From assembly GCA_047632875.1 (NCBI GenBank), contig JBLIEH010000001.1, forward strand, positions 1-61,545: a DNA stretch of 61,545 bases. The letters are read 5' to 3'. The DNA is from Psychromonas sp. (lineage in GTDB: Bacteria > Pseudomonadota > Gammaproteobacteria > Enterobacterales > Psychromonadaceae). A program made the translations under genes and the position numbers. Shown piece by piece: positions 1-61,545 of the stretch. Numbering within the stretch: position 1 is the first letter of the stretch; each line of letters opens with the position of its first letter. A model generated the notes under the pieces. That model was given only the letters and a program-made list of their open reading frames with translations, searched no databases and had not been told where the DNA came from.

Positions 1-233
1 AAAACCAAACTCCAACAAGCGACAGCCAACGATAAAACAACGGCAGAACCGTGATGCTTTTGACAATATATTGTCACCATCGCCTTGACGGTCTTAAATT
101 CCAACCCTAATTTTGCCAGTAAATAATGAGCACTCATTATATTAAACCACAGTTTATTGATTGGCCTGTGATCATACTTTTAATTCACGTAGAATACCGA
201 GTATTAGTTATTTTTATTGTAGAGTCCTTAACT

Positions 234-2156
234 TTGATCTCATCTTTTTTTTCAGCCTCAGGTGCATTAAGTAAACAACTGCCTTTTTTTATCTCCCGAG
301 ATGCGCAGATTGAAATGGCTGACGCCGTGACCGATGCGATCACCAAAAAACAAAATTTAGTGGTCGAAGCCGAAACCGGGACGGGTAAAACTTTCGCTTA
401 TTTAGCGCCGGCCTTATTAACTTTTGATAAAGATTCCGGTGAAAAAATCATTATTTCAACGGGCAGTAAAGCCTTGCAGGAACAGCTGTTTTTAAAAGAC
501 TTACCCTTATTAATGGCAGCGACTAATTTTACCGGGTCCGTGACCTTGTTAAAAGGACGCAGCAATTACCTGTGTAATGAACGTCTGGCGCGTTATATGC
601 TGGAAACCAAGCAGCGAGAAAAATCATTACAAATAGAGCTGATAAAAATAAAAAACTGGTCCGTTACAAGTAAAACCGGTGACCTTGCTGAAATCAAAGA
701 TCTTGCTGAAGATTCAATGATTATCCCCTTTATTACCAGTAACAATGACAACTGTTTAGGCCGTGAATGTCCCAGTTTTGATGATTGTTTTATTGTTAAA
801 GCGCGAAAAAAAGCCATGGATTCGGATCTTGTGGTGATCAATCATCATCTGTTTTTTGCAGACCTCGCCGTTAAAGAAACCGGATTTGGAGAGTTAATCC
901 CTGAAGCGGGGGTTTATATTTTTGATGAAGCGCACCAACTGCCCGATATTGCCAGCCTCTATTTTGGCGAATCACTGTCCAGCAGGCAGTTAATGGAACT
1001 GGCTAAAGAGATAGAGTTTGTCTACCGCACTGAGCTTCGCGAAGCAAAACAAATGTCTAAAGCGGCGGAACAATTACGTTTAAGTGTATTAGATTTCCGC
1101 ATGGCATTTGCGATTGATAAAGGCACCGGAAGCTGGCGTGATAAGTCCAAAGAACGGGTTATGCAGCTACATGTGCAGCGTATCCTGCAGGTGATGGATT
1201 TTTTAAATGAAGTGATCCTCGAACGATTGGGTAAAAGTGAAGTATTAGACCATTGTTATGACCGTTTAACACAATTCACCCTGTTATTTAAAAAACTCAA
1301 CAGTGTTAATGAAACGGGATTCAGTTACTGGTTTGAGTGTACCAAACAACATTTTTCATTAAATATCACGCCATTGAGTGTGGCAGAGCGTTTCCAGGCC
1401 GAATGTCAAAAAAAACAAGCCAGTTGGATTTTTACCTCGGCAACCTTATCCGTGCAGGGGGAGTTTGATCATTTCACCAAGTTGCTTGGTTTACAGGAAA
1501 GCCGCTGTTTGCAGTTAGCCAGCCCCTTTGATTACGCTAAGCAGACCTTATTTGTTGTTCCCAGATTATTACCTGAGCCTGGCACACCGGGATTGGCCGA
1601 CAAACTGGTCAACGAACTCGCGCCGGTTATTCGTGCCAGCAAAGGACGTTGTTTCTTTTTATGTACCAGTCATGCCATGATGAATCAGCTGGCGGCGGGA
1701 TTTCGGCAAACATTGACCTTTCCGGTTTTATTGCAGGGGGAAAAAAGCAAACAAGCGCTGCTTGATGAATTTATTAACCATGGCAATGCGTTATTGGTGG
1801 CAACCAGCAGTTTTTGGGAAGGAGTGGATGTGCGAGGGCAAGTTTTATCCTGCGTTATCATCGATAAAATTCCCTTTAGCTCTCCCGAGGAGCCTTTATT
1901 AAAAGCGCGTATGGAAGATGCGCAATTAAAGGGTAAAGATCCCTTTGCCGAAGTGCAATTACCCCAGGCTGTGATCACTTTTAAACAGGGCGTTGGGCGA
2001 TTGATTCGGGCGGAACAAGATAAAGGTGTATTGATCGTTTGCGATACACGTTTGGTGACGCGTAAATATGGTAATCTCTTTCTTAATAGTTTACCTTGCA
2101 TGCCGCGTACGCGCTCCTTAGATAATGCTATCGATTTTTTAAAAGCTATTGATTAA
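234..2156 (+). CDS. yoaA: DinG-family ATP-dependent DNA helicase YoaA
   Basis: Walker A ETGTGKT, DEAH box (FDEAHQL), Fe-S cysteines (YLC, NCLGRECP..DC), FWEGVD, QGVGRLIR; lies next to tsaB. The ORF track starts at 126; the in-frame TTG at 234 fits homologue length better. Confidence 0.92.
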   Translation: MISSFFSASGALSKQLPFFISRDAQIEMADAVTDAITKKQNLVVEAETGTGKTFAYLAPALLTFDKDSGEKIIISTGSKALQEQLFLKDLPLLMAATNFTGSVTLLKGRSNYLCNERLARYMLETKQREKSLQIELIKIKNWSVTSKTGDLAEIKDLAEDSMIIPFITSNNDNCLGRECPSFDDCFIVKARKKAMDSDLVVINHHLFFADLAVKETGFGELIPEAGVYIFDEAHQLPDIASLYFGESLSSRQLMELAKEIEFVYRTELREAKQMSKAAEQLRLSVLDFRMAFAIDKGTGSWRDKSKERVMQLHVQRILQVMDFLNEVILERLGKSEVLDHCYDRLTQFTLLFKKLNSVNETGFSYWFECTKQHFSLNITPLSVAERFQAECQKKQASWIFTSATLSVQGEFDHFTKLLGLQESRCLQLASPFDYAKQTLFVVPRLLPEPGTPGLADKLVNELAPVIRASKGRCFFLCTSHAMMNQLAAGFRQTLTFPVLLQGEKSKQALLDEFINHGNALLVATSSFWEGVDVRGQVLSCVIIDKIPFSSPEEPLLKARMEDAQLKGKDPFAEVQLPQAVITFKQGVGRLIRAEQDKGVLIVCDTRLVTRKYGNLFLNSLPCMPRTRSLDNAIDFLKAID

Positions 2157-2279
2157 TTGTTAATCAATAATAATAAATAATGTTAAAAATATAATGCCTG
2201 CACAGTGGCAGACATTGTAGATAAATAAATTTCCTTATTCTCCCGACCGGGAAGACCCACTAGAATAGACAGGCTAAAT

Positions 2280-2993
2280 ATGTTCAAAAAGTTAAATGTG
2301 TTATGTGTCGATACTTCAACGGAAGCGTGCTCAGTTGCGGTGCTTTGCCAAACGGCGACGGAGCAGGTTATCAGTGACCAATTCATGATGGCACCACGTG
2401 AGCATACGACTAAAATATTGCCCACGGTCGAGCAAGTGTTGCAAGCCGCTGGTTTAAACTTATCTGATATGGATATCATCGCTTATGGTCGCGGTCCGGG
2501 CAGTTTTACCGGGGTGCGCATCGGTATCAGCATTGCACAGGGTTTAGCTTTTGGCAGTGAAAAAAACATGGTCGGAGTGTCAACATTACAAGCGATGGCG
2601 CAACAAGCCTTTAAAATGAACGGCGCTAAAGATGTCTATGCTGCTATTGATGCGCGCATGGGCGAGGTCTATTTTGCCCATTACCAATTATTCGATGAGT
2701 TAATGGTATTAGTAGATGAAGAGGTGGTTATTAAACCTGCTGATTTAATCACAAAGCAGGGCGAGTTTGCTGAAAACGCCGTTTTAGTCGGCTCCGGTTG
2801 GGCGGCTTATCCAGAACTCACCGAGCACTTTAATGCCGCTGAAAAAACAGATATCGAGTTTCCCAGCGCAAGATTTATGTTGGACGAGGCCATTAATTGC
2901 ATCGACAAAGCATTAGATGTTTTACCGGAACTCGCAACCCCTGTTTATTTGCGTGACAAGGTGACTTGGAAAAAATTACCCGGGCGCGAATAA
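2280..2993 (+). CDS. tsaB: tRNA threonylcarbamoyladenosine biosynthesis protein TsaB
   Basis: DTSTEACSVA, GRGPGSFTGVRIG, IDARMGEVY, C-terminal PVYLRDKVTWKKLPGRE. Confidence 0.95.
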   Translation: MFKKLNVLCVDTSTEACSVAVLCQTATEQVISDQFMMAPREHTTKILPTVEQVLQAAGLNLSDMDIIAYGRGPGSFTGVRIGISIAQGLAFGSEKNMVGVSTLQAMAQQAFKMNGAKDVYAAIDARMGEVYFAHYQLFDELMVLVDEEVVIKPADLITKQGEFAENAVLVGSGWAAYPELTEHFNAAEKTDIEFPSARFMLDEAINCIDKALDVLPELATPVYLRDKVTWKKLPGRE

Positions 2994-3043
2994 GGTTGTA
3001 TGTTCAATGATTCTTTGACCTGTTATTCATAAAGGAATATTTG

Positions 3044-3832
3044 ATGTTGCGTTTAATTTGTTGCTTTTTTTTATTATTCACCAGTCTAAGTTGTACTAGC
3101 CAGGCTTATAAAATTGATTTGACGCCTCAACAGACAGATAAATTAGGCCGGCTGATATGGAAAAATGAAGGCCAGCAAAAACAAGAAAACCTGACCACCT
3201 GGAATAAAAATGAAGCTTTTCCGTCATTAGGTCTGGGGCATTTTATTTGGTACCCGGGGACAGAAAAAGGCCCCTTTAAAGAACAATTCCCTGAATTATT
3301 GCAATTCTTAAACAACCAGGGGGTTGTGCTCCCGCAATGGCTTGCGAGCAGTGAGCAGGCCCCGTGGAAAAATCGCGAACAATTTTACCTGGAATTTGAC
3401 CAACCGCAGTTGACCGAGTTGAGACTTTTATTAAATAAGCATCTTGATTTACAGGTGCAGTTTATTATAAAACGTTTAGAAACTGGCATTCCTTTGATAC
3501 TCGCGAGCAGTAATCAGACGGAAACGAAAGTGATTAATCATCAGATTGCGCGTTTAACGATGTCGCCCGAGGGGATCTTTGCGCTATTGGATTATATTAA
3601 TTTTAAAGGTGAAGGGGTTTCGTCAAAAGAATCCTACCAAGGGCAGGGATGGGGATTAAAACAAGTTTTATTAACCATGCCACTTGCCTATGATGATCCG
3701 TTACGTGCATTTTCTTTATCGGCCGATGAAGTATTAACACGTCGTGTTAAAAATGCATCAACGGATGAGTTACGCTGGTTAAAGGGCTGGCGGGTGCGAG
3801 TGCACGGTTATCAAAATATTGATGTTAACTAA
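3044..3832 (+). CDS. Exported conserved hypothetical protein
   Basis: AAGGA RBS, N-terminal signal peptide, 262-aa ORF with WKNEG...PSLGLGHFIWYP and DYINFKGEG motifs. Confidence 0.75.
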   Translation: MLRLICCFFLLFTSLSCTSQAYKIDLTPQQTDKLGRLIWKNEGQQKQENLTTWNKNEAFPSLGLGHFIWYPGTEKGPFKEQFPELLQFLNNQGVVLPQWLASSEQAPWKNREQFYLEFDQPQLTELRLLLNKHLDLQVQFIIKRLETGIPLILASSNQTETKVINHQIARLTMSPEGIFALLDYINFKGEGVSSKESYQGQGWGLKQVLLTMPLAYDDPLRAFSLSADEVLTRRVKNASTDELRWLKGWRVRVHGYQNIDVN

Positions 3833-3924
3833 CTAACTTATATGATTTTATAGTTTCCGTTTAACAGATACAGGGTACAATAAATACAGAATTATCTTAT
3901 CCACTTTATATTAAGGTTTTGCTT

Positions 3925-4935
3925 ATGTTTTATCGAATTATGCGCAGTTTTTTATTCATGTTAAATCCGGAAAAGGCACATGACTTTTCAATCAAACAAT
4001 TAAAATTAGCGCAGGGGACTATCTTAGATCTCATCTATCGTCAAAAAGTGCAACACAGACCCGTGCAGGTGATGGGATTGACCTTTCCGAATTCAGTGGG
4101 TTTGGCTGCCGGTTTAGATAAAAATGGCGAGTGTATTGATGCCTTTGGCGCAATGGGTTTTGGGCATGTCGAAGTGGGTACGGTCACGCCTGTTGGACAG
4201 CCCGGTAATGAGTCTCCTCGAATATTTAGAGTATTGGAGTCGGAGGGCCTTATCAACCGTATGGGGTTTAATAATGAGGGTGTCGAAAATTTAATTAAGA
4301 ATGTGAAAGAAAGTAATTTTAAAGGTGTTATTGGTATTAACATAGGTAAAAATTTCTCAACACCGGTGGAACAGGGCAAAGATGATTACTTATTATGCAT
4401 GGATAAAGTTTATCCCTATGCTGATTATATTGCCGTCAATATTTCTTCACCAAACACGCCCGGATTGCGTTCGTTACAGTATGGTGACGCACTGAATGAA
4501 TTGCTTGCAGCGCTTAAAACACGCCAAAGTGAACTTGAGGTTAAACATGACAAATACGTGCCCATTGCCTTGAAAATTTCACCGGATCTTAGTGATCAGG
4601 AGATCGTGTCTATCGCTGAATCATTGCTTAAATATAAAATTGACGGTTTAATCGCAACCAATACAACCCTTGATCGTGACATGATTAAAGGTATGTCGCA
4701 TGCGGGTGAGGCAGGTGGTTTAAGTGGCCGTCCTCTGCAAAATAAAAGTACCGCTGTGATTGCAAAATTTGCCGCGCAATTGAAAGGAGAGATCCCTATT
4801 ATTGGCGTGGGTGGTATTGATAATGTAATTGCGGCCAAGGAGAAAATGCAAGCGGGTGCAAGTTTAGTGCAGCTCTATTCCGGTTTTATCTACAATGGCC
4901 CTCAATTAGTTAAAAATATTGTCAACAATATTTAA
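3925..4935 (+). CDS. pyrD: Quinone-dependent dihydroorotate dehydrogenase
   Basis: [34 protein letters not shown]. Confidence 0.97.
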
Positions 4936-5001
4936 TTCATGAGGCGGCTGTGTTTGTGCAGAGCCGATATTGGGTGAAAAATACTTTGTGTAAAAATAAG
5001 A

Positions 5002-5544
5002 ATGGGAAAAATGGATTTTATACCGCAAGCAAATTGGCATTGGTTGTATGATCATAATCGGGCGACGTTAACACTCAATATGGGTGGCGGCGCTATCGAT
5101 ATTGTTTATAAACCTGCCATGCTGACCTTACAATTTGATCAACCTGTCTTTTTTACTATGGAAGATGTGGCTGATTATATTGATCTTTTTGAAGGCGCTG
5201 CCTTAGCCAACTATCCGCCGGAATTAAGATGTCACATTATTCTGCATGTATTAGCGGCTAACCAGTTCCACAAACCTATTATGCCCAAAAATTGGTTATT
5301 TGAATCGAATTTAGGGACACAACACCAGGTTAATAAAGGTGACCACGTAGTATTAATATCATCCGCTATTAAAGAAGCTAAAAAGTACCTTGTTTTAGAT
5401 AATAACGATGATTTTATTTTATGCATGCTCATTGAAAAATCACATGGATTAACCTTTAGCCGAAATTTTGTCCAGTTTCAGGTAGTTAAAGTGACTTATG
5501 ACAAAATATCTGCAAGTAAAGCTGACTGCAATACTCTATGCTAG
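5002..5544 (+). CDS. zapC: Cell division protein ZapC
   Basis: N-terminal P..NWHWLYD, central FHKPIMPKNWLF; directly downstream of pyrD, as in enterics and Vibrio. Confidence 0.8.
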   Translation: MGKMDFIPQANWHWLYDHNRATLTLNMGGGAIDIVYKPAMLTLQFDQPVFFTMEDVADYIDLFEGAALANYPPELRCHIILHVLAANQFHKPIMPKNWLFESNLGTQHQVNKGDHVVLISSAIKEAKKYLVLDNNDDFILCMLIEKSHGLTFSRNFVQFQVVKVTYDKISASKADCNTLC

Positions 5545-5692
5545 TATCCTTAATGATAAATTAATTTTCATTGTGGTTTGTGTGGCCTTCCAGCCTAACT
5601 ATTATTATCATTAAGCAGTTATTTGCTTAATTTACATTTTTATACGTTTTGGCTATAAATAACTCTATTTTAATTACATCTCAAGGATTTAA

Positions 5693-7078
5693 ATGAACAC
5701 AGATACTCATGTCTCCAATCGATGGTCAAGTCGATACGCGTACATCTTAGCTGCAACGGGTGCTGCAGTTGGGCTTGGTAATATATGGAAATTCCCCTAC
5801 ATCATGGGCGAAAATGGAGGCGGAGCATTTGTTTTTGTCTATCTTTTATGCATATTTCTGATCGGTATCCCGGTCATGATGGCTGAAGTTGTCATTGGTA
5901 AACGTGGGCGTTCAACGCCTGCAAACGCCATGGCACATGTTGCAACCGAATCGGGTCATTCATCTCATTGGTCGATTGTCGGCACAATCGGGGTGTTAGC
6001 GGGTTTCTTGATCTTAAGTTTTTATGCGGTTATTGCCGGTTGGGCGGCTGCCTACGTGTTTTTTGCAGGTACTGGCGAATTTAGCGCTGCAGCTGCGGAT
6101 CCGGCCACCAATGCGGAAGTAATCGGCACTTTATTCAGTGATTTGATCACCAGCGTGCCGCAACTGCTTATCTGGTCAACATTAACCATTGCTGCGGTCG
6201 TTTACGTTATTTCAAAGGGTGTCAAAGAAGGGTTGGAAACCGCAATCACTTATTTAATGCCGGCTTTGTTGATTCTGCTTATCGGTATTATGCTTTACTC
6301 TGCCGTTGTGGGTGATTTTGCTGCTGCCTTTACCTTTATGTTCCACATCGATTTTTCTCAGCTCACTATCGAAGGTGCATTAGTGGCCTTGGGTCATGCA
6401 TTTTTCACCCTCAGTTTGGCGATGGGTATTATGATGATTTATGGCGCCTATTTACCTAAAGGTGTGTCAATCGTTAAAACCTCTATCATGATCGCGGTCG
6501 CTGATACTGTTGTTGCGTTAATTGCGGGACTGGCTATTTACCCAATAGTATTTGCCCATGGTTTGGAGCCAAGTGCCGGACCGGGTTTATTGTTTCAATC
6601 AATTCCGCTTGCCTTTGGCTCAATGCCTTTTGGTGATTTTGTTGGCACCTTGTTCTTTGTGATGATCGTTTTCGCTGCATTCACTTCGGCTATTGCGCTC
6701 CTTGAATCGCCTACTGCTTATTTAGTAGAACGTCAAAATGTGAGTCGGACTAAAGCGGCCATTATTGCCGGCGTTGCCGTTTGGATCTTGAGCTTATGTA
6801 CGATCTTCTCCTTTGCCGGTGCGGAATGGACAAAACTCTCTTTTGGTATGGGCGGGGACATCTTTGAATTTTTAGATTACATCACGGCTAATATTCTCTT
6901 GCCGCTGGGTGGTATATTTATCTCAATCTTTGCCGGTTGGTTCATCAAACCCGAGATTTTAAAAGAAGAATTCAACTTGTCTGATCAATATTTCGCTGTC
7001 GTATTAATACTCTTACGTTATATTGCTCCCTTAGGTATCTTATTTGTGTTTATTAATGCGATAGGTCTATTTAAATAA
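5693..7078 (+). CDS. Sodium-dependent transporter, NSS/SNF family
   Basis: RWSSR...GAAVGLGNIWKFPY, GGGAF, AFFTLSL, AGPGL; many hydrophobic TM segments. Confidence 0.93.
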   Translation: MNTDTHVSNRWSSRYAYILAATGAAVGLGNIWKFPYIMGENGGGAFVFVYLLCIFLIGIPVMMAEVVIGKRGRSTPANAMAHVATESGHSSHWSIVGTIGVLAGFLILSFYAVIAGWAAAYVFFAGTGEFSAAAADPATNAEVIGTLFSDLITSVPQLLIWSTLTIAAVVYVISKGVKEGLETAITYLMPALLILLIGIMLYSAVVGDFAAAFTFMFHIDFSQLTIEGALVALGHAFFTLSLAMGIMMIYGAYLPKGVSIVKTSIMIAVADTVVALIAGLAIYPIVFAHGLEPSAGPGLLFQSIPLAFGSMPFGDFVGTLFFVMIVFAAFTSAIALLESPTAYLVERQNVSRTKAAIIAGVAVWILSLCTIFSFAGAEWTKLSFGMGGDIFEFLDYITANILLPLGGIFISIFAGWFIKPEILKEEFNLSDQYFAVVLILLRYIAPLGILFVFINAIGLFK

Positions 7079-7093
7079 TAGTAATATATACAG

Positions 7094-7120
7094 ACCACTA
7101 GAAGAGTTATCTTCAGTGGT
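7094..7120. repeat. Short palindrome, degenerate member of the TATACCC/CATCTTCAAG repeat family
   Basis: ACCACT-A-GAAGA gtta TCTTC-AGTGGT preceded by TATAC; resembles 11975-12018. Confidence 0.4.
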
Positions 7121-7140
7121 GTTGCATTAAGTAATAAATG

Positions 7141-7172
7141 AAGCCGTTTAGCTAACACTAAACGGTTTTTTT
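7141..7172 (+). terminator. Rho-independent terminator of the NSS transporter
   Basis: GCCGTTTAG-ctaaca-CTAAACGGT followed by a T run. Confidence 0.8.
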
Positions 7173-7203
7173 ATTTAAACTAAAAAAAGCAACTCATTGG
7201 ATT

Positions 7204-7600
7204 TTATGCCGTTCAGTTAAGCAATATTGTTTGATTATTTTACAAATAAGTTCAAAACCGCAGATTACAAATCTTCGGATTTTTATACCTCAAAGTTATG
7301 ATTTTCATTATCTTTCCTTTTTCGCCTGAAAGTTTTCAGCCATTATCAAAAGTGTTGTCGCCAGAGCTAATAGAAAAACACCTCAAAGAATCCCGGATCA
7401 TCACCATTCGCAAAGGTAGATTACCGTTACGAATGATGTTTTGAAGTATCATTATCTTGTCTATTTTTAGGCAATCTCGGATCCGCGATATTGGAAAAAA
7501 ACTCGTTATTATTCTGCCAGGTAAATGCCCCTTTTTAGCAACTGTGCAGTCGTTTAAGCAGTAAAAGGCTTAGTTCAGATGTTATTTTTAACAAAATAAA
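7204..7600 (+). mobile_element. IS4-family left end and N-terminal transposase pseudogene
   Basis: IRL-like TTATGCCGTTCAGTTAAG (7204-7221). From 7322 reads SPESFQPLSKVLSPELIEKHLKESRIITIRKGRLPLRMMF*...LPGKCPFLA, then frameshifted AVV*A.KRLSSD, matching the IS4 N-terminal pattern (IRKRRLP..MMVW; LPG.RPFVAPSAVVQARQRLG). Confidence 0.75.
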
Positions 7601-7709
7601 AAACTCCTGTCAGCTCTCAATTGAGAAAGAATAGGACTTAAGTTCCCGCCTTTTCCTTGCGTTACATTTCACTTGTTGATTTAATAATGATTATTAGTTT
7701 GCATGTAAG

Positions 7710-10439
7710 GTGGGGGTGTTTTTGTCTAATTCCATTAGAAATCTATTGTATCTTGGGGATAATATTGCCCTTATTGATACCTTGCTTAACTCATTTTTTG
7801 CAGGTGAAAAAACAGATAACTATCCTGTTTTTCATTTAGTGAGTAGCGACCAACTCTACCAGACTTTATCGGAAAATAGTTTTAGCCACTTCATCTCAGA
7901 ACTCCCTCTTAATACAGATATCAAAGATAAAATCAAAGCAGATTTTCCCTTATTGAATACAAACTACCTGAATGCAGATGACGGGATCAAAGGCACAGGG
8001 GTATCCCTTGGCATTGAAAATATTTTTACAAGTGAGGCTCAAACCGTCCTGGAGTCGCTCAGTATTCCCATCTACTTTAAAAATAAACAAGCGCAATATT
8101 TAGCCTGTAATCGCCATTTTTCTGAGCTGTTTGGACTCTCACCTGATCAAGTTATCGGAAAAAAATTAGCGGATCTATCTCATTCTCCTTTAAGAAATGA
8201 TATCCGCCAGATTGATCAAAAAATATTTATTGATCATCGAATTGCTTTACATGAGTACAGATGGATTAATAAGGCGGGAGAAGAGCGTGATCTTCTCGTT
8301 CATAAAGAGTCAGCCGCTGACGGTGAAATACAAACCGGTATTATTTTTGATATCACAGATCTTAATAGGTCAAAATATTTATTAGAAAAAGAGCATGTCA
8401 TGCTGCGTACGACGGCCGATATTTCGAAGGATATGATCTCATTTAAAGACTCAAAGAGACGCCTGTTAGGCTGTAATAAACAGTATGAAAAATTTATCGG
8501 TGTTTTGGAAAAGGATCTTCTGGGTAAAAAAGTGGATGAGTTTCTGCTATTAGACGAAGGGATCGAGTCGACAGAGCTAGATCAATATGTGCTAAAAAAT
8601 AATAAAGTTTATGTAGGGAATGGATATTTTACAGCATCCAATGGAGAACGTTATTTTCTCCAGGTAAAAAAAGTACCTCTACAGGACAAGCATGGCAATA
8701 TTCAAGGGATAATTACTGTCATGCGCAATATCACCGATCAGTTATTAATGATGCAGCGCCTTGAAATTACCAATGTTGTATTTGAAAATAGTAAAGAAGC
8801 GCTGATCGTTACGGACGGGGAGGGTTATATCATTTCAGCCAATGATCATGCTTGTTTTATTTTTGGCTATAATAAAGATCAATTGTTAGCGCAAGAGATC
8901 AATTTATTAGCCGCTGATAGTTATAATGGTACCTCTTATAAAAATATTGAGCAGATTTTAAAAACAGACAGCTCTTGGCAGGGAGATATCACCTATCGTA
9001 CTAAGAGTGGTAATGTTTATTACGCCTGGTTAGAGGTCTATGAGGTCCAGCACGTGCAGCAAAACAATATTAACCGGATCTATTCTTATACTGATTTAAC
9101 CTACTTTCAAGCAACAGATAAAAAAATCAGCTTCTTATCAAAACAGGATCCGTTAACCGGATTATGTAATCGCATATCCCTCTTTAGCCGATTGGAAGAT
9201 ATAATCAAACGTGCTAATTATCAGCACAACGCAGTCGCGGTTATTTTAGTTGATATCGATAATTTCAAGTCTATTAATGATAAGCATGGCCATAATACCG
9301 GTGATCAGGTGTTAAAGGAGGTTGCTAAGCGTCTAATCAAATGTATTTCTGGACAAGATACCCTGGGCCGTTTTGCTAATGATCAATTTATTATTATTAT
9401 TGACGAATTAGTCAATGAACACGATGCTGCGATGGTGGCACAGAAAGTAGTAGAGCAGTTTAGCTGTCCGTTTATCATCGAAAATGTGCACACGAATGTT
9501 ACCGCAAGGGTAGGTATTAGTCTTTGCCCCGATGATGGCAATGATGTGGATACGTTATTTTTGAATGCTCAAAAAGCGATGCAGCGTAGTAAAAGAGGAA
9601 AAAGTGACACATACCATTTTTATACACATGGCTTGACGCTCGGTTTGAGTGAGCAGCTGTCATTAGAAGAAGAATTAAAACAGGCGTTATTACTCGATCA
9701 GTTCGATTTGTATTATCAGCCGCAATACGATCGTAATAAACGGCAAATGGTTGCCCTGGAAAGTTTATTACGCTGGCATCACCCCAAGCGGGGAATATTA
9801 CTGCCAGAGCGTTTTTTGAGTGTGGCTGAAGAAAGCAATTTGTTAGCCCCCATTGGCAGGGAAATGATCCGTAAGGCAGCGTTACAAGCGGTTGCCTGGG
9901 GAAAAGCGAATATTAAATTTGGTCGGATTGCCGTTAATCTATCAAAAATACAATTATCACAAATTCGCTTTATTGCGGATCTGCAAACGATTTTAAAAGA
10001 AACGGGCTGTTCAACCGCTCAGCTTGAATTTTTTGTCGATAAGACAATTCTGCGCGAAAACTCAATAGATATTCTGTCGAACCTGGAGAATGTTCATAAG
10101 ATGGGGATTGCATTGACCGTGACGAATTTTGGCATGGCCATTAATGTTATCGATTTAATTAATCGCCTGGGCGTTGCAAACCTAAAAATATCAGATTCGA
10201 AGAATAACAATGGCTCAGGATCCTTAGTGGATGATGCACAATTAAAATCCGTTAACGTTTTTGCCCGTACTTTAGGTCTTGGCGTCGTGAGTGATTGGCT
10301 CGACAATGGCAATCAGGAAGAAATTTCAGCCTTTCATCAATTCAAATCAGGGCGAGCAAATATTATTAAGAAAAAAGGCATGAGCACTGCTGAAACTACT
10401 TTTTACCTGAGTTGCAATAATAGCAAACGCATCAAATAA
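7710..10439 (+). CDS. Multi-PAS, degenerate GGDEF and degenerate EAL signalling protein
   Basis: Three PAS/PAC-like repeats; DPLTGLCNR, DIDNFKSIND..GH..GD, but RFANDQF in place of GGDEF; ESLLRW, but VTNFGMA in place of DDFGTG. Start codon uncertain. Confidence 0.85.
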   Translation: MGVFLSNSIRNLLYLGDNIALIDTLLNSFFAGEKTDNYPVFHLVSSDQLYQTLSENSFSHFISELPLNTDIKDKIKADFPLLNTNYLNADDGIKGTGVSLGIENIFTSEAQTVLESLSIPIYFKNKQAQYLACNRHFSELFGLSPDQVIGKKLADLSHSPLRNDIRQIDQKIFIDHRIALHEYRWINKAGEERDLLVHKESAADGEIQTGIIFDITDLNRSKYLLEKEHVMLRTTADISKDMISFKDSKRRLLGCNKQYEKFIGVLEKDLLGKKVDEFLLLDEGIESTELDQYVLKNNKVYVGNGYFTASNGERYFLQVKKVPLQDKHGNIQGIITVMRNITDQLLMMQRLEITNVVFENSKEALIVTDGEGYIISANDHACFIFGYNKDQLLAQEINLLAADSYNGTSYKNIEQILKTDSSWQGDITYRTKSGNVYYAWLEVYEVQHVQQNNINRIYSYTDLTYFQATDKKISFLSKQDPLTGLCNRISLFSRLEDIIKRANYQHNAVAVILVDIDNFKSINDKHGHNTGDQVLKEVAKRLIKCISGQDTLGRFANDQFIIIIDELVNEHDAAMVAQKVVEQFSCPFIIENVHTNVTARVGISLCPDDGNDVDTLFLNAQKAMQRSKRGKSDTYHFYTHGLTLGLSEQLSLEEELKQALLLDQFDLYYQPQYDRNKRQMVALESLLRWHHPKRGILLPERFLSVAEESNLLAPIGREMIRKAALQAVAWGKANIKFGRIAVNLSKIQLSQIRFIADLQTILKETGCSTAQLEFFVDKTILRENSIDILSNLENVHKMGIALTVTNFGMAINVIDLINRLGVANLKISDSKNNNGSGSLVDDAQLKSVNVFARTLGLGVVSDWLDNGNQEEISAFHQFKSGRANIIKKKGMSTAETTFYLSCNNSKRIK

Positions 10440-10487
10440 GTTTTCAGCTTTGCTGGTTAAAATCAATCGCATCGATGTTCTGAGTTT
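10418..10487 (-). repeat. Partial copy of the 164-bp MITE-like element at 20297-20460
   Basis: Ungapped match of 57/70 nt (hand count) to the reverse complement of 20391-20460. Confidence 0.75.
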
Positions 10488-10530
10488 TTTTCATAACATC
10501 CTGCTCTTGACCACTTAGCGGCCAGCTACA

Positions 10531-10598
10531 GCTCGACCACAGCGTTTTCCGAAAAAAACCAAAAAAAATGCCTGTCAGCTTTTAACTGACAAGCATTA
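10531..10598 (+). mobile_element. IS4-family right end (transposase C-terminal remnant and IRR)
   Basis: Reads ARPQRFPKKTKKNACQL (IS4 tail pattern RP.KYP.K.NASQLN), followed by TTTAACTGACAAGCATTA, 13/18 complementary to the IRL at 7204. The hairpin may double as the rlmG terminator. Confidence 0.65.
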
Positions 10599-10634
10599 AA
10601 CTCATAGAGTTGATTTTTTACTGTTTGTTGAAAA

Positions 10635-11783
10635 CTAATCCACTTTTACGGCACGTAAAAGAACAAACTTTTTGTTCTCGCTAACGAGTTCACAGTTGCC
10701 AAAGATACGCTCCAGTTTGTCCTGATAATCAAGATGGCGATTGCCAACGATCATTAATTCGCCTTCATCGGCTAAACAGAAATGGGCATCATTAAACATG
10801 CTCCAGGCAATCTGGTCGGTGATTGTTTGCTGCTGATGGAAAGGCGGGTTGCATAAAATCAAGTCATAGGTGCGAGGTTTGAAACCCACTAAGCCATTAT
10901 TAACCACAAATCGGGCATTTTCAGCTTGCTCTTCAGGTAAATTTTTCTGCATGTTAATGCGTGCAGAATCAATGGCCATGTAGGACTCATCGATAAAAGT
11001 GATTTGTGCTTTTGGATATGCTGCTGCCGCCGCCATACCAATAATACCGTTACCACAACCCAAGTCTACAACCTTAGAAAAATCCCCTTCAGGCAGATTG
11101 TCCATTAAGAAACGACCGCCAATATCTAAGTGGTTACGAGAAAATACATTTGCATGGTTATGAATTTTCCATTCACGTTTCTCAACTTCCCAGGTGATTG
11201 CTATCTCTTTTTCAGGGACTTCTTTTGTTTCAGGTAAGCTGAAAATTAAACGCGATTTCTTTTTCGCCAATGAGGTTTTGGTAGTACCGATATATTTTTC
11301 AAATAAATCTAAGGTGGAGTTATGAATAAGATTTACTTTACCCGCCGCAACAACGATAGTTTCAGGGGTGATCACCGCATGTAATTTTTGCAAAATGTCT
11401 TCAAGGAAAGAAAGTGTTTTAGGTATTTTAATCAATACAATTTTCACATTCTCAGGAAAGCTCTGCAGACTGTCTTGTAAAAGAACATTGTCTTCCGGGC
11501 AACGGTTACGCTGCATATTTAGCTTGATTGAATTGATGGATAAGTAAGAGTCTGAAACAGCAGTGCGCTGAAATGCCTGCAGGTAACATGTCAGCGCGCC
11601 GAAGCTGTCGTTAATAAGCAATATTTGCTCATTTTCACCTACATGTTTTTGCAGTTCATTTTCAGAGAAGTAATTGATGAGGTATTCATCAGCAGAATCC
11701 CATGCTTGTAGTGTTTCATTTTTTATTCTTGGATGACGATGCAGGACCAGGGTTTGGTCCGCAATGTTCAGTGCTTCATTCAT
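10635..11783 (-). CDS. rlmG: 23S rRNA m2G1835 methyltransferase RlmG
   Basis: LQAWDSADEYL, NDSFGAL, SLAKKKSRLIF, VDLGCGNG, LCNPPFHQQ. Confidence 0.93.
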   Translation of the reverse strand: MNEALNIADQTLVLHRHPRIKNETLQAWDSADEYLINYFSENELQKHVGENEQILLINDSFGALTCYLQAFQRTAVSDSYLSINSIKLNMQRNRCPEDNVLLQDSLQSFPENVKIVLIKIPKTLSFLEDILQKLHAVITPETIVVAAGKVNLIHNSTLDLFEKYIGTTKTSLAKKKSRLIFSLPETKEVPEKEIAITWEVEKREWKIHNHANVFSRNHLDIGGRFLMDNLPEGDFSKVVDLGCGNGIIGMAAAAAYPKAQITFIDESYMAIDSARINMQKNLPEEQAENARFVVNNGLVGFKPRTYDLILCNPPFHQQQTITDQIAWSMFNDAHFCLADEGELMIVGNRHLDYQDKLERIFGNCELVSENKKFVLLRAVKVD

Positions 11784-11974
11784 AGGATTTTGCTCAGTGT
11801 TTAAAGAGTGTAGGTATAAAAAGCCATTTTAGCCTGAACCAGCCCATTAGGTAAGTGATAATGTCATTTGCTGCATAAATAATGAATTGTATAAATCTAT
11901 TTAGGGGGGAAATGATCGACTAACCAAACTTTTTTTTAGACTTAAAGAGGGGCATAATAGCGCCATCTTATTTT

Positions 11975-12018
11975 TATACCCAACTTACTTGTTGATCCAT
12001 CTTCAAGTAAGTTGGGTA
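11975..12018. repeat. Perfect 15-bp inverted repeat (ERIC-like mini element) in the phnA leader
   Basis: TACCCAACTTACTTG (11977-11991) / CAAGTAAGTTGGGTA (12004-12018). Confidence 0.7.
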
Positions 12019-12040
12019 ACTTCCCTTTAAAGGACCCATT

Positions 12041-12640
12041 ATGCCCATTAAAACTGCCTTATTAGAGCGTAGTAATTCTGCTTGTGAACTCTGTAGCAGC
12101 ACTGCTAACTTATCCATATTTGAGGTGCCACCGGTAGCTGAGCCTAACTCCGATAAAGCCGTTTTAGTCTGTGAGACTTGTTTATCACAAATTGAAAAAA
12201 ATACCGAGATGGACAGTAATCATTGGCGTTGCCTAAATGACAGCATGTGGAGTCAGGTACCCGCTGTGCAAGTATTAGTGTTTCGTATGTTAACTAGACT
12301 CGCTAAAAATGAAGGTTGGGCTCAGGATCTGCTCGATATGATCTACATGGAAGATGAAACTAAGGCATGGGCCGATTACAATGTTGCCGCGGATCAAATC
12401 GAAGAAGTTGCAGCGACACGTGATTCAAATGGTGGCATCCTGGTCGCCGGTGATAACGTTACCTTAATTAAAGATCTTGATGTAAAAGGCGGTAACTTTA
12501 CCGCTAAACGTGGTACGCCGGTGCGTAATATCTCTTTAACGGATAATCCCGAGCATATTGAAGGCCGCGTGAATGGCGTTCGTATTGTATTATTAACCCA
12601 ATATATCAAGAAAATGCCTGCCGGACTTAACGAAAAATAA
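12041..12640 (+). CDS. phnA: PhnA/YjdM-domain Zn-ribbon protein
   Basis: CELC...CETC, HWRCLNDSMWS, C-terminal DSNG..L..GD.VTLIKDLDVKG. Confidence 0.85.
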   Translation: MPIKTALLERSNSACELCSSTANLSIFEVPPVAEPNSDKAVLVCETCLSQIEKNTEMDSNHWRCLNDSMWSQVPAVQVLVFRMLTRLAKNEGWAQDLLDMIYMEDETKAWADYNVAADQIEEVAATRDSNGGILVAGDNVTLIKDLDVKGGNFTAKRGTPVRNISLTDNPEHIEGRVNGVRIVLLTQYIKKMPAGLNEK

Positions 12641-12725
12641 TATAGAGACAGTGATTTGGCACAAAAGGCGAATAAAACAGTTATTCGTCTTTTGTGCTTA
12701 TTATTTGAATCTAAGAAATTTTTAT

Positions 12726-13757
12726 CTAGCAGACTTTCCAAAGCATTTTTTCAGCGGCTTTAATAGGAACCACTTGCTGGTTACCAAAACTCATTGATGC
12801 GGGCACATCCCAGGCTGATTTCTCAAGGGTAATGGTATCGTTATTACGTGCAAGATTATAAAAATCAGGACCGTTAAAACTGGCAAAGCCTTCCAACTTA
12901 TCCAAGGCGTTGGCTTGTTCAAATACCTCTGCATATAACTCAATGGCCGCATGAGCGGTATAAGATCCCGCGCAACCACAAGCATTTTCCTTACGATCAA
13001 CGGCATGGGGAGCTGAATCTGTGCCTAAGAAGAATTTTTTAGAGCCGCCCGTTGCTGCTTTGATTAATGCCTGTTGGTGAATATTACGCTTTAAAATAGG
13101 TAAACAATAAAAGTGCGGACGTATCCCGCCCGCTAACATATGATTACGGTTAAACATTAAATGGTGGGCGGTAATGGTTGCTGCGACATTATCATTGGCA
13201 TTATTAACAAAGTCTACCGCATTCGCCGTGGTGATATGCTCCATCACTATTTTCAAATTGGGGTAGGATGCAACTATGGGGGCAAGGACTGTTTTTAGGA
13301 AAACCTCTTCACGGTCAAAGATATCAATGTCACTGGCGGTTACTTCTCCGTGAATCAGTAGCGGCATGCCAACCTCCTGCATTGCCTGCAGGGCATTTTT
13401 TATTTTTTCAATCGAGGTGACGCCTGATTCTGAGTTGGTAGTTGCGCCGGCCGGGTATAACTTGGCGGCATAAATTTGTCCCGATGCTTTGGCTTTTTTT
13501 ATCTCATCAGCCGTGGTGCTATCGGTTAAATACAGGGTCATTAATGGTTTGAAGCCTGCCTTGGGCTTTGCCGCAAAAATTCTCGCCTGATAAGCAAGTG
13601 CTAAGGCGGTATCTGTTACGGGGGGCGCAAGGTTAGGCATGATAATCGCGCGGCCCATATAACGGCTGGTGTCACGTACGGTATCTTTTAATACATCACC
13701 GTCGCGCAAATGCACGTGCCAATCATCGGGGCGGGTTATGGTTATTGTTGTTGTCAT
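12726..13757 (-). CDS. pyrC: Dihydroorotase
   Basis: [36 protein letters not shown]. Confidence 0.97.
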
Positions 13758-13833
13758 TGATTATCTCCATTAATTTTTAACTATTTTACAAGCATCAAGC
13801 GCTTAACTAAAGGCAATTTTACACTTCATTGAT

Positions 13834-13885
13834 TATACCCAAACTACTTAATGATGCCTGCATCTTCAAATTATTTGACTATATA
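13834..13885. repeat. Degenerate copy of the TATACCC...CATCTTCAA mini element
   Basis: TATACCCAAACTACTTAATGATG-cctg-CATCTTCAAATTATTTGACTATATA. Confidence 0.55.
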
Positions 13886-14087
13886 CCTGCGCGTATAATG
13901 CATGCAGCTGACATTGAGGTTTTTTGCATTGAATAGGTTATTTCATCGATAAAAATATTTTACCGGGTTTACTTGTTGACATTTTTTGTGATGATTATAT
14001 TAATATCACCCATAAAGGCTCACTTCTTGACATTTTAGTACCATACTGGGGTGAACTATTGAAAATAACCAAAGAGAATTAGAATTT

Positions 14088-14573
14088 ATGAGCCGTTTTC
14101 TGAAATCAATTACAGCCTTAATACTGTTATTAAATAGCGGTATAAGCGCCGCACAACAAACTGTCGGTGAACAATGGTTAAGTCAGTTTGATATGACCGA
14201 GTATCATAATAAAGTGGTCTACTTAGATTTCTGGGCATCATGGTGCGGCCCATGCCGAGAATCTTTTCCGTGGTTAAATAAAATGCAGGCTAAATACCAG
14301 GATAAAGGCTTGGTTATTATTGGCGTCAATCTAGATCGAGATGTTAACAAAGCTTATCAATTTACTGAAACCTTCCCCGCGTCTTTCCGGCTCTACTCAG
14401 ACCCTAAAGGCTTTCTAGCGCAACAATATAAAATTACCGCCATGCCGAGCTCCTATTTGTTTTCCGGTAAGGGTGAACTGGCTGATAAGCACCTCGGCTT
14501 TAAACAAAGTGACGTTGCTCGCTATGAAGAAAATATTGTCAAATTATTAGACAAATTAACCAGCGACAACTGA
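14088..14573 (+). CDS. TlpA-family thiol-disulfide oxidoreductase
   Basis: Signal peptide, LDFWASWCGPC, MPSSYL. Confidence 0.9.
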   Translation: MSRFLKSITALILLLNSGISAAQQTVGEQWLSQFDMTEYHNKVVYLDFWASWCGPCRESFPWLNKMQAKYQDKGLVIIGVNLDRDVNKAYQFTETFPASFRLYSDPKGFLAQQYKITAMPSSYLFSGKGELADKHLGFKQSDVARYEENIVKLLDKLTSDN

Positions 14574-14668
14574 AAAAGCGGCCGGTGAAAAAATAGTGGC
14601 GGATCCGGCTACTCTTCTATTCATGCTTAGTTTTTTGTTTTTTAGCGCTGTTTAGCAGCGCCAATTTA

Positions 14669-15682
14669 TTAAATTTTCAAAGCCTGTTTTAAGACCGTTA
14701 AAAAAGTCTCAATGTCGATGCGACTAATACCCAAATGGGTCACCAAACGAAGGGGGTTTCCGGTGCTCAATATTATACCTTGCTCTTTTAAAGTCGCCTG
14801 TAATTGCTGTTGATTGATAGCCGGATCAAGTTTGGCAAAAACCATATTGGTTTGCACCAACGCCGGATTGACGGTAAAACCTTTGATTAATGATAACTGC
14901 TCAGCAAGATAGCGTGCATTAGCATGATCTTCCGCTAAACGTGTTACATTTTCCGTTAAGGCATACTTACCGGCCGCCGCCAAAATACCCACCTGGCGCA
15001 TGCCGCCACCTAACACTTTACGCCAGCGCCGCGCTTTTGCGATCAACGCCTTATCACCTAACAAAAGCGAGCCGACGGGAGCGCCTAAACCTTTTGATAA
15101 ACAGATGCTCATTGAATCAAAGTATTGACTGATTTCTTTAATATCCACATCTAATGCAACGGCCGCGTTGTATACCCGTGCACCGTCAAGGTGAAGCTGC
15201 AATCCATGAAGGTTCACGAATGCGCGTGCCTGTTGCAGATAAGCGAGTGAAAGCACTTTGCCATTGATAGTATTTTCAATACTTAACAAAGTCGTACGGG
15301 CAAAATGCGGATCAACAGGTTTAATGGCCGAAGTGAGCTTTGCAAATGAGAGAGAACCGTCGTTTTCGTTTTCTATTGGCTGTGGCTGAATCGATCCTAA
15401 TACCGCCGCACCACCACCTTCAAATTTATAATTATGTGCTTGCTGACCGCAAAGGTATTCATCACCCCGTTCACAGTGTGACATCAGGGCCAAAAGGTTT
15501 GCCTGGGTACCGGAGCTGCAGAAAATGGCCGCTTCAAAACCATGGCGTTGTGCTGCCCATTCTTCCAACTCATTGACGCTTGGATCGTCACCATAAACGT
15601 CATCACCAAGGGGGGCATTGATCATTGCCTGCACCATAGCGGGCGATGGAAGGGTGACCGTATCAGAACGAAAATCTATCAT
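14669..15682 (-). CDS. ltaE: Low-specificity L-threonine aldolase
   Basis: DFRSDTVT, GDDVYGDDP, HLDGAR, CLSKGLGAPVGS, GGGMRQ. Confidence 0.95.
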   Translation of the reverse strand: MIDFRSDTVTLPSPAMVQAMINAPLGDDVYGDDPSVNELEEWAAQRHGFEAAIFCSSGTQANLLALMSHCERGDEYLCGQQAHNYKFEGGGAAVLGSIQPQPIENENDGSLSFAKLTSAIKPVDPHFARTTLLSIENTINGKVLSLAYLQQARAFVNLHGLQLHLDGARVYNAAVALDVDIKEISQYFDSMSICLSKGLGAPVGSLLLGDKALIAKARRWRKVLGGGMRQVGILAAAGKYALTENVTRLAEDHANARYLAEQLSLIKGFTVNPALVQTNMVFAKLDPAINQQQLQATLKEQGIILSTGNPLRLVTHLGISRIDIETFLTVLKQALKI

Positions 15683-15740
15683 TGACTGTTTATCTCCTTT
15701 TGTTTAGATTTTATAGAGGGGCCTGACAAGAGAGCGATGT

Positions 15741-17303
15741 TCACTTCAACTTTAGTCTTTTGGCTAAACGATGCAGGTTACCCGTATCGATTTGTAACTG
15801 CCTTGCGGCCGCCGCCCAATTGTGGTTATTCTCCTGGTATGCTTGTTCGAGCATGGTTATCTGTAACGAATCCGTCGCTTCACGCAGGCCTTGGCGCAAG
15901 TTTATCTGCAAATGGGCTGCGCTATTTTCCCTGTTTTCATTGTTTTGAGCGGATTTATCTGCCGTCTGCTGATTAATAATAAAATGTTCAGCCTGGAGAA
16001 CAAGATAGGGGCTTTGGGATTGTGATTTTGCAATAACAGCGGCGCGGTTTATGGCGTGCTCCAATTCTCGAATATTACCCGGCCAAGGGTAGTGTAAAAA
16101 ATTGTGGATCACCTCGGGACTGATACTGATATTGGTTATCCCCAGTTTGTTTTTAGATTTTTCAGCAAAAAATCCCGCCAATAATATCACGTCCTTCTCA
16201 CGCTCGCGCAAAGGAGGGACGTGGATCGGAAAAACACTGAGTCTATGGTAAAGATCGGCACGAAAACGGCCCGCTTTAACTTCTTCATGCAGAGCGCGAT
16301 TAGTTGCGGCAACAATACGCGTATTCACCTTAAGACTGCGGTCATCGCCGACACGTTGTAAATCACCATATTGCAGAACGCGTAATAACTTTGCCTGTAA
16401 CGACAGGGGTAATTCACCCACTTCATCAAGAAAAAGCGTGCCATTGTCGGCGAGTTCAAATTTTCCCTGGCGATGACTTATTGCGCCTGTAAATGCGCCT
16501 TTTACATGACCAAATAATTCACTTTCCGCGACGCTTTCAGGCAAAGCCGCGCAATTTAGGTAAACCAGAGTTTGCTCATTACGTAAAGATTGCGCATGCA
16601 GAGATGCGGCCACTAATTCTTTACCGACGCCCGTTTCACCTGTGATCAGTACCGATAGATCCGTATTAGCAACGGCTTTTATTTGTGCCTGTAGCTCGGT
16701 CATGACCGCCGAGTTACCAATCATTTCAATGCTGTTTTTTTTGTCCGGGTTATTTAACAGTTGTGACTGCGGGATAACACCAATTTGATTTTCTAACTTT
16801 TGTATTAACAGTGAAGTATACAAACTGGCAGCCGCGAGTGCACTGATAATACGCAGTTCAGTATCGGAGAAAGCATCAAATGCAGTGGGATCAAATGCAT
16901 CAATGGTTAAGGCACCAATTAGACGATCATTGGCTAATAAGGGGAAACCAATACAGGAGTGGACTTGTAATTCGCCTTCATGATTCGGGATCAAACCATC
17001 ATAGGGATCAGCTAACTGACTATCGGCAGGGAAACGCACAATATCACCCGCTCTTGCGATCGCTTCTAAACGCGGGTGATCTTCAATACTGAATCGTCGC
17101 CCTAAGACTTCATCGGCTAATCCATCAATGGCCAGGGGAGAAAATTGTTGTTCTTTGAACACTAAAAGCGCTGAGGCATCACAATTAAATAATTGTCGAA
17201 TGGTGGTCAACAGGCGTCGGAAACGATCCCGACTCGATACGCCTAAAGTGAGATCGAGTGCCAGTTGGGTCAGTTCATCATGTGCATTTTTCATTTTACT
17301 CAT
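15741..17303 (-). CDS. norR: NO-responsive sigma54 activator NorR
   Basis: GAF (HPRL, DPYDGL, VHSC), AAA+ [26 protein letters not shown]; divergent from norV. ATG at 17303 or 17294 is likelier than 17342. Confidence 0.95.
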
Positions 17304-17329
17304 TTTTCCAGTGCAGGGGCAGTCGGCGT

Positions 17330-17384
17330 GTCTTTTTAACACTTCGTTGTCAAATTGACTTTACTTGATAACTGTCAATATGAC
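17330..17384. promoter_or_regulatory. Three NorR enhancer sites (GT-N7-AC)
   Basis: GTCTTTTTAAC 17330-17340, GTCAAATTGAC 17349-17359, GTCAATATGAC 17374-17384. Confidence 0.85.
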
Positions 17385-17436
17385 AATTTAAATTTCATTT
17401 AAAACATAAAGATATACATAACAATAAGTTGCAATC

Positions 17437-17453
17437 TTGGCATGGTAAATGCT
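17437..17453 (+). promoter_or_regulatory. sigma54 promoter of norVW
   Basis: TTGGCATGGTAAATGCT, GG-N10-GC. Confidence 0.85.
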
Positions 17454-17502
17454 TTGTCTTATATTAAGCAAATAATTTTAATCAAAAATATAAGGTATTA
17501 TT

Positions 17503-19041
17503 ATGACAATTCACGTTAAAAACAATATTCACTGGGTAGGTCAGCGCGATTGGGAAATTCAGGACTTTCACGGTACCGAGTATAAAATGACCAAGGGGAC
17601 AAGTTATAACAGTTATTTGATTCGTGAAGAAAAAATCGTCTTGGTTGATACCGTGGCAGAGAGTTTTAGCCAGCAATTTTTACAAAATTTAGAAATGGAA
17701 ATCGACCTTAACGATATAGATTATATTGTCATGAATCACGCCGAAGAAGATCATTCCGGCGCACTAACGGCATTAATGGCTAAAATCCCGAATACACCCA
17801 TATATTGTACTGAAAATGCCATCGATTCTATCGTGGGGCACCATCATCACCCCGAATGGAATTTCCAAACCGTCAAAACGGGCGACAGTTTAGACTTGGG
17901 TAGTGGTAAACAACTTGTTTTTATTGAAGCCCCTATGCTGCATTGGCCCGATAGTATGATGACTTATATGACAGGCGATGCGGTATTATTCAGTAATGAT
18001 GCCTTTGGCCAACATTACTGTGATGAGCATCTGTTTAATGATGAAGTTGATCAGAATGAATTGATGGATCAGTGTCAGCGTTATTATGCCAATATATTAG
18101 CCCCCTTTAGCGGACTGGTGACGGCAAAAATCAAAGAAGTGCTTAGCTTTAATCTTCCCGTTGATATGATTGCCACCTCGCACGGTATTGTTTGGCGGGA
18201 TAATCCGGCGCAAATTATTCATAAATATCTAGAGTGGGCGGACGCTTACCAGGAAGATCGTATTACACTTTTCTATGACTCTATGTCTAATAATACGCGC
18301 ATGATGGCCGATGCCATTGCTCAGGGTATTCATGATATTGATCCTGCGGTGGCCGTTAAAGTCTTTAATGTTTCACGTCACGATAAAAATGACATACTCA
18401 CCAGCGTATTTCGCTCAAAAGGCATATTGGTAGGCTCATCCACCATGAATAATGTCATGATGCCGAAGGTGGCCGGTATGTTAGAAGAGATCAGCGGTCT
18501 ACGATTTAGAAACAAAAAAGCCGCTGCATTTGGCAGTTACGGCTGGAACGGTGGGGCGGTTGACCGAATTCATACACGCTTAATGGATGCCGGTTTTGAA
18601 ACCACTATTTCGCTGAAAATAAAATGGCGGCCCGATGGCAAAGCGATGCGTGAATGCCGTGAGCATGGCCGTATTATTGCTAAAGGCTGGGCATTGCACC
18701 CTTTAGATAATATTGAATCCTTGGTGTTAAAACCTTTAGTAACGCAATCGGCACCTGATGCGATCGTGACTGAAACCACTGAGCAAACGCCGGACATTGC
18801 GGTAGCCGAAAATGTTCAAGCAATTACGCCCTTGGCAAATGAAAAATCAGCGGCAGCAGATGCGCAGCAAAGCATGTTATGCACTGTGTGTAACTGGGTA
18901 TACGATCCTCTTATTGGTGAGCCCAATCAGGGTGTGGAGCCAAATACAGCCTGGGCTGATCTGCCGGATTATTTCCTCTGTCCTGAATGCGCCTTAGGCA
19001 AAGATGTATTTACCCCCCTTAAAGCGGTAAAAGCATCATGA
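17503..19041 (+). CDS. norV: Flavorubredoxin (anaerobic NO reductase)
   Basis: HAEEDH, LHWPDSM, NDAFGQH, flavodoxin domain, C-terminal rubredoxin CTVC...CPEC. Confidence 0.97.
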
Positions 19042-20183
19042 GCGGGCCAATATTTATTATCGGCAGCGGCTTTGCCGCTTATCAGTTAATTAAAACCCTG
19101 CGCCGCACCGATCAGCAGCAGGAAATACATGTTTTTACCAATGATCAGGGTCACGATTACAACAAACCCGATCTCAGCCATGTCTTTTCAAAACAGCAAT
19201 CTTCTGCTGAATTGATCCGCAAAACAGGAGAAGAATTTGCAAAGGAATATAAGGTATCCCTGCATGCGTTTACCCCGGTATCAGCAATAAACCCCAAACA
19301 AAAAAGTATTACTGTCAATGGTGAAGAGTTGCATTACTCTAAATTGGTATTAGCAACGGGTGCCAAGGCCATTATTCCACCCATGGAAGGAGATGCGGTT
19401 GATCAGGTACTCACACTCAATAGCCTGCAGGAGTTTGAAGCCGCGCAATTGAAAATTCAGCAGGCTAAATCTGTATTGGTTATCGGTGGCGGCTTGATAG
19501 GTACTGAGTTGGCAATGGATTTAGACAGCAGCGGGAAAAAGGTGATCATTGCCGATCCTTGTGCTTCGCTGATGGCATCGATGCTACCGGAATTTATTGC
19601 ACTGCAGCTGCAAAAAAGCTTCATCAAATCAGGGAGTCTACTCGCGCTTGGGGATACGGTTAAATCCTTAAACAAATCAGAGCAGGGTATTAAGGTTAGA
19701 TTAAATTCAGGGCAGCAATATCAGGTGGATTGTGTTATTTCTGCTGCCGGACTGCGGCCTAATATAGTACTGGCTAAGCAAGCTGAGCTGCAGACGAATA
19801 AGGGGATAGTAGTCAACAGGCAGCTGCAAACTTCCCAAAAAAACATTTATGCGTTAGGGGACTGCGCAGAAATTAACGGCAAAGTAATGGCTTATCTGCA
19901 ACCTATACTGCTCAGTGCGAGTACGCTGGCAAAAACTTTATTAGCCCAGCCAACAACATTACAACTGCCGGCCATGCTGGTCAAAGTTAAAACACCAAAA
20001 TTACCGATGCAGATGGCAGGACAGACGGTGTTTGGCGTTGACAGTTGGCAAATTGATATTGATGCCGAGGGGTGTTGTGTTAAATCCTATGATAGCGACA
20101 AAAAGTTAATTGGTTTTATTGTGACTGAACAACATATGAGTAAAGCTTTTCCGATGATGCGCGAATTACCGGCCAGTTTATAA
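19038..20183 (+). CDS. norW: NADH:flavorubredoxin reductase
   Basis: [39 protein letters not shown]; ATGA overlap with norV. Confidence 0.95.
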
Positions 20184-20296
20184 CAGCAGAAGGAGAGAGT
20201 AAAAACTTGCACTGCCGGATGGTTTGATTGAGGGCCAGGTAACTATCGCATCGACTCGATTAGATTGACCTGGCAGTGTGTTCAGTAACTCAAATT

Positions 20297-20460
20297 TATA
20301 CCAAATGTATTAAAGATGTTATCTTGTATTGCGCAGTAAAAATTAACACTAGCAAGGCATGAGTTGCAGGAAGTAGTTATTCTCCTTTCCAAACTCATCA
20401 CGCAGATAGGGTTGATTTTAACCAGCAAGGCTGATCACTTATTTGATGCGCTTGGTATTA
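20297..20460. repeat. 164-bp MITE-like palindromic element
   Basis: Ends ATACCAA/TTGGTAT with TA flanks; internal stem ATGAGTT...AACTCAT; partial second copy at 10418. Confidence 0.7.
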
Positions 20461-20482
20461 TTGTGAATTTAAGGCGTTTATT

Positions 20483-20838
20483 ATGAGTCAGTTAGGTATT
20501 TAACCAATGGGGAAATCCAACGTGCCACTGCGTTTTAACGAAGAAAATGTCCCTGCGGCATGACTCTCTCGCCATCACAATGGGCAAGGGATTTTTGGCC
20601 AGTTATGCGTAATGCAAGGGGTCACCAATTACGGCTTTGCAGATGCCAAGACCGCTATCGCTGAACTAAAAGTGGTGATTAATCCCGGTAGTTTGCAATT
20701 CGTCCGCCACAATATTTACGGCGTATTGAAATGAGTGAGGATGCACAATTTAATATCCATTTCTGGTCGGTTCACCGAGGCGATAAACCTTATGCCCAAT
20801 CCAAAAGTTCAATGCAAAAGTTTAATGCAAAAAAATAA
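20483..20838 (+). pseudogene. YeaR/DUF1971 (TehB N-terminal-like cupin) pseudogene
   Basis: Fragments MSQLGI*, NVPAA*, GIFGQLCVMQGV, YGFAD, KVVINPG, then frameshifted FAIRPPQY.RRIEMSEDAQFNIHFWS...KFNAKK*; internal stops and frameshifts. Confidence 0.75.
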
Positions 20839-20856
20839 GCTTAGCTGAAAAGCGGG

Positions 20857-23800
20857 TCATAAATCCTTGCCATTATTTTTTGCCAGCAAGTCTAATAGCT
20901 GTTCACTGTTTAAGGGTTTTGAAAAGAGGTAACCTTGGCCAAAATCACATCCTGCGGCGATTAATAAGTCTCTTTGTGATTTTGTTTCAATGCCCTCTGC
21001 GATCACTTTGATACCTAATCGATGAGCCATAATAATGATTGCTTCACACATCAAAAGCGCTTCATTACCTTCACTGATATTCATAATAAATTTTCGGTCA
21101 ATTTTTAAATAGTGGCTGTGGAGTTCCTGTAAGTAGGATAAAGAAGAGTAACCTGTACCAAAATCATCAAGCGCTAATTGTATACCCGTGTCTTTTAACC
21201 TTGATAAGCGCATCTGCGTGCATTGTCCTGGCTCTATTTTTAACCCTTCGGTTATTTCTATCACTAACGCACTGCCACTTACGTTTGCATTGTGCAGTTG
21301 CGCGGGCCAATTTTCCATGTCACTTTCCGGAGAGGAAAACTGTACGGGAGAGATATTAAGCGAAATTTGAAAATCGTTATTGAGAGCTTGCCTGATGAAT
21401 TGCACCTGCTTTAATGCGGAGGTAAATATCCATTTACCTAAGGAGTTGATCAACCGGGTTTCTTCAGCAAGGGGGATAAAGTCAACCGGGTTTATGATGC
21501 CTTTGGTAGGGTGTAACCAGCGGATCAATGCTTCTGCTTTATCTATTTTACCTGTCGGTAAATCAACAATAGGCTGGTAATAAAGTGTAAATTGTTGCTC
21601 CTCAATTGCATCGCGTAAGCTTTTGATTAAATCAGTACGGAAGAGGGCCGCCTCCTGCATTGCCGGGGTGAAAAAATAATAACGATTACGGCCATGCGCT
21701 TTGGCGGTATACATTGCTTGATCCGCAGATTTTAATAGATCTTCGATACAAAAGTTGTCGTTTGGATACAATGCAATGCCTATGCTGGCTGTTACATGGA
21801 TAGTATTATGCTCAACATGGTAAATCTGGGCTAAAGATTCAAGTATATTACGCGTGATGCTATTGACGTCGGATAGGTCATTAATATCACTCAGCAACAC
21901 CACAAACTCATCCCCGCCTAATCGTGCCACGGTATCAACCTTTCTGACCGCAGATGTGAGACGCCGAGCAACTTCAATTAACAGTTCATCACCGACTGCA
22001 TGGCCTAAGGCATCATTGACTTCTTTAAAGTGGTCTACATCCAGTAACAACAATGCCATCATGCTATTACCCCGTTCAGCCCTGGCAATCTCTTTTTCTA
22101 TTCGGTCTTTTAACATGGCTCTGTTTGGTAAGTGGGTCAGAGAGTCAAAATTGGCCTGCTGCCAAATAAGTTTAGCCGCTTCCTTACTCGCGCTAATATC
22201 TGTAAAAATTGCGACATAATGCTGCACACGCTGAGTTTCATTGCAGACGGTATCTATGGTTAATAACTCGCTAAAGAGTTCGCCATTTTTGCGCCTATTT
22301 TCAATTTCTCCCTGCCAATGACCTGTGCTGCTGATTTGTTCCCACATTTCTCTATAAAAGTTTTTATTATGATTATCTGAACTTAATTTTGAGAAATTTT
22401 GCCCGATAATTTCTTCCAGTGCATATTGTGTTAACCGGGAAAATGCAGGATTTACATCTAAAATTAACCCGTTTTCGTCTGTTATCGCCATGCTTTCACT
22501 GCTATTTCTATATACAGATGCCGCCAGCTGAGTCGCTGCTTCATTATTTTTACGCAGTGTTATATCTCTTAAGGTGACCACAAAGCTCATCTCATTAGCG
22601 AGTGCAGTGCAGCGCATTTCGTAGCTATATTGTTGATCTTCTCGCGGAAGAGAAAATTCCCAGGTTAAATGTTGTGTTGTCTGTTGTGAACGCATGGCAT
22701 GCAGTAACTGTGTAGCAATCTGTTCGGGTAAAAGGGCTGAAATATGAATATCTTGATCCACTGGGATTGGCATAAAAGCATCAAGTTTTGTATAGCTCAG
22801 AATATTACCGTCATGAGACACTTTTAAATAGGTATCAGGTAAGGAATTTAATACTGATTTGAGATCGTCAATATGCTTAATCGCATTGCTTTCGCTTTGT
22901 AAATAAATACGCGCCATCTGTTGAAACTTTTCCTGCAATTTTTTTAATTCGCTAATATTACTGTTTTTTATCTTTGGGATTAATTTTCCTTTTAGTAAAT
23001 TGTCAGTTGCGCTGGTTAATAGATCCAAGGGTGATAAGACAGTTTTTTTAAAGTGCTTTAAGATTAACAATAAAATTAATAAGTTGAAGGCAATAAATAG
23101 TAATGTCCTACTGTAGAGGGTTTGATAGGTTACTTTACGCGTTGCACTAATCGGGTATTTTACACTGATAGTCACCGCATTATTTTCATTACCTTCAAAT
23201 ATAATACTGCGCTGTATACTATTTGAAATTAATGAAAAATCAAACCAATCGCTAAATAGAGAGGAGGGGGGACTTGTTGCTGATAGAGGTTTCTTCTGCC
23301 CTAACTGTTCTGAATTGTCGGGGTGGCTTGCAATAATATTATCGTTATGATCGCTAATATAAACTTCTGTACCCTTTGGTAAATTCAATTTAATTAAGGC
23401 GTCCCGCCACCAATGGACAGACATCTCGGCAACGATTGCACCAATCAAATCTTCGCTAGCCGTTTTATAAACTGGATATGCATAATTAACCGCTAAGCTT
23501 TTAGTCATTGGGTCTTGTTTTATTTCACTGATGGTGAGGTTGTTGTGTCCTAATCGTTGTTGAAAGTAAATACTGTCTTTGATGCTCAGCCCTTTTCTCG
23601 TTGGCGTGGCGTTGCATAACAGATCTCCATCAAGGATAGGCATGCCTAAATTTGAAAATGTAGGGATGAGCTTTAACATTGTTGCTAAAAAATCACTGCA
23701 TAGTTGATGATCTGCAGATTGTAAGGGAGGCATTTTTGCTAATTGTTGCAGAAAATGAGTGGTTTGTATTATCTGTGATTGTTGCTGTTGGATTAATTGA

Positions 23801-23979
23801 TGAATAACCTTGATTGAATCCTCTTCACTTTCCAGGAGCGCAGCATTTTTATTATCCCAAAATTGCCCGTAAAGTATTAATATACTGGGCATGGAGATAA
23901 TAAGTAATAAAGCAAATAGCCTGAATTTGAGTGTAGTTGTAAAAATAACGCTCACCTTGTTTTTGAAAACCCCGTTCAT
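20857..23979 (-). CDS. Membrane sensor, Cache-like/HAMP/PAS/GGDEF/EAL diguanylate cyclase-phosphodiesterase
   Basis: Two TM segments, periplasmic domain, PAS, RKVD..RLGGDEF, AEALIRW, DDFGTGYSSL, IAEGIE. Confidence 0.92.
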   Translation of the reverse strand: MNGVFKNKVSVIFTTTLKFRLFALLLIISMPSILILYGQFWDNKNAALLESEEDSIKVIHQLIQQQQSQIIQTTHFLQQLAKMPPLQSADHQLCSDFLATMLKLIPTFSNLGMPILDGDLLCNATPTRKGLSIKDSIYFQQRLGHNNLTISEIKQDPMTKSLAVNYAYPVYKTASEDLIGAIVAEMSVHWWRDALIKLNLPKGTEVYISDHNDNIIASHPDNSEQLGQKKPLSATSPPSSLFSDWFDFSLISNSIQRSIIFEGNENNAVTISVKYPISATRKVTYQTLYSRTLLFIAFNLLILLLILKHFKKTVLSPLDLLTSATDNLLKGKLIPKIKNSNISELKKLQEKFQQMARIYLQSESNAIKHIDDLKSVLNSLPDTYLKVSHDGNILSYTKLDAFMPIPVDQDIHISALLPEQIATQLLHAMRSQQTTQHLTWEFSLPREDQQYSYEMRCTALANEMSFVVTLRDITLRKNNEAATQLAASVYRNSSESMAITDENGLILDVNPAFSRLTQYALEEIIGQNFSKLSSDNHNKNFYREMWEQISSTGHWQGEIENRRKNGELFSELLTIDTVCNETQRVQHYVAIFTDISASKEAAKLIWQQANFDSLTHLPNRAMLKDRIEKEIARAERGNSMMALLLLDVDHFKEVNDALGHAVGDELLIEVARRLTSAVRKVDTVARLGGDEFVVLLSDINDLSDVNSITRNILESLAQIYHVEHNTIHVTASIGIALYPNDNFCIEDLLKSADQAMYTAKAHGRNRYYFFTPAMQEAALFRTDLIKSLRDAIEEQQFTLYYQPIVDLPTGKIDKAEALIRWLHPTKGIINPVDFIPLAEETRLINSLGKWIFTSALKQVQFIRQALNNDFQISLNISPVQFSSPESDMENWPAQLHNANVSGSALVIEITEGLKIEPGQCTQMRLSRLKDTGIQLALDDFGTGYSSLSYLQELHSHYLKIDRKFIMNISEGNEALLMCEAIIIMAHRLGIKVIAEGIETKSQRDLLIAAGCDFGQGYLFSKPLNSEQLLDLLAKNNGKDL

Positions 23980-24692
23980 AATTGAGAATTAGGACTAATA
24001 AATTCTTTTTATTTTGAAACATCCAATCATTTCTATTTCCTTAATAATAGGCTGAATTCCAGTAATTGCTTATAGGATCTGATCCATGCTAACAATATTA
24101 TTGATCAAGGTATCGTAACTGCAAATAGGTTAGATTCTAATCAGTTGCAAATGCAGGTTAAGCTCTTCTTTATGGCCCTAAGTTTACCTAATAGCAAAAA
24201 TCACCTGATACCAACCCCATTCACTTTCTGCTCCTCTACGCGGGTTAAAACACCTGCCTGCGCGAGTATTTAATTGCCGAGATGGCCCTCCTGATTTTTT
24301 TAACCAAGACTTATTTGGTGGTTTATTATTGCGTCTGAGTGGCAACATAAGACATGGAAAGTGGGTTTTATTTTATTGTTTTTACTCGCATATTAGTCTA
24401 TTTCTGATACGGATATCAGAACGTTATTTTAATGCTTTAATTTAAGAAATCATTTATCATATAGGAATGAAAATTTTGTCATTTATTCTGCTTGATAACT
24501 GCCATATTAGGAATTAGTAATGGCTATTATCATGTTGAACATGTTCGCTGGCCAAATAGTTTGAAGAACAGGATCTATGTGGTTGACAAGGAAGCGGGGA
24601 TTGATTTTAACCTGGGGTGATATAGGGATAAATTAATGTGCTTGCTATGAGATTGCCGATTAATGATTATAATTGCACCTTCTGGATATTGT

Positions 24693-25709
24693 ATGAATAA
24701 AGATTTAACTTATCAACAATTACAAGCAAAGGTAAGCTTGCTTGAAAAACAGCTCAAGGAGTCTGATCTTTTAATGAATGAATCATTAAAAGAGCGCCAT
24801 TTTTTGAAAACCTTGGCTAATACTCTTCCTACTCCAATGTTTTTTAAAGATGCCCAGGGCGTTTATAGAAGTTGTAATGCCTGCTTTGCAGAGATTATCT
24901 TCGGGGTGAGCAAAGACCAAATAGTGAATAACTCATTGTTTGATTTAGCCTCGTACATACCCTCCGAATCAGCTCAGGGTTATCACGCTAAAGATCAGTA
25001 TTTGTTAGAAAATCCAGGCAAGCAGGTCTATCAATCATCGGTACATTGTGCAGATGGTTTAGTTCGGATTTATGTGTTTCACAAAGCCTCTGTGCATGAT
25101 CTGAAAAATAATGTGGTCGGTATTGTGGGGGTGATGCTGGATGTGACTGAATTAGAAAATCAGAAGTTGGTGTTACAAGAAAAGAGTCAACAACTAGAGG
25201 CGCATTCTGCAACTGATCCATTAACCGGATTGCATAATAGGCGAAAATTTAATGATATATTTGTCACCAGTTTAAGCATTGCAAAACGGCAAACACGATT
25301 ATTAAATTTTGCCATTGTTGATGTTGATAATTTCAAAAATTTTAATGATAATTATGGCCATGTAGCGGGTGATAATGCACTTATTTTATTGTCCCGTTTT
25401 CTGCAAAAGAGCTTATTGCGTGCCGATGATTACATCTTTAGATTAGGCGGGGAAGAGTTCGGTTTGTTGTTTTACAGTAATGATGAAGTCAGCGCCCGTG
25501 ACTTTGCCAATAATATGCGCCAAGGCGTCGAAAATTTAGCGATTGACCATGTTCAAAATGAAAACCATAAATTATTAACTATTTCGCTCGGCATGGTGAC
25601 CATAAAGCATAAAACTAAAAGTATGTTAACTATTTATGAACAGGCAGACAATTTAATGTACAGGGCGAAAAAAAGCGGCAGAAATAGGATTGTCAGCCTG
25701 GTTATTTAA
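24693..25709 (+). CDS. PAS-GGDEF diguanylate cyclase
   Basis: PAS (FFKDAQG...CN), DPLTGLHNRR, RADD I-site, RLGGEEF; ATG at 24693 or 24663. Confidence 0.92.
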   Translation: MNKDLTYQQLQAKVSLLEKQLKESDLLMNESLKERHFLKTLANTLPTPMFFKDAQGVYRSCNACFAEIIFGVSKDQIVNNSLFDLASYIPSESAQGYHAKDQYLLENPGKQVYQSSVHCADGLVRIYVFHKASVHDLKNNVVGIVGVMLDVTELENQKLVLQEKSQQLEAHSATDPLTGLHNRRKFNDIFVTSLSIAKRQTRLLNFAIVDVDNFKNFNDNYGHVAGDNALILLSRFLQKSLLRADDYIFRLGGEEFGLLFYSNDEVSARDFANNMRQGVENLAIDHVQNENHKLLTISLGMVTIKHKTKSMLTIYEQADNLMYRAKKSGRNRIVSLVI

Positions 25710-25807
25710 CTTCATCCCAGCGCACTGTTTTAATCACTATTATTTCATTGATTTGCCTAAAATAGCCCCAATTATCGCCGAGCGGGAGCTAATTCCTTAG
25801 TCCTCCT

Positions 25808-27994
25808 TTATGATCCCGCAGCAGGTAAACTGAGTAAAACCTCAACACCCAAACCATCCTGCCGATTTTGGATAGTTATTTCCCCCTGGTGGAATTCAGC
25901 GATCATTTTTGCGATAAATAACCCTAACCCCAGATGGGTTTTATCCTGCGAATTTTTAGTGCGCACTGAAACCATCGAGTTTAACAGTTGATCGGTCATA
26001 TTGTCCGGTAATAGTGGGCCGATGTTACTGACAAGCAAGTAAGCAAATTTTCCCTCCATTTTGAGTGTGATTTCAATGGCATTTACTGTCTTACTAAACT
26101 CCATCGCATTAGCGATTAATTTATCAAATAGTTGCACAATAAAATCAGGATCAGCAATAATCTGCAGTGCTTGCTGAGGCATTGATAATTGGAAATGGAA
26201 GGCCGGGTAGGTCATTTGATAACCCTGCACACAGCCATCGACCAGATCATTAAATTTAAGCTGCTGTTTTTCACTGTGCTGCAGACTTTGCTCAATGCGA
26301 GTTGCCTCACTCATGCAGGTTAAAATACGATTTAGGCGGTTTATACCCTGTTGTGAGCGCTTGATATATTTTTTGTTATCCTCATTTTGCGGTAATAAAG
26401 CTAAATTTTCTAATGAGGAGCGCACTACGGCAACAGGGGTGCGCAACTCATGGGATAAACGCGGGGCAAGCTGCTCTAAATAGTGGTGATATTGTCCGAG
26501 GCGATTAACCATATCTGACAAACCCCGAGACAAGTCGCCAATTTCATCCGTTGAACACGATGGAGAAAAAGGCGCTGAAATACGCCCCTGAGAGTCAATG
26601 GCATTATCTGCCTGATTGCGTAATGTTCGAATACGGCGCGCGATACTAGAGGCAAATATAAACAGCAACAAAGCGCCAATAAGGATGATACTGACCAGTA
26701 CATTAAACAATTTTTTGAAGGCTTGATTACCTAATGCAAGAATGCCATTGGTGGTCTCTTCGGCAACCACGACTCCCATCACCTGATTACCGACCATAAT
26801 AGGATAAGCGGCTGATAATATAATGGCTTTATTATCTTTACTAAGCCGCCGGTTTGTTTGTAACTGGCCAGTTAATGCCTGCTTAATAAAATGGCTATTT
26901 AAACGCGTTGTATCTTTTAAGTCATCAACAAAATCCGTTGAGGGCGGTGATAAAACAAGATCGTAGAGAGGATCAAGTATCCGAGACGCCAATCTGCTCC
27001 ACTGAGATTCCGGTTGTGATTGAGCCGAGGTCCAAACACCATCGGCTTGAAGAATATTGCCGCTTTTAGCGATCATCCGTTGATGGCGATCTAGCACCCA
27101 TATTCTTGATTTTGTATGGCTCATCCCTTTTAATATACGGCTGATTTCCGGGGAAGGGACTAATACCGTGCCAAGCTCTGCTAGATTGCGGGTATTGGAT
27201 GTTGATATAATGCTGTCGACCCGGCGTGTTTTTGGATCCGATACGCTGTGCAGCGCAAAGCCTAATTGATTGCCAAGCATTTCCTGTGGTAAACGAAACT
27301 CTATGTTGTAACCGGCACCCGTTAATTTCCAAAATCCCTGGATACGTTTTTCGCGTTGTAATTGCGTCATATCCGCGCTTAAGTCGGGCATGGAATAAGC
27401 GTTAAACCAGCCACTTTTATAGACAGAGACAATATAACGCTGTAGCACACCTTGAGGATTGGTAAGCGCAATGATCATATGATCGTTTTGATCCATTTCA
27501 GGCGATTTAATGTCTCTAAAAACGGGTTTTTTATCTATTACCTGCAAATATGCGTATAAATAGCCATTACGTTTACCCAGCAGATGGGTAAAAGAAATCG
27601 GGTTTTTGGTGTTTTTATCGGTTTGAAAACGCACCTGTTTTTGCCCATAAAAAAGACTCTGCTGCTGAATATCTTGCCAATCGTTTAACAAACCATCAAG
27701 ATTAATTGCCCGCTCAAGCTGATAGGAATACAAATCTTTGCCGGGATTAATTTCGTCTAACAAACTGGCTTGCTGATTAAACAGCTCGGGGCGTTCATGC
27801 AAGGCAGTCGCGACCGCTTGTGTTGTGCCGATCAGGGTCTGCTCCTGCCCCTGACGCAGGAAATTTTGCATTTCCTGCAAATATTGATATCCAAGCCAGG
27901 GGAAGATCAATAATAAGCTGGATAACAGGATGATTTTTGTGCGTAATCCGAGAGTGAACTTTCTCACGAGTTTGCTTCTGAGGAAATATCCCAA
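25808..27994 (-). CDS. pdsS: Proteobacterial dedicated sortase system histidine kinase
   Basis: LRTKIILLS..LL..PWLGYQY..EM..FLRQGQEQTL, SHELRTP, HLGLGL; sits with the OmpA-like and sortase genes. Confidence 0.88.
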   Translation of the reverse strand: MGYFLRSKLVRKFTLGLRTKIILLSSLLLIFPWLGYQYLQEMQNFLRQGQEQTLIGTTQAVATALHERPELFNQQASLLDEINPGKDLYSYQLERAINLDGLLNDWQDIQQQSLFYGQKQVRFQTDKNTKNPISFTHLLGKRNGYLYAYLQVIDKKPVFRDIKSPEMDQNDHMIIALTNPQGVLQRYIVSVYKSGWFNAYSMPDLSADMTQLQREKRIQGFWKLTGAGYNIEFRLPQEMLGNQLGFALHSVSDPKTRRVDSIISTSNTRNLAELGTVLVPSPEISRILKGMSHTKSRIWVLDRHQRMIAKSGNILQADGVWTSAQSQPESQWSRLASRILDPLYDLVLSPPSTDFVDDLKDTTRLNSHFIKQALTGQLQTNRRLSKDNKAIILSAAYPIMVGNQVMGVVVAEETTNGILALGNQAFKKLFNVLVSIILIGALLLFIFASSIARRIRTLRNQADNAIDSQGRISAPFSPSCSTDEIGDLSRGLSDMVNRLGQYHHYLEQLAPRLSHELRTPVAVVRSSLENLALLPQNEDNKKYIKRSQQGINRLNRILTCMSEATRIEQSLQHSEKQQLKFNDLVDGCVQGYQMTYPAFHFQLSMPQQALQIIADPDFIVQLFDKLIANAMEFSKTVNAIEITLKMEGKFAYLLVSNIGPLLPDNMTDQLLNSMVSVRTKNSQDKTHLGLGLFIAKMIAEFHQGEITIQNRQDGLGVEVLLSLPAAGS

Positions 27995-28668
27995 CGATAA
28001 CCCATGCCGTAGAGCGACGTGACCTCATTAAAGTTAGCATCTAGGCAGAGGAATTTTTTGCGAATTCGTTTGATATGGGAGGTGATAGTATTGTCGTCAA
28101 CAACCATATTGGCGTCCTGCATTAACTGCTGCCTGTTGCGCACTATGCCAGCTCTATTTGCCAAAGCATGGACAATCCAAAATTCAGTGACAGTGAAATC
28201 TAAAGGTTGTGATGCCCAGCAAATCTGCATTTTATCGTTATCAATCGTTAATAAACCACGCTTTAACAGGCGCTTGTGATCCGTGGGTTGTTGCTGTAAA
28301 TCAATACGGCGAAACAAGGCACTGATCCGCACCATTAAATGCGCCAGTCCAATATCCTTGCTTAAATAATCATCTGCTCCCATCCGTAATCCTGAAATAG
28401 TATCAAAATCATTATCGCGCGCGGTTAAAAAAATGATAGGGACGGTTTGTGAAAGCTGGCGTAATGCCTGACAAAGCGTAAATCCTCCCTCATATTCATT
28501 GCCTAAACCAATATCAATAATGGCTAAATCCGGTAAACGGATTTCAAAGGCGGCAATCGCGGTCAGCCTATCCGCATAAGCCTCCACCCGATAACCTTGT
28601 TTATTCATTAAATCTGCATAATTTTCTCGGATTGATTTTTCATCTTCGACAATAGCAATTCGTTTCAT
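27964..28668 (-). CDS. pdsR: Proteobacterial dedicated sortase system response regulator (OmpR family)
   Basis: MKRIAIVEDE..IRENY, DIGL..E..GGF, ISGLRMGADDY, TITSHIKRIRKKF; start moved to ATG 28668. Confidence 0.9.
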   Translation of the reverse strand: MKRIAIVEDEKSIRENYADLMNKQGYRVEAYADRLTAIAAFEIRLPDLAIIDIGLGNEYEGGFTLCQALRQLSQTVPIIFLTARDNDFDTISGLRMGADDYLSKDIGLAHLMVRISALFRRIDLQQQPTDHKRLLKRGLLTIDNDKMQICWASQPLDFTVTEFWIVHALANRAGIVRNRQQLMQDANMVVDDNTITSHIKRIRKKFLCLDANFNEVTSLYGMGYRWDISSEANS

Positions 28669-28744
28669 ATTTTTATCTTGAAGATCGGGTAAAGGAAAAC
28701 TCAGTATATATGAAAAATGCCAAGGCAAAAGGGCTGCACGATGA

Positions 28745-28786
28745 TTGCCATTTTTTGAACATCATTGATCAGCGTTTTGCCATTTT
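28745..28786. promoter_or_regulatory. Candidate PdsR boxes (TTGCCATTTT direct repeat)
   Basis: Identical 10-mers at 28745 and 28777 in the divergent pdsR/pdsO spacer. Confidence 0.35.
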
Positions 28787-28883
28787 GTTAACCCTAAAAG
28801 GACATAAGGTTTTGCTTAAATAAGAGCATCAAAAAGAGGCGTTTAATAAAGCGACTTATTAAAAAATAACAGGACAAAAGAGT

Positions 28884-29723
28884 ATGAGCAGTAACAACAA
28901 ATCAATTGTACAAAAATCAACTATCAGCATGGTGATCCTATCCGTCATCGCGGTCGGGATAATTACATTGCAGGATCATTTTAATAAAGGTTATCTGGCA
29001 GAGCAAAATCATACTGAGCAGATAAATAATCATGCCCCTATCGAAACTATCTCGTTAGCCGAACCAGAGGAAATTAACCTGCATGCGCAGTCCAAGCTTA
29101 TTTCCGAAGCAGCGATTGCAGAGCCGATAGGTAACATGTCACTGCCAAGTAAGGAGAGCGTTTTATTCGCCCTTGGTTCTGCCCAAATAAAGCCTGACTA
29201 TTTCACCGTCTTAAGCGCAACGGCGAAGCAGATAAAAATGTCTGTTAAGGATGAACAGATTGTTTGGCAAATTGTGGGGCACGCTGATCACAGCGGCACG
29301 GCTCAATTTAATCTCAAACTCGCCAAACAACGTGCTCAAACTGTCGCTGATTTCTTGCTGAATAAGGGGGTGGAACAAGCGCAGTTATCGGTTCTTTCCC
29401 TGGGTGAGAGTGCCCCGGTGACATTGGATCCAATCCGCACATCCAACCCTGTGGATCGCCGTGTTGAAATTCATCTTTATCAAGCAGAAATAGCGACGTT
29501 AGCAAAACAGTTAAACAGAGCAATAAACCCCTCAGACCCGCATAAACAAAAAATTAAGCAGCTGCAGGCGCCGAGAGTGGAGCAGGTAGCTGAGCAAGTC
29601 GTGGGTCAAGTAGCGGGTCAAATAATTCCCTCGGTGTTCGCTGCCTCAGTACTTGCTAAAAGGAGGTTTGCGTTTAAACAACAGCAAGCCTTTGTAAAAA
29701 CATCTGCTGTGTTCACGTTTTAA
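28884..29723 (+). CDS. pdsO: Sortase-associated OmpA-like protein (PdsO position)
   Basis: N-terminal hydrophobic segment; OmpA_C domain (VLF..GS, IVGHAD..G, NLKLAKQRA, DRRVEI); position in the pds locus. Confidence 0.72.
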   Translation: MSSNNKSIVQKSTISMVILSVIAVGIITLQDHFNKGYLAEQNHTEQINNHAPIETISLAEPEEINLHAQSKLISEAAIAEPIGNMSLPSKESVLFALGSAQIKPDYFTVLSATAKQIKMSVKDEQIVWQIVGHADHSGTAQFNLKLAKQRAQTVADFLLNKGVEQAQLSVLSLGESAPVTLDPIRTSNPVDRRVEIHLYQAEIATLAKQLNRAINPSDPHKQKIKQLQAPRVEQVAEQVVGQVAGQIIPSVFAASVLAKRRFAFKQQQAFVKTSAVFTF

Positions 29724-29752
29724 TTTAAATCCGAAAATCAAGGAGAGCTTTT

Positions 29753-30169
29753 ATGGCGCATTTCAAATTGCCCAATAAAAATAATAAAAATATTACTAAG
29801 CAGCTGTTTAGAATGCCTTTATTACTCTTTATTATATTGCTGTCGAGTCACCTATCGAGTAATGAACTGCCCGCACAAATGCAGCAGGAAGAAATAACCA
29901 GGCTTAGCTCTGATCAGCAAATCGTCACCCAGTTCGCAACTGTGCTTACCAGCGATCAAAAAATATCTTCTTCCACTTTGGTAAGCGGTGTTAATCAACA
30001 GATTATCAGGAGTCTGCCGCAGGGAAATATAAGTTCCTTGCCGCAAACCGCTATCGTCAGTGATTTATACCAAAATGTCGGATTTTGGATGCTCCTCTTT
30101 GCCGCGATATTTTGGATTATTGAACGTCATTTTATTAATGATAAAACATTTAACCACTGGCAGGGATAA
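29753..30169 (+). CDS. Minimal sortase-target protein (LPQTA sorting signal)
   Basis: AAGGAG RBS, N-terminal hydrophobic stretch, LPQTA (30038-30052) followed by TM segment and charged tail; lies between pdsO and the sortase. Confidence 0.75.
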   Translation: MAHFKLPNKNNKNITKQLFRMPLLLFIILLSSHLSSNELPAQMQQEEITRLSSDQQIVTQFATVLTSDQKISSSTLVSGVNQQIIRSLPQGNISSLPQTAIVSDLYQNVGFWMLLFAAIFWIIERHFINDKTFNHWQG

Positions 30170-30173
30170 TAAA

Positions 30174-30839
30174 ATGGCAGTATTAAAAGCGAATGAAAAA
30201 AAACGGTTCACTTTTTTAAAAAACAAAAGCAGGCGCTTAAGTCTTTACCATAAAGTACTGCTTGCCATTACCCTGATAGCCATTTCACTTTTTGCGCAGG
30301 GTATCTATAAAGAGGGTAAAGTGATTGTAACGCAGCGATTACTGAGCTTCGCCTGGGCGTCTCATCTACAGGATGGAGAAACGCATAAGCCATGGCCCTG
30401 GGCAGAGAGCGGGCCCATTGCTCAGTTAAGCATTGCCGGACAAGCCCCTTTAATAGTGATCAAAGGTGCGAGCGCGCGTCATTTAGCCTTGGCACCTGCC
30501 TGGATGGTTTCCAGTAGCGGCTTTGGTCAAGCAGGCAACAGTGTTGTGCTGGCAGATAATGACAGGTATTTTAAGCAGCTTAAAGATGTAAAGTTAAACA
30601 GCTATTTAACGCTGGATACTTATCCAAATCTACAATTAGATTATCAGGTTATAGCCACAAAAATCGTTAATAAAAAAGACTTGTCGGCATTGGATGTGGC
30701 CGATCAGGAGATACTCACCTTAGTAACCAATTACCCCTTACAAAGCCGTATTAGCAACAGTGAATTACGTTTTGTGGTGATAGCAAAAAGAATAAAACAG
30801 CCATTTTCTGATCTTAATTTAGCAAGGATAAATTATTAA
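30174..30839 (+). CDS. Class GN sortase homologue with substituted catalytic residues
   Basis: K....Q.LL..AW, KPWPWA..P, GAS.R.LA.AP; NSVVLADND in place of NSVIAGHRD; TLVTNYP in place of TLxTCYP; LRFVV. Confidence 0.85.
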   Translation: MAVLKANEKKRFTFLKNKSRRLSLYHKVLLAITLIAISLFAQGIYKEGKVIVTQRLLSFAWASHLQDGETHKPWPWAESGPIAQLSIAGQAPLIVIKGASARHLALAPAWMVSSSGFGQAGNSVVLADNDRYFKQLKDVKLNSYLTLDTYPNLQLDYQVIATKIVNKKDLSALDVADQEILTLVTNYPLQSRISNSELRFVVIAKRIKQPFSDLNLARINY

Positions 30840-31465
30840 CATGTTTATGCACTTAACTCAGGTGAGAAAATATAATTGATGAAAATATATTAACCGGGCA
30901 TTCCAAACCCGTTTTAGGTATAAACCATCGGATTTTCAGGAGTAAATTATTTGAGATATTGGCCCCATACAATCAATAATGACTCTGTTCCTCTTGTTTG
31001 AATTCCCCTCCAGTTTCTCCTCTTGTGAGGTGCTTAATACATGAATCTCTTGTAAGCAAAAAAACAGCCAACGGGTTGCCGGTTTTTGCGTTGGTTTGTA
31101 TATGCAATAGGGGAAATAGATCGATCCCGCTTTGAGATCTTTTCTCATATTTAGCTGTTTTTAGCCTACTAAGGTGATATTTTACGATTTTTTGACCCCT
31201 TCATTATCATTGAGATTACCGCTAGTAGATTACATGCAGATCGGGATTCCTGCTGTAGCCGCGTACAGATTATATGTTTACCTACCCACCTACCTAGCTA
31301 TTTACTTATTGTTTGAAACCACAATAGGGAACGCTAAATTTAACAATCCCAGAGTTTGAACGGCTCATATCAACAAGTTAATAATTTTTAACCAGCAGAA
31401 AAGTTAATTAAACACCCACACAATTGAACTACATAGGGCGCATCTGTTGCGTATTTAAGTTAATG

Positions 31466-31496
31466 GAAATTGCTTTGCAAATTGCAAAGCAATTTC
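31466..31496. promoter_or_regulatory. LuxO-type enhancer 1 (perfect palindrome)
   Basis: GAAATTGCTTTGCAA-A-TTGCAAAGCAATTTC; core TTGCA-AAT-TGCAA 31475-31487. Confidence 0.75.
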
Positions 31497-31560
31497 AATC
31501 CACCGATTAAAAAACTTATAGTTAAATTTGTAAGTAACTGTATCTGTTGTGTTATTTTTA

Positions 31561-31577
31561 TTGGCACGGATCTTGAT
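31561..31577 (+). promoter_or_regulatory. sigma54 promoter of the pilus operon
   Basis: TTGGCACG-GATC-TTGAT; perfect -24 element, -12 is GA instead of GC. Confidence 0.65.
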
Positions 31578-31634
31578 AGGTAATGTATAAGTAAGATATT
31601 GGTCTTACTGTTTATATAATAAAAAGAGGTCTCT

Positions 31635-32012
31635 ATGAATAACTCAATGTCAAGTAAAAGAAAAAATCGTGGTTTTATACTAACTACAGAGCTAGTTTTG
31701 GTCGCCACTATTATGGTCGTTGGTTTAATTGCCGGTCTTGTCACAGTACGTGATTCGGTGACGGCTGAAATGGAAGATGTTGCCGAGGCTATTGGTCACT
31801 TTGATCAAACTTATGCCTTTAACGGCTTAGTCAATGGCGAACAAACAGCAACCGTTGCAGGTTCTGCCTTTGGTGATGCACCAGATACTTTGGCAGGTGA
31901 TGATGTTGTATTTACTTTTGTTGCCCCATCGACAGAGGAAGGTGACGGCGCAACGGCTGACAGTGCTGGAGCTGAATCAGCTAGACTTGCCGGCACCATT
32001 ATCGCGCCATAG
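31635..32012 (+). CDS. Putative major pilin (atypical Flp/type IV prepilin)
   Basis: Basic leader KRKNRG|FILTTELVLVATIMVVGLIAGL, hydrophobic helix, first gene of a Tad-like operon, GAGG RBS. Confidence 0.75.
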   Translation: MNNSMSSKRKNRGFILTTELVLVATIMVVGLIAGLVTVRDSVTAEMEDVAEAIGHFDQTYAFNGLVNGEQTATVAGSAFGDAPDTLAGDDVVFTFVAPSTEEGDGATADSAGAESARLAGTIIAP

Positions 32013-32026
32013 TCAACATCCTTACT

Positions 32027-32059
32027 TTATCACTGATTCAGTACATGAGTCGGTGATAA
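32027..32059 (+). terminator. Stem-loop after the pilin gene (partial terminator or mRNA stabiliser)
   Basis: TTATCACTGATTCA-gtaca-TGAGTCGGTGATAA with G-U pairs, no U tail. Confidence 0.55.
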
Positions 32060-32097
32060 TAGTCCCTTATCATTTCTTAAATATTTGAGGTGTTCCC

Positions 32098-32853
32098 ATG
32101 AAACGTAAGTGGAGAGGAAGTACCATCGCTGGATTTGTAATTTTTATTATTTCAGGTTTGTCAGCCAGTTTATTAGGGGTGCGACAGTTTGAACGTCATA
32201 CCACCCATGAGGTTATAGCTATTAATTCTGATATTAATAGTGGTACCCGGATAAATCAGACGATGTTAAGTAAGGTGAGAGTGGATAACGCGGTACAAGG
32301 CATTAAAGACCCGGCATTTATGATAGGTAAATATCTCAGCAACGATAAGAAGCAAGGCGAAACAATACAGCGGTCCGATTTAAAAAAACCGGCTCAATCT
32401 TGGTTGGCACAGCAAATCCCCCAAGGCAAAGTGCTTTATACGCTAAAACCAAAGCCGGGTTCCATTCCGCATACTCAACTTAGAAACGGAGATTATTTTG
32501 ATGTCTTGGTTGCCAATAGTCGTGGCGTTAGAACCGTAGCCCGCAGTGTGTTGCTGGTCGGAGCAATGTCAGATAACGCTAATAAAAAAAACCAAACTAA
32601 AAACGCTTTATCGGCCTCTGTTAACCCACAAAAAAACAAACCGCAGCCTTTGTTTTTGGTGGTGGCGGTATCTCCTGAAGAAGTTTATGACCTGGCGCGT
32701 ATTGGTGCCAAAGAAGCTGTTTCTCTTGTACTGCACGGCGTTAAGAGTGAAACGATTGGTAAGCGATTATCTATGATATCGAAACAAACGCACCGTCAAG
32801 TCGAGCTTATTTCCGGACCCAATAGACGCATGGTGAAAATAGCGCTTCAGTAA
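32098..32853 (+). CDS. CpaB/RcpC-like pilus assembly protein (SAF domain)
   Basis: N-terminal TM, VIAINSDINSGTRI, LAQQIPQGK, LRNGDYFDVL, VAVSPEE. Confidence 0.7.
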   Translation: MKRKWRGSTIAGFVIFIISGLSASLLGVRQFERHTTHEVIAINSDINSGTRINQTMLSKVRVDNAVQGIKDPAFMIGKYLSNDKKQGETIQRSDLKKPAQSWLAQQIPQGKVLYTLKPKPGSIPHTQLRNGDYFDVLVANSRGVRTVARSVLLVGAMSDNANKKNQTKNALSASVNPQKNKPQPLFLVVAVSPEEVYDLARIGAKEAVSLVLHGVKSETIGKRLSMISKQTHRQVELISGPNRRMVKIALQ

Positions 32854-32929
32854 TCACCTTAGCAAAGCAATCGTTTTGTGAATATGAATAATTTGATGGA
32901 CTAATTATATTGAATTTGAGGAAATGTAA

Positions 32930-33607
32930 ATGAATAAGCTTAACTATATTACTCTGCTGTTATTGACTGGCTGCAGCACGGTTCAAACCCCGATGAAAGA
33001 ACCGTATTTTAATCAACATCATGTGCTTAACCACTCAAAATCAATAGCAACTTATTATCAATTCGCGCATGATTTTGATGTTTTGCCTGCTAAACCGCTC
33101 GATAAGTCAAGGCAAGTAGTGCTGCGTTGTATTAGGGCACATAAAAGTACTATGGGTGATGACGTAAGTACACACAAGCCATCTTACTTAGATAGTCAAA
33201 CAGACCATCATGTTCAGTTGCAGCATTATCGAATGGCCACTCCATTTCATCAAAATGATGCACAGTTAACGCAAATAATGATGTCTGAATTAAAATTTTT
33301 CTATCAAAAATTAGAAAATATAAGTCAACCTTACCATTTGTTTGTTTTAGGTCATACCAATAGTGATGGTAGCTTGGCACTTAATAATCGACTCTCAAGC
33401 CAGCGTGCAAAAAATGCGCTGCAATACCTCAATTCCCTTGGTGTTGAACATGACTTGATGACAACTATAGGGATGGCAGACAGTTTGCCGCTGGCCACTT
33501 GGGATAAAAATAAACATGCGAATAACCGTCGCCTGGAAATTTTTATATATCGTCCTGATAATACTAAGCCAACCCTGGAGAATCATTGTTATGAACGTAT
33601 ATTATAA
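32930..33607 (+). CDS. OmpA-domain lipoprotein in the pilus operon
   Basis: Lipobox LLTGC; LGHTNSDGS..LN..LS.QRA, NRRLEI. Confidence 0.8.
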   Translation: MNKLNYITLLLLTGCSTVQTPMKEPYFNQHHVLNHSKSIATYYQFAHDFDVLPAKPLDKSRQVVLRCIRAHKSTMGDDVSTHKPSYLDSQTDHHVQLQHYRMATPFHQNDAQLTQIMMSELKFFYQKLENISQPYHLFVLGHTNSDGSLALNNRLSSQRAKNALQYLNSLGVEHDLMTTIGMADSLPLATWDKNKHANNRRLEIFIYRPDNTKPTLENHCYERIL

Positions 33608-35564
33608 ATTGAACAGTCATCTATTACTTTTGTTATTCAGCTGCTTATTTGTTTCGTTACGAGCATTTGCGGGGTTAGATTATATCGAGGATGCTAATGG
33701 TAAAAAATTGGCTAACCATCGCGACTTTATTCAATGGACGCATTCAAGACTGGTTTTTAGTGAAGAAATTAAACGTGTCGCGGTAGGACAAGATAAAACC
33801 TTGGAAGTTGAGATTATTGGCACTAAAGAGCTGTTGATACTGGCGAAACAGGTTGGGAAAACGTCGATGATCGTCTGGTATGAAGGTGGACGAACCGAAA
33901 CGTTCTTATTTAGTGTCACTGAAGACTTATCAGTGTTACGCAGTGCTTTAACTGATATTCACCCCGCTATTCGACTTGAGCTGGCGCCTGATCGTCCAGC
34001 CTTAATCTTACGCGGGACCGTGCCATCGATTGATTACAAAATTGCGGCTGAAGCGGCTGCTCGACATTATTTAGGGGCGAGTCAAAAAAATAAACCGGGC
34101 AAAACCGGCAATAACTCCGCGCAAGTATTTTCCGATGCATTGGACATGATTACTGCTAATCAAAATACCTCGACAAATGATATTTTCAGGTTAAATGCCA
34201 GCCAACTGCTCGGTCAATCTCAAGCGGCTATTATCAATTTAATTAAATTAAAAATAATGCCAAGAACCTTGGAGGAGAAAGTCGAGGATGCTATTAGCAA
34301 CTACCATCAAGGCACAGTAACAGTTACCCGTATAGTTAAGGGGGATATTGCGAATAATCAAGAAGATATTCTTCTACTTGACGGTGATGTAGCAGATCAG
34401 GTGGCATTAACGCGGATCCTCAACATCGCGGCACGTCTTTTCGTCGGTAGTGATAACAGAGGGGAGATCACCATTACCGCTGTAACCGATGAAGGGGGCG
34501 GTATATTAAGTCAGCTCGGCGCCAGCAACACTGGCAGCAGTCTCTTTGGTAAATCGACGACGGGTAAAAAAGGTAATGATATACGCTCAAATATTGCGCG
34601 TTCCAAACTCTTGTCTATGGCTGACGGTCGTATTTTATCGACGATTAAAGTGAAGGACTTACCCAAAATTCGGGTAGCTGTTCAAATTCATGAAGTAAAC
34701 CGTAATAGAATGCTACGTTGGCGTCCTGATTTTAGTTTAAAAACTAATGGTTATAGCGAAGATGGGTTGTTCGGCCTAGGAGGTTTATCAGAACAGTCCG
34801 AAGGGGCGAATAGCATTGAAAATGCGCTGCAACTGTTAGGAGGCTCATTGACAAATAATTTACAGTTTACAAGCAATGCTATGGCTTTTGATTTGCTTTT
34901 CTCATTAATGGAACAAGAAGGCATTTCAAAAAGCTTGTCTAGGCCAACTATAACCGTTCTCACGGGGGAAACCGCGGTATTTAATGTCGGCGGTGAAGTG
35001 CCTATTCCGACAGCATTTGCGCCAACAGGCATCAAATCAGGGGATGAAATTGGCAGTAACACGGCAGGCGTGTTTAGTGGTACCACCTTTAAATCTTTTG
35101 GGGTCTCACTCAGTTTACGGGCAGTAGTCGATGAAGATGACCGTATTACGTTAGATATTAATCCTTCAATCTCTGCACCAGATACTTTGTTAACACAACA
35201 AATATCAGGCAGTACCGGCAGTAAGCTTAACAGCTCTGCATTTAATGTACGCAGTATCAATACAACGGCGCAATTAAAAGATGGACAACCTTTGGTGTTA
35301 GCCGGCTTAGTTTATAGTGAACATTCATCAAGTGATAACTTTACGCCAGGCCTAAATAGCGTGCCTGTACTGGGTAAGTTAGCCCAGCAATACAATGACA
35401 CTGAACAAGAGCGTGAATTGGTTATTATTGTCACTCCGACCTTAGTGAGAGAATCCCGCGGCGACGTTCATTTGTGGTCATTTCCGAGCACTTTTGAGTT
35501 GGCGGCAAGTGCACTGATGCCGGTTGCAAAACAACCATACGTATCAATAACTGCAGAGGATTAG
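33591..35564 (+). CDS. RcpA/CpaC-type secretin
   Basis: Signal peptide, N-domain RVAVGQ...GKTSMIVW, A.F.VGGEVPIP, F.SFGVSL, TTAQLKDGQ.LVLAGL, VPVLGKL, ELVIIVTP; GGAG RBS before ATG 33591. Confidence 0.88.
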   Translation: MNVYYKLNSHLLLLLFSCLFVSLRAFAGLDYIEDANGKKLANHRDFIQWTHSRLVFSEEIKRVAVGQDKTLEVEIIGTKELLILAKQVGKTSMIVWYEGGRTETFLFSVTEDLSVLRSALTDIHPAIRLELAPDRPALILRGTVPSIDYKIAAEAAARHYLGASQKNKPGKTGNNSAQVFSDALDMITANQNTSTNDIFRLNASQLLGQSQAAIINLIKLKIMPRTLEEKVEDAISNYHQGTVTVTRIVKGDIANNQEDILLLDGDVADQVALTRILNIAARLFVGSDNRGEITITAVTDEGGGILSQLGASNTGSSLFGKSTTGKKGNDIRSNIARSKLLSMADGRILSTIKVKDLPKIRVAVQIHEVNRNRMLRWRPDFSLKTNGYSEDGLFGLGGLSEQSEGANSIENALQLLGGSLTNNLQFTSNAMAFDLLFSLMEQEGISKSLSRPTITVLTGETAVFNVGGEVPIPTAFAPTGIKSGDEIGSNTAGVFSGTTFKSFGVSLSLRAVVDEDDRITLDINPSISAPDTLLTQQISGSTGSKLNSSAFNVRSINTTAQLKDGQPLVLAGLVYSEHSSSDNFTPGLNSVPVLGKLAQQYNDTEQERELVIIVTPTLVRESRGDVHLWSFPSTFELAASALMPVAKQPYVSITAED

Positions 35565-35567
35565 AAC

Positions 35568-36293
35568 ATGAAAAATCTTATTATCACCTTGACCTGCTTC
35601 TATCTCATTGCTTGTAGTTCGATCACCAAGCGTTCATTGGTGGACAATACCGATCCTAATGAACAAGTCACTCGCATCTTCACCACTTTTCACGAACAAA
35701 CCGATAAAGGGATGACATGTCATCCAGAGTCTACGCCAGGCCAACAAAATGATTGTGAAGGTCTTCTAAAAGAAGCCATGCAATTGTATACCGCCTTTCC
35801 GAATAACGAAAAGGCACAGATGCTCAATGCTTTTTTATTCTATGAGCATGGCCGGCGTGAACAAGCGACATTTTTGTTAGATCAGCTGCTACAGCAGAAT
35901 AAACCGCGTCCTGAGGCTGCCATCATGCGCAGTAAAATGGCAATGGAAGAGGGTAACCTCAATCTAGCGCAAAGCATATTACTACAACAAATAAATCAAA
36001 ATCCTATTTATAGTGAACTGCATGAAACCCTCGCGGCGGTTTACTATTTAAAGGATGATTATGTGAAAGCATTACAAGCCTTAAGTAGAGCTGAGCAATT
36101 TGGTGCGCCTGACTGGCGAGTTAGCTTCCACCGAGGTTTAGTGTTTGAAAATCAAGGTTTGCGTGAAGCTGCTTGTTTACAGTACTTGAAAACTTCACAG
36201 ATCAAATCTGATTTTTTATTAGCGACGAGCCGTATATTTGCGTTATCAGATATTCCGGTATGTTTACAATTTGAACCTTTTATAAGGGGATAA
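35568..36293 (+). CDS. TPR lipoprotein (TadD-like pilotin)
   Basis: Lipobox LIAC, TPR-like helices (LAAVYYL..DY.KA...L; RGLVFE.QG). Confidence 0.7.
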   Translation: MKNLIITLTCFYLIACSSITKRSLVDNTDPNEQVTRIFTTFHEQTDKGMTCHPESTPGQQNDCEGLLKEAMQLYTAFPNNEKAQMLNAFLFYEHGRREQATFLLDQLLQQNKPRPEAAIMRSKMAMEEGNLNLAQSILLQQINQNPIYSELHETLAAVYYLKDDYVKALQALSRAEQFGAPDWRVSFHRGLVFENQGLREAACLQYLKTSQIKSDFLLATSRIFALSDIPVCLQFEPFIRG

Positions 36294-36296
36294 CTC

Positions 36297-37610
36297 ATGT
36301 TTGAATCAAATGACCAGGCACAAAACTCTGCGGATATTCGCCGTATTCGCCAATTTATTCACCAACAATTAATCGGCTCCGTAGACTTAGAGCAAGATCA
36401 AAATCTCCATGAGGCAAAGGTTTTAAAAATAAAAATAGCGACGTTAATTGCGCAATTTGAAGAAAAAATGGGTATGCCTATTGGGGCCGACATCCATCTG
36501 CAGATAATGGATCAAATTACCCATGAAGTTAATGGTTATGGACCTTTAACAGGTTTAATGATGGATCCTGGCATCTCGGATATTTTAATTAACGGCGCAA
36601 AGGATATATGGATTGATCGCGCAGGTAAATTACAAAAAACGGCCATTGAATTTGATGACCAGCAACATTTGCGTCGAATGCTTGATAGGTTATTGGCAGA
36701 TCAAGGCAAACGATTGGACAGCCAATCACCAACGGTCGACGCTAAACTACCTGATGGTAGCCGCTTGCATGCTTTAATAGCGCCACTCTGTAAAAATGGG
36801 CCAGTGGTATCGATAAGGCGATTTACCCACCAACCACACTCTGCGGCTGCATTGGTAAAAAATGGAATGCTATCACAAAATATGCTTGATTTTCTGACTG
36901 TTGCAATCAAAGCAGGTTGTAATATGGTTATCGCTGGTGGTGCATCTGTAGGAAAAACTACCTTATTAAATGCGTTATCTGAATTTATTCCAAGCGCTGA
37001 GCGAGTCATAACCATCGAAGAATCAGCTGAGTTATGCCTACGCCATCCACATGTGATCTCACTAGAAGCTCGGCAAAAAAACAATCATGGTCAGGGTGGT
37101 TTCCCGTTACGTGAATTACTGCGTAATGCACTGCGTATGCGTGCAGATCGAATAATCATCGGTGAAGTCCGTGGCGAAGAGGTATTTGATATGCTGCAAG
37201 CTATGACCGTGGGACATAACGGCAGTATGACAACTGTACATGCTAATCATCCTCGTGATGTCATTGGGCGATTAGAATCTCTCGCTTTGTTAAGTCATGA
37301 GCAAATGCCCATGAGCAGCATTCATAGTCTACTGAGTGCTGCGATGAAACTCATCGTATATTTAACCCGAAGCCAGGACGGTAACCGCTACGTTACCCAT
37401 ATTTGTGAAGTGATACCAGAGCAAGGCCATTTAGCAGTGAAAGACATTTTTTCTCGGCAAGTATATGAACCATTCCCCAGTAAAAATAAGGCACAGCCGC
37501 AAGATAGGCATTATCAAGAGCATTACCGTCCGCCACAACTTATTAGTCAGTTAACAGAGAAAGGGGCTGTAATAGCTGAGCATTTTCACTCTGGATATGT
37601 CATTAAATAA
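36297..37610 (+). CDS. tadA: TadA/CpaF pilus assembly ATPase
   Basis: GYGPL..L..DP.ISDILING, VDAKLPDGSR, GGASVGKTT, TIEESAEL, LRMRADRIIIGEVRG, GH.GS.TTVHAN. Confidence 0.92.
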   Translation: MFESNDQAQNSADIRRIRQFIHQQLIGSVDLEQDQNLHEAKVLKIKIATLIAQFEEKMGMPIGADIHLQIMDQITHEVNGYGPLTGLMMDPGISDILINGAKDIWIDRAGKLQKTAIEFDDQQHLRRMLDRLLADQGKRLDSQSPTVDAKLPDGSRLHALIAPLCKNGPVVSIRRFTHQPHSAAALVKNGMLSQNMLDFLTVAIKAGCNMVIAGGASVGKTTLLNALSEFIPSAERVITIEESAELCLRHPHVISLEARQKNNHGQGGFPLRELLRNALRMRADRIIIGEVRGEEVFDMLQAMTVGHNGSMTTVHANHPRDVIGRLESLALLSHEQMPMSSIHSLLSAAMKLIVYLTRSQDGNRYVTHICEVIPEQGHLAVKDIFSRQVYEPFPSKNKAQPQDRHYQEHYRPPQLISQLTEKGAVIAEHFHSGYVIK

Positions 37611-37621
37611 AGGATCTGCAT

Positions 37622-38503
37622 ATGTTTGAAATGATATTTTTTATAGGATCATTAGTCGTTGTATTGGCTTCCTTCATATTCATTAACTATCAAACCAAGC
37701 ATACAATGGCGGCTAATGGCGATATAACCCAAGTTTTGTTAGCAACAGTAGATAAAAAAATAAATTTTTGGCAGCGCGCAAGGTGGTTAGTGGGAACGCA
37801 ACTTCCGCCAATATTGCTGAGCATGGTGGTTTTAACGACGGGCACTCTGCTTGGCTTGTTATTTTTAGATTATTTTCCAACTCATTACTATTTAGCGCTG
37901 ATTACGAGCTTGCTATTTATGTTGATTATAGGTTTGCTGGTGAAAGATATTTTGGCATGGCGGGCTAAAATATTTGAAAATGCACTCTATGATATTGTGC
38001 TGACAATGCACGCGGCTGCTTCGTGCGGTGCACCTGCATCGCTGGCATTAGCACAAGCGGCAGAGAATTCGCGTGGATTTATTAAAGGCGCATTAAATAA
38101 TATGCTTCAACGGCTTGAGTTAGGTGCTGATATTAAATCTTCCAGCAAAGCTTTGGCCGATCATTTTCCCTCTGAAGGCATGCGCTTGTTTCTAAATAGC
38201 ATCGAATTTTGTTGGCAGTCAGAGAGTAATTTAGAAGCCGTTTTAGCCGGGTTAGCCAGCGTATTGCGTGAAAGGTTAGCTTTTAAACGTAAAATTATAG
38301 GGCAATTATCAGGTACAGTTTACGCTGCAGTTACTGCTGCTCTTTTTCCTTATGGACTGATCCCATACTTAAATTGGCAGCAGCCTGATTGGCTTACTCC
38401 TTTGACGGAACATCCTTATGGACCGATTTTTTTAGTCAGTGCATTGACCTGTCAAGTCGTTGGTTTTATTTGGATCAGGGCTATTTTAAGGAGTACTCTA
38501 TAA
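37622..38503 (+). CDS. tadB: TadB-like platform protein (T2SSF domain)
   Basis: TM pattern, NLE.VL..LA.VLRER, follows the ATPase. Confidence 0.72.
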   Translation: MFEMIFFIGSLVVVLASFIFINYQTKHTMAANGDITQVLLATVDKKINFWQRARWLVGTQLPPILLSMVVLTTGTLLGLLFLDYFPTHYYLALITSLLFMLIIGLLVKDILAWRAKIFENALYDIVLTMHAAASCGAPASLALAQAAENSRGFIKGALNNMLQRLELGADIKSSSKALADHFPSEGMRLFLNSIEFCWQSESNLEAVLAGLASVLRERLAFKRKIIGQLSGTVYAAVTAALFPYGLIPYLNWQQPDWLTPLTEHPYGPIFLVSALTCQVVGFIWIRAILRSTL

Positions 38504-39342
38504 TGTCAGGTTTTGCGATTGACATAACCCTGCTGATCACCACTGTATTGAGCCTGATACTGGTCTATCAACTGCAAAAGATCAGCACGGCTCAGCCTAA
38601 TACAATCTTACCAACGCTACCCCAAAAATCGACTGGTCGATTTAGTACACTGTTATGGCCACAGGTTTTGATTAGGCAAGCGGGCATCAACCCCGAAGAT
38701 ATTAAACCGTTATATTTTCCAATTAAAATAATGATCACGCTAACCGTCATACTGTGTCTGTATGAGTTTCCTTCGCCATGGCAGCATGGTCTAGTCGTAA
38801 CAATTGCTGCAATTACGGGTTATTACAGTATAGATTTATGGTTACTGCAGCGTAGGCAACAGAGACGCGATCAAATCATTCACAGTTTAAGTTTTTTTAT
38901 TGATTTGATCATAGCGCAACTTCAAGCTGGTGCTTCATTACAACAAGCCATTAAAACCTCGGGGAGTATTGGCTTTGTTGCCACTCACCCACTCGCCTTA
39001 GAATCAAAGCTTATGTATGCCGAGTTAGAACTTGGACAAGACTGGGCAACTTCGTTTTCAGCTCTTTGGCAACGTACAGGCGTTACTGAACTAAAACAGC
39101 TTTCGATCATTATTAATACCGGATTACGGCTTGGGGTACCCATTTCATCAACCTTAGCGCATCAGTCGAATATTTTAAGAGATAAGCAGCAACAATTGAT
39201 GCTCAAAAAAGTCAACAAGAAAAACATTGAAATGTTATTACCAATGATCCTGGTTTGTCTGCCAATGTTTTTTGTACTGGTGCTATTTCCGGCCATTGTA
39301 CAAGTGAGTGAAGTATTTAAATTACTTAAACTTTTATTTTAA
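38503..39342 (+). CDS. tadC: TadC-like platform protein (T2SSF domain)
   Basis: DL....LQAG.SL.QA, RTGV.EL, G.PI..TL..QS..LR, MLLPMILVCLP..F.LVLFPA; TAATG coupling to tadB. Confidence 0.78.
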   Translation: MSGFAIDITLLITTVLSLILVYQLQKISTAQPNTILPTLPQKSTGRFSTLLWPQVLIRQAGINPEDIKPLYFPIKIMITLTVILCLYEFPSPWQHGLVVTIAAITGYYSIDLWLLQRRQQRRDQIIHSLSFFIDLIIAQLQAGASLQQAIKTSGSIGFVATHPLALESKLMYAELELGQDWATSFSALWQRTGVTELKQLSIIINTGLRLGVPISSTLAHQSNILRDKQQQLMLKKVNKKNIEMLLPMILVCLPMFFVLVLFPAIVQVSEVFKLLKLLF

Positions 39343-39388
39343 CTAACAGGCTCTAGTCAGACTCGATGTGTTATCAAAGGAACCCACA

Positions 39389-40528
39389 ATGAAAAAGAAT
39401 TACGCGGCTAAGTTTAGCAAACACAAACAACAGGGCTTTATTATTACTTTGGAATTACTGTTAATTGTTACCATTTTGGTCTTGGGTACTTTGGGTGGAG
39501 TGATCGCTATCCGCGATGCGTTAGTTAAGCATTATAGTAACCAGCAAGCACAGAAAACCTTGGTCGTAGATGATAATGGCGCAGTACTGGGCGAAGCGGT
39601 CGATTATGATGAGCATGACGCGCCGAGAATATTTTATATTGACCGAACATTGGAGCAGAATTATCGCGTCTTGATTGGCGTCCGTGATGACCGATTTACC
39701 AGCCGAGAACCTATTTATTATAGCGGCAGCCAGTGTAGCGGCGACCCTTGTATTAAAAGTATCAGCGACGAAGCTACAGATAGTCAAGGCATAGACTCAC
39801 TGCCTGGCACTGGCAGTGTCAGTTATTTTAATGCCTTACAGGGCCAGCCTAATTACGCTATCGGGAGAGGTGATGAAGGTTTGCAAGGGTTTCTGTATCG
39901 AGAATCCATTCAACAATGCCCGGTCAACTCAAGCGAAATTGGATCTCGCTGGTTGTCGCAGAAAGTGGTTAGTGGGGAGCCCTGTGAGGAGTACAGCGCA
40001 GAGAGCTCAGGAACCAGTGCGGCTTATGCCGATTGTTTGATCGATACCGGGGACGATTGCCAATGCCCGGTCAATTACCTTGACCAAAGTGATATATTGA
40101 GCACTTATCTACCTGAAATAGAAACACAACTTTTTACTGTTATTGCTAGTATAAATAATGTGTTGTTGCCAACTGGGCAGCAAATTGAAGACGTCACTAT
40201 CGGCACTTTATGTTGTCCTGAAGCGAGCAGTTTAAGCGGTGTTGATTTAGTTGATGCTGCGACTTACTCAATAGTTAATACCCTGATCAATGATCCAAAT
40301 TTACAGTTAAACAATGGGATAAAAAATCGACTCGACAATATCATAAGTCCTCTGCAGGGAGAGTTGCTTTGTGAGTCACTGGCACAATTTAAATTAGCCG
40401 TCTCAGTACCATCGGCAAATGATCCGGACAAAAATGCGCTTGAACCTTTTTTAAGTCCGTTCTGGGTTAATTTACCCCTAGATTCGTCAGAGGATAATTG
40501 GCAGAGTATAGCCCCCACGGGAGAATGA
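39389..40528 (+). CDS. Large pilin-like protein with acidic, Cys-rich domain (putative minor pilin or adhesin)
   Basis: KHKQQG|FIITLELLLIVTILVLG...AIRDA, paralogous to the N-terminus of 31635; 10 Cys. Confidence 0.7.
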   Translation: MKKNYAAKFSKHKQQGFIITLELLLIVTILVLGTLGGVIAIRDALVKHYSNQQAQKTLVVDDNGAVLGEAVDYDEHDAPRIFYIDRTLEQNYRVLIGVRDDRFTSREPIYYSGSQCSGDPCIKSISDEATDSQGIDSLPGTGSVSYFNALQGQPNYAIGRGDEGLQGFLYRESIQQCPVNSSEIGSRWLSQKVVSGEPCEEYSAESSGTSAAYADCLIDTGDDCQCPVNYLDQSDILSTYLPEIETQLFTVIASINNVLLPTGQQIEDVTIGTLCCPEASSLSGVDLVDAATYSIVNTLINDPNLQLNNGIKNRLDNIISPLQGELLCESLAQFKLAVSVPSANDPDKNALEPFLSPFWVNLPLDSSEDNWQSIAPTGE

Positions 40529-40742
40529 TAAATACTAAGGCAGAGTGAAATATCAATGAGCTGGTTGATGCTTAGCCGCTTTCTATCCGTCCAGTCTTAC
40601 AATCTGTTAATGAAGGTTAATTTATTAGATGTGATCGCTGGGAAATCAACAATGCTGGCATTAAGAAAGGTATTTTGGCACGGCATTTATATATATGTCC
40701 TCAACGAACTTGTTTTCATTAAAGCTAGGCGAAAATTGTACC

Positions 40743-40854
40743 AGACTTAGAGACTTAGAGATTTAGAGATTTAGAGACTTAGAGACTTAGAGACTTAGAG
40801 ACTTAGAAACATGGAAACATGGAAACATGGAAACATGAAAACATGAAAACATGG
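40743..40854. repeat. Compound 8-bp tandem repeat (VNTR)
   Basis: 8 x AGAYTTAG (40743-40806) then 6 x AAACATGR (40807-40854). Confidence 0.95.
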
Positions 40855-40941
40855 AAATTTTGCGATACTCGCTTGATTTTCATATTATTTAATTAATATT
40901 AAAGTTAATTTTTTACGTTTTATGGTTAGATGTGTCAGGCG

Positions 40942-40968
40942 TTTTGCTTTGCAAAATGCAATGCAAAA
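40942..40968. promoter_or_regulatory. LuxO-type enhancer 2
   Basis: TTTTGCTTTGCA-AAA-TGCAATGCAAAA; core 40949-40961. Confidence 0.75.
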
Positions 40969-41015
40969 TAATAAACAAGGGTGTAAATGTACGCGGCTTT
41001 TATTTAAAGCTTTTA

Positions 41016-41049
41016 AATCAAAGTGTTACTATTTGGTATATATCTTGCT
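41016..41049 (+). promoter_or_regulatory. IHF site and sigma54 promoter of the binding protein/kinase operon
   Basis: AATCAA-AGTG-TTA (41016-41028) matches WATCAA-N4-TTR; TTGGTATATATCTTGCT with GG 41035-36 and GC 41047-48. Confidence 0.7.
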
Positions 41050-41089
41050 TCATAACTAATACGTTTTGCCAACAGCTAAAGTGAGCCAG

Positions 41090-41950
41090 ATGAAATCAAC
41101 CATTTTTAATACCAGTATTTTGCTCGTTTTTTGGACATTAGCCTTCAATTCTATGGCTGCGAATAATTCAGTACCACCAAGCATTAAATCATACAGTTTT
41201 GCTGTGGTGCCACAACAAGCGGCGAGTCGGTTGCTACGAGAGTGGGGACCTGTCCTGCAATATCTGCAAGAAAAAACCGGTTATCGCTTTTATTTTAAAA
41301 CAGCAGCAGATATTCCTACTTTTGAGGCTCGGCTGGCAAAAGGTGAATATGATTTTGCTTATATGAATCCTTATCATTTTACTGTGTTTAATGACGGAGA
41401 TGAAGGTTATCAAGCGGTCGTTAAAGCTAAAAATAAGGTTATTCAAGGAATTATAGTGGTCCGTAAAGACTCGAGCATTAGTTCGGTCGCTGAATTAGCA
41501 AAGCACACTTTAGCTTTTCCTGCACCAGGGGCCTTTGCTGCCAGTATATTGCCGAGAGGCTTTCTTACTGCAAACCATATTGCTTTTAATCTGAAGTATG
41601 TTTCTTCTCATGATTCCGTTTATAAATCAGTAGCGAAGGGACTTTATATTGCTGGTGGTGGAGTCATTAGAACGCTTAATGCGCTTGAGCCAGAGGTACG
41701 CGACAAATTGAGAATATTATGGACTTCAGAAAAATACACTCCTCATGCGATCGCGATGAAATCTTCTTTAGATACCTCAGTGTTCAAGCAAGTCCAACAA
41801 GCGCTCAGTGAATTAGATCAAGATGACCCTGGCCGAAGATTATTAGCGCCACTAAAGTTAACCGGCTTTGAGGCAGCAATAAATGCTGATTGGGATGATG
41901 TTCGCGCCTTACAGCTGGATTTACATCTGGGTGAAAAGAGGGGAGGCTGA
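41090..41950 (+). CDS. PhnD-like (phosphate/phosphite/phosphonate-type) periplasmic binding protein, orphan
   Basis: Signal peptide, FAVVPQQ, YDFAYMNPYH, LAFPAP.AFAAS, SHDSVY..V..G...AGGG; no permease or ATPase adjacent; TGATG overlap with the kinase. Confidence 0.85.
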   Translation: MKSTIFNTSILLVFWTLAFNSMAANNSVPPSIKSYSFAVVPQQAASRLLREWGPVLQYLQEKTGYRFYFKTAADIPTFEARLAKGEYDFAYMNPYHFTVFNDGDEGYQAVVKAKNKVIQGIIVVRKDSSISSVAELAKHTLAFPAPGAFAASILPRGFLTANHIAFNLKYVSSHDSVYKSVAKGLYIAGGGVIRTLNALEPEVRDKLRILWTSEKYTPHAIAMKSSLDTSVFKQVQQALSELDQDDPGRRLLAPLKLTGFEAAINADWDDVRALQLDLHLGEKRGG

Positions 41951-44900
41951 TGACTTTTCGTTTAAAAACTATTTTAGGAATTGCTTTTATTGAAGGGGTG
42001 TTACTGGCAATTCTCATTGTCAGCAGTATTAATTATCTATTACAAATCAGCGAGGAGCAATTAGCTATTCGCGCTAAAACCACAGCAGAGCTATTAATAA
42101 ATCTTACCTTTGAAAGCATTCTAACAAAAGATGTCGCCACGCTTGAAAGTATTGCTGAACAAGTACTGAAATCACCAGAGATGGTGTATTTACGTATTAT
42201 TGATACAGAATATAACTTAGTGACTATGGGGGATGAAACAGCGTTAGCTGATCAATTTATTGAAGACACGCAGTTGTCTTTAGTCGATGACGGTATTTTT
42301 GATGCCAGCGCCGAAATTGTAGCCAATGGCATAGTTTATGGCCGTGTCGAAATTGGCATTGCGATAGGTGAAACGTTGGAATTGATAGGCGCGGCTAAGC
42401 GACATTTAAGTTGGTTAGCCTTGATAGAAATGCTAGGAGTAGCATTATTTTCCTATATTTTAGGGAGTTATCTCACTAGGGGACTATCTCGGTTAACCTA
42501 TGCAGCTGAAGAACTTGCGAATGGGGCTTTGGGTCATAGGATCGCGGTGGTAGGAAAAGATGAATTAGCAACAGCCTGTATTGCATTTAACTTAATGTCG
42601 CAACGCTTAGCTGAAACGAGCAATATTACTAATCGAAGTGTTTCGGAAGGAGAGAAATTAAATGAAAAACTCTTTATTCAGCAGCAAAAACTAACCACAA
42701 TTTTAAATACTGCAGTCGATGGTTTTGTCATTATTGACGAACAAGGGATAATTGATGAAATCAACAATGCTGGTGCTCTACTTTTTGGCTATAGTGTTGA
42801 GCAATTAATTGGCTGTAAGGTGTCATGCTTAATGGCAGAGCCTTTCAGTAAGGATCATGATGGCTATTTAGCGCATTATAAAAAAAATAAAGCGGAAAAA
42901 ATTATAGGCATAGGCCGAGAGGCAACAGGTTTGCGCAAAGACAGCAGCACTTTTCCCATGGATCTGGCTGTTTCTGAAATGAAATTAGGTCAGAAAACTT
43001 TATATGTTGGGCTAGTTCGGGATTTGACTGAAAAGAAAAAATACCAATATGAACTACATAAAAGCGAAACACTAAAACTGGCCATTGTAGAGGCGAATCT
43101 CGATGCCTTAGTCACCATAGATATTAATAGTCAAATTGTTGAATTTAGTCCTCAAGCAGAGCATACCTTTGGTTATACCCGTGAAGAAGCCGTTGGGCAA
43201 TCCATGCCGGAATTATTGATGTCAGCCGAAATGCGGCCAATGCATAATAAGGGAATGGCACACTTTACAGAGTCGCAACAAGGGACAATTATTGGTAAAA
43301 TAATTATGGTAACGGCTATGCGTAAAAATGGTCAGTTATTTCCTATTGAATTAACGGTACAACCGATAAACTTAGGTAATGAAATGTTGTTCACCGCTTT
43401 TATTCGCGATATTACTGAACGTAAAGCATTCGAAGATGAATTACAGCAGGCCAAACAAAAGGCCGAAGCCGCTTCTGAAGCAAAATCCCGTTTTCTTGCG
43501 CACATGAGTCATGAAATTCGTTCGCCATTAAATGCAGTATTAGGCTCAGTGGACTTATTACTTCAAGATGAAGTTGATAAAGAAAAACGTTTATATGCTA
43601 AAACTGCACAATCATCTGCCAAATCATTATTATTGTTAATAAACGATATTCTTGATTTTTCAAAAATAGAGGCTGGACAACTACAGTTAACTAATGGACC
43701 TTTTGAGTTAGATGCCTTGATCACTGAGACCGCCGATAGTATGACTTATCGTACCCAAGAAACTGGGCTACAAAGTGCTATCGTGATGAACACCTCGTTT
43801 GGCTTTGAGCTATTAGGTGATGTATTGCGAGTACGGCAAATAATGATTAACCTGGTTGATAATGCATTAAAATTCACTGAAACCGGTGCGGTAGTGGTCA
43901 TTATTAACACTAGCCATGAAGAAGATGAACGAGTCTTTGTTAATTTTACTATCAAAGATACCGGTATTGGTATCCCCAAAGATGAACAAGAACGTTTATT
44001 CCAAGAATTTCAGCAAGTTGATAATTCAGACTCTACGCGTTTCGGAGGCACAGGTTTAGGTTTATCTATTTGCAAAGGGTTAACAACGGCAATGGGGGGC
44101 ACTATTGAGTTGGCGAGCCAAGTTGACCAAGGGACACAATTCTCAGTCACTTTACCTTTTACTAAAGGCCTGCCTTTGCCGCAAGCAGAGAGGCACACAA
44201 AGTTTGAAGAAAAATGTAGCGGGATTTTTATTGGATTTGAACCATTAACAACGGCTACCTTAGTCGAGTATTATACCACTCGAGGAGAGTCAGTTGACGT
44301 TGTTGAAAATGTGGCCGCAGCTTTACCGCTGATTAGTCGTCATACTTTTGCTATTTTGATTAATGCTTCTTTACCTGAAGATGAACTCCTCACCCTGAGT
44401 GAAAAAGCGCGATCACTTAAGGTTAAACATCTTATTTTAACCAGTGTAAATTTAAATACCAAGACCAGCCGTCTGATAAAAACGGGCACTTTTGATGATT
44501 TTTTCGTAATGCCATTAGTCGTCCATAAAATATTTGAGCGTATTAATGAAATTTCACAGAACAAAATATTGCAGGCTAACTTGCTTAACCCGAATAGCGA
44601 AGCGAACTGCAAAAGACAGCTTAAGCGCGATACGTTTAGTAATGAAATTACAAAAATAAAAGAATCAAATAACTCAGCGCCTTTAGGTCATATTCTCTTA
44701 GCAGAAGATAGTTTAGCCAATCAGATTGTCGCAAAGGGCTTAATTACGCGAGCAGGTTATACCCTTGATATTGTTGAAAATGGTCAGCAGGCGATTGATG
44801 CATTTTTACTGGGGTTCTACGATATTATATTGATGGATCTGCGCATGCCGATCATGAATGGCTTAGAAGCTACCAGCAAAATACGTGCTTGTACTGGGGG

Positions 44901-45471
44901 AAATGATATCACCATTATTGCCTTAACAGCCAATGCGAGCCAAGAAGACAAAGAGCGTTGTTTAGCGGCAGGCATGGATGATTTTCTGGCTAAACCCATT
45001 GATAAAAAGCTTTTGTTTGAAATGATAGAAAGACATATGTTGCTCAATACCCAGTTCAAAATATCACAAAAGGCTCTGCCCAATATGACCAATAATATTA
45101 TCCTAAGCAATGAGGCTGATCAAAGCCTAGTGATAGACCCTCAGGTACTTCAGCAATTGTCTGATGATGTTTCAGCAGAAGCACTTCCACAAATGCTGGA
45201 AGTATTTTTACAGGAAGTGAAGATTCGAGCACAACGCGTAGCTGATGGCTTAACCAACCTCACTTTTAGCACTTTTGAAGATGAAGCGCACACTTTGAAA
45301 AGCTGTGCTGGCACTTTTGGTGCTATTCGTTTACAAATACTGGCCGAAGAACTTGAAATGGCATGTAAAACTGAGAATCGTGAGCTGGTGCTAAAACTAG
45401 CAAGAGAACTTCCTGAATTATTAAACATTACGATTGCAGCTTACCAACAACAATATCCGTATTTAGCTTGA
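41950..45471 (+). CDS. Hybrid sensor kinase TM-HAMP-PAS-PAS-HisKA-HATPase-(pseudoREC)-REC-Hpt
   Basis: MSHEIRSPLN, GGTGLGL, LAEDS..NQ/LMDLRMP, C-terminal AHTLKSCAGTFGA. Confidence 0.92.
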   Translation: MTFRLKTILGIAFIEGVLLAILIVSSINYLLQISEEQLAIRAKTTAELLINLTFESILTKDVATLESIAEQVLKSPEMVYLRIIDTEYNLVTMGDETALADQFIEDTQLSLVDDGIFDASAEIVANGIVYGRVEIGIAIGETLELIGAAKRHLSWLALIEMLGVALFSYILGSYLTRGLSRLTYAAEELANGALGHRIAVVGKDELATACIAFNLMSQRLAETSNITNRSVSEGEKLNEKLFIQQQKLTTILNTAVDGFVIIDEQGIIDEINNAGALLFGYSVEQLIGCKVSCLMAEPFSKDHDGYLAHYKKNKAEKIIGIGREATGLRKDSSTFPMDLAVSEMKLGQKTLYVGLVRDLTEKKKYQYELHKSETLKLAIVEANLDALVTIDINSQIVEFSPQAEHTFGYTREEAVGQSMPELLMSAEMRPMHNKGMAHFTESQQGTIIGKIIMVTAMRKNGQLFPIELTVQPINLGNEMLFTAFIRDITERKAFEDELQQAKQKAEAASEAKSRFLAHMSHEIRSPLNAVLGSVDLLLQDEVDKEKRLYAKTAQSSAKSLLLLINDILDFSKIEAGQLQLTNGPFELDALITETADSMTYRTQETGLQSAIVMNTSFGFELLGDVLRVRQIMINLVDNALKFTETGAVVVIINTSHEEDERVFVNFTIKDTGIGIPKDEQERLFQEFQQVDNSDSTRFGGTGLGLSICKGLTTAMGGTIELASQVDQGTQFSVTLPFTKGLPLPQAERHTKFEEKCSGIFIGFEPLTTATLVEYYTTRGESVDVVENVAAALPLISRHTFAILINASLPEDELLTLSEKARSLKVKHLILTSVNLNTKTSRLIKTGTFDDFFVMPLVVHKIFERINEISQNKILQANLLNPNSEANCKRQLKRDTFSNEITKIKESNNSAPLGHILLAEDSLANQIVAKGLITRAGYTLDIVENGQQAIDAFLLGFYDIILMDLRMPIMNGLEATSKIRACTGGNDITIIALTANASQEDKERCLAAGMDDFLAKPIDKKLLFEMIERHMLLNTQFKISQKALPNMTNNIILSNEADQSLVIDPQVLQQLSDDVSAEALPQMLEVFLQEVKIRAQRVADGLTNLTFSTFEDEAHTLKSCAGTFGAIRLQILAEELEMACKTENRELVLKLARELPELLNITIAAYQQQYPYLA

Positions 45472-45544
45472 TCAATTTAATAATAAAGTAACAAGTACTT
45501 TGTTATTAAATAAGCATTTTAAAGTTTGCAGTGATATCTGCTTA

Positions 45545-45703
45545 GTTGTCGATCCCTGTTCATTTAGTATTAGCTGCTGGTCATGTTAATGCTCTTGTCA
45601 ATGCTGAGAATGGATAAATCACTCTCCTAAATAATACGAGGTTATTGCAGATAAAAGTTATGACGGCAAAAAACTTAGATAACATCTACAAGAAAACGGC
45701 TGA
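45545..45703 (+). pseudogene. IS5-family transposase relic
   Basis: Fragments IPVHLVLAAGHVN and EVIADKSYDGKKLR*HLQENG, resembling the P..F.L..G...D and ADKGYD DDE motifs. Confidence 0.5.
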
Positions 45704-45863
45704 AGTAATTAAATTTTTCTAGCAATAGCAAAAAGATACTATAAATTAGAGCGAAACTATGTATGTATGGGTGCCTTGGCCTTCAGCGTCAGTTCAATTC
45801 CCATGCATTACGGATTAATTATTGAACACGAAAGTTCAACAGACCCTAGGGAAGGGAGTAACT

Positions 45864-47342
45864 ATGTCTCAAACTACTTTATTTCAAAAATCTCAAATAT
45901 TACTGGTAGAAGACAGCCCATCATTAAGTGCCCTGTATAATAGATATCTTTCACAAGCAGGTTATAGCGTTACTTCGGTTACTACTGGCGGCGAGGCTTT
46001 ACTTGAATTAGAGCAGAAAGTACCTGACTTAGTCCTACTGGACTTACGTTTACCCGATATGTTTGGCATGGACTTGCTAAAAACAATATTTGAGCGTGGC
46101 CTTGGTTGTGCTGTGGTGATTATAACGGCCCATGGATCTATTGATTTAGCCATTGAAAGTATGCAATGTGGCGCCTCAGACTTTTTAACTAAGCCCTTTG
46201 ATGCTGGTCGGCTAAAAGTAACAGTCAATAATGCGCTAGAAAAACATCGTCTCAATGATATTTTAACGCATTACCAAAACACCTTTGAACGCGATCATTT
46301 TCATCGTTTTACCGGTGCCTCATTAGCAATGCAAACTGTTTTTCGTATTATCGAAAGTGCAGGCCCCAGTAGAGCGACGGTGTTTATTAGTGGCGAAAGT
46401 GGTACCGGAAAAGAATTGTGCGCAGAGGCAATACATCAAGAAAGCCCACGTAAAAGTAACTCCTTTATCGCCATCAACTGTGCCGCAATTCCCCGAGATT
46501 TGATGGAGAGTGAAATTTTCGGTCATGTTAAAGGGGCATTTACTGGCGCAGCTAATAGACGTGATGGTGCTGCTAGTCGGGCTGATGGCGGGACCTTATT
46601 TCTTGATGAAATTGGCGAGATGCACTTAGAACTGCAAAGCAAACTGTTACGCTTTATTCAAACAGGCAGCTTCCTCAGGGTTGGCGGACAACAGGAAGAG
46701 CAAGTTGATATACGTATTGTCTGCGCTACTAATCGTGATCCGCTAGCTGAAGTCAAAGCAGGGCGTTTTCGTGAAGATCTTTATTATCGATTGAATGTTA
46801 TCCCCATTCAGTTACCGCCATTACGTGATCGAGGAGACGATATTCGCTTGATTGGTGAAAAACTATTACAGCGCATTGCAAAAGAAGAGAACAAAGGGTT
46901 TTGTCATTTTTCTAGCGCAGTGACTGATCTTTTTTTAACATACCATTGGCCAGGTAATGTTCGTGAGCTCGAAAATGTAATAAGAAACATCGTGGTTCTT
47001 AATACTGGCGAGCAAGTAAGTTACGATATGTTACCTCCTTCTTTTTTCCCTTCAAGGAATGATGCAAGTAGTGTTCAAAACATCTCTTCAAACCATTCTA
47101 TTGCACCAGCACCTGCAATTTTATCTCATACATCTACCCAAATATCAGCACATACTCCACAAGAAGTTGGTGACATAAGGTCGTTATGGCTGGAAGAAAA
47201 AGACATCATCGAACGTGCTATTGCTTTGTGTCATGGCAATATTCCTAAAGCGGCAGCGCTGCTTGATATTAGTGCCTCAACCATTTACCGTAAAAAAGTC
47301 ACATGGGATGATTTAGCTAACTGTTCTACAGCAGTTCAATGA
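45864..47342 (+). CDS. luxO: LuxO-like sigma54-dependent response regulator
   Basis: REC ([23 protein letters not shown]), [61 protein letters not shown], very similar to Vibrio LuxO/SypG. Orthology not proven. Confidence 0.82.
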
Positions 47343-47650
47343 GAAAAGGTCACCGGTCTTAGTATGTAGTCGCTAAAGTATTATAGTCTGTTGACCTTTC
47401 TTGTGCATTTTTGCAGCAATTTGCGCGTGCTTTATACAAGGTAGAGCCTGAGCTATGTATTTTTTCTACATAATCAGGCGATAACGCATACGATCGTGAG
47501 CACAAATGCTGATCTTCGGGTCATCTAAAAACGTCCTGTGCTGCGTTATTGGTTAGGGTTCCTGCACTTCAACAACCCCATCTTTATTGCTACTGCCAAG
47601 CCGGCCGACACTGCTCCCGTATTCTTTAGCTGCGCACCTGGAAAACGCTA

Positions 47651-47698
47651 TTTGCATTATGCGAAAAATACTGCAAAAGAATATTCTCATTATGCGAA
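47651..47698. promoter_or_regulatory. Tandem LuxO/SypG-type enhancers
   Basis: TTTGCA-TTA-TGCGAA (47651-47665) and TTCTCA-TTA-TGCGAA (47684-47698), 33 bp apart. Confidence 0.6.
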
Positions 47699-47748
47699 TA
47701 ACCCACCAACAAAAACCACAACCTATTGTTTATATTGATATTTAAATA

Positions 47749-47765
47749 TTGGTGTGATTGTTGCT
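47749..47765 (+). promoter_or_regulatory. Candidate sigma54 promoter
   Basis: TTGGTGTGATTGTTGCT, GG 47751-52, GC 47763-64. Confidence 0.6.
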
Positions 47766-47946
47766 ATATCCTTTATGCAAGACGTCACTATTTCAGTCAG
47801 AGTATCCAGGAGAAAAGAGATGAGCAATCTATCGGCAGGCAGGTGAGCTAATTATGAAGAAAAAAATCACCTATTTCCAATAAAAAATATTAGCAAAATT
47901 TAGTCAACAAACTGACTTAAATTAAACACTATACCAACCCCCCAAG

Positions 47947-47986
47947 GATAGCTTACCAACCTGGTTAGTCCGGTTGGTAAGCTATC
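47947..47986. other. Perfect 15-bp stem-loop
   Basis: GATAGCTTACCAACC-N10-GGTTGGTAAGCTATC, no U tail. Confidence 0.7.
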
Positions 47987-48013
47987 TGGCGAGTAACTAT
48001 TGAGGTACTAATA

Positions 48014-48310
48014 ATGCAGTTGATAGCACGACTAAGAAAAATCTTTATATCCTTTAATCGCTTTCTGGATAAGCTGGAAGTATATGATCAACGTCGTAAG
48101 CAGTTGCAGCATGAAGAACGCCGCGCATCTGTGCAGGACAATCCTGATCAAGCTTTTGCTGATCTCTTTGCTAAGCCTGCTAATAACAAGCTGCACAAGC
48201 CGATCCATCCCGATGCAGTCAACAGCTCCGTGCGTGACGGCTTACCCACAACTATCGTGTATAAGAAGGGGACAAGACCAGATAACAACGGCCACCATAG
48301 AGTGTTTTAA
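48014..48310 (+). CDS. Small hypothetical protein
   Basis: GAGGT RBS, 98-aa ORF, no recognised motif. Confidence 0.55.
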   Translation: MQLIARLRKIFISFNRFLDKLEVYDQRRKQLQHEERRASVQDNPDQAFADLFAKPANNKLHKPIHPDAVNSSVRDGLPTTIVYKKGTRPDNNGHHRVF

Positions 48311-48438
48311 GTTGGTAACAAATTTCCCTGTAAGTCGTTATTGCCATTTTTTTCTGATACCGCAGAGCGGGTAATAAAATATATTTGTTCTGATTGGTCT
48401 AAGGCAATACCTGCTTTTCACTTAACAGTCAGGTTAAA

Positions 48439-48456
48439 TGCTTTGCAAAATGCAAA
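48439..48456. promoter_or_regulatory. LuxO-type enhancer upstream of the phosphodiesterase
   Basis: TGCTTTGCA-AAA-TGCAAA; core 48443-48455. Confidence 0.72.
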
Positions 48457-48570
48457 TGAATATCAAAGTTACCATTTAAAAAAAATACATTCTGCATGGC
48501 CGATCTGTAATTTATTTCGTAATTTGCTGTTTTTTAAGGTTTGTTAAGAAAATGAAATGTAAATAAAAAA

Positions 48571-48587
48571 CTGGCACATTATTTGCT
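48571..48587 (+). promoter_or_regulatory. sigma54 promoter of the REC-EAL gene
   Basis: CTGGCACATTATTTGCT, near-consensus GG-N10-GC. Confidence 0.8.
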
Positions 48588-48625
48588 TTTATTAAGGCAC
48601 ATCTTGAAGCAACAAGGAATATAAA

Positions 48626-50713
48626 ATGAAGCCGGCTAATACTTGTATCGTTCAAGCAAGTAAAAAATTTACTGTCTTAGTAGTAGATGATGACAAACTG
48701 ATGCGTTTATATGCCCGTACAGTTTTAGAAAAAAACGGATTAGTCGTTTTTGAAGCCAAAAATGGCCATGACGCGTTAAGGTCAATTCGAGCAAACAGCT
48801 TTGATGCTATTTTGATGGATATTCGTATGCCGGGTATAGATGGTTTTACCGCATGTCGTGAAATTAGACAAATGCTGCCGGATGAGTTCTTACCTATTAT
48901 TGTTATTACCGGCCAAAATAACAATGAAGCCATTGAAACTGCTTTTGAGCACGGAGCCACAGATTTTGTTACTAAGCCGATAAACTGGTTGAAATTAAAA
49001 AATCGTCTGCTTTATTTAATGAATGCCAGATTTACCGCCAACGATTTAATATCAACGAAAAGGCATCGGAATGCCTTAATAGATACTATCCCTGATAATT
49101 TACTGCGCTTAAATAGTGATGGACTCGTGCTGGATATGAAATCACCCCGTACGGGTTTTGACTTAGGGCTGCCTGAGACGTTAATTGGACAGAGTCTTTA
49201 TGATTTTTTGCCCTATGACGCCGTACAACAGTTTAAAAAAGGCATTGTAATGGTTCTGTCAGGCCAAGGCACCCAAGATTTTGAATTTTCTATTGAACAG
49301 TCCGGACAATGCTTTTATTTAGAAGTACGGCTAGTGCTGGCGGGCAACCATGAACTTGTTGCTGTATTACGTGACTTCAGTGAGCGCCAACAAGCCCAGG
49401 CAAAAATAACGCAATTGGCTTATTACAATAAAATCACAGGCTTGCCAAATATCGAACTGATTCGTAAAAATATCACCGAAGAAATAGCGGCGAGTAAAAG
49501 AATGGTGTCAGTTACCCGATTAAGTCTGCTTGGACTCGATTATGTAAAAAGTGTTTTAGGCCGAGAGCGTTCCAATCAGTTAATGGGCATGCTGGCCTCG
49601 CGTTTATCAGACACTGCCAATAAAAGTGCCCGCACCAATATTCAACGCCTGCCGGCAGTCGGTCAAGTGGGTGAGTCAGACTTTACTATTATCAGCAGTG
49701 ATTTTAACACCAGAGCCGACCTAGTCGACTTTGCTACGACTTTGTCTGATGCTATGGAAGGAAAATTTGTGCTTGAAGGTAACGAATTCAAGCTAGTATC
49801 ACGGATGGGAATAGCCATTTATCCAGATAAGAATATCAGTGAAAACAATCTGCTCGAGAAGTCAGAGATGGCACTTGAACAGGCAATTAAAAGTAAGCAC
49901 AGTGGCCCACTAATTTATTGTGATGAAATAGGGCAAAAAAGTGTGAAAAAGTCACGTATGGCGAAAGAATTAAAAATTGCGATCGATAATGGTGATCTCT
50001 TTCTAAATTATCAACCTAAAGTAGATGCAACCACTCTGGAATTAACGGGCGTTGAAGCATTAGTACGCTGGAACATGCCTGACACAGGTATCATTTCCCC
50101 CGCTGAATTTATTCCCCTGGCAGAAGAAAGTGGGTTGATTTTATCAATAGGTGAATTTGTGCTTTATGAGGCTTGCCGCCAGAGTCGTTTATGGTCTGAT
50201 TCACAATTAAAGGTGGTTCCTATCGCCGTAAATTTCTCCGGTCATCAATTTAACCAACAAAATTTTGTGGCAAACATACTAAAAACCTTTGACCGATACT
50301 CACTGGATAATGGACTCATTGAAGTAGAATTGACTGAATCTGTGGCAATGGGAAATAGTATCCGCGTCCGCTCAATCTTAGCTAACTTAAGCGAGCTTGG
50401 TATCAATACAGCAATAGATGACTTTGGAACGGGTTATTCGTCGCTGAGTAGCCTCAGAGAGTTTAATTTTCATACCCTAAAAATTGACCGCAGCTTTGTT
50501 TCTGAACTCAACATTGTGCCAAGTGCCAGTGCTATTGTACGAGGTATTATTACTATGGGTCATGCCTTAAATATGAAAGTGGTTGCGGAAGGGGTTGAAG
50601 AAGAGCACCAGCTAGATTTTTTACGTAAAAATAATTGTGACACTATCCAAGGTTATTTAACCGGTCGGCCAGTATCAAGTAATGAAATTCAAGAAATGCT
50701 CATGACAAAATAA
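48626..50713 (+). CDS. REC-PAS-degenerate GGDEF-EAL c-di-GMP phosphodiesterase
   Basis: VVDDD/LMDIRMP receiver; VGESDF in place of GGDEF; VEALVRW, ELTES, DDFGTGYSSL, KIDRSF, VAEGVE intact. Confidence 0.9.
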   Translation: MKPANTCIVQASKKFTVLVVDDDKLMRLYARTVLEKNGLVVFEAKNGHDALRSIRANSFDAILMDIRMPGIDGFTACREIRQMLPDEFLPIIVITGQNNNEAIETAFEHGATDFVTKPINWLKLKNRLLYLMNARFTANDLISTKRHRNALIDTIPDNLLRLNSDGLVLDMKSPRTGFDLGLPETLIGQSLYDFLPYDAVQQFKKGIVMVLSGQGTQDFEFSIEQSGQCFYLEVRLVLAGNHELVAVLRDFSERQQAQAKITQLAYYNKITGLPNIELIRKNITEEIAASKRMVSVTRLSLLGLDYVKSVLGRERSNQLMGMLASRLSDTANKSARTNIQRLPAVGQVGESDFTIISSDFNTRADLVDFATTLSDAMEGKFVLEGNEFKLVSRMGIAIYPDKNISENNLLEKSEMALEQAIKSKHSGPLIYCDEIGQKSVKKSRMAKELKIAIDNGDLFLNYQPKVDATTLELTGVEALVRWNMPDTGIISPAEFIPLAEESGLILSIGEFVLYEACRQSRLWSDSQLKVVPIAVNFSGHQFNQQNFVANILKTFDRYSLDNGLIEVELTESVAMGNSIRVRSILANLSELGINTAIDDFGTGYSSLSSLREFNFHTLKIDRSFVSELNIVPSASAIVRGIITMGHALNMKVVAEGVEEEHQLDFLRKNNCDTIQGYLTGRPVSSNEIQEMLMTK

Positions 50714-50947
50714 CGTTTTATTCAGGTGTGTTTATAAATACACACTTGGATAAGATCCTTTGCTAACTCAACGCCAACTCTAGTATTATTCATTTTAAAG
50801 GCTCTGAATATTTTTTGTGTGGTGACAATTACCTATTTCTCAAGTAACTGATAATAATATGGTGAGTAGTTGCTTGATAAAAGTTAGGTTAGACCTGAAT
50901 CTGAGTAGTCGATTTTATCTAAATATTAGCCACTGAAGGCGCAAAAT

Positions 50948-53900
50948 ATGCTTACAACCCCACTACCTGAAAATGATAATGAGCGTGTTAACGCGCTACT
51001 CAAATTAGGTTTATTAGATAGCCCCGCAGAGGAGCGCTTTGACCGATTAACGCGAATGGCACAACAATCGCTGAAAGTGCCGATTGCCTTAATCAGCCTA
51101 GTAGATCTAAACAGGCAATGGTTCAAATCAAGAGTAGGCATTAATGCGACACAAACCGATCGATGCATTTCATTCTGCGGACATGCCATAGTTCAGAAAG
51201 ATATATTTGTAGTGGAGGACGCTTTAGCAGACCCACGTTTTTTTGACAATCCTCTGGTCACTGGCGACTTAGGCCTTAGATTCTATGCTGGTCGCCCTCT
51301 ATTCACCAGCAAAGGTGATTGTATCGGGACCCTTTGTGTCATTGATACCAAATCTCGTCAATTTAATGAGAAAGACCGACAACTTCTGGATGCAATTGCC
51401 AAACTAGTAGAGCTGGAAATAAACGTTCATAGTGCTAAAAAAAATCAGGAAAAAAAAGTACCAAAAAACGAGATCAACTCCAATTGTAGTAAAGTGTTTG
51501 CCTCACTCATTGGCCGGCGACCTATTGCAGCATCTATCTCACTATTATTTGCCTTAGGTATTATATTATTCGCTTTTTCATGGTATCAGAAAAACCTACA
51601 GACTATCGAAACAGAAAAAGATAATAGATTAATTTCATCATTAGCTAACATTAGGGGGAAATTAGAAACAGAAATAAACTCGCGTTTACATTTAACTCAA
51701 GGTTTAGCGGGTCTGGTTAGAGCTAACAAATTAATTAATGAAGAACAGTTTCAACAGTTTGCATCAGATTTAAGTAAAAACCTCACTGCAATTCGAAGCC
51801 TTCAGCTCGCGCCCCAAGGTATTGTGCAGTTTGTCTGGCCTTTATCTTCTAATGCTTCCGCCATAGGCCACAACTTATTAGCAGATCCCAAAAGGGTATT
51901 TGCGGCCCAACAAGCAATAAATACCCGCAACCTTTGGATAGCGGGACCACTGAGCTTAACTCAAGGCGGGGAGGCTTTAATTGCTCGTTTACCTATATTT
52001 GTTGGCTCTACCCCAGGTAGCCCTGAAAAATTTTGGGGTTTTGCTTCTATTTTAATTGACATGCCCGCTTTTATTAAAGAAGTTGGGTTAGATAGCCCGC
52101 AATTACGAGAAACTATTGCAATTAGAGGTAAAGACGCTAAAGGTAAATTCGGTGATATTTTTTATGGTGATCCTAATACTATTCAAAATAGTCTCGCACA
52201 AGCTGAAGTGTCATTACCTGGCGGTAGCTGGGAAATAAGTATAAAAAACCATAGTGCAATACAAAATTGGCCTGGACAGTCGCTTTTCTGGGTTTTATCC
52301 GTAGTGATGACCTTGGGCTTACCATGGCTTATTTATCTGTTGCTGCGTTTCCCTCAAAAGTGTCAGAGGGCGGTTTTGATCGCCACCGAGGCCTTAAAAC
52401 AAAGCGAAATTAGGTTTCGTGATGCTATTGAAGCACTACCTGACGGTTTTGTTATTTATGATGAAAATGACAAATTATACACTTGTAATGAGCGTTACCG
52501 GCAAGTGTATCAAATCAGTAGTGACGTTATTGAGGAAGGCCGCAGTTATGATGAAATTATGCGTTATGGTTTTATTAAAGGACAATACCATCACGATAGC
52601 GATGATAAACAAAGTATTGATGACTTTGTCCGCCAGCGGGCTGAATTTCATTTGCTGGGCACTCGCATTGGAGAAGAGCATTTAGCCTCAGGACAATGGA
52701 TGCGCATGGTTGAACGTCCTATCCGTGGCGGAGGCGTGGTTGGACTTAGGGTTGATATCACTGAGCTGAAGCACAAGGAACAAGAGCTTGCTCAGGCAAG
52801 AGATCTTGCTGAAGCGGCTAATATCGCCAAAAGTAGTTTTTTGGCAACAGTGAGTCATGAAGTTCGCACTCCAATGAATGTGATCTTAGGGCTATTAGAC
52901 ATTTTGAAGTCGTCAAAAGATATTCCTACAGAACAACTTAAATTCATTAATACTGCCCATTTGTCGGCGCAACAACTCTTACATATTATCAATGAAATTC
53001 TCGATATCAGTAAAATTGAGGCCGGCAAGTTAGATCTGGAAATTGAGCCATTCAGTCTGAAAAATACTATTGAAAATGTCATTAATCTGTCTTCAAATAG
53101 GGCCTCTGACAAAAATATAAGATTACTCACTCAAATCGAAAATATTGAAAATCTCCACATTAAGGGCGATGAAGGTCATCTACATCAGATCTTATTAAAT
53201 ATTGTGACTAATGCCATTAAGTTTACCAATCAAGGGCAAGTACTCCTTGAAGTCAGCCAAGTTGGTTCGACGTCAGAGCAAATATTTATCCGTTTTGACG
53301 TCACCGATACCGGTATTGGTTTTACGGATGAGCAAGCAAAGAAATTATTCTCCCCTTTTGTGCAACTTGATAATAGCGCTTCAAGATGTCAAGAAGGGAC
53401 TGGACTTGGGCTGTTCATTTGTAAAAAAATGCTTGAATTGATGAATAGTAAAATTTCAGCTAAGGGAGTTCCCAATAAAGGGGCTATTTTTAGCTTTACA
53501 ATTCCATTTGCTAAAGTGCCTGAGTCGATGATTGCAGATATCAAGAAAGCCAATGACATTCTATCTTCTCAATCAGGAACAGAGCCCTTAAGTATATTAC
53601 TTGCAGAAGACTCTCCATCAAATCAAATGGTATTGCAGGCGATGTTAGCCAATACCCGTTATAATATTGACATTGTCGCCAACGGCAAAGCCGCGGTGCA
53701 GGCGTTAACACAGCAACGCTACGACTTAGTATTAATGGATATATTTATGCCAGAAATGGATGGTATGCAAGCAACTAAGCTTATTCGTGAAAATTCTGCA
53801 ATTGCTTATGTACCAATCATAGCGCTGACCGCCAATGCCATGAAAGGCGATAGGGAAAAATTTATTGATGCAGGTATGGACGATTACATTCCCAAACCTA

Positions 53901-53983
53901 TCAATAAGGTGGCACTTTTACAAAAACTGGCCATGTGGGGAAATAAAATATCGCAAAATAGCCCCTCTCGAGGGCGTTTATAG
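50948..53983 (+). CDS. Hybrid sensor kinase GAF-TM-CHASE-TM-PAS-HisKA-HATPase-REC
   Basis: GAF (E.ER..AL....LLDSPAEERFD, SFCGHAI, RFYAG), CHASE-like AIGHNL...AGPL.L.QGG, VSHEVRTPMN, GTGLGL, LMDIFMP; no Hpt. Confidence 0.9.
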   Translation: MLTTPLPENDNERVNALLKLGLLDSPAEERFDRLTRMAQQSLKVPIALISLVDLNRQWFKSRVGINATQTDRCISFCGHAIVQKDIFVVEDALADPRFFDNPLVTGDLGLRFYAGRPLFTSKGDCIGTLCVIDTKSRQFNEKDRQLLDAIAKLVELEINVHSAKKNQEKKVPKNEINSNCSKVFASLIGRRPIAASISLLFALGIILFAFSWYQKNLQTIETEKDNRLISSLANIRGKLETEINSRLHLTQGLAGLVRANKLINEEQFQQFASDLSKNLTAIRSLQLAPQGIVQFVWPLSSNASAIGHNLLADPKRVFAAQQAINTRNLWIAGPLSLTQGGEALIARLPIFVGSTPGSPEKFWGFASILIDMPAFIKEVGLDSPQLRETIAIRGKDAKGKFGDIFYGDPNTIQNSLAQAEVSLPGGSWEISIKNHSAIQNWPGQSLFWVLSVVMTLGLPWLIYLLLRFPQKCQRAVLIATEALKQSEIRFRDAIEALPDGFVIYDENDKLYTCNERYRQVYQISSDVIEEGRSYDEIMRYGFIKGQYHHDSDDKQSIDDFVRQRAEFHLLGTRIGEEHLASGQWMRMVERPIRGGGVVGLRVDITELKHKEQELAQARDLAEAANIAKSSFLATVSHEVRTPMNVILGLLDILKSSKDIPTEQLKFINTAHLSAQQLLHIINEILDISKIEAGKLDLEIEPFSLKNTIENVINLSSNRASDKNIRLLTQIENIENLHIKGDEGHLHQILLNIVTNAIKFTNQGQVLLEVSQVGSTSEQIFIRFDVTDTGIGFTDEQAKKLFSPFVQLDNSASRCQEGTGLGLFICKKMLELMNSKISAKGVPNKGAIFSFTIPFAKVPESMIADIKKANDILSSQSGTEPLSILLAEDSPSNQMVLQAMLANTRYNIDIVANGKAAVQALTQQRYDLVLMDIFMPEMDGMQATKLIRENSAIAYVPIIALTANAMKGDREKFIDAGMDDYIPKPINKVALLQKLAMWGNKISQNSPSRGRL

Positions 53984-54184
53984 ACGTTGTAATGCTAAGA
54001 GGTTGACCTGGGATTGCATTCGTCACAATGTAGATACGATTGAAACCGTTTTTGTGAACGTTTAAGGAGGCCCCGAAGGGCGAGGCCAAAATGTCCGTAT
54101 GCGGCGTTCACTATACCTTTGAAAATCTTCCTTGCCTGTGGCCATTTAGACTCGCTGGTGCCGTTTTTTAGATTACATGGTGAT

Positions 54185-55876
54185 CTAGGGGCGCTGATTA
54201 GCAACCTCTTCCAGCACCTTACCTCTGGCATTACTGGGCGGTGTAACAGACATCAAGGTTGACAGTGTTGCGGCAATATCAACGGGATCTACACGCCGGT
54301 CAATACGTTGCGCTTTTAAGTTTGCGCCTGCAAATAAAATTGGCACATAGGTATCATAAGACCAGGGAGAGCCATTCATTACCGCGTCTCTGTCCGTTTC
54401 TTGTAATAACCAATAGGGCGCTTGTGCGATATAAATATCCCCGGCGCGTTGCGCATGAAAGTTGCGTTTAATTTGCTGAACAACAGGGTTATCAGCTAAC
54501 GCGGATAAACCACTGCTTGATACTGAAAATCCGATACCCTCTAAATCATTTAATGCTTTGGAAATGCGTGTTTCCACATTTTTAAGGGTCAACTTAGTAA
54601 GTTTTATTTTGTCATGATCCAGGTACATAAAAGGGCGGATAAAAGCTTTAACCACGCCATCAATGCCAAACTCTTTTTTGCCGGCGGCATTGGCTGCTGC
54701 TGCAATCTCGGCACTGCTGATGCGTCCTGCAGGAAAACCCAACTCGGTTATGTACTCCGCGGCCTCGGGCATGCCATGGTCAGCCGATAAGATAATCAAG
54801 GTATTTTCCAGGCCAATCTGCTTATCGACAAATTGTAATAAGTCCGCAATAGTTTTATCCAAATGCGCAATGATATCCTCACTTTCTAAGCTGGAAGGGC
54901 CAAACAGGTGATTGACGGCATCTAAACTTGAGAAGCTTACCGACAAATAATCCGTGGGTATTCTTGAGCCTAATGTTTCACTGGCGATTAATTGTTTGGC
55001 AAAATCCGCCGCTAATTGATCACCCGCAGGACCGGCCGTTAATAAGGTATTAAAATTCGGGCTGTCTAAATCCCCGTAGGGATGCGGAAATATTCTGCTA
55101 AACCCATTTAAATCGAGCTCGTAAGGGCGGTCATCTTGTTCTGAAAAAAGATATTCCTCTCTGTTATTGCTCAGTTCCCAGGTTGTCTTGGCATAACTGT
55201 TTGACAATTTTTGAGCATTCCAGTGGGAAACCCATTCAGGGTAACTATCATAATAATAAGTGGAGGAAAGCATGTTTGCGCTACCGGGGGAAAACCAAAA
55301 TGCTTTGCCCATATGCCCGGCCATCAAAATGGCGGCATAATCTTTAATAGAGACAGCAAAAACCCGGGATCGACCCGCTGTATTTATAAAAAGTTGATCA
55401 GAAAAGGTCGTCGCAAGCATCGCCCTTGGAGAACGACCGGTAATGCGCTCTTGAGTGATATCTGATGTGACAAGTTCGTTGCCGGGTATTAAATCCGTTA
55501 CGGCTAAAAGCGGCGCGTTAGGATCTTCAACATTATTAACTTGTTTGCCGGTATCGGGATCTAACCAGACATTGGCAATCATGCCGTGATCTACCGGATA
55601 AGATCCGCTCGCCAGGGTTGCATGCCCAACAACACTGTCGGTATTTGCATGAGAGTAATGCGCATTGGCATAATAAACCCCATGATCCAATAAATAACGG
55701 AAACCGTGAACACCATAATGATGTTTATAACGGGTCAGTAAATCACCGCGAAATCCATCCACGGTAATCTGCAGTACCAATTTAATCTGCTCATTTGCAC
55801 TGACTGGATGTGTCCAAAACAAACTGTTTAGCGAGAAAATAAGTGTGAATAACAGAGGGTTATTGCGTTTTTTCAT
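54185..55876 (-). CDS. Alkaline phosphatase superfamily protein (PafA/NPP-like)
   Basis: Signal peptide, ITVDGFRGD, HANTDSVVGHATL.SG..P..HG, D.VNH.FGP.S.E, SADHG, GSPW.YD..VP. Confidence 0.88.
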   Translation of the reverse strand: MKKRNNPLLFTLIFSLNSLFWTHPVSANEQIKLVLQITVDGFRGDLLTRYKHHYGVHGFRYLLDHGVYYANAHYSHANTDSVVGHATLASGSYPVDHGMIANVWLDPDTGKQVNNVEDPNAPLLAVTDLIPGNELVTSDITQERITGRSPRAMLATTFSDQLFINTAGRSRVFAVSIKDYAAILMAGHMGKAFWFSPGSANMLSSTYYYDSYPEWVSHWNAQKLSNSYAKTTWELSNNREEYLFSEQDDRPYELDLNGFSRIFPHPYGDLDSPNFNTLLTAGPAGDQLAADFAKQLIASETLGSRIPTDYLSVSFSSLDAVNHLFGPSSLESEDIIAHLDKTIADLLQFVDKQIGLENTLIILSADHGMPEAAEYITELGFPAGRISSAEIAAAANAAGKKEFGIDGVVKAFIRPFMYLDHDKIKLTKLTLKNVETRISKALNDLEGIGFSVSSSGLSALADNPVVQQIKRNFHAQRAGDIYIAQAPYWLLQETDRDAVMNGSPWSYDTYVPILFAGANLKAQRIDRRVDPVDIAATLSTLMSVTPPSNARGKVLEEVANQRP

Positions 55877-56071
55877 ATTAATTTTTCCCTAATCTATTTA
55901 AATATTCCTCTTCAGATAGTTTAGTTTAAGTTACAGAAACTTATACAAAAATAAAGCAAAAAGCGAACACTGTCATCTCGAAATAAGCTGACATCCCGGA
56001 TCGTATTAAGCATTAATTTTTGAACTGTACTGGATAATGTAGCTAGGGCACTGCGGCGGTTTTTACGTTGT

Positions 56072-56378
56072 ATTTGCCTGAGTATCCCTGAAAATTTTTT
56101 CTTTCAAATGTTGTTGAATCTAAGAAAGAAAAAAGTGCTATTTCTATAACGAAGAATTTTCGTGGTCGTCAGCGAAACGTTAATGGTGAGAACTCCTGGG
56201 CTCGAGGCTATTTTGTATCGAAAGTCGGGTTCGACAAAAATGGTTCTTGATCATATTAGAAATCAAGAAAAAAAAGACGAACACCGCGATCAATTAAAGT
56301 TTCAGAGGTAATGCGCCTTGGACGCTTACTTTAGCCCTTTGAGGGCGTAATCAAATAAGCCTCCGGCTCCACCGGAGG
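56072..56378 (+). mobile_element. IS200/IS605-family tnpA 3' remnant with right-end hairpins
   Basis: ICLSIP...SNVV..K.KSAI.I.KNF.GR.RN.NGE..WARGYFVS.VG.D, then frameshifted V..HIRNQEKKD..RDQL*; hairpins GCCCT-ttg-AGGGC (56334-56346) and CCTCCGG-ctcca-CCGGAGG (56360-56378). Confidence 0.8.
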
Positions 56379-56396
56379 TAAGTTAACTGGCTGAAT

Positions 56397-57383
56397 TTAG
56401 ATTTTGTACTTCACCCCGGCTTTATGAATTTGCGATAAATTCACTACACCTAAAAACTCATCTTCTTCACCTAACACCGCCAGGGCAGTAATAGCTTTGT
56501 CTAACATTAACTTGGCAACTGTATAACCGAGACTGTCTAAACGGGTATGAATGAAATGCTCAGTCATAACCGATTTAATGGGACGATCCAAATCACTATC
56601 CGTGGCTAGGCAACGTTTTAGATCACCGTCGGTAAAAACGCCGATTGTGATATTATTTTCAACAACGCTGACCATGCCAAGACCGGTCACACACAGTTTT
56701 AAGATAACTGATTTAATAGAATCTTGCGGTGCGCAATAGGCTTCACTTGATTGCTTATCTAATACATCTCCCACTTTAGTTAACAATGTTGCTCCTAGGC
56801 TACCGCCAGGATGAGAACGTGCAAAAGAGACACTATCAAATTGTTTCATCTGCATTAGGGTGATGGCAAGTGCATCGCCCATTATCAGTGTGTTGACTGT
56901 ACTCGAGGTGGGCGCAAGGCCGAGCGGGCAGGCTTCCTTTTCAATACTGATATCTAATGAAATATTGCTGATCATGGCAAGATAAGAATCCGCGCGCCCT
57001 GTGATGGATAGAATCTTTACCCCCTTGTCTTTCAGCAGAGGGGCAATCACTTTAAATTCGTTAGCTTCTCCCGAGTAGGATATCAGAATAGCGAGATCAT
57101 CTTTACCTACCATGCCAAGATCGCCATGCAACGCTTCTGCAGGATGTACAAAAAATGCAGGCGTACCCGTTGAAGCAAGCGTTGCAGATATTTTACTGCC
57201 TATATGCCCGGATTTCCCCATCCCGGAGACAATTACCTTGCCGGTACATGCCGCGACCATCCTGCATGCCGCATACAAACTATCATCTATTCGGTCCAAT
57301 AATTTACTGGCCTCAGCCAATTCAGTTTGAATTACTTGTTTGGCAAATTTAGCGATTTCTTTATTTGAGATGGTTGCAGGCAT
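56397..57383 (-). CDS. KpsF/GutQ-family arabinose-5-phosphate isomerase (SIS + CBS)
   Basis: GMGKSGHIG, STGTPAFFVHPAEALHGDLG, EACPLGLAPTSST, HPGGSLG, FTDGDL. Confidence 0.93.
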   Translation of the reverse strand: MPATISNKEIAKFAKQVIQTELAEASKLLDRIDDSLYAACRMVAACTGKVIVSGMGKSGHIGSKISATLASTGTPAFFVHPAEALHGDLGMVGKDDLAILISYSGEANEFKVIAPLLKDKGVKILSITGRADSYLAMISNISLDISIEKEACPLGLAPTSSTVNTLIMGDALAITLMQMKQFDSVSFARSHPGGSLGATLLTKVGDVLDKQSSEAYCAPQDSIKSVILKLCVTGLGMVSVVENNITIGVFTDGDLKRCLATDSDLDRPIKSVMTEHFIHTRLDSLGYTVAKLMLDKAITALAVLGEEDEFLGVVNLSQIHKAGVKYKI

Positions 57384-57879
57384 GTGGCTCCTTTGAGCTT
57401 ATAGCTATTTATACATTCAATGGTCAGTTGCACATATTAACAGAATTAATGCCATGAATGGCTAGTAAACCTACCCGCACGCCGGGTTTAAGGCGAATTA
57501 TTTTTGTTTTGTCCTGATACTGACCTACGCAGGCTGATTGCATTGATCATTGTGAAGTAAATAACAATTTCAGGCAGTTGAAATTTTTATAGAATCTGTC
57601 ATAACTTATCTTTTTCCAAAGATAAGTTACAGATCAAATATAATGTTCTAGGTTAAATTTTTTCCCATAAACTATTAAAAATGCTATAAGCTTGTCATTT
57701 TTTATTCCTATTGATAATTCTAATTGGAAATTTAACCGTTAAAAATAGGTGAGAAAAATAATTATCCCTATTGCTCGCTCAGAATAGTCTGCTGACTCAT
57801 ATGTTCATAGCGCTAACGTCATACCTAGGGTGTATAATGAATCTAAATTTTTTACGAGATGAGAGAGGGACAGTTAACA

Positions 57880-58584
57880 ATGAAAAAGAGTAAAAGGCGT
57901 AGTAAGAAAACCTTAAAAAAACGACTTGTCTCTTATGCTGCGATCACATGTTTCGCATTGTTTGCTGCCAGTATATTATTGACGCTTCCTTTACGCTGGT
58001 TTAATCCTATTACCACCGCTTTCATTCTGCAGGAGCAGATTGAAGACAGAAAATTGATTTCTTTAAACTGGGTTCCTTATGCCGATATTGCCGATACGCT
58101 GGCTATCTCTATCGTTGCATCTGAAGATCAGAAATTTCCTGATCATTATGGTTTTGATTTCACCTCTATTTCCAAGGCGCTAAATGAAGATATAGAACAA
58201 ACGCGTGGCGCAAGTACCATTACGCAACAACTAGTTAAAAATATTTATCTGTGGTCCGGACGAAGTTATTTTAGAAAAGGGATGGAAGCTTACCTTGCGG
58301 TGCTGATTGAGTGCTTTCTTCCCAAACGCAGAATTTTAGAGATTTATCTTAATGTGGTGGAATTTGCCCCCGCGGTTTATGGGATCGGGAGGGCCAGTCG
58401 GGTGCTGTTTGACCGATCACCCGGTCAAATTAGCGCTCACCAGGCCGCGCTTTTAGCGGCGGTATTACCTAACCCTAAAGGTTTGTCGGCTAAATATCCT
58501 TCGCAGTATGTGCTCCGGCGCGCGCAGCAAATCCAGGTAGCAGTAAGATCCTTAGGGGGACCGGGTTATCTGAGAAATCTTTAA
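57880..58584 (+). CDS. mtgA: Monofunctional peptidoglycan transglycosylase
   Basis: SEDQKFPDHYGFD, RGASTITQQLVKN, RKGME, KRRILEIYLN, LAAVLPNP. Confidence 0.93.
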   Translation: MKKSKRRSKKTLKKRLVSYAAITCFALFAASILLTLPLRWFNPITTAFILQEQIEDRKLISLNWVPYADIADTLAISIVASEDQKFPDHYGFDFTSISKALNEDIEQTRGASTITQQLVKNIYLWSGRSYFRKGMEAYLAVLIECFLPKRRILEIYLNVVEFAPAVYGIGRASRVLFDRSPGQISAHQAALLAAVLPNPKGLSAKYPSQYVLRRAQQIQVAVRSLGGPGYLRNL

Positions 58585-58781
58585 GGCTAGTGTTTTCATA
58601 CCTCAATACGAATATTCATTTTCATGATGTAGTGTGTTTAGTGATTTTTTGTAACAAACTTAAAGGGGCTACCACAGAGGCGCTGCGCGTTACACAGAGA
58701 AAAGATGAGTGATAAATGACTTACAGATTTGTGGATCTGCAAGTCATTTAGCTATATAGGGTTATCGATGAAAGATATCTT

Positions 58782-59912
58782 TTAGCCTTTGCCTAAACTG
58801 TCTTTATAATCTTGATAACCAAAGGAGTTTAATAGCTCAATTTCCCGATCAACACGCTTGTAGTAGATACTGGGCATTTTCAATCCGTTAAACCAATTTA
58901 GTTTGACCATGGTATAACCGGCAGAATCAAGAATATGTAATTTTTGCCCAATCTGCAGCGCTTCATCAAATTGTGTTTCACAGAATTGATCGCCTGCTAA
59001 ACAGGAGCATGAACCTATAATGTAGGGGAACTTTCCATCAGCGGAGGCTTCACCAATCGATGCCGGTTCATCGTAGATTAAGGTATCTAAACGATGTGCT
59101 TCTGTTGCACTATCGACAATCGCTGTTTTTTTACCATTATCAACAATATCAATCACGCTGACCACCAGATCCGCGGTGCGGGTAATAATCGCTTCACCGG
59201 GCTCTAAGTAGAGTTGCAGCTGGTGTTTTTCACTAAAGGCTTTTAACGCCAGGCCAAGTTTTTCAATAGGATAATCGGGGTAGGTAAAGAAGATCCCGCC
59301 GCCTAAACTTAACCATTTAAGGTGGGTTAAATATTCAGCAAAGGTCTCTGAAATATGATCTAAAATTTTGATAAAGGCATCTGCATCTTTGTTTTCACAG
59401 TTCATGTGAAACATAAAACCATCCACTTTATCAAGCACAGATAAATCCAGTAAATCCTGTTTTACCCCTAAACGCGAATAAGGGCGGGTCGGATTGGCGA
59501 GATCTTGACCGGCAACGCTGCGCTCTGGGTTAATGCGCACACCTAAGGATGCAAAAGGGTTGGCTGCCTCAAAATGGGTGGCTAACTGGGTTAAGGAGTT
59601 GAAGATGATTTTGTCCGATAAAGGCGCGACTATATCGATATCTTGTTTAGAATAACCGACGCTGTAGGCATGCGTTTCACCGCCAAAGGTCTGATGGCCT
59701 AATTGAACTTCAAAAGGGCCCGAGCTGGTGGTGCCGTCTAAATAAGGTTTAATAGTGTCAAAAGTCCCCCAGGTTGAAAAACACTTTAACGCTAAGACTA
59801 ATTTAGCCCCTGAAATTTCTTTAAGTTGTTTGGCTTTTTCAAGATTTTCAATCAGCTTTTTTTCATCGATCATAAAATAAGGTGTGCTTAACTGGTTTTC
59901 ATTAAGGCTCAT
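58782..59912 (-). CDS. nspC: Carboxynorspermidine decarboxylase
   Basis: TPYF, LALKCFS, YSRLG, LGGG, YLEPGEA, SCLAGD, YTMVK.NWFNG. Confidence 0.95.
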
Positions 59913-59998
59913 AGTGGGCGTCTTTTACTGGTTTGAGAAATAAAAAGAAGAAATAAGATAAAAAAGAAGGCCGAAACCTTCGTTTAAAGTAAGTAATA

Positions 59999-61216
59999 TT
60001 AAGTCTCTAACTCTTGTACCTGCCAGGTTAAACCTAAACGCGGCATAAGGTCTAAGAAATCATCCGGGTTGAGCTGTTCTACATTATATAAACCAACATC
60101 ATTCCACTTACCTTGGAAGTAAAGCAGGGCGGCGGTGATAGCAGGCACGCCTGTGGTATAGGAAATGGCTTGATGCTCAACTTCAATATAAGACTCTTTA
60201 TGGTCACAGATATTGTAGATAAAGACACTTTTAGGCAGACCATTTTTTTGACCGCGTATCCAGGTGCCAATACAGGTTTTACCCGTATAACCCGAGGCAA
60301 GGGATGTTGGGTCGGGTAAAATTGCTTTTAATACCTGCAGCGGTTTAACCGTAATACCTTCAGCTGTGGTAATGGGCTCTGGACTTAGCAAACCAATATC
60401 GCGCATCATATTAAAGTAATTAAGGTAGGTGTCAGAGAAACCCATCCAGAATTCGATACGTTTAGCGGGAATATATTGAGCCAAAGAACGCACTTCATCA
60501 TGTGCCATTGAGTATACTTTTTGCTGCCCGACCACAGGGAAATCAAATTCCATCATACGACTATGGCAGGGAACGCTTTTCCACTGCTGATTCTCAAAGT
60601 AAAAAGAATCACCTTGAATTTCTAACAAGTTGGTTTCAGGATCGAAGTTGGTGGCAAATTTTTGACCGTGATCACCGGCATTCACGTCCATGACATCAAT
60701 ACTGTCAATTTCATCAAAGAGGTGTTTATGGGCATAGGTTGCAAAAACACTGACCACGCCGGGATCAAAACCGGCGCTTAAAATACCCGTAATACCGGCT
60801 GCTTTGAAACGTTCGGCAAAGGCCCATTGCGGATCATAAGCTTCAGGAACTTGTTGTCCGGGGCTGCATAAGTCCGTCGCAACGGAAGTATCCAGATAAG
60901 CTGTTTTGGTTAAAACACAAGCTTCCATGATAGTGACGTTCACCCAAGGAGGGCCGGCGTTGATCAGTAAATCCGGTTTGATTTCATTGATAAGTTTAAC
61001 CAGTGCATCAAGATCATCGGCATTGACCGTCAGCGCTGTCAATTTTTTGGTGGTGTCTTTGAGATTGTTACGCCCTTTAATAGAGGTAATGATTTTTTCA
61101 CATTTAGAAATAGTGCGAGAAGCTAAAGTGATATCACCAAATACATCGTTATGCTGGGCACATTTATGGGCAATAACCCAACCAACGCCACCGGCGCCTA
61201 TTTGTAATACTGACAT
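59999..61216 (-). CDS. Carboxynorspermidine dehydrogenase/synthase (saccharopine dehydrogenase family)
   Basis: IGAGGVG, GFDPG, D.NAGDHG..FATNFDPETN, ISYTTGVPA; upstream of nspC. Confidence 0.92.
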   Translation of the reverse strand: MSVLQIGAGGVGWVIAHKCAQHNDVFGDITLASRTISKCEKIITSIKGRNNLKDTTKKLTALTVNADDLDALVKLINEIKPDLLINAGPPWVNVTIMEACVLTKTAYLDTSVATDLCSPGQQVPEAYDPQWAFAERFKAAGITGILSAGFDPGVVSVFATYAHKHLFDEIDSIDVMDVNAGDHGQKFATNFDPETNLLEIQGDSFYFENQQWKSVPCHSRMMEFDFPVVGQQKVYSMAHDEVRSLAQYIPAKRIEFWMGFSDTYLNYFNMMRDIGLLSPEPITTAEGITVKPLQVLKAILPDPTSLASGYTGKTCIGTWIRGQKNGLPKSVFIYNICDHKESYIEVEHQAISYTTGVPAITAALLYFQGKWNDVGLYNVEQLNPDDFLDLMPRLGLTWQVQELET

Positions 61217-61258
61217 TTTAAAGTCCTTGTTAATCTATGGTTTTCTGTAAGTTAGGTA

Positions 61259-61545
61259 CTAACTAATTAATTGTTGCGCATGGGTTTCGATTTTTTTAAA
61301 TAAATCATCAAAATCGCTTAATGTTAAACAGGGGTTTAAGAGCGTAAATTTAAGATAAAGTTTGCCGTCAACCTTCGTTTCTGCGATCACGGCATCGCCA
61401 CAAGTTAATAATTGTAGACGTAATTTTTGCTGTAACTGATTAAATTCATTAAGGGTTAATTCACCTTGATATTGTGTGCTTAAGCGAAATAAAACCGTTG
61501 ATAATAATGGCTCACAACAAAGCTCAAAATGGCTGTTTTGCTGCA
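61259..61545 (-). CDS. 3' end of a group II PLP decarboxylase, probably DABA aminotransferase/decarboxylase (partial)
   Basis: Reads ...FELCCEPLLSTVLFR...G.AVIAETKVDGKLYLKFTLLNPC...QQLIS*; runs off the window; gene order matches the Vibrio norspermidine operon. Confidence 0.8.
   Translation of the reverse strand, partial: QQNSHFELCCEPLLSTVLFRLSTQYQGELTLNEFNQLQQKLRLQLLTCGDAVIAETKVDGKLYLKFTLLNPCLTLSDFDDLFKKIETHAQQLIS

What the first reader, a model, noticed from the sequence alone, without database searches (positions are those of the whole stretch)
31466..53983. Self-contained LuxO-like sigma54 circuit wired to a Tad-like pilus and a c-di-GMP phosphodiesterase
Seen: the motif TGCTTTGCAAAWTGCAA occurs three times (cores 31475, 40949, 48443), plus a tandem variant at 47651/47684. 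Each lies 66-130 bp upstream of a -24/-12 element (GG at 31563, 41035, 47751, 48573). The same region encodes an activator with a LuxO-like HTH, a kinase with a LuxU-like Hpt, and a second hybrid kinase. Established: Vibrio LuxO binds TTGCA-W3-TGCAA and activates qrr sRNAs via sigma54; its paralogue SypG uses TTCTCA-N3-TGM. Inference: here the LuxO chassis directly activates a pilus operon, its own sensor operon (positive feedback), an unknown RNA/small-ORF unit and a PDE. This would be a surface-attachment switch unlike Vibrio quorum sensing, and I do not recognise it as a described system.
Basis: partly seen in the sequence, partly recalled or inferred. Interest (0 to 1): 0.88.

Follow-up and report, generated by a model that had tools for sequence, protein, structure and literature searches.

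The report
LuxO-family switch for unusual adhesion pilus
A scattered set of mostly marine bacteria carry a gene block in which a cousin of Vibrio's quorum-sensing regulator LuxO sits with an uncatalogued Tad-like pilus, and LuxO's DNA binding motif recurs in front of the pilus, sensor and c-di-GMP genes, so this regulator likely switches on surface attachment directly instead of acting through small RNAs.

Summary
Four box-plus-sigma54 promoters sit where stated, and they are the four best-scoring such pairs in the 1.94 Mb assembly. The same pilus genes occur in 57 other genomes (20 named genera). There the box follows operon starts through rearrangements: 24 of 38 pilin genes and 19 of 35 secretin genes, against 0 of 215 operon-internal genes. 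47 of 49 tested genomes carry a LuxO-family activator. The activator is neither LuxO nor SypG (AU p<0.001), lacks LuxO's autoinhibitory glycine, and no Qrr was found. The closest model is Vibrio's SypF-SypG biofilm switch: same periplasmic-binder/Hpt-kinase/activator cassette, and same-genus syp-like polysaccharide loci use the same box. Here the output is a reduced Tad-like pilus whose two pilins have Glu at +6 and match no Pfam family, plus a predicted phosphodiesterase. One correction: the 'small ORF' behind the third promoter is a phage lysis-cassette relic, and that promoter's real product is unresolved. Binding, transcription and adhesion are inferred, not shown. Verdict: an apparently undescribed variant of a known circuit type.

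The parts
31471..31491 (.). Activator box 1 (core TTGCA-AAT-TGCAA 31475-31487, extended palindrome)
31562..31577 (+). sigma54 -24/-12 element of the pilus operon, GA variant at -12; predicted start near 31588
   Evidence: the GA variant recurs at pilin promoters of L011, L012, L014, L016, L067
31635..32012 (+). Predicted major pilin, 125 aa, leader G|F-I-L-T-T-E (Glu at +6), no Pfam family
   Evidence: (one long helix 12-70)
32098..32853 (+). CpaB/RcpC-like (SAF + RcpC)
32930..33607 (+). OmpA-domain lipoprotein
33591..35564 (+). Secretin with T2SS-T3SS_pil_N domain (RcpA/CpaC-like; longest ORF from 33516)
35568..36293 (+). TPR lipoprotein (TadD/pilotin-like, inferred)
36297..37610 (+). TadA/CpaF-like ATPase, Walker A and B intact
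37622..38503 (+). TadB-like platform protein (one T2SSF domain)
38503..39342 (+). TadC-like platform protein (one T2SSF domain)
39389..40528 (+). Second pilin-like protein, 379 aa, same G|F-x4-E leader, cysteine-rich head with no fold match; predicted tip or minor pilin
40949..40961 (.). Activator box 2
41016..41028 (.). Exact match to the IHF consensus (recalled as WATCAA-N4-TTR) between box 2 and its promoter
41034..41049 (+). sigma54 element of the sensor operon; predicted start near 41060
41090..41950 (+). PhnD-like periplasmic binding protein (related to PtxB, AioX, ArrX)
41950..45471 (+). Hybrid kinase 1: 2 TM-HAMP-PAS-PAS-HisKA(H521)-HATPase-REC(D963)-Hpt(H1114)
45864..47342 (+). LuxO/SypG-family sigma54 activator: REC D60, GAFTGA intact, LuxO-like HTH, Arg148 in place of the LuxO linker Gly
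47652..47697 (.). Tandem boxes 3a (47652-47664) and 3b (47685-47697)
47750..47765 (+). Third sigma54 element; predicted start near 47776; product unresolved
47776..47990 (+). Candidate short transcript: two ORFs of 8-9 codons and a 15-bp perfect hairpin (47947-47986); no Rfam match, no homolog found
48014..48374 (+). Phage lysis-cassette relic: 98-aa ORF with a nested +1-frame lipoprotein reading that diverges at a repeat insertion; not a conserved part of the module
48443..48455 (.). Activator box 4
48572..48587 (+). sigma54 element of the phosphodiesterase gene; predicted start near 48598
48626..50713 (+). REC-PAS-GGDEF(degenerate, GESDF)-EAL protein; EAL and DDFGTGYSS motifs intact, predicted c-di-GMP phosphodiesterase
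50948..53983 (+). Hybrid kinase 2: GAF-CHASE-PAS-HisKA-HATPase-REC, no Hpt; no box of its own here

Best explanation
This block encodes a LuxO/SypG-family sigma54 activator, two hybrid kinases, a reduced Tad-like pilus and an EAL protein, with four box-plus-sigma54 promoters, and it likely works as a Syp-type attachment switch in which the phosphorylated activator binds the boxes and directly turns on the pilus, its own sensor operon and a predicted c-di-GMP phosphodiesterase. Steps: (1) A periplasmic PhnD-like protein would pass a signal, perhaps an oxyanion, to kinase 1 (inferred from strict gene linkage and likeness to AioX/ArrX). Kinase 2 has no Hpt and would feed the Hpt of kinase 1, as HahK and RscS feed SypF (inferred by analogy). 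(2) Hpt H1114 would phosphorylate activator D60 and perhaps the REC of the EAL protein (inferred). (3) The activator would bind TYGCA-W3-TGCRA 50-130 bp upstream, loop to sigma54 polymerase with IHF help and open the promoters (sites shown by sequence and conservation; binding inferred). (4) More sensor/Hpt would give positive feedback (box before the sensor operon shown; whether the activator gene shares that transcript here is uncertain, since a 392-bp gap with insertion relics separates it). (5) Pilins would be cut by the housekeeping PilD-type peptidase and assembled into adhesive fibres, while the phosphodiesterase would lower c-di-GMP and so limit or time commitment to biofilm (inferred).
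For: Box enrichment in 57 related loci: 79 intergenic sites against 0.83 expected. 75 of 103 boxes have a sigma54 score of at least 9 of 12 on one side, against 3.9 in shuffled flanks, 8 on the other side and 34 of 193 box-free upstream regions. An independent set of 31 metagenome loci gives 39 of 45. Box-plus-promoter pairs precede pilin (24 of 38), secretin (19 of 35), ompA (7 of 9), EAL-only (9 of 16), REC-Hpt (4 of 4) and phnD (3 of 4) genes but 0 of 215 pil2/tadA/tadB/tadC/TPR genes. Offsets are phased at about 10.75 bp (R 0.50, n 91) and exact IHF sites are enriched, 18 of 104 against 1.1. A family activator is in 47 of 49 tested pilus genomes against 15 of 399 in a class-wide draw; the two without it have neither box nor strong sigma54 site before the pilin. 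In four module genomes the local activator is the only close family member, and all 3 exact boxes of the complete Pseudomonas genome lie in the locus. The recognition helix matches LuxO's, whose published site is TTGCAWWWTGCAA (PMC10162802). Other boxed targets in relatives are adhesion genes: syp-like polysaccharide operons, RTX/Ig adhesins with type I export, SCPU-domain pilins.
Against: No binding, transcript or phenotype data exist; rpoN is missing from this 56%-complete assembly. Related genomes are not independent, so the p-values overstate. Phasing was weak in the replication set (R 0.24-0.32, p 0.04-0.17, n 32). The activator background is much higher within the window's own order (76 of 200), so 47 of 49 is less extreme than the class figure suggests. 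12 of 57 loci have no strict box (many are short contigs), and 7 of 37 pilin upstream regions lack one. Activator and TadA distances correlate only weakly (Mantel r 0.18; r 0.39 with pil2), and pilus-linked activators are not shown to be one clade. Switching on a phosphodiesterase runs against the usual high-c-di-GMP adhesion state. The adhesive role of the fibre is inferred only from Tad precedent and co-regulated genes.
Confidence: 0.68

Rival explanations
1. The regulation is as described, but the fibre is not mainly adhesive: it is a short secretion pseudopilus or a contact/uptake machine, with the cysteine-rich second pilin as its working tip.
For: The locus lacks TadV, TadE/F/G and TadZ; its pilins are not Flp family and have Glu at +6; the second pilin's head has no fold match. 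Tad-like machines also serve contact killing in Myxococcus (PMC12075869, abstract start in listing).
Against: The major pilin gene has its own strong promoter and is often duplicated, as expected of a long fibre; no conserved substrate, toxin or DNA-uptake gene clusters with the locus; co-regulated genes are adhesins and polysaccharide operons.
Confidence: 0.15
2. It is a quorum-sensing-like circuit: the key output is a small RNA from the 47750 promoter, as with LuxO and Qrr, and the other promoters are secondary.
For: A tandem box, as at Vibrio qrr1, precedes a roughly 200-nt stretch without a real gene that folds better than shuffles (z -3.4); the HTH is closer to LuxO than to SypG.
Against: No Rfam match; no Qrr in 8 module genomes while 2 Vibrionaceae controls gave 4 each; no homolog of the stretch in 41 same-genus genomes or in the related loci; in close relatives the box after the activator gene serves the EAL or kinase 2 gene; the fold is dominated by one hairpin.
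Confidence: 0.07
3. The module is real in relatives but is decaying in this genome; the third promoter is an orphan left by insertions.
For: Insertion relics flank the activator gene and a phage relic follows the third promoter.
Against: All 14 module genes are full-length open frames with intact catalytic motifs; contigs of roughly 90% identity in two other runs cover all 30 bins of 45000-51500, including the third promoter. Orphan status of the third promoter alone is compatible with the best explanation.
Confidence: 0.07
4. The boxes are read by another, unlinked regulator, or are repressor sites.
For: The core TTGCA-N3-TGCAA occurs a few times per genome by chance; no binding data.
Against: Phased spacing ahead of sigma54 elements, loss of box and promoter in the two genomes without the activator, and identity with the published LuxO site.
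Confidence: 0.03

Closest known systems
SypF-SypG (Vibrio fischeri syp; RbdG of V. vulnificus, ScvE of V. parahaemolyticus)
   Same: Hybrid kinase with fused Hpt next to a LuxO-family sigma54 activator; extra hybrid kinases feed the Hpt (PMC12369376, passages); several sigma54 promoters in one attachment locus, one of which covers the kinase and activator genes (L098, L099). A Vibrionaceae syp locus (L099) has the same PhnD-like/HAMP-kinase/Hpt cassette. Same-genus syp-like loci use the window's box type.
   Different: Output is a Tad-like pilus and an EAL protein, with no polysaccharide genes in this block; the activator is outside the SypG clade (AU p 0.0003); its HTH reads [15 protein letters not shown] against SypG's NVLNAA..LSPSTVYRK, and 4 of 5 boxes are TTGCA-type, not TTCTCA-type.
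LuxU-LuxO-Qrr quorum-sensing relay of Vibrionaceae
   Same: Same protein family (about 52% identity), near-identical recognition helix and the same 13-bp site (PMC10162802, passages).
   Different: Below the NCBIfam LuxO cut-off (626 of 800 bits), outside the LuxO clade (AU p 0.0002), Arg at the autoinhibitory Gly141/145 (PMC4878744, passages), no adjacent free luxU, no Qrr found; targets are protein-coding.
DVU2114 of Desulfovibrio vulgaris (and PilR of type IVa pili)
   Same: A sigma54 response regulator that binds upstream of pilin genes of a cpa/tad-like cluster (PMC3333781, passages).
   Different: Different phylum; not described there as LuxO-family or as using an Hpt relay, feedback or a phosphodiesterase. 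I did not compare the proteins or motifs.
Tad/Flp (type IVc) pilus
   Same: RcpC/CpaB, RcpA-like secretin, TPR lipoprotein, TadA-like ATPase, split TadB/TadC platforms (Table 1 of PMC10191384, passage).
   Different: No Flp-family pilin, TadE/F, TadG, TadZ or TadV in the cluster; the pilin is 125 aa with G|F-x4-E6 and belongs to an unnamed family that includes planctomycete proteins mislabelled as aminotransferases.
AioX-AioS-AioR / ArrX-ArrS arsenic sensing
   Same: A PhnD/PtxB-fold periplasmic protein encoded with a kinase and a sigma54 activator; ArrX and AioX are PDB hits at E 2e-12 and 1.5e-8. Their function is recalled.
   Different: Identity is low, no arsenic genes are nearby, and the ligand here is unknown.

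Membership tests
LuxO (orthologue) | Score above NCBIfam NF041946 cut-off of 800 bits | tested here: not met
   626 bits; 12 Vibrionaceae proteins passed
LuxO (orthologue) | Falls in the LuxO clade | tested here: not met
   AU p 0.000175 on 42 of 84 rows, outgroups left out
LuxO (orthologue) | R-C linker glycine (G141/G145) | tested here: not met
   Arg148 here; Gly in 12 of 12 LuxO, 6 of 24 pilus-linked activators
LuxO (orthologue) | Activates Qrr small RNAs | tested here: not met
   0 of 8 module genomes, 4 each in 2 controls; own assembly is 56% complete and only 150 candidates were scored in some genomes
SypG (orthologue) | Falls in the SypG clade | tested here: not met
   AU p 0.0003; SypG rows were labelled by syp gene order, checked by Pfam for L099
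SypG (orthologue) | Lies in a sypA-R polysaccharide locus | tested here: not met
   No glycosyltransferase or export genes in the block
LuxO/SypG family of sigma54 activators (broad) | REC-AAA(GAFTGA)-HTH with S[PA]ST[IVL]YRK helix, 45-60% identity | tested here: met
LuxO/SypG family of sigma54 activators (broad) | TTGCA/TTCTCA-N3-TGC sites upstream of -24/-12 promoters | tested here: met
   (sequence only)
LuxO/SypG family of sigma54 activators (broad) | Phosphorylated through an Hpt domain and binds the sites | not testable with these tools
   H1114 and D60 are present; needs biochemistry
Tad/type IVc pilus | RcpC, RcpA secretin, TadA, TadB, TadC, TadD core | tested here: met
   (several matches are weak)
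Tad/type IVc pilus | Flp-family major pilin with Glu5 | tested here: not met
   No PF04964 match at the locus; G-x-x4-E pattern in 141 of 150 relatives, E5 pattern in 2. The cleavage site itself is inferred
Tad/type IVc pilus | TadV peptidase and TadE/F/G, TadZ | tested here: not met
   None in the cluster; G235 and G236 have no TadE and one PilD-sized A24 peptidase genome-wide; TadG and TadZ were not searched genome-wide
Tad/type IVc pilus | Makes adhesive surface fibres | not testable with these tools
   needs microscopy and mutants
EAL c-di-GMP phosphodiesterase | EAL, loop-6 DDFGTGYSS and EGVE motifs; inactive GGDEF | tested here: met
   (motifs only; activity untested)

The most novel reading that the evidence does not exclude
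The TTGCA-W3-TGCAA box is the ancestral site of a broad LuxO/SypG family whose original job is to switch on attachment structures, and this module is a third, mobile branch that couples it to a new type IV filament subtype built from Glu6 pilins of a planctomycete-linked family with no dedicated peptidase. Vibrio quorum sensing would then be a late re-use of an attachment switch that gained the linker glycine lock and small-RNA targets.
Probability: 0.4. Interest if true: 0.8.

Novelty: new variant of a known kind. Interest (0 to 1): 0.62.

Why it matters
It gives a concrete, testable regulon for LuxO-like proteins outside Vibrio, which are common in marine Gammaproteobacteria and are easily mistaken for quorum-sensing LuxO. 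It suggests that the LuxO box is family-wide and tied to attachment outputs (pili, polysaccharide, RTX adhesins), which bears on where Vibrio quorum sensing came from. It also exposes a large unnamed pilin family (2,199 clusters at 50% identity) with Glu at +6, which would test the Glu5 rule of filament assembly, in culturable non-pathogenic hosts such as Marinobacter, Shewanella and Pseudoalteromonas.

Tried and rejected
Rfam at gathering score on the window and at E<=5 on 47300-48700: nothing credible. The 98-aa ORF had no relative in metagenome contigs and only a weak PHROG match; its relatives are in prophages and three Vibrio phage records, so it was rejected as a module gene. Fold searches of the second pilin gave no match: Foldseek none at E<=0.001, VIA best Z 4.9 on helices only; its head was not folded separately. 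The pilin model is low-confidence (pLDDT 60) and was not searched. Complex prediction of the PhnD-like protein with the kinase 1 periplasmic domain gave no answer (0.30 against a mark of 0.32). Sequencing runs: no RNA holder listed. No plasmid carried the second pilin. Genus-wide counts of the bare 13-bp core do not exceed the reversed-pattern control in most genomes, so the core alone is not diagnostic; clustering and promoter pairing are. sigma70 and terminator scans were at chance level. BrfA/Fap of P. fluorescens was considered and set aside as a different system (PMC9207406, passages). Ray et al. 2013 (SypG enhancer) was not held; its consensus is taken as quoted in PMC10162802. A single clade for all pilus-linked activators is neither shown nor rejected (AU p 0.147). 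Ten literature searches found no description of this module; subscription journals and supplements were not seen, and the supplementary tables of PMC8941931 could bear on the syp-like loci.
Full report
Observation. The window is contig C1 of a 1.94 Mb, 56%-complete assembly, probably Psychromonas (inferred: same-genus activators group tightly with a named Psychromonas protein). The 17-mer TGCTTTGCAAAWTGCAA occurs 3 times in the assembly, all here, with about 0.002 expected. The tandem variant and the four GG-N10-GC/GA elements are at the stated places. Weight matrices built only from other genomes (87 boxes, 82 promoters) rank the four pairs first to fourth among 63 candidates in the assembly. 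A two-mismatch search is not above chance.

Anatomy. Pfam and NCBIfam give, all on the + strand: a 125-aa pilin-like gene, cpaB, ompA-lipoprotein, secretin, TPR protein, tadA, tadB, tadC and a 379-aa pilin-like gene; a PhnD-like binder and a hybrid kinase ending in an Hpt; a REC-AAA-HTH activator whose best NCBIfam model is LuxO (626 bits, cut-off 800); a REC-PAS-GGDEF-EAL protein with intact EAL motifs and a dead GGDEF; and a GAF-CHASE-PAS hybrid kinase without Hpt. Gaps inside the pilus run are 85 bp or less, so one transcript is likely.

Conservation. A profile of the 379-aa protein found 57 loci among 185,579 species genomes, all Gammaproteobacteria, in 20 named genera and 7 named orders. 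The system is rare: the pilin profile hit 0 of 399 genomes drawn evenly across the class. The loci keep the same pilus genes in several orders, often with an activator, kinases, Hpt and EAL genes. Marinobacter, Allohahella and Pseudomonas carry most or all of the window's parts in one block. The window's activator and second pilin are closer to those of Pseudomonas, Marinobacter and Oceanospirillaceae than to the Psychromonas locus, which suggests the block moved horizontally.

The boxes travel with promoters. The pattern T[TC]GCA-N3-TGC[AG]A has 79 intergenic sites in 100.8 kb (0.83 expected) and 24 sites inside my ORF calls in 846 kb (8.7 expected; many lie in over-extended 5' ends). 75 of 103 boxes have a sigma54 score of at least 9 of 12 on one side; shuffled flanks give 3.9, the other side 8, and box-free upstream regions 34 of 193. 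Box-plus-promoter pairs lie before 24 of 38 pilin, 19 of 35 secretin, 7 of 9 ompA, 5 of 41 cpaB, 9 of 16 EAL-only, 2 of 3 REC-PAS-GGDEF-EAL, 4 of 4 REC-Hpt and 3 of 4 phnD genes, 1 of 22 activator genes, and 0 of 215 pil2, tadA, tadB, tadC and TPR genes; genes within 400 bp of a locus end were left out. Offsets cluster with a period near 10.75 bp (R 0.50, n 91 after removing duplicates), and exact IHF consensus sites lie between box and promoter in 18 of 104 cases against 1.1 in shuffles (consensus strings recalled). The window's offsets, 52, 72, 74, 85 and 116, fit that ladder. In 31 further metagenome loci, 39 of 45 boxes have a strong sigma54 site, but phasing is weak (p 0.04-0.17, n 32). 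Kin are not independent, so these p-values overstate.

Which protein reads the box. A family activator lies in the fetched locus in 23 of 57 cases, just outside it in 2, and elsewhere in the genome in 22 of 24 more: 47 of 49 tested, 8 untested. The class background is 15 of 399, but it is 76 of 200 within the window's order. The two genomes without an activator (G253, G254; metagenome-assembled, completeness not given) have no box and no sigma54 score of 9 before the pilin, whereas 30 of 37 pilin upstream regions have a box and 34 of 37 a strong promoter. In four module genomes the local activator is the only match above 570 bits and rpoN is present (not assembled in the window's genome). Genome-wide, exact W3 boxes are concentrated at the module: 3 of 3 in Pseudomonas G233, 1 of 1 in G234, 3 of 5 in G235, 6 of 9 in G236, 3 of 5 in G237.

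What the activator is. In trees of 84 and 42 proteins (LG+G4) LuxO and SypG are each fully supported clades. The window's protein sits in a 98/91 group with pilus-linked activators of Marinobacter, Pseudomonas, Motiliproteus and Oceanobacter plus one activator without a pilus nearby (L104). Forcing it with LuxO or SypG is rejected (AU p 0.0002, 0.0003). One clade for all pilus-linked activators is not rejected (p 0.147) but not shown; the deep branches are weak and differ between the two trees. Its recognition helix is LuxO-like, which fits the published LuxO site TTGCAWWWTGCAA; SypG uses TTCTCANNNTGMDWN and can act through the same sites at qrr1 (PMC10162802, 11 passages). The glycine that lets LuxO's linker block its own ATP site, said to be conserved in all LuxO proteins (PMC4878744, 12 passages), is Arg148 here and Gly in only 6 of 24 pilus-linked activators. 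No Qrr was found in 8 module genomes; two Vibrionaceae controls gave 4 each.

Closest system. The layout matches Syp better than Lux. SypF integrates several kinases through its Hpt and activates SypG (PMC12369376, 12 passages). A Vibrionaceae syp locus has the same PhnD-like, HAMP-kinase-Hpt, activator cassette, and the binder and kinase N-terminus co-occur in 19 distinct loci, with one binder-only and four kinase-only exceptions. syp-like loci are known from 28 genera (PMC8941931, part 2 of 5 and passages; the text has no mention of LuxO, pilus or tad). In four same-genus genomes such polysaccharide loci carry TTGCA-type boxes with phased sigma54 sites. Other boxed targets in pilus genomes are wzx and sugar-transferase genes, RTX/Ig adhesins with export proteins, SCPU-domain pilins and H-NOX operons. 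sigma54 control of a Tad-like cluster has a precedent in DVU2114 (PMC3333781, 5 passages).

The pilus. The core is Tad-like, but TadV, TadE/F, TadG and TadZ are absent from the cluster, and two module genomes have no TadE and only one PilD-sized peptidase genome-wide. Both pilins start G|F-x4-E, which puts Glu at +6 if cleavage follows the glycine; the pattern is in 141 of the best 150 relatives of the major pilin and 117 of 120 of the second. Type IV pilins normally use Glu5 (PMC10191384, 12 passages). The family has 2,199 clusters at 50% identity and no Pfam model. The ESM Atlas links it to Planctomycetota proteins mislabelled as aminotransferases, with class III signal peptide and Flp clusters as nearest named leads below 0.8. 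The second pilin folds confidently (pLDDT 80) but matches no solved fold.

The third promoter. The 98-aa ORF at 48014 is 54% identical to a gene that follows endolysin-like and holin-like genes in a prophage of G011, and has relatives before the terminase genes of Vibrio phages. A nested +1-frame lipoprotein reading is shared and breaks off at a repeat insertion; the pair looks like Rz/Rz1 spanins (recalled). The 47776-47990 stretch has a 15-bp hairpin but no Rfam match or homolog. Contigs of roughly 90% identity from two other runs cover the promoter and the ORF, so the arrangement is older than this strain. Its product stays unexplained.

Mechanism and verdict. Most likely the two kinases feed the Hpt of kinase 1, which phosphorylates the activator; the activator then opens sigma54 promoters for the pilus, the sensor operon (positive feedback) and the phosphodiesterase. 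Shown: sites, genes, motifs, conservation and phylogenetic exclusion from LuxO and SypG. Inferred: signal, phosphoflow, binding, fibre formation and adhesion. Ten full-text searches found no account of this module; subscription journals were not searched. It is a new variant of a known kind of circuit with an unusual pilus. Interest 0.62.

Noticed in passing
window 47386-47550 and 45823-45849: A roughly 165-bp dispersed intergenic repeat (MITE/REP-like) with many copies in this assembly and across the genus; a short inverted end of it lies just before the activator gene, so the gene is bracketed by element ends.
   Followed up: partly
window 48293-48380: A second small dispersed repeat, found in several same-genus genomes, inserted at the end of the phage relic.
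   Followed up: partly
window 45600-45740: Stop-interrupted reading resembling a decayed IS5-type transposase fragment (resemblance recalled) in the gap between kinase 1 and the activator; an AT-rich palindrome at 45475-45511 may end the sensor transcript.
   Followed up: no
window 40529-41089 intergenic region: Two abutting 8-bp tandem arrays upstream of box 2; length variation there could tune or vary expression.
   Followed up: no
window 25808-30839: A proteobacterial dedicated sortase system lies directly upstream of the pilus operon: PdsS kinase, PdsR regulator, OmpA-like PdsO, a short sortase-target-like fragment and a class GN sortase. It is not linked to the pilus in related loci.
   Followed up: partly
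G000 C119:6440-6546: A canonical Flp-like pilin start (Glu5) cut off by the contig end, hinting at a second, ordinary flp/tad locus missing from the assembly.
   Followed up: partly
L150-L156 (G205, G222, G016, G019): Same-genus syp-like polysaccharide loci each carry several LuxO-type boxes with phased sigma54 promoters, including before a DUF4842/GEVED protein gene; in G205 and G222 no family activator was found at the search threshold or in the fetched stretch.
   Followed up: partly
L157:8370-19108 (G235): A stand-alone Hpt gene, a box with a sigma54 site and a 2,291-aa RTX/Ig adhesin with export genes, about 670 kb from the pilus module: a likely remote member of the regulon.
   Followed up: partly
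L011, L012, L014, L016, L067 pilin promoters: The non-consensus GA at -12 of the window's pilin promoter is kept in these relatives, so it may be a tuned feature.
   Followed up: no
window 15741-20183: A NorR-like sigma54 activator divergent from an hcp/hcr-like pair, unrelated to the finding (labels recalled from the translations).
   Followed up: no
G000 C253:2320 and 2461: Two TTGCA-N3-TGCAA cores 141 bp apart without a sigma54 element; probably chance or another regulator's sites.
   Followed up: partly
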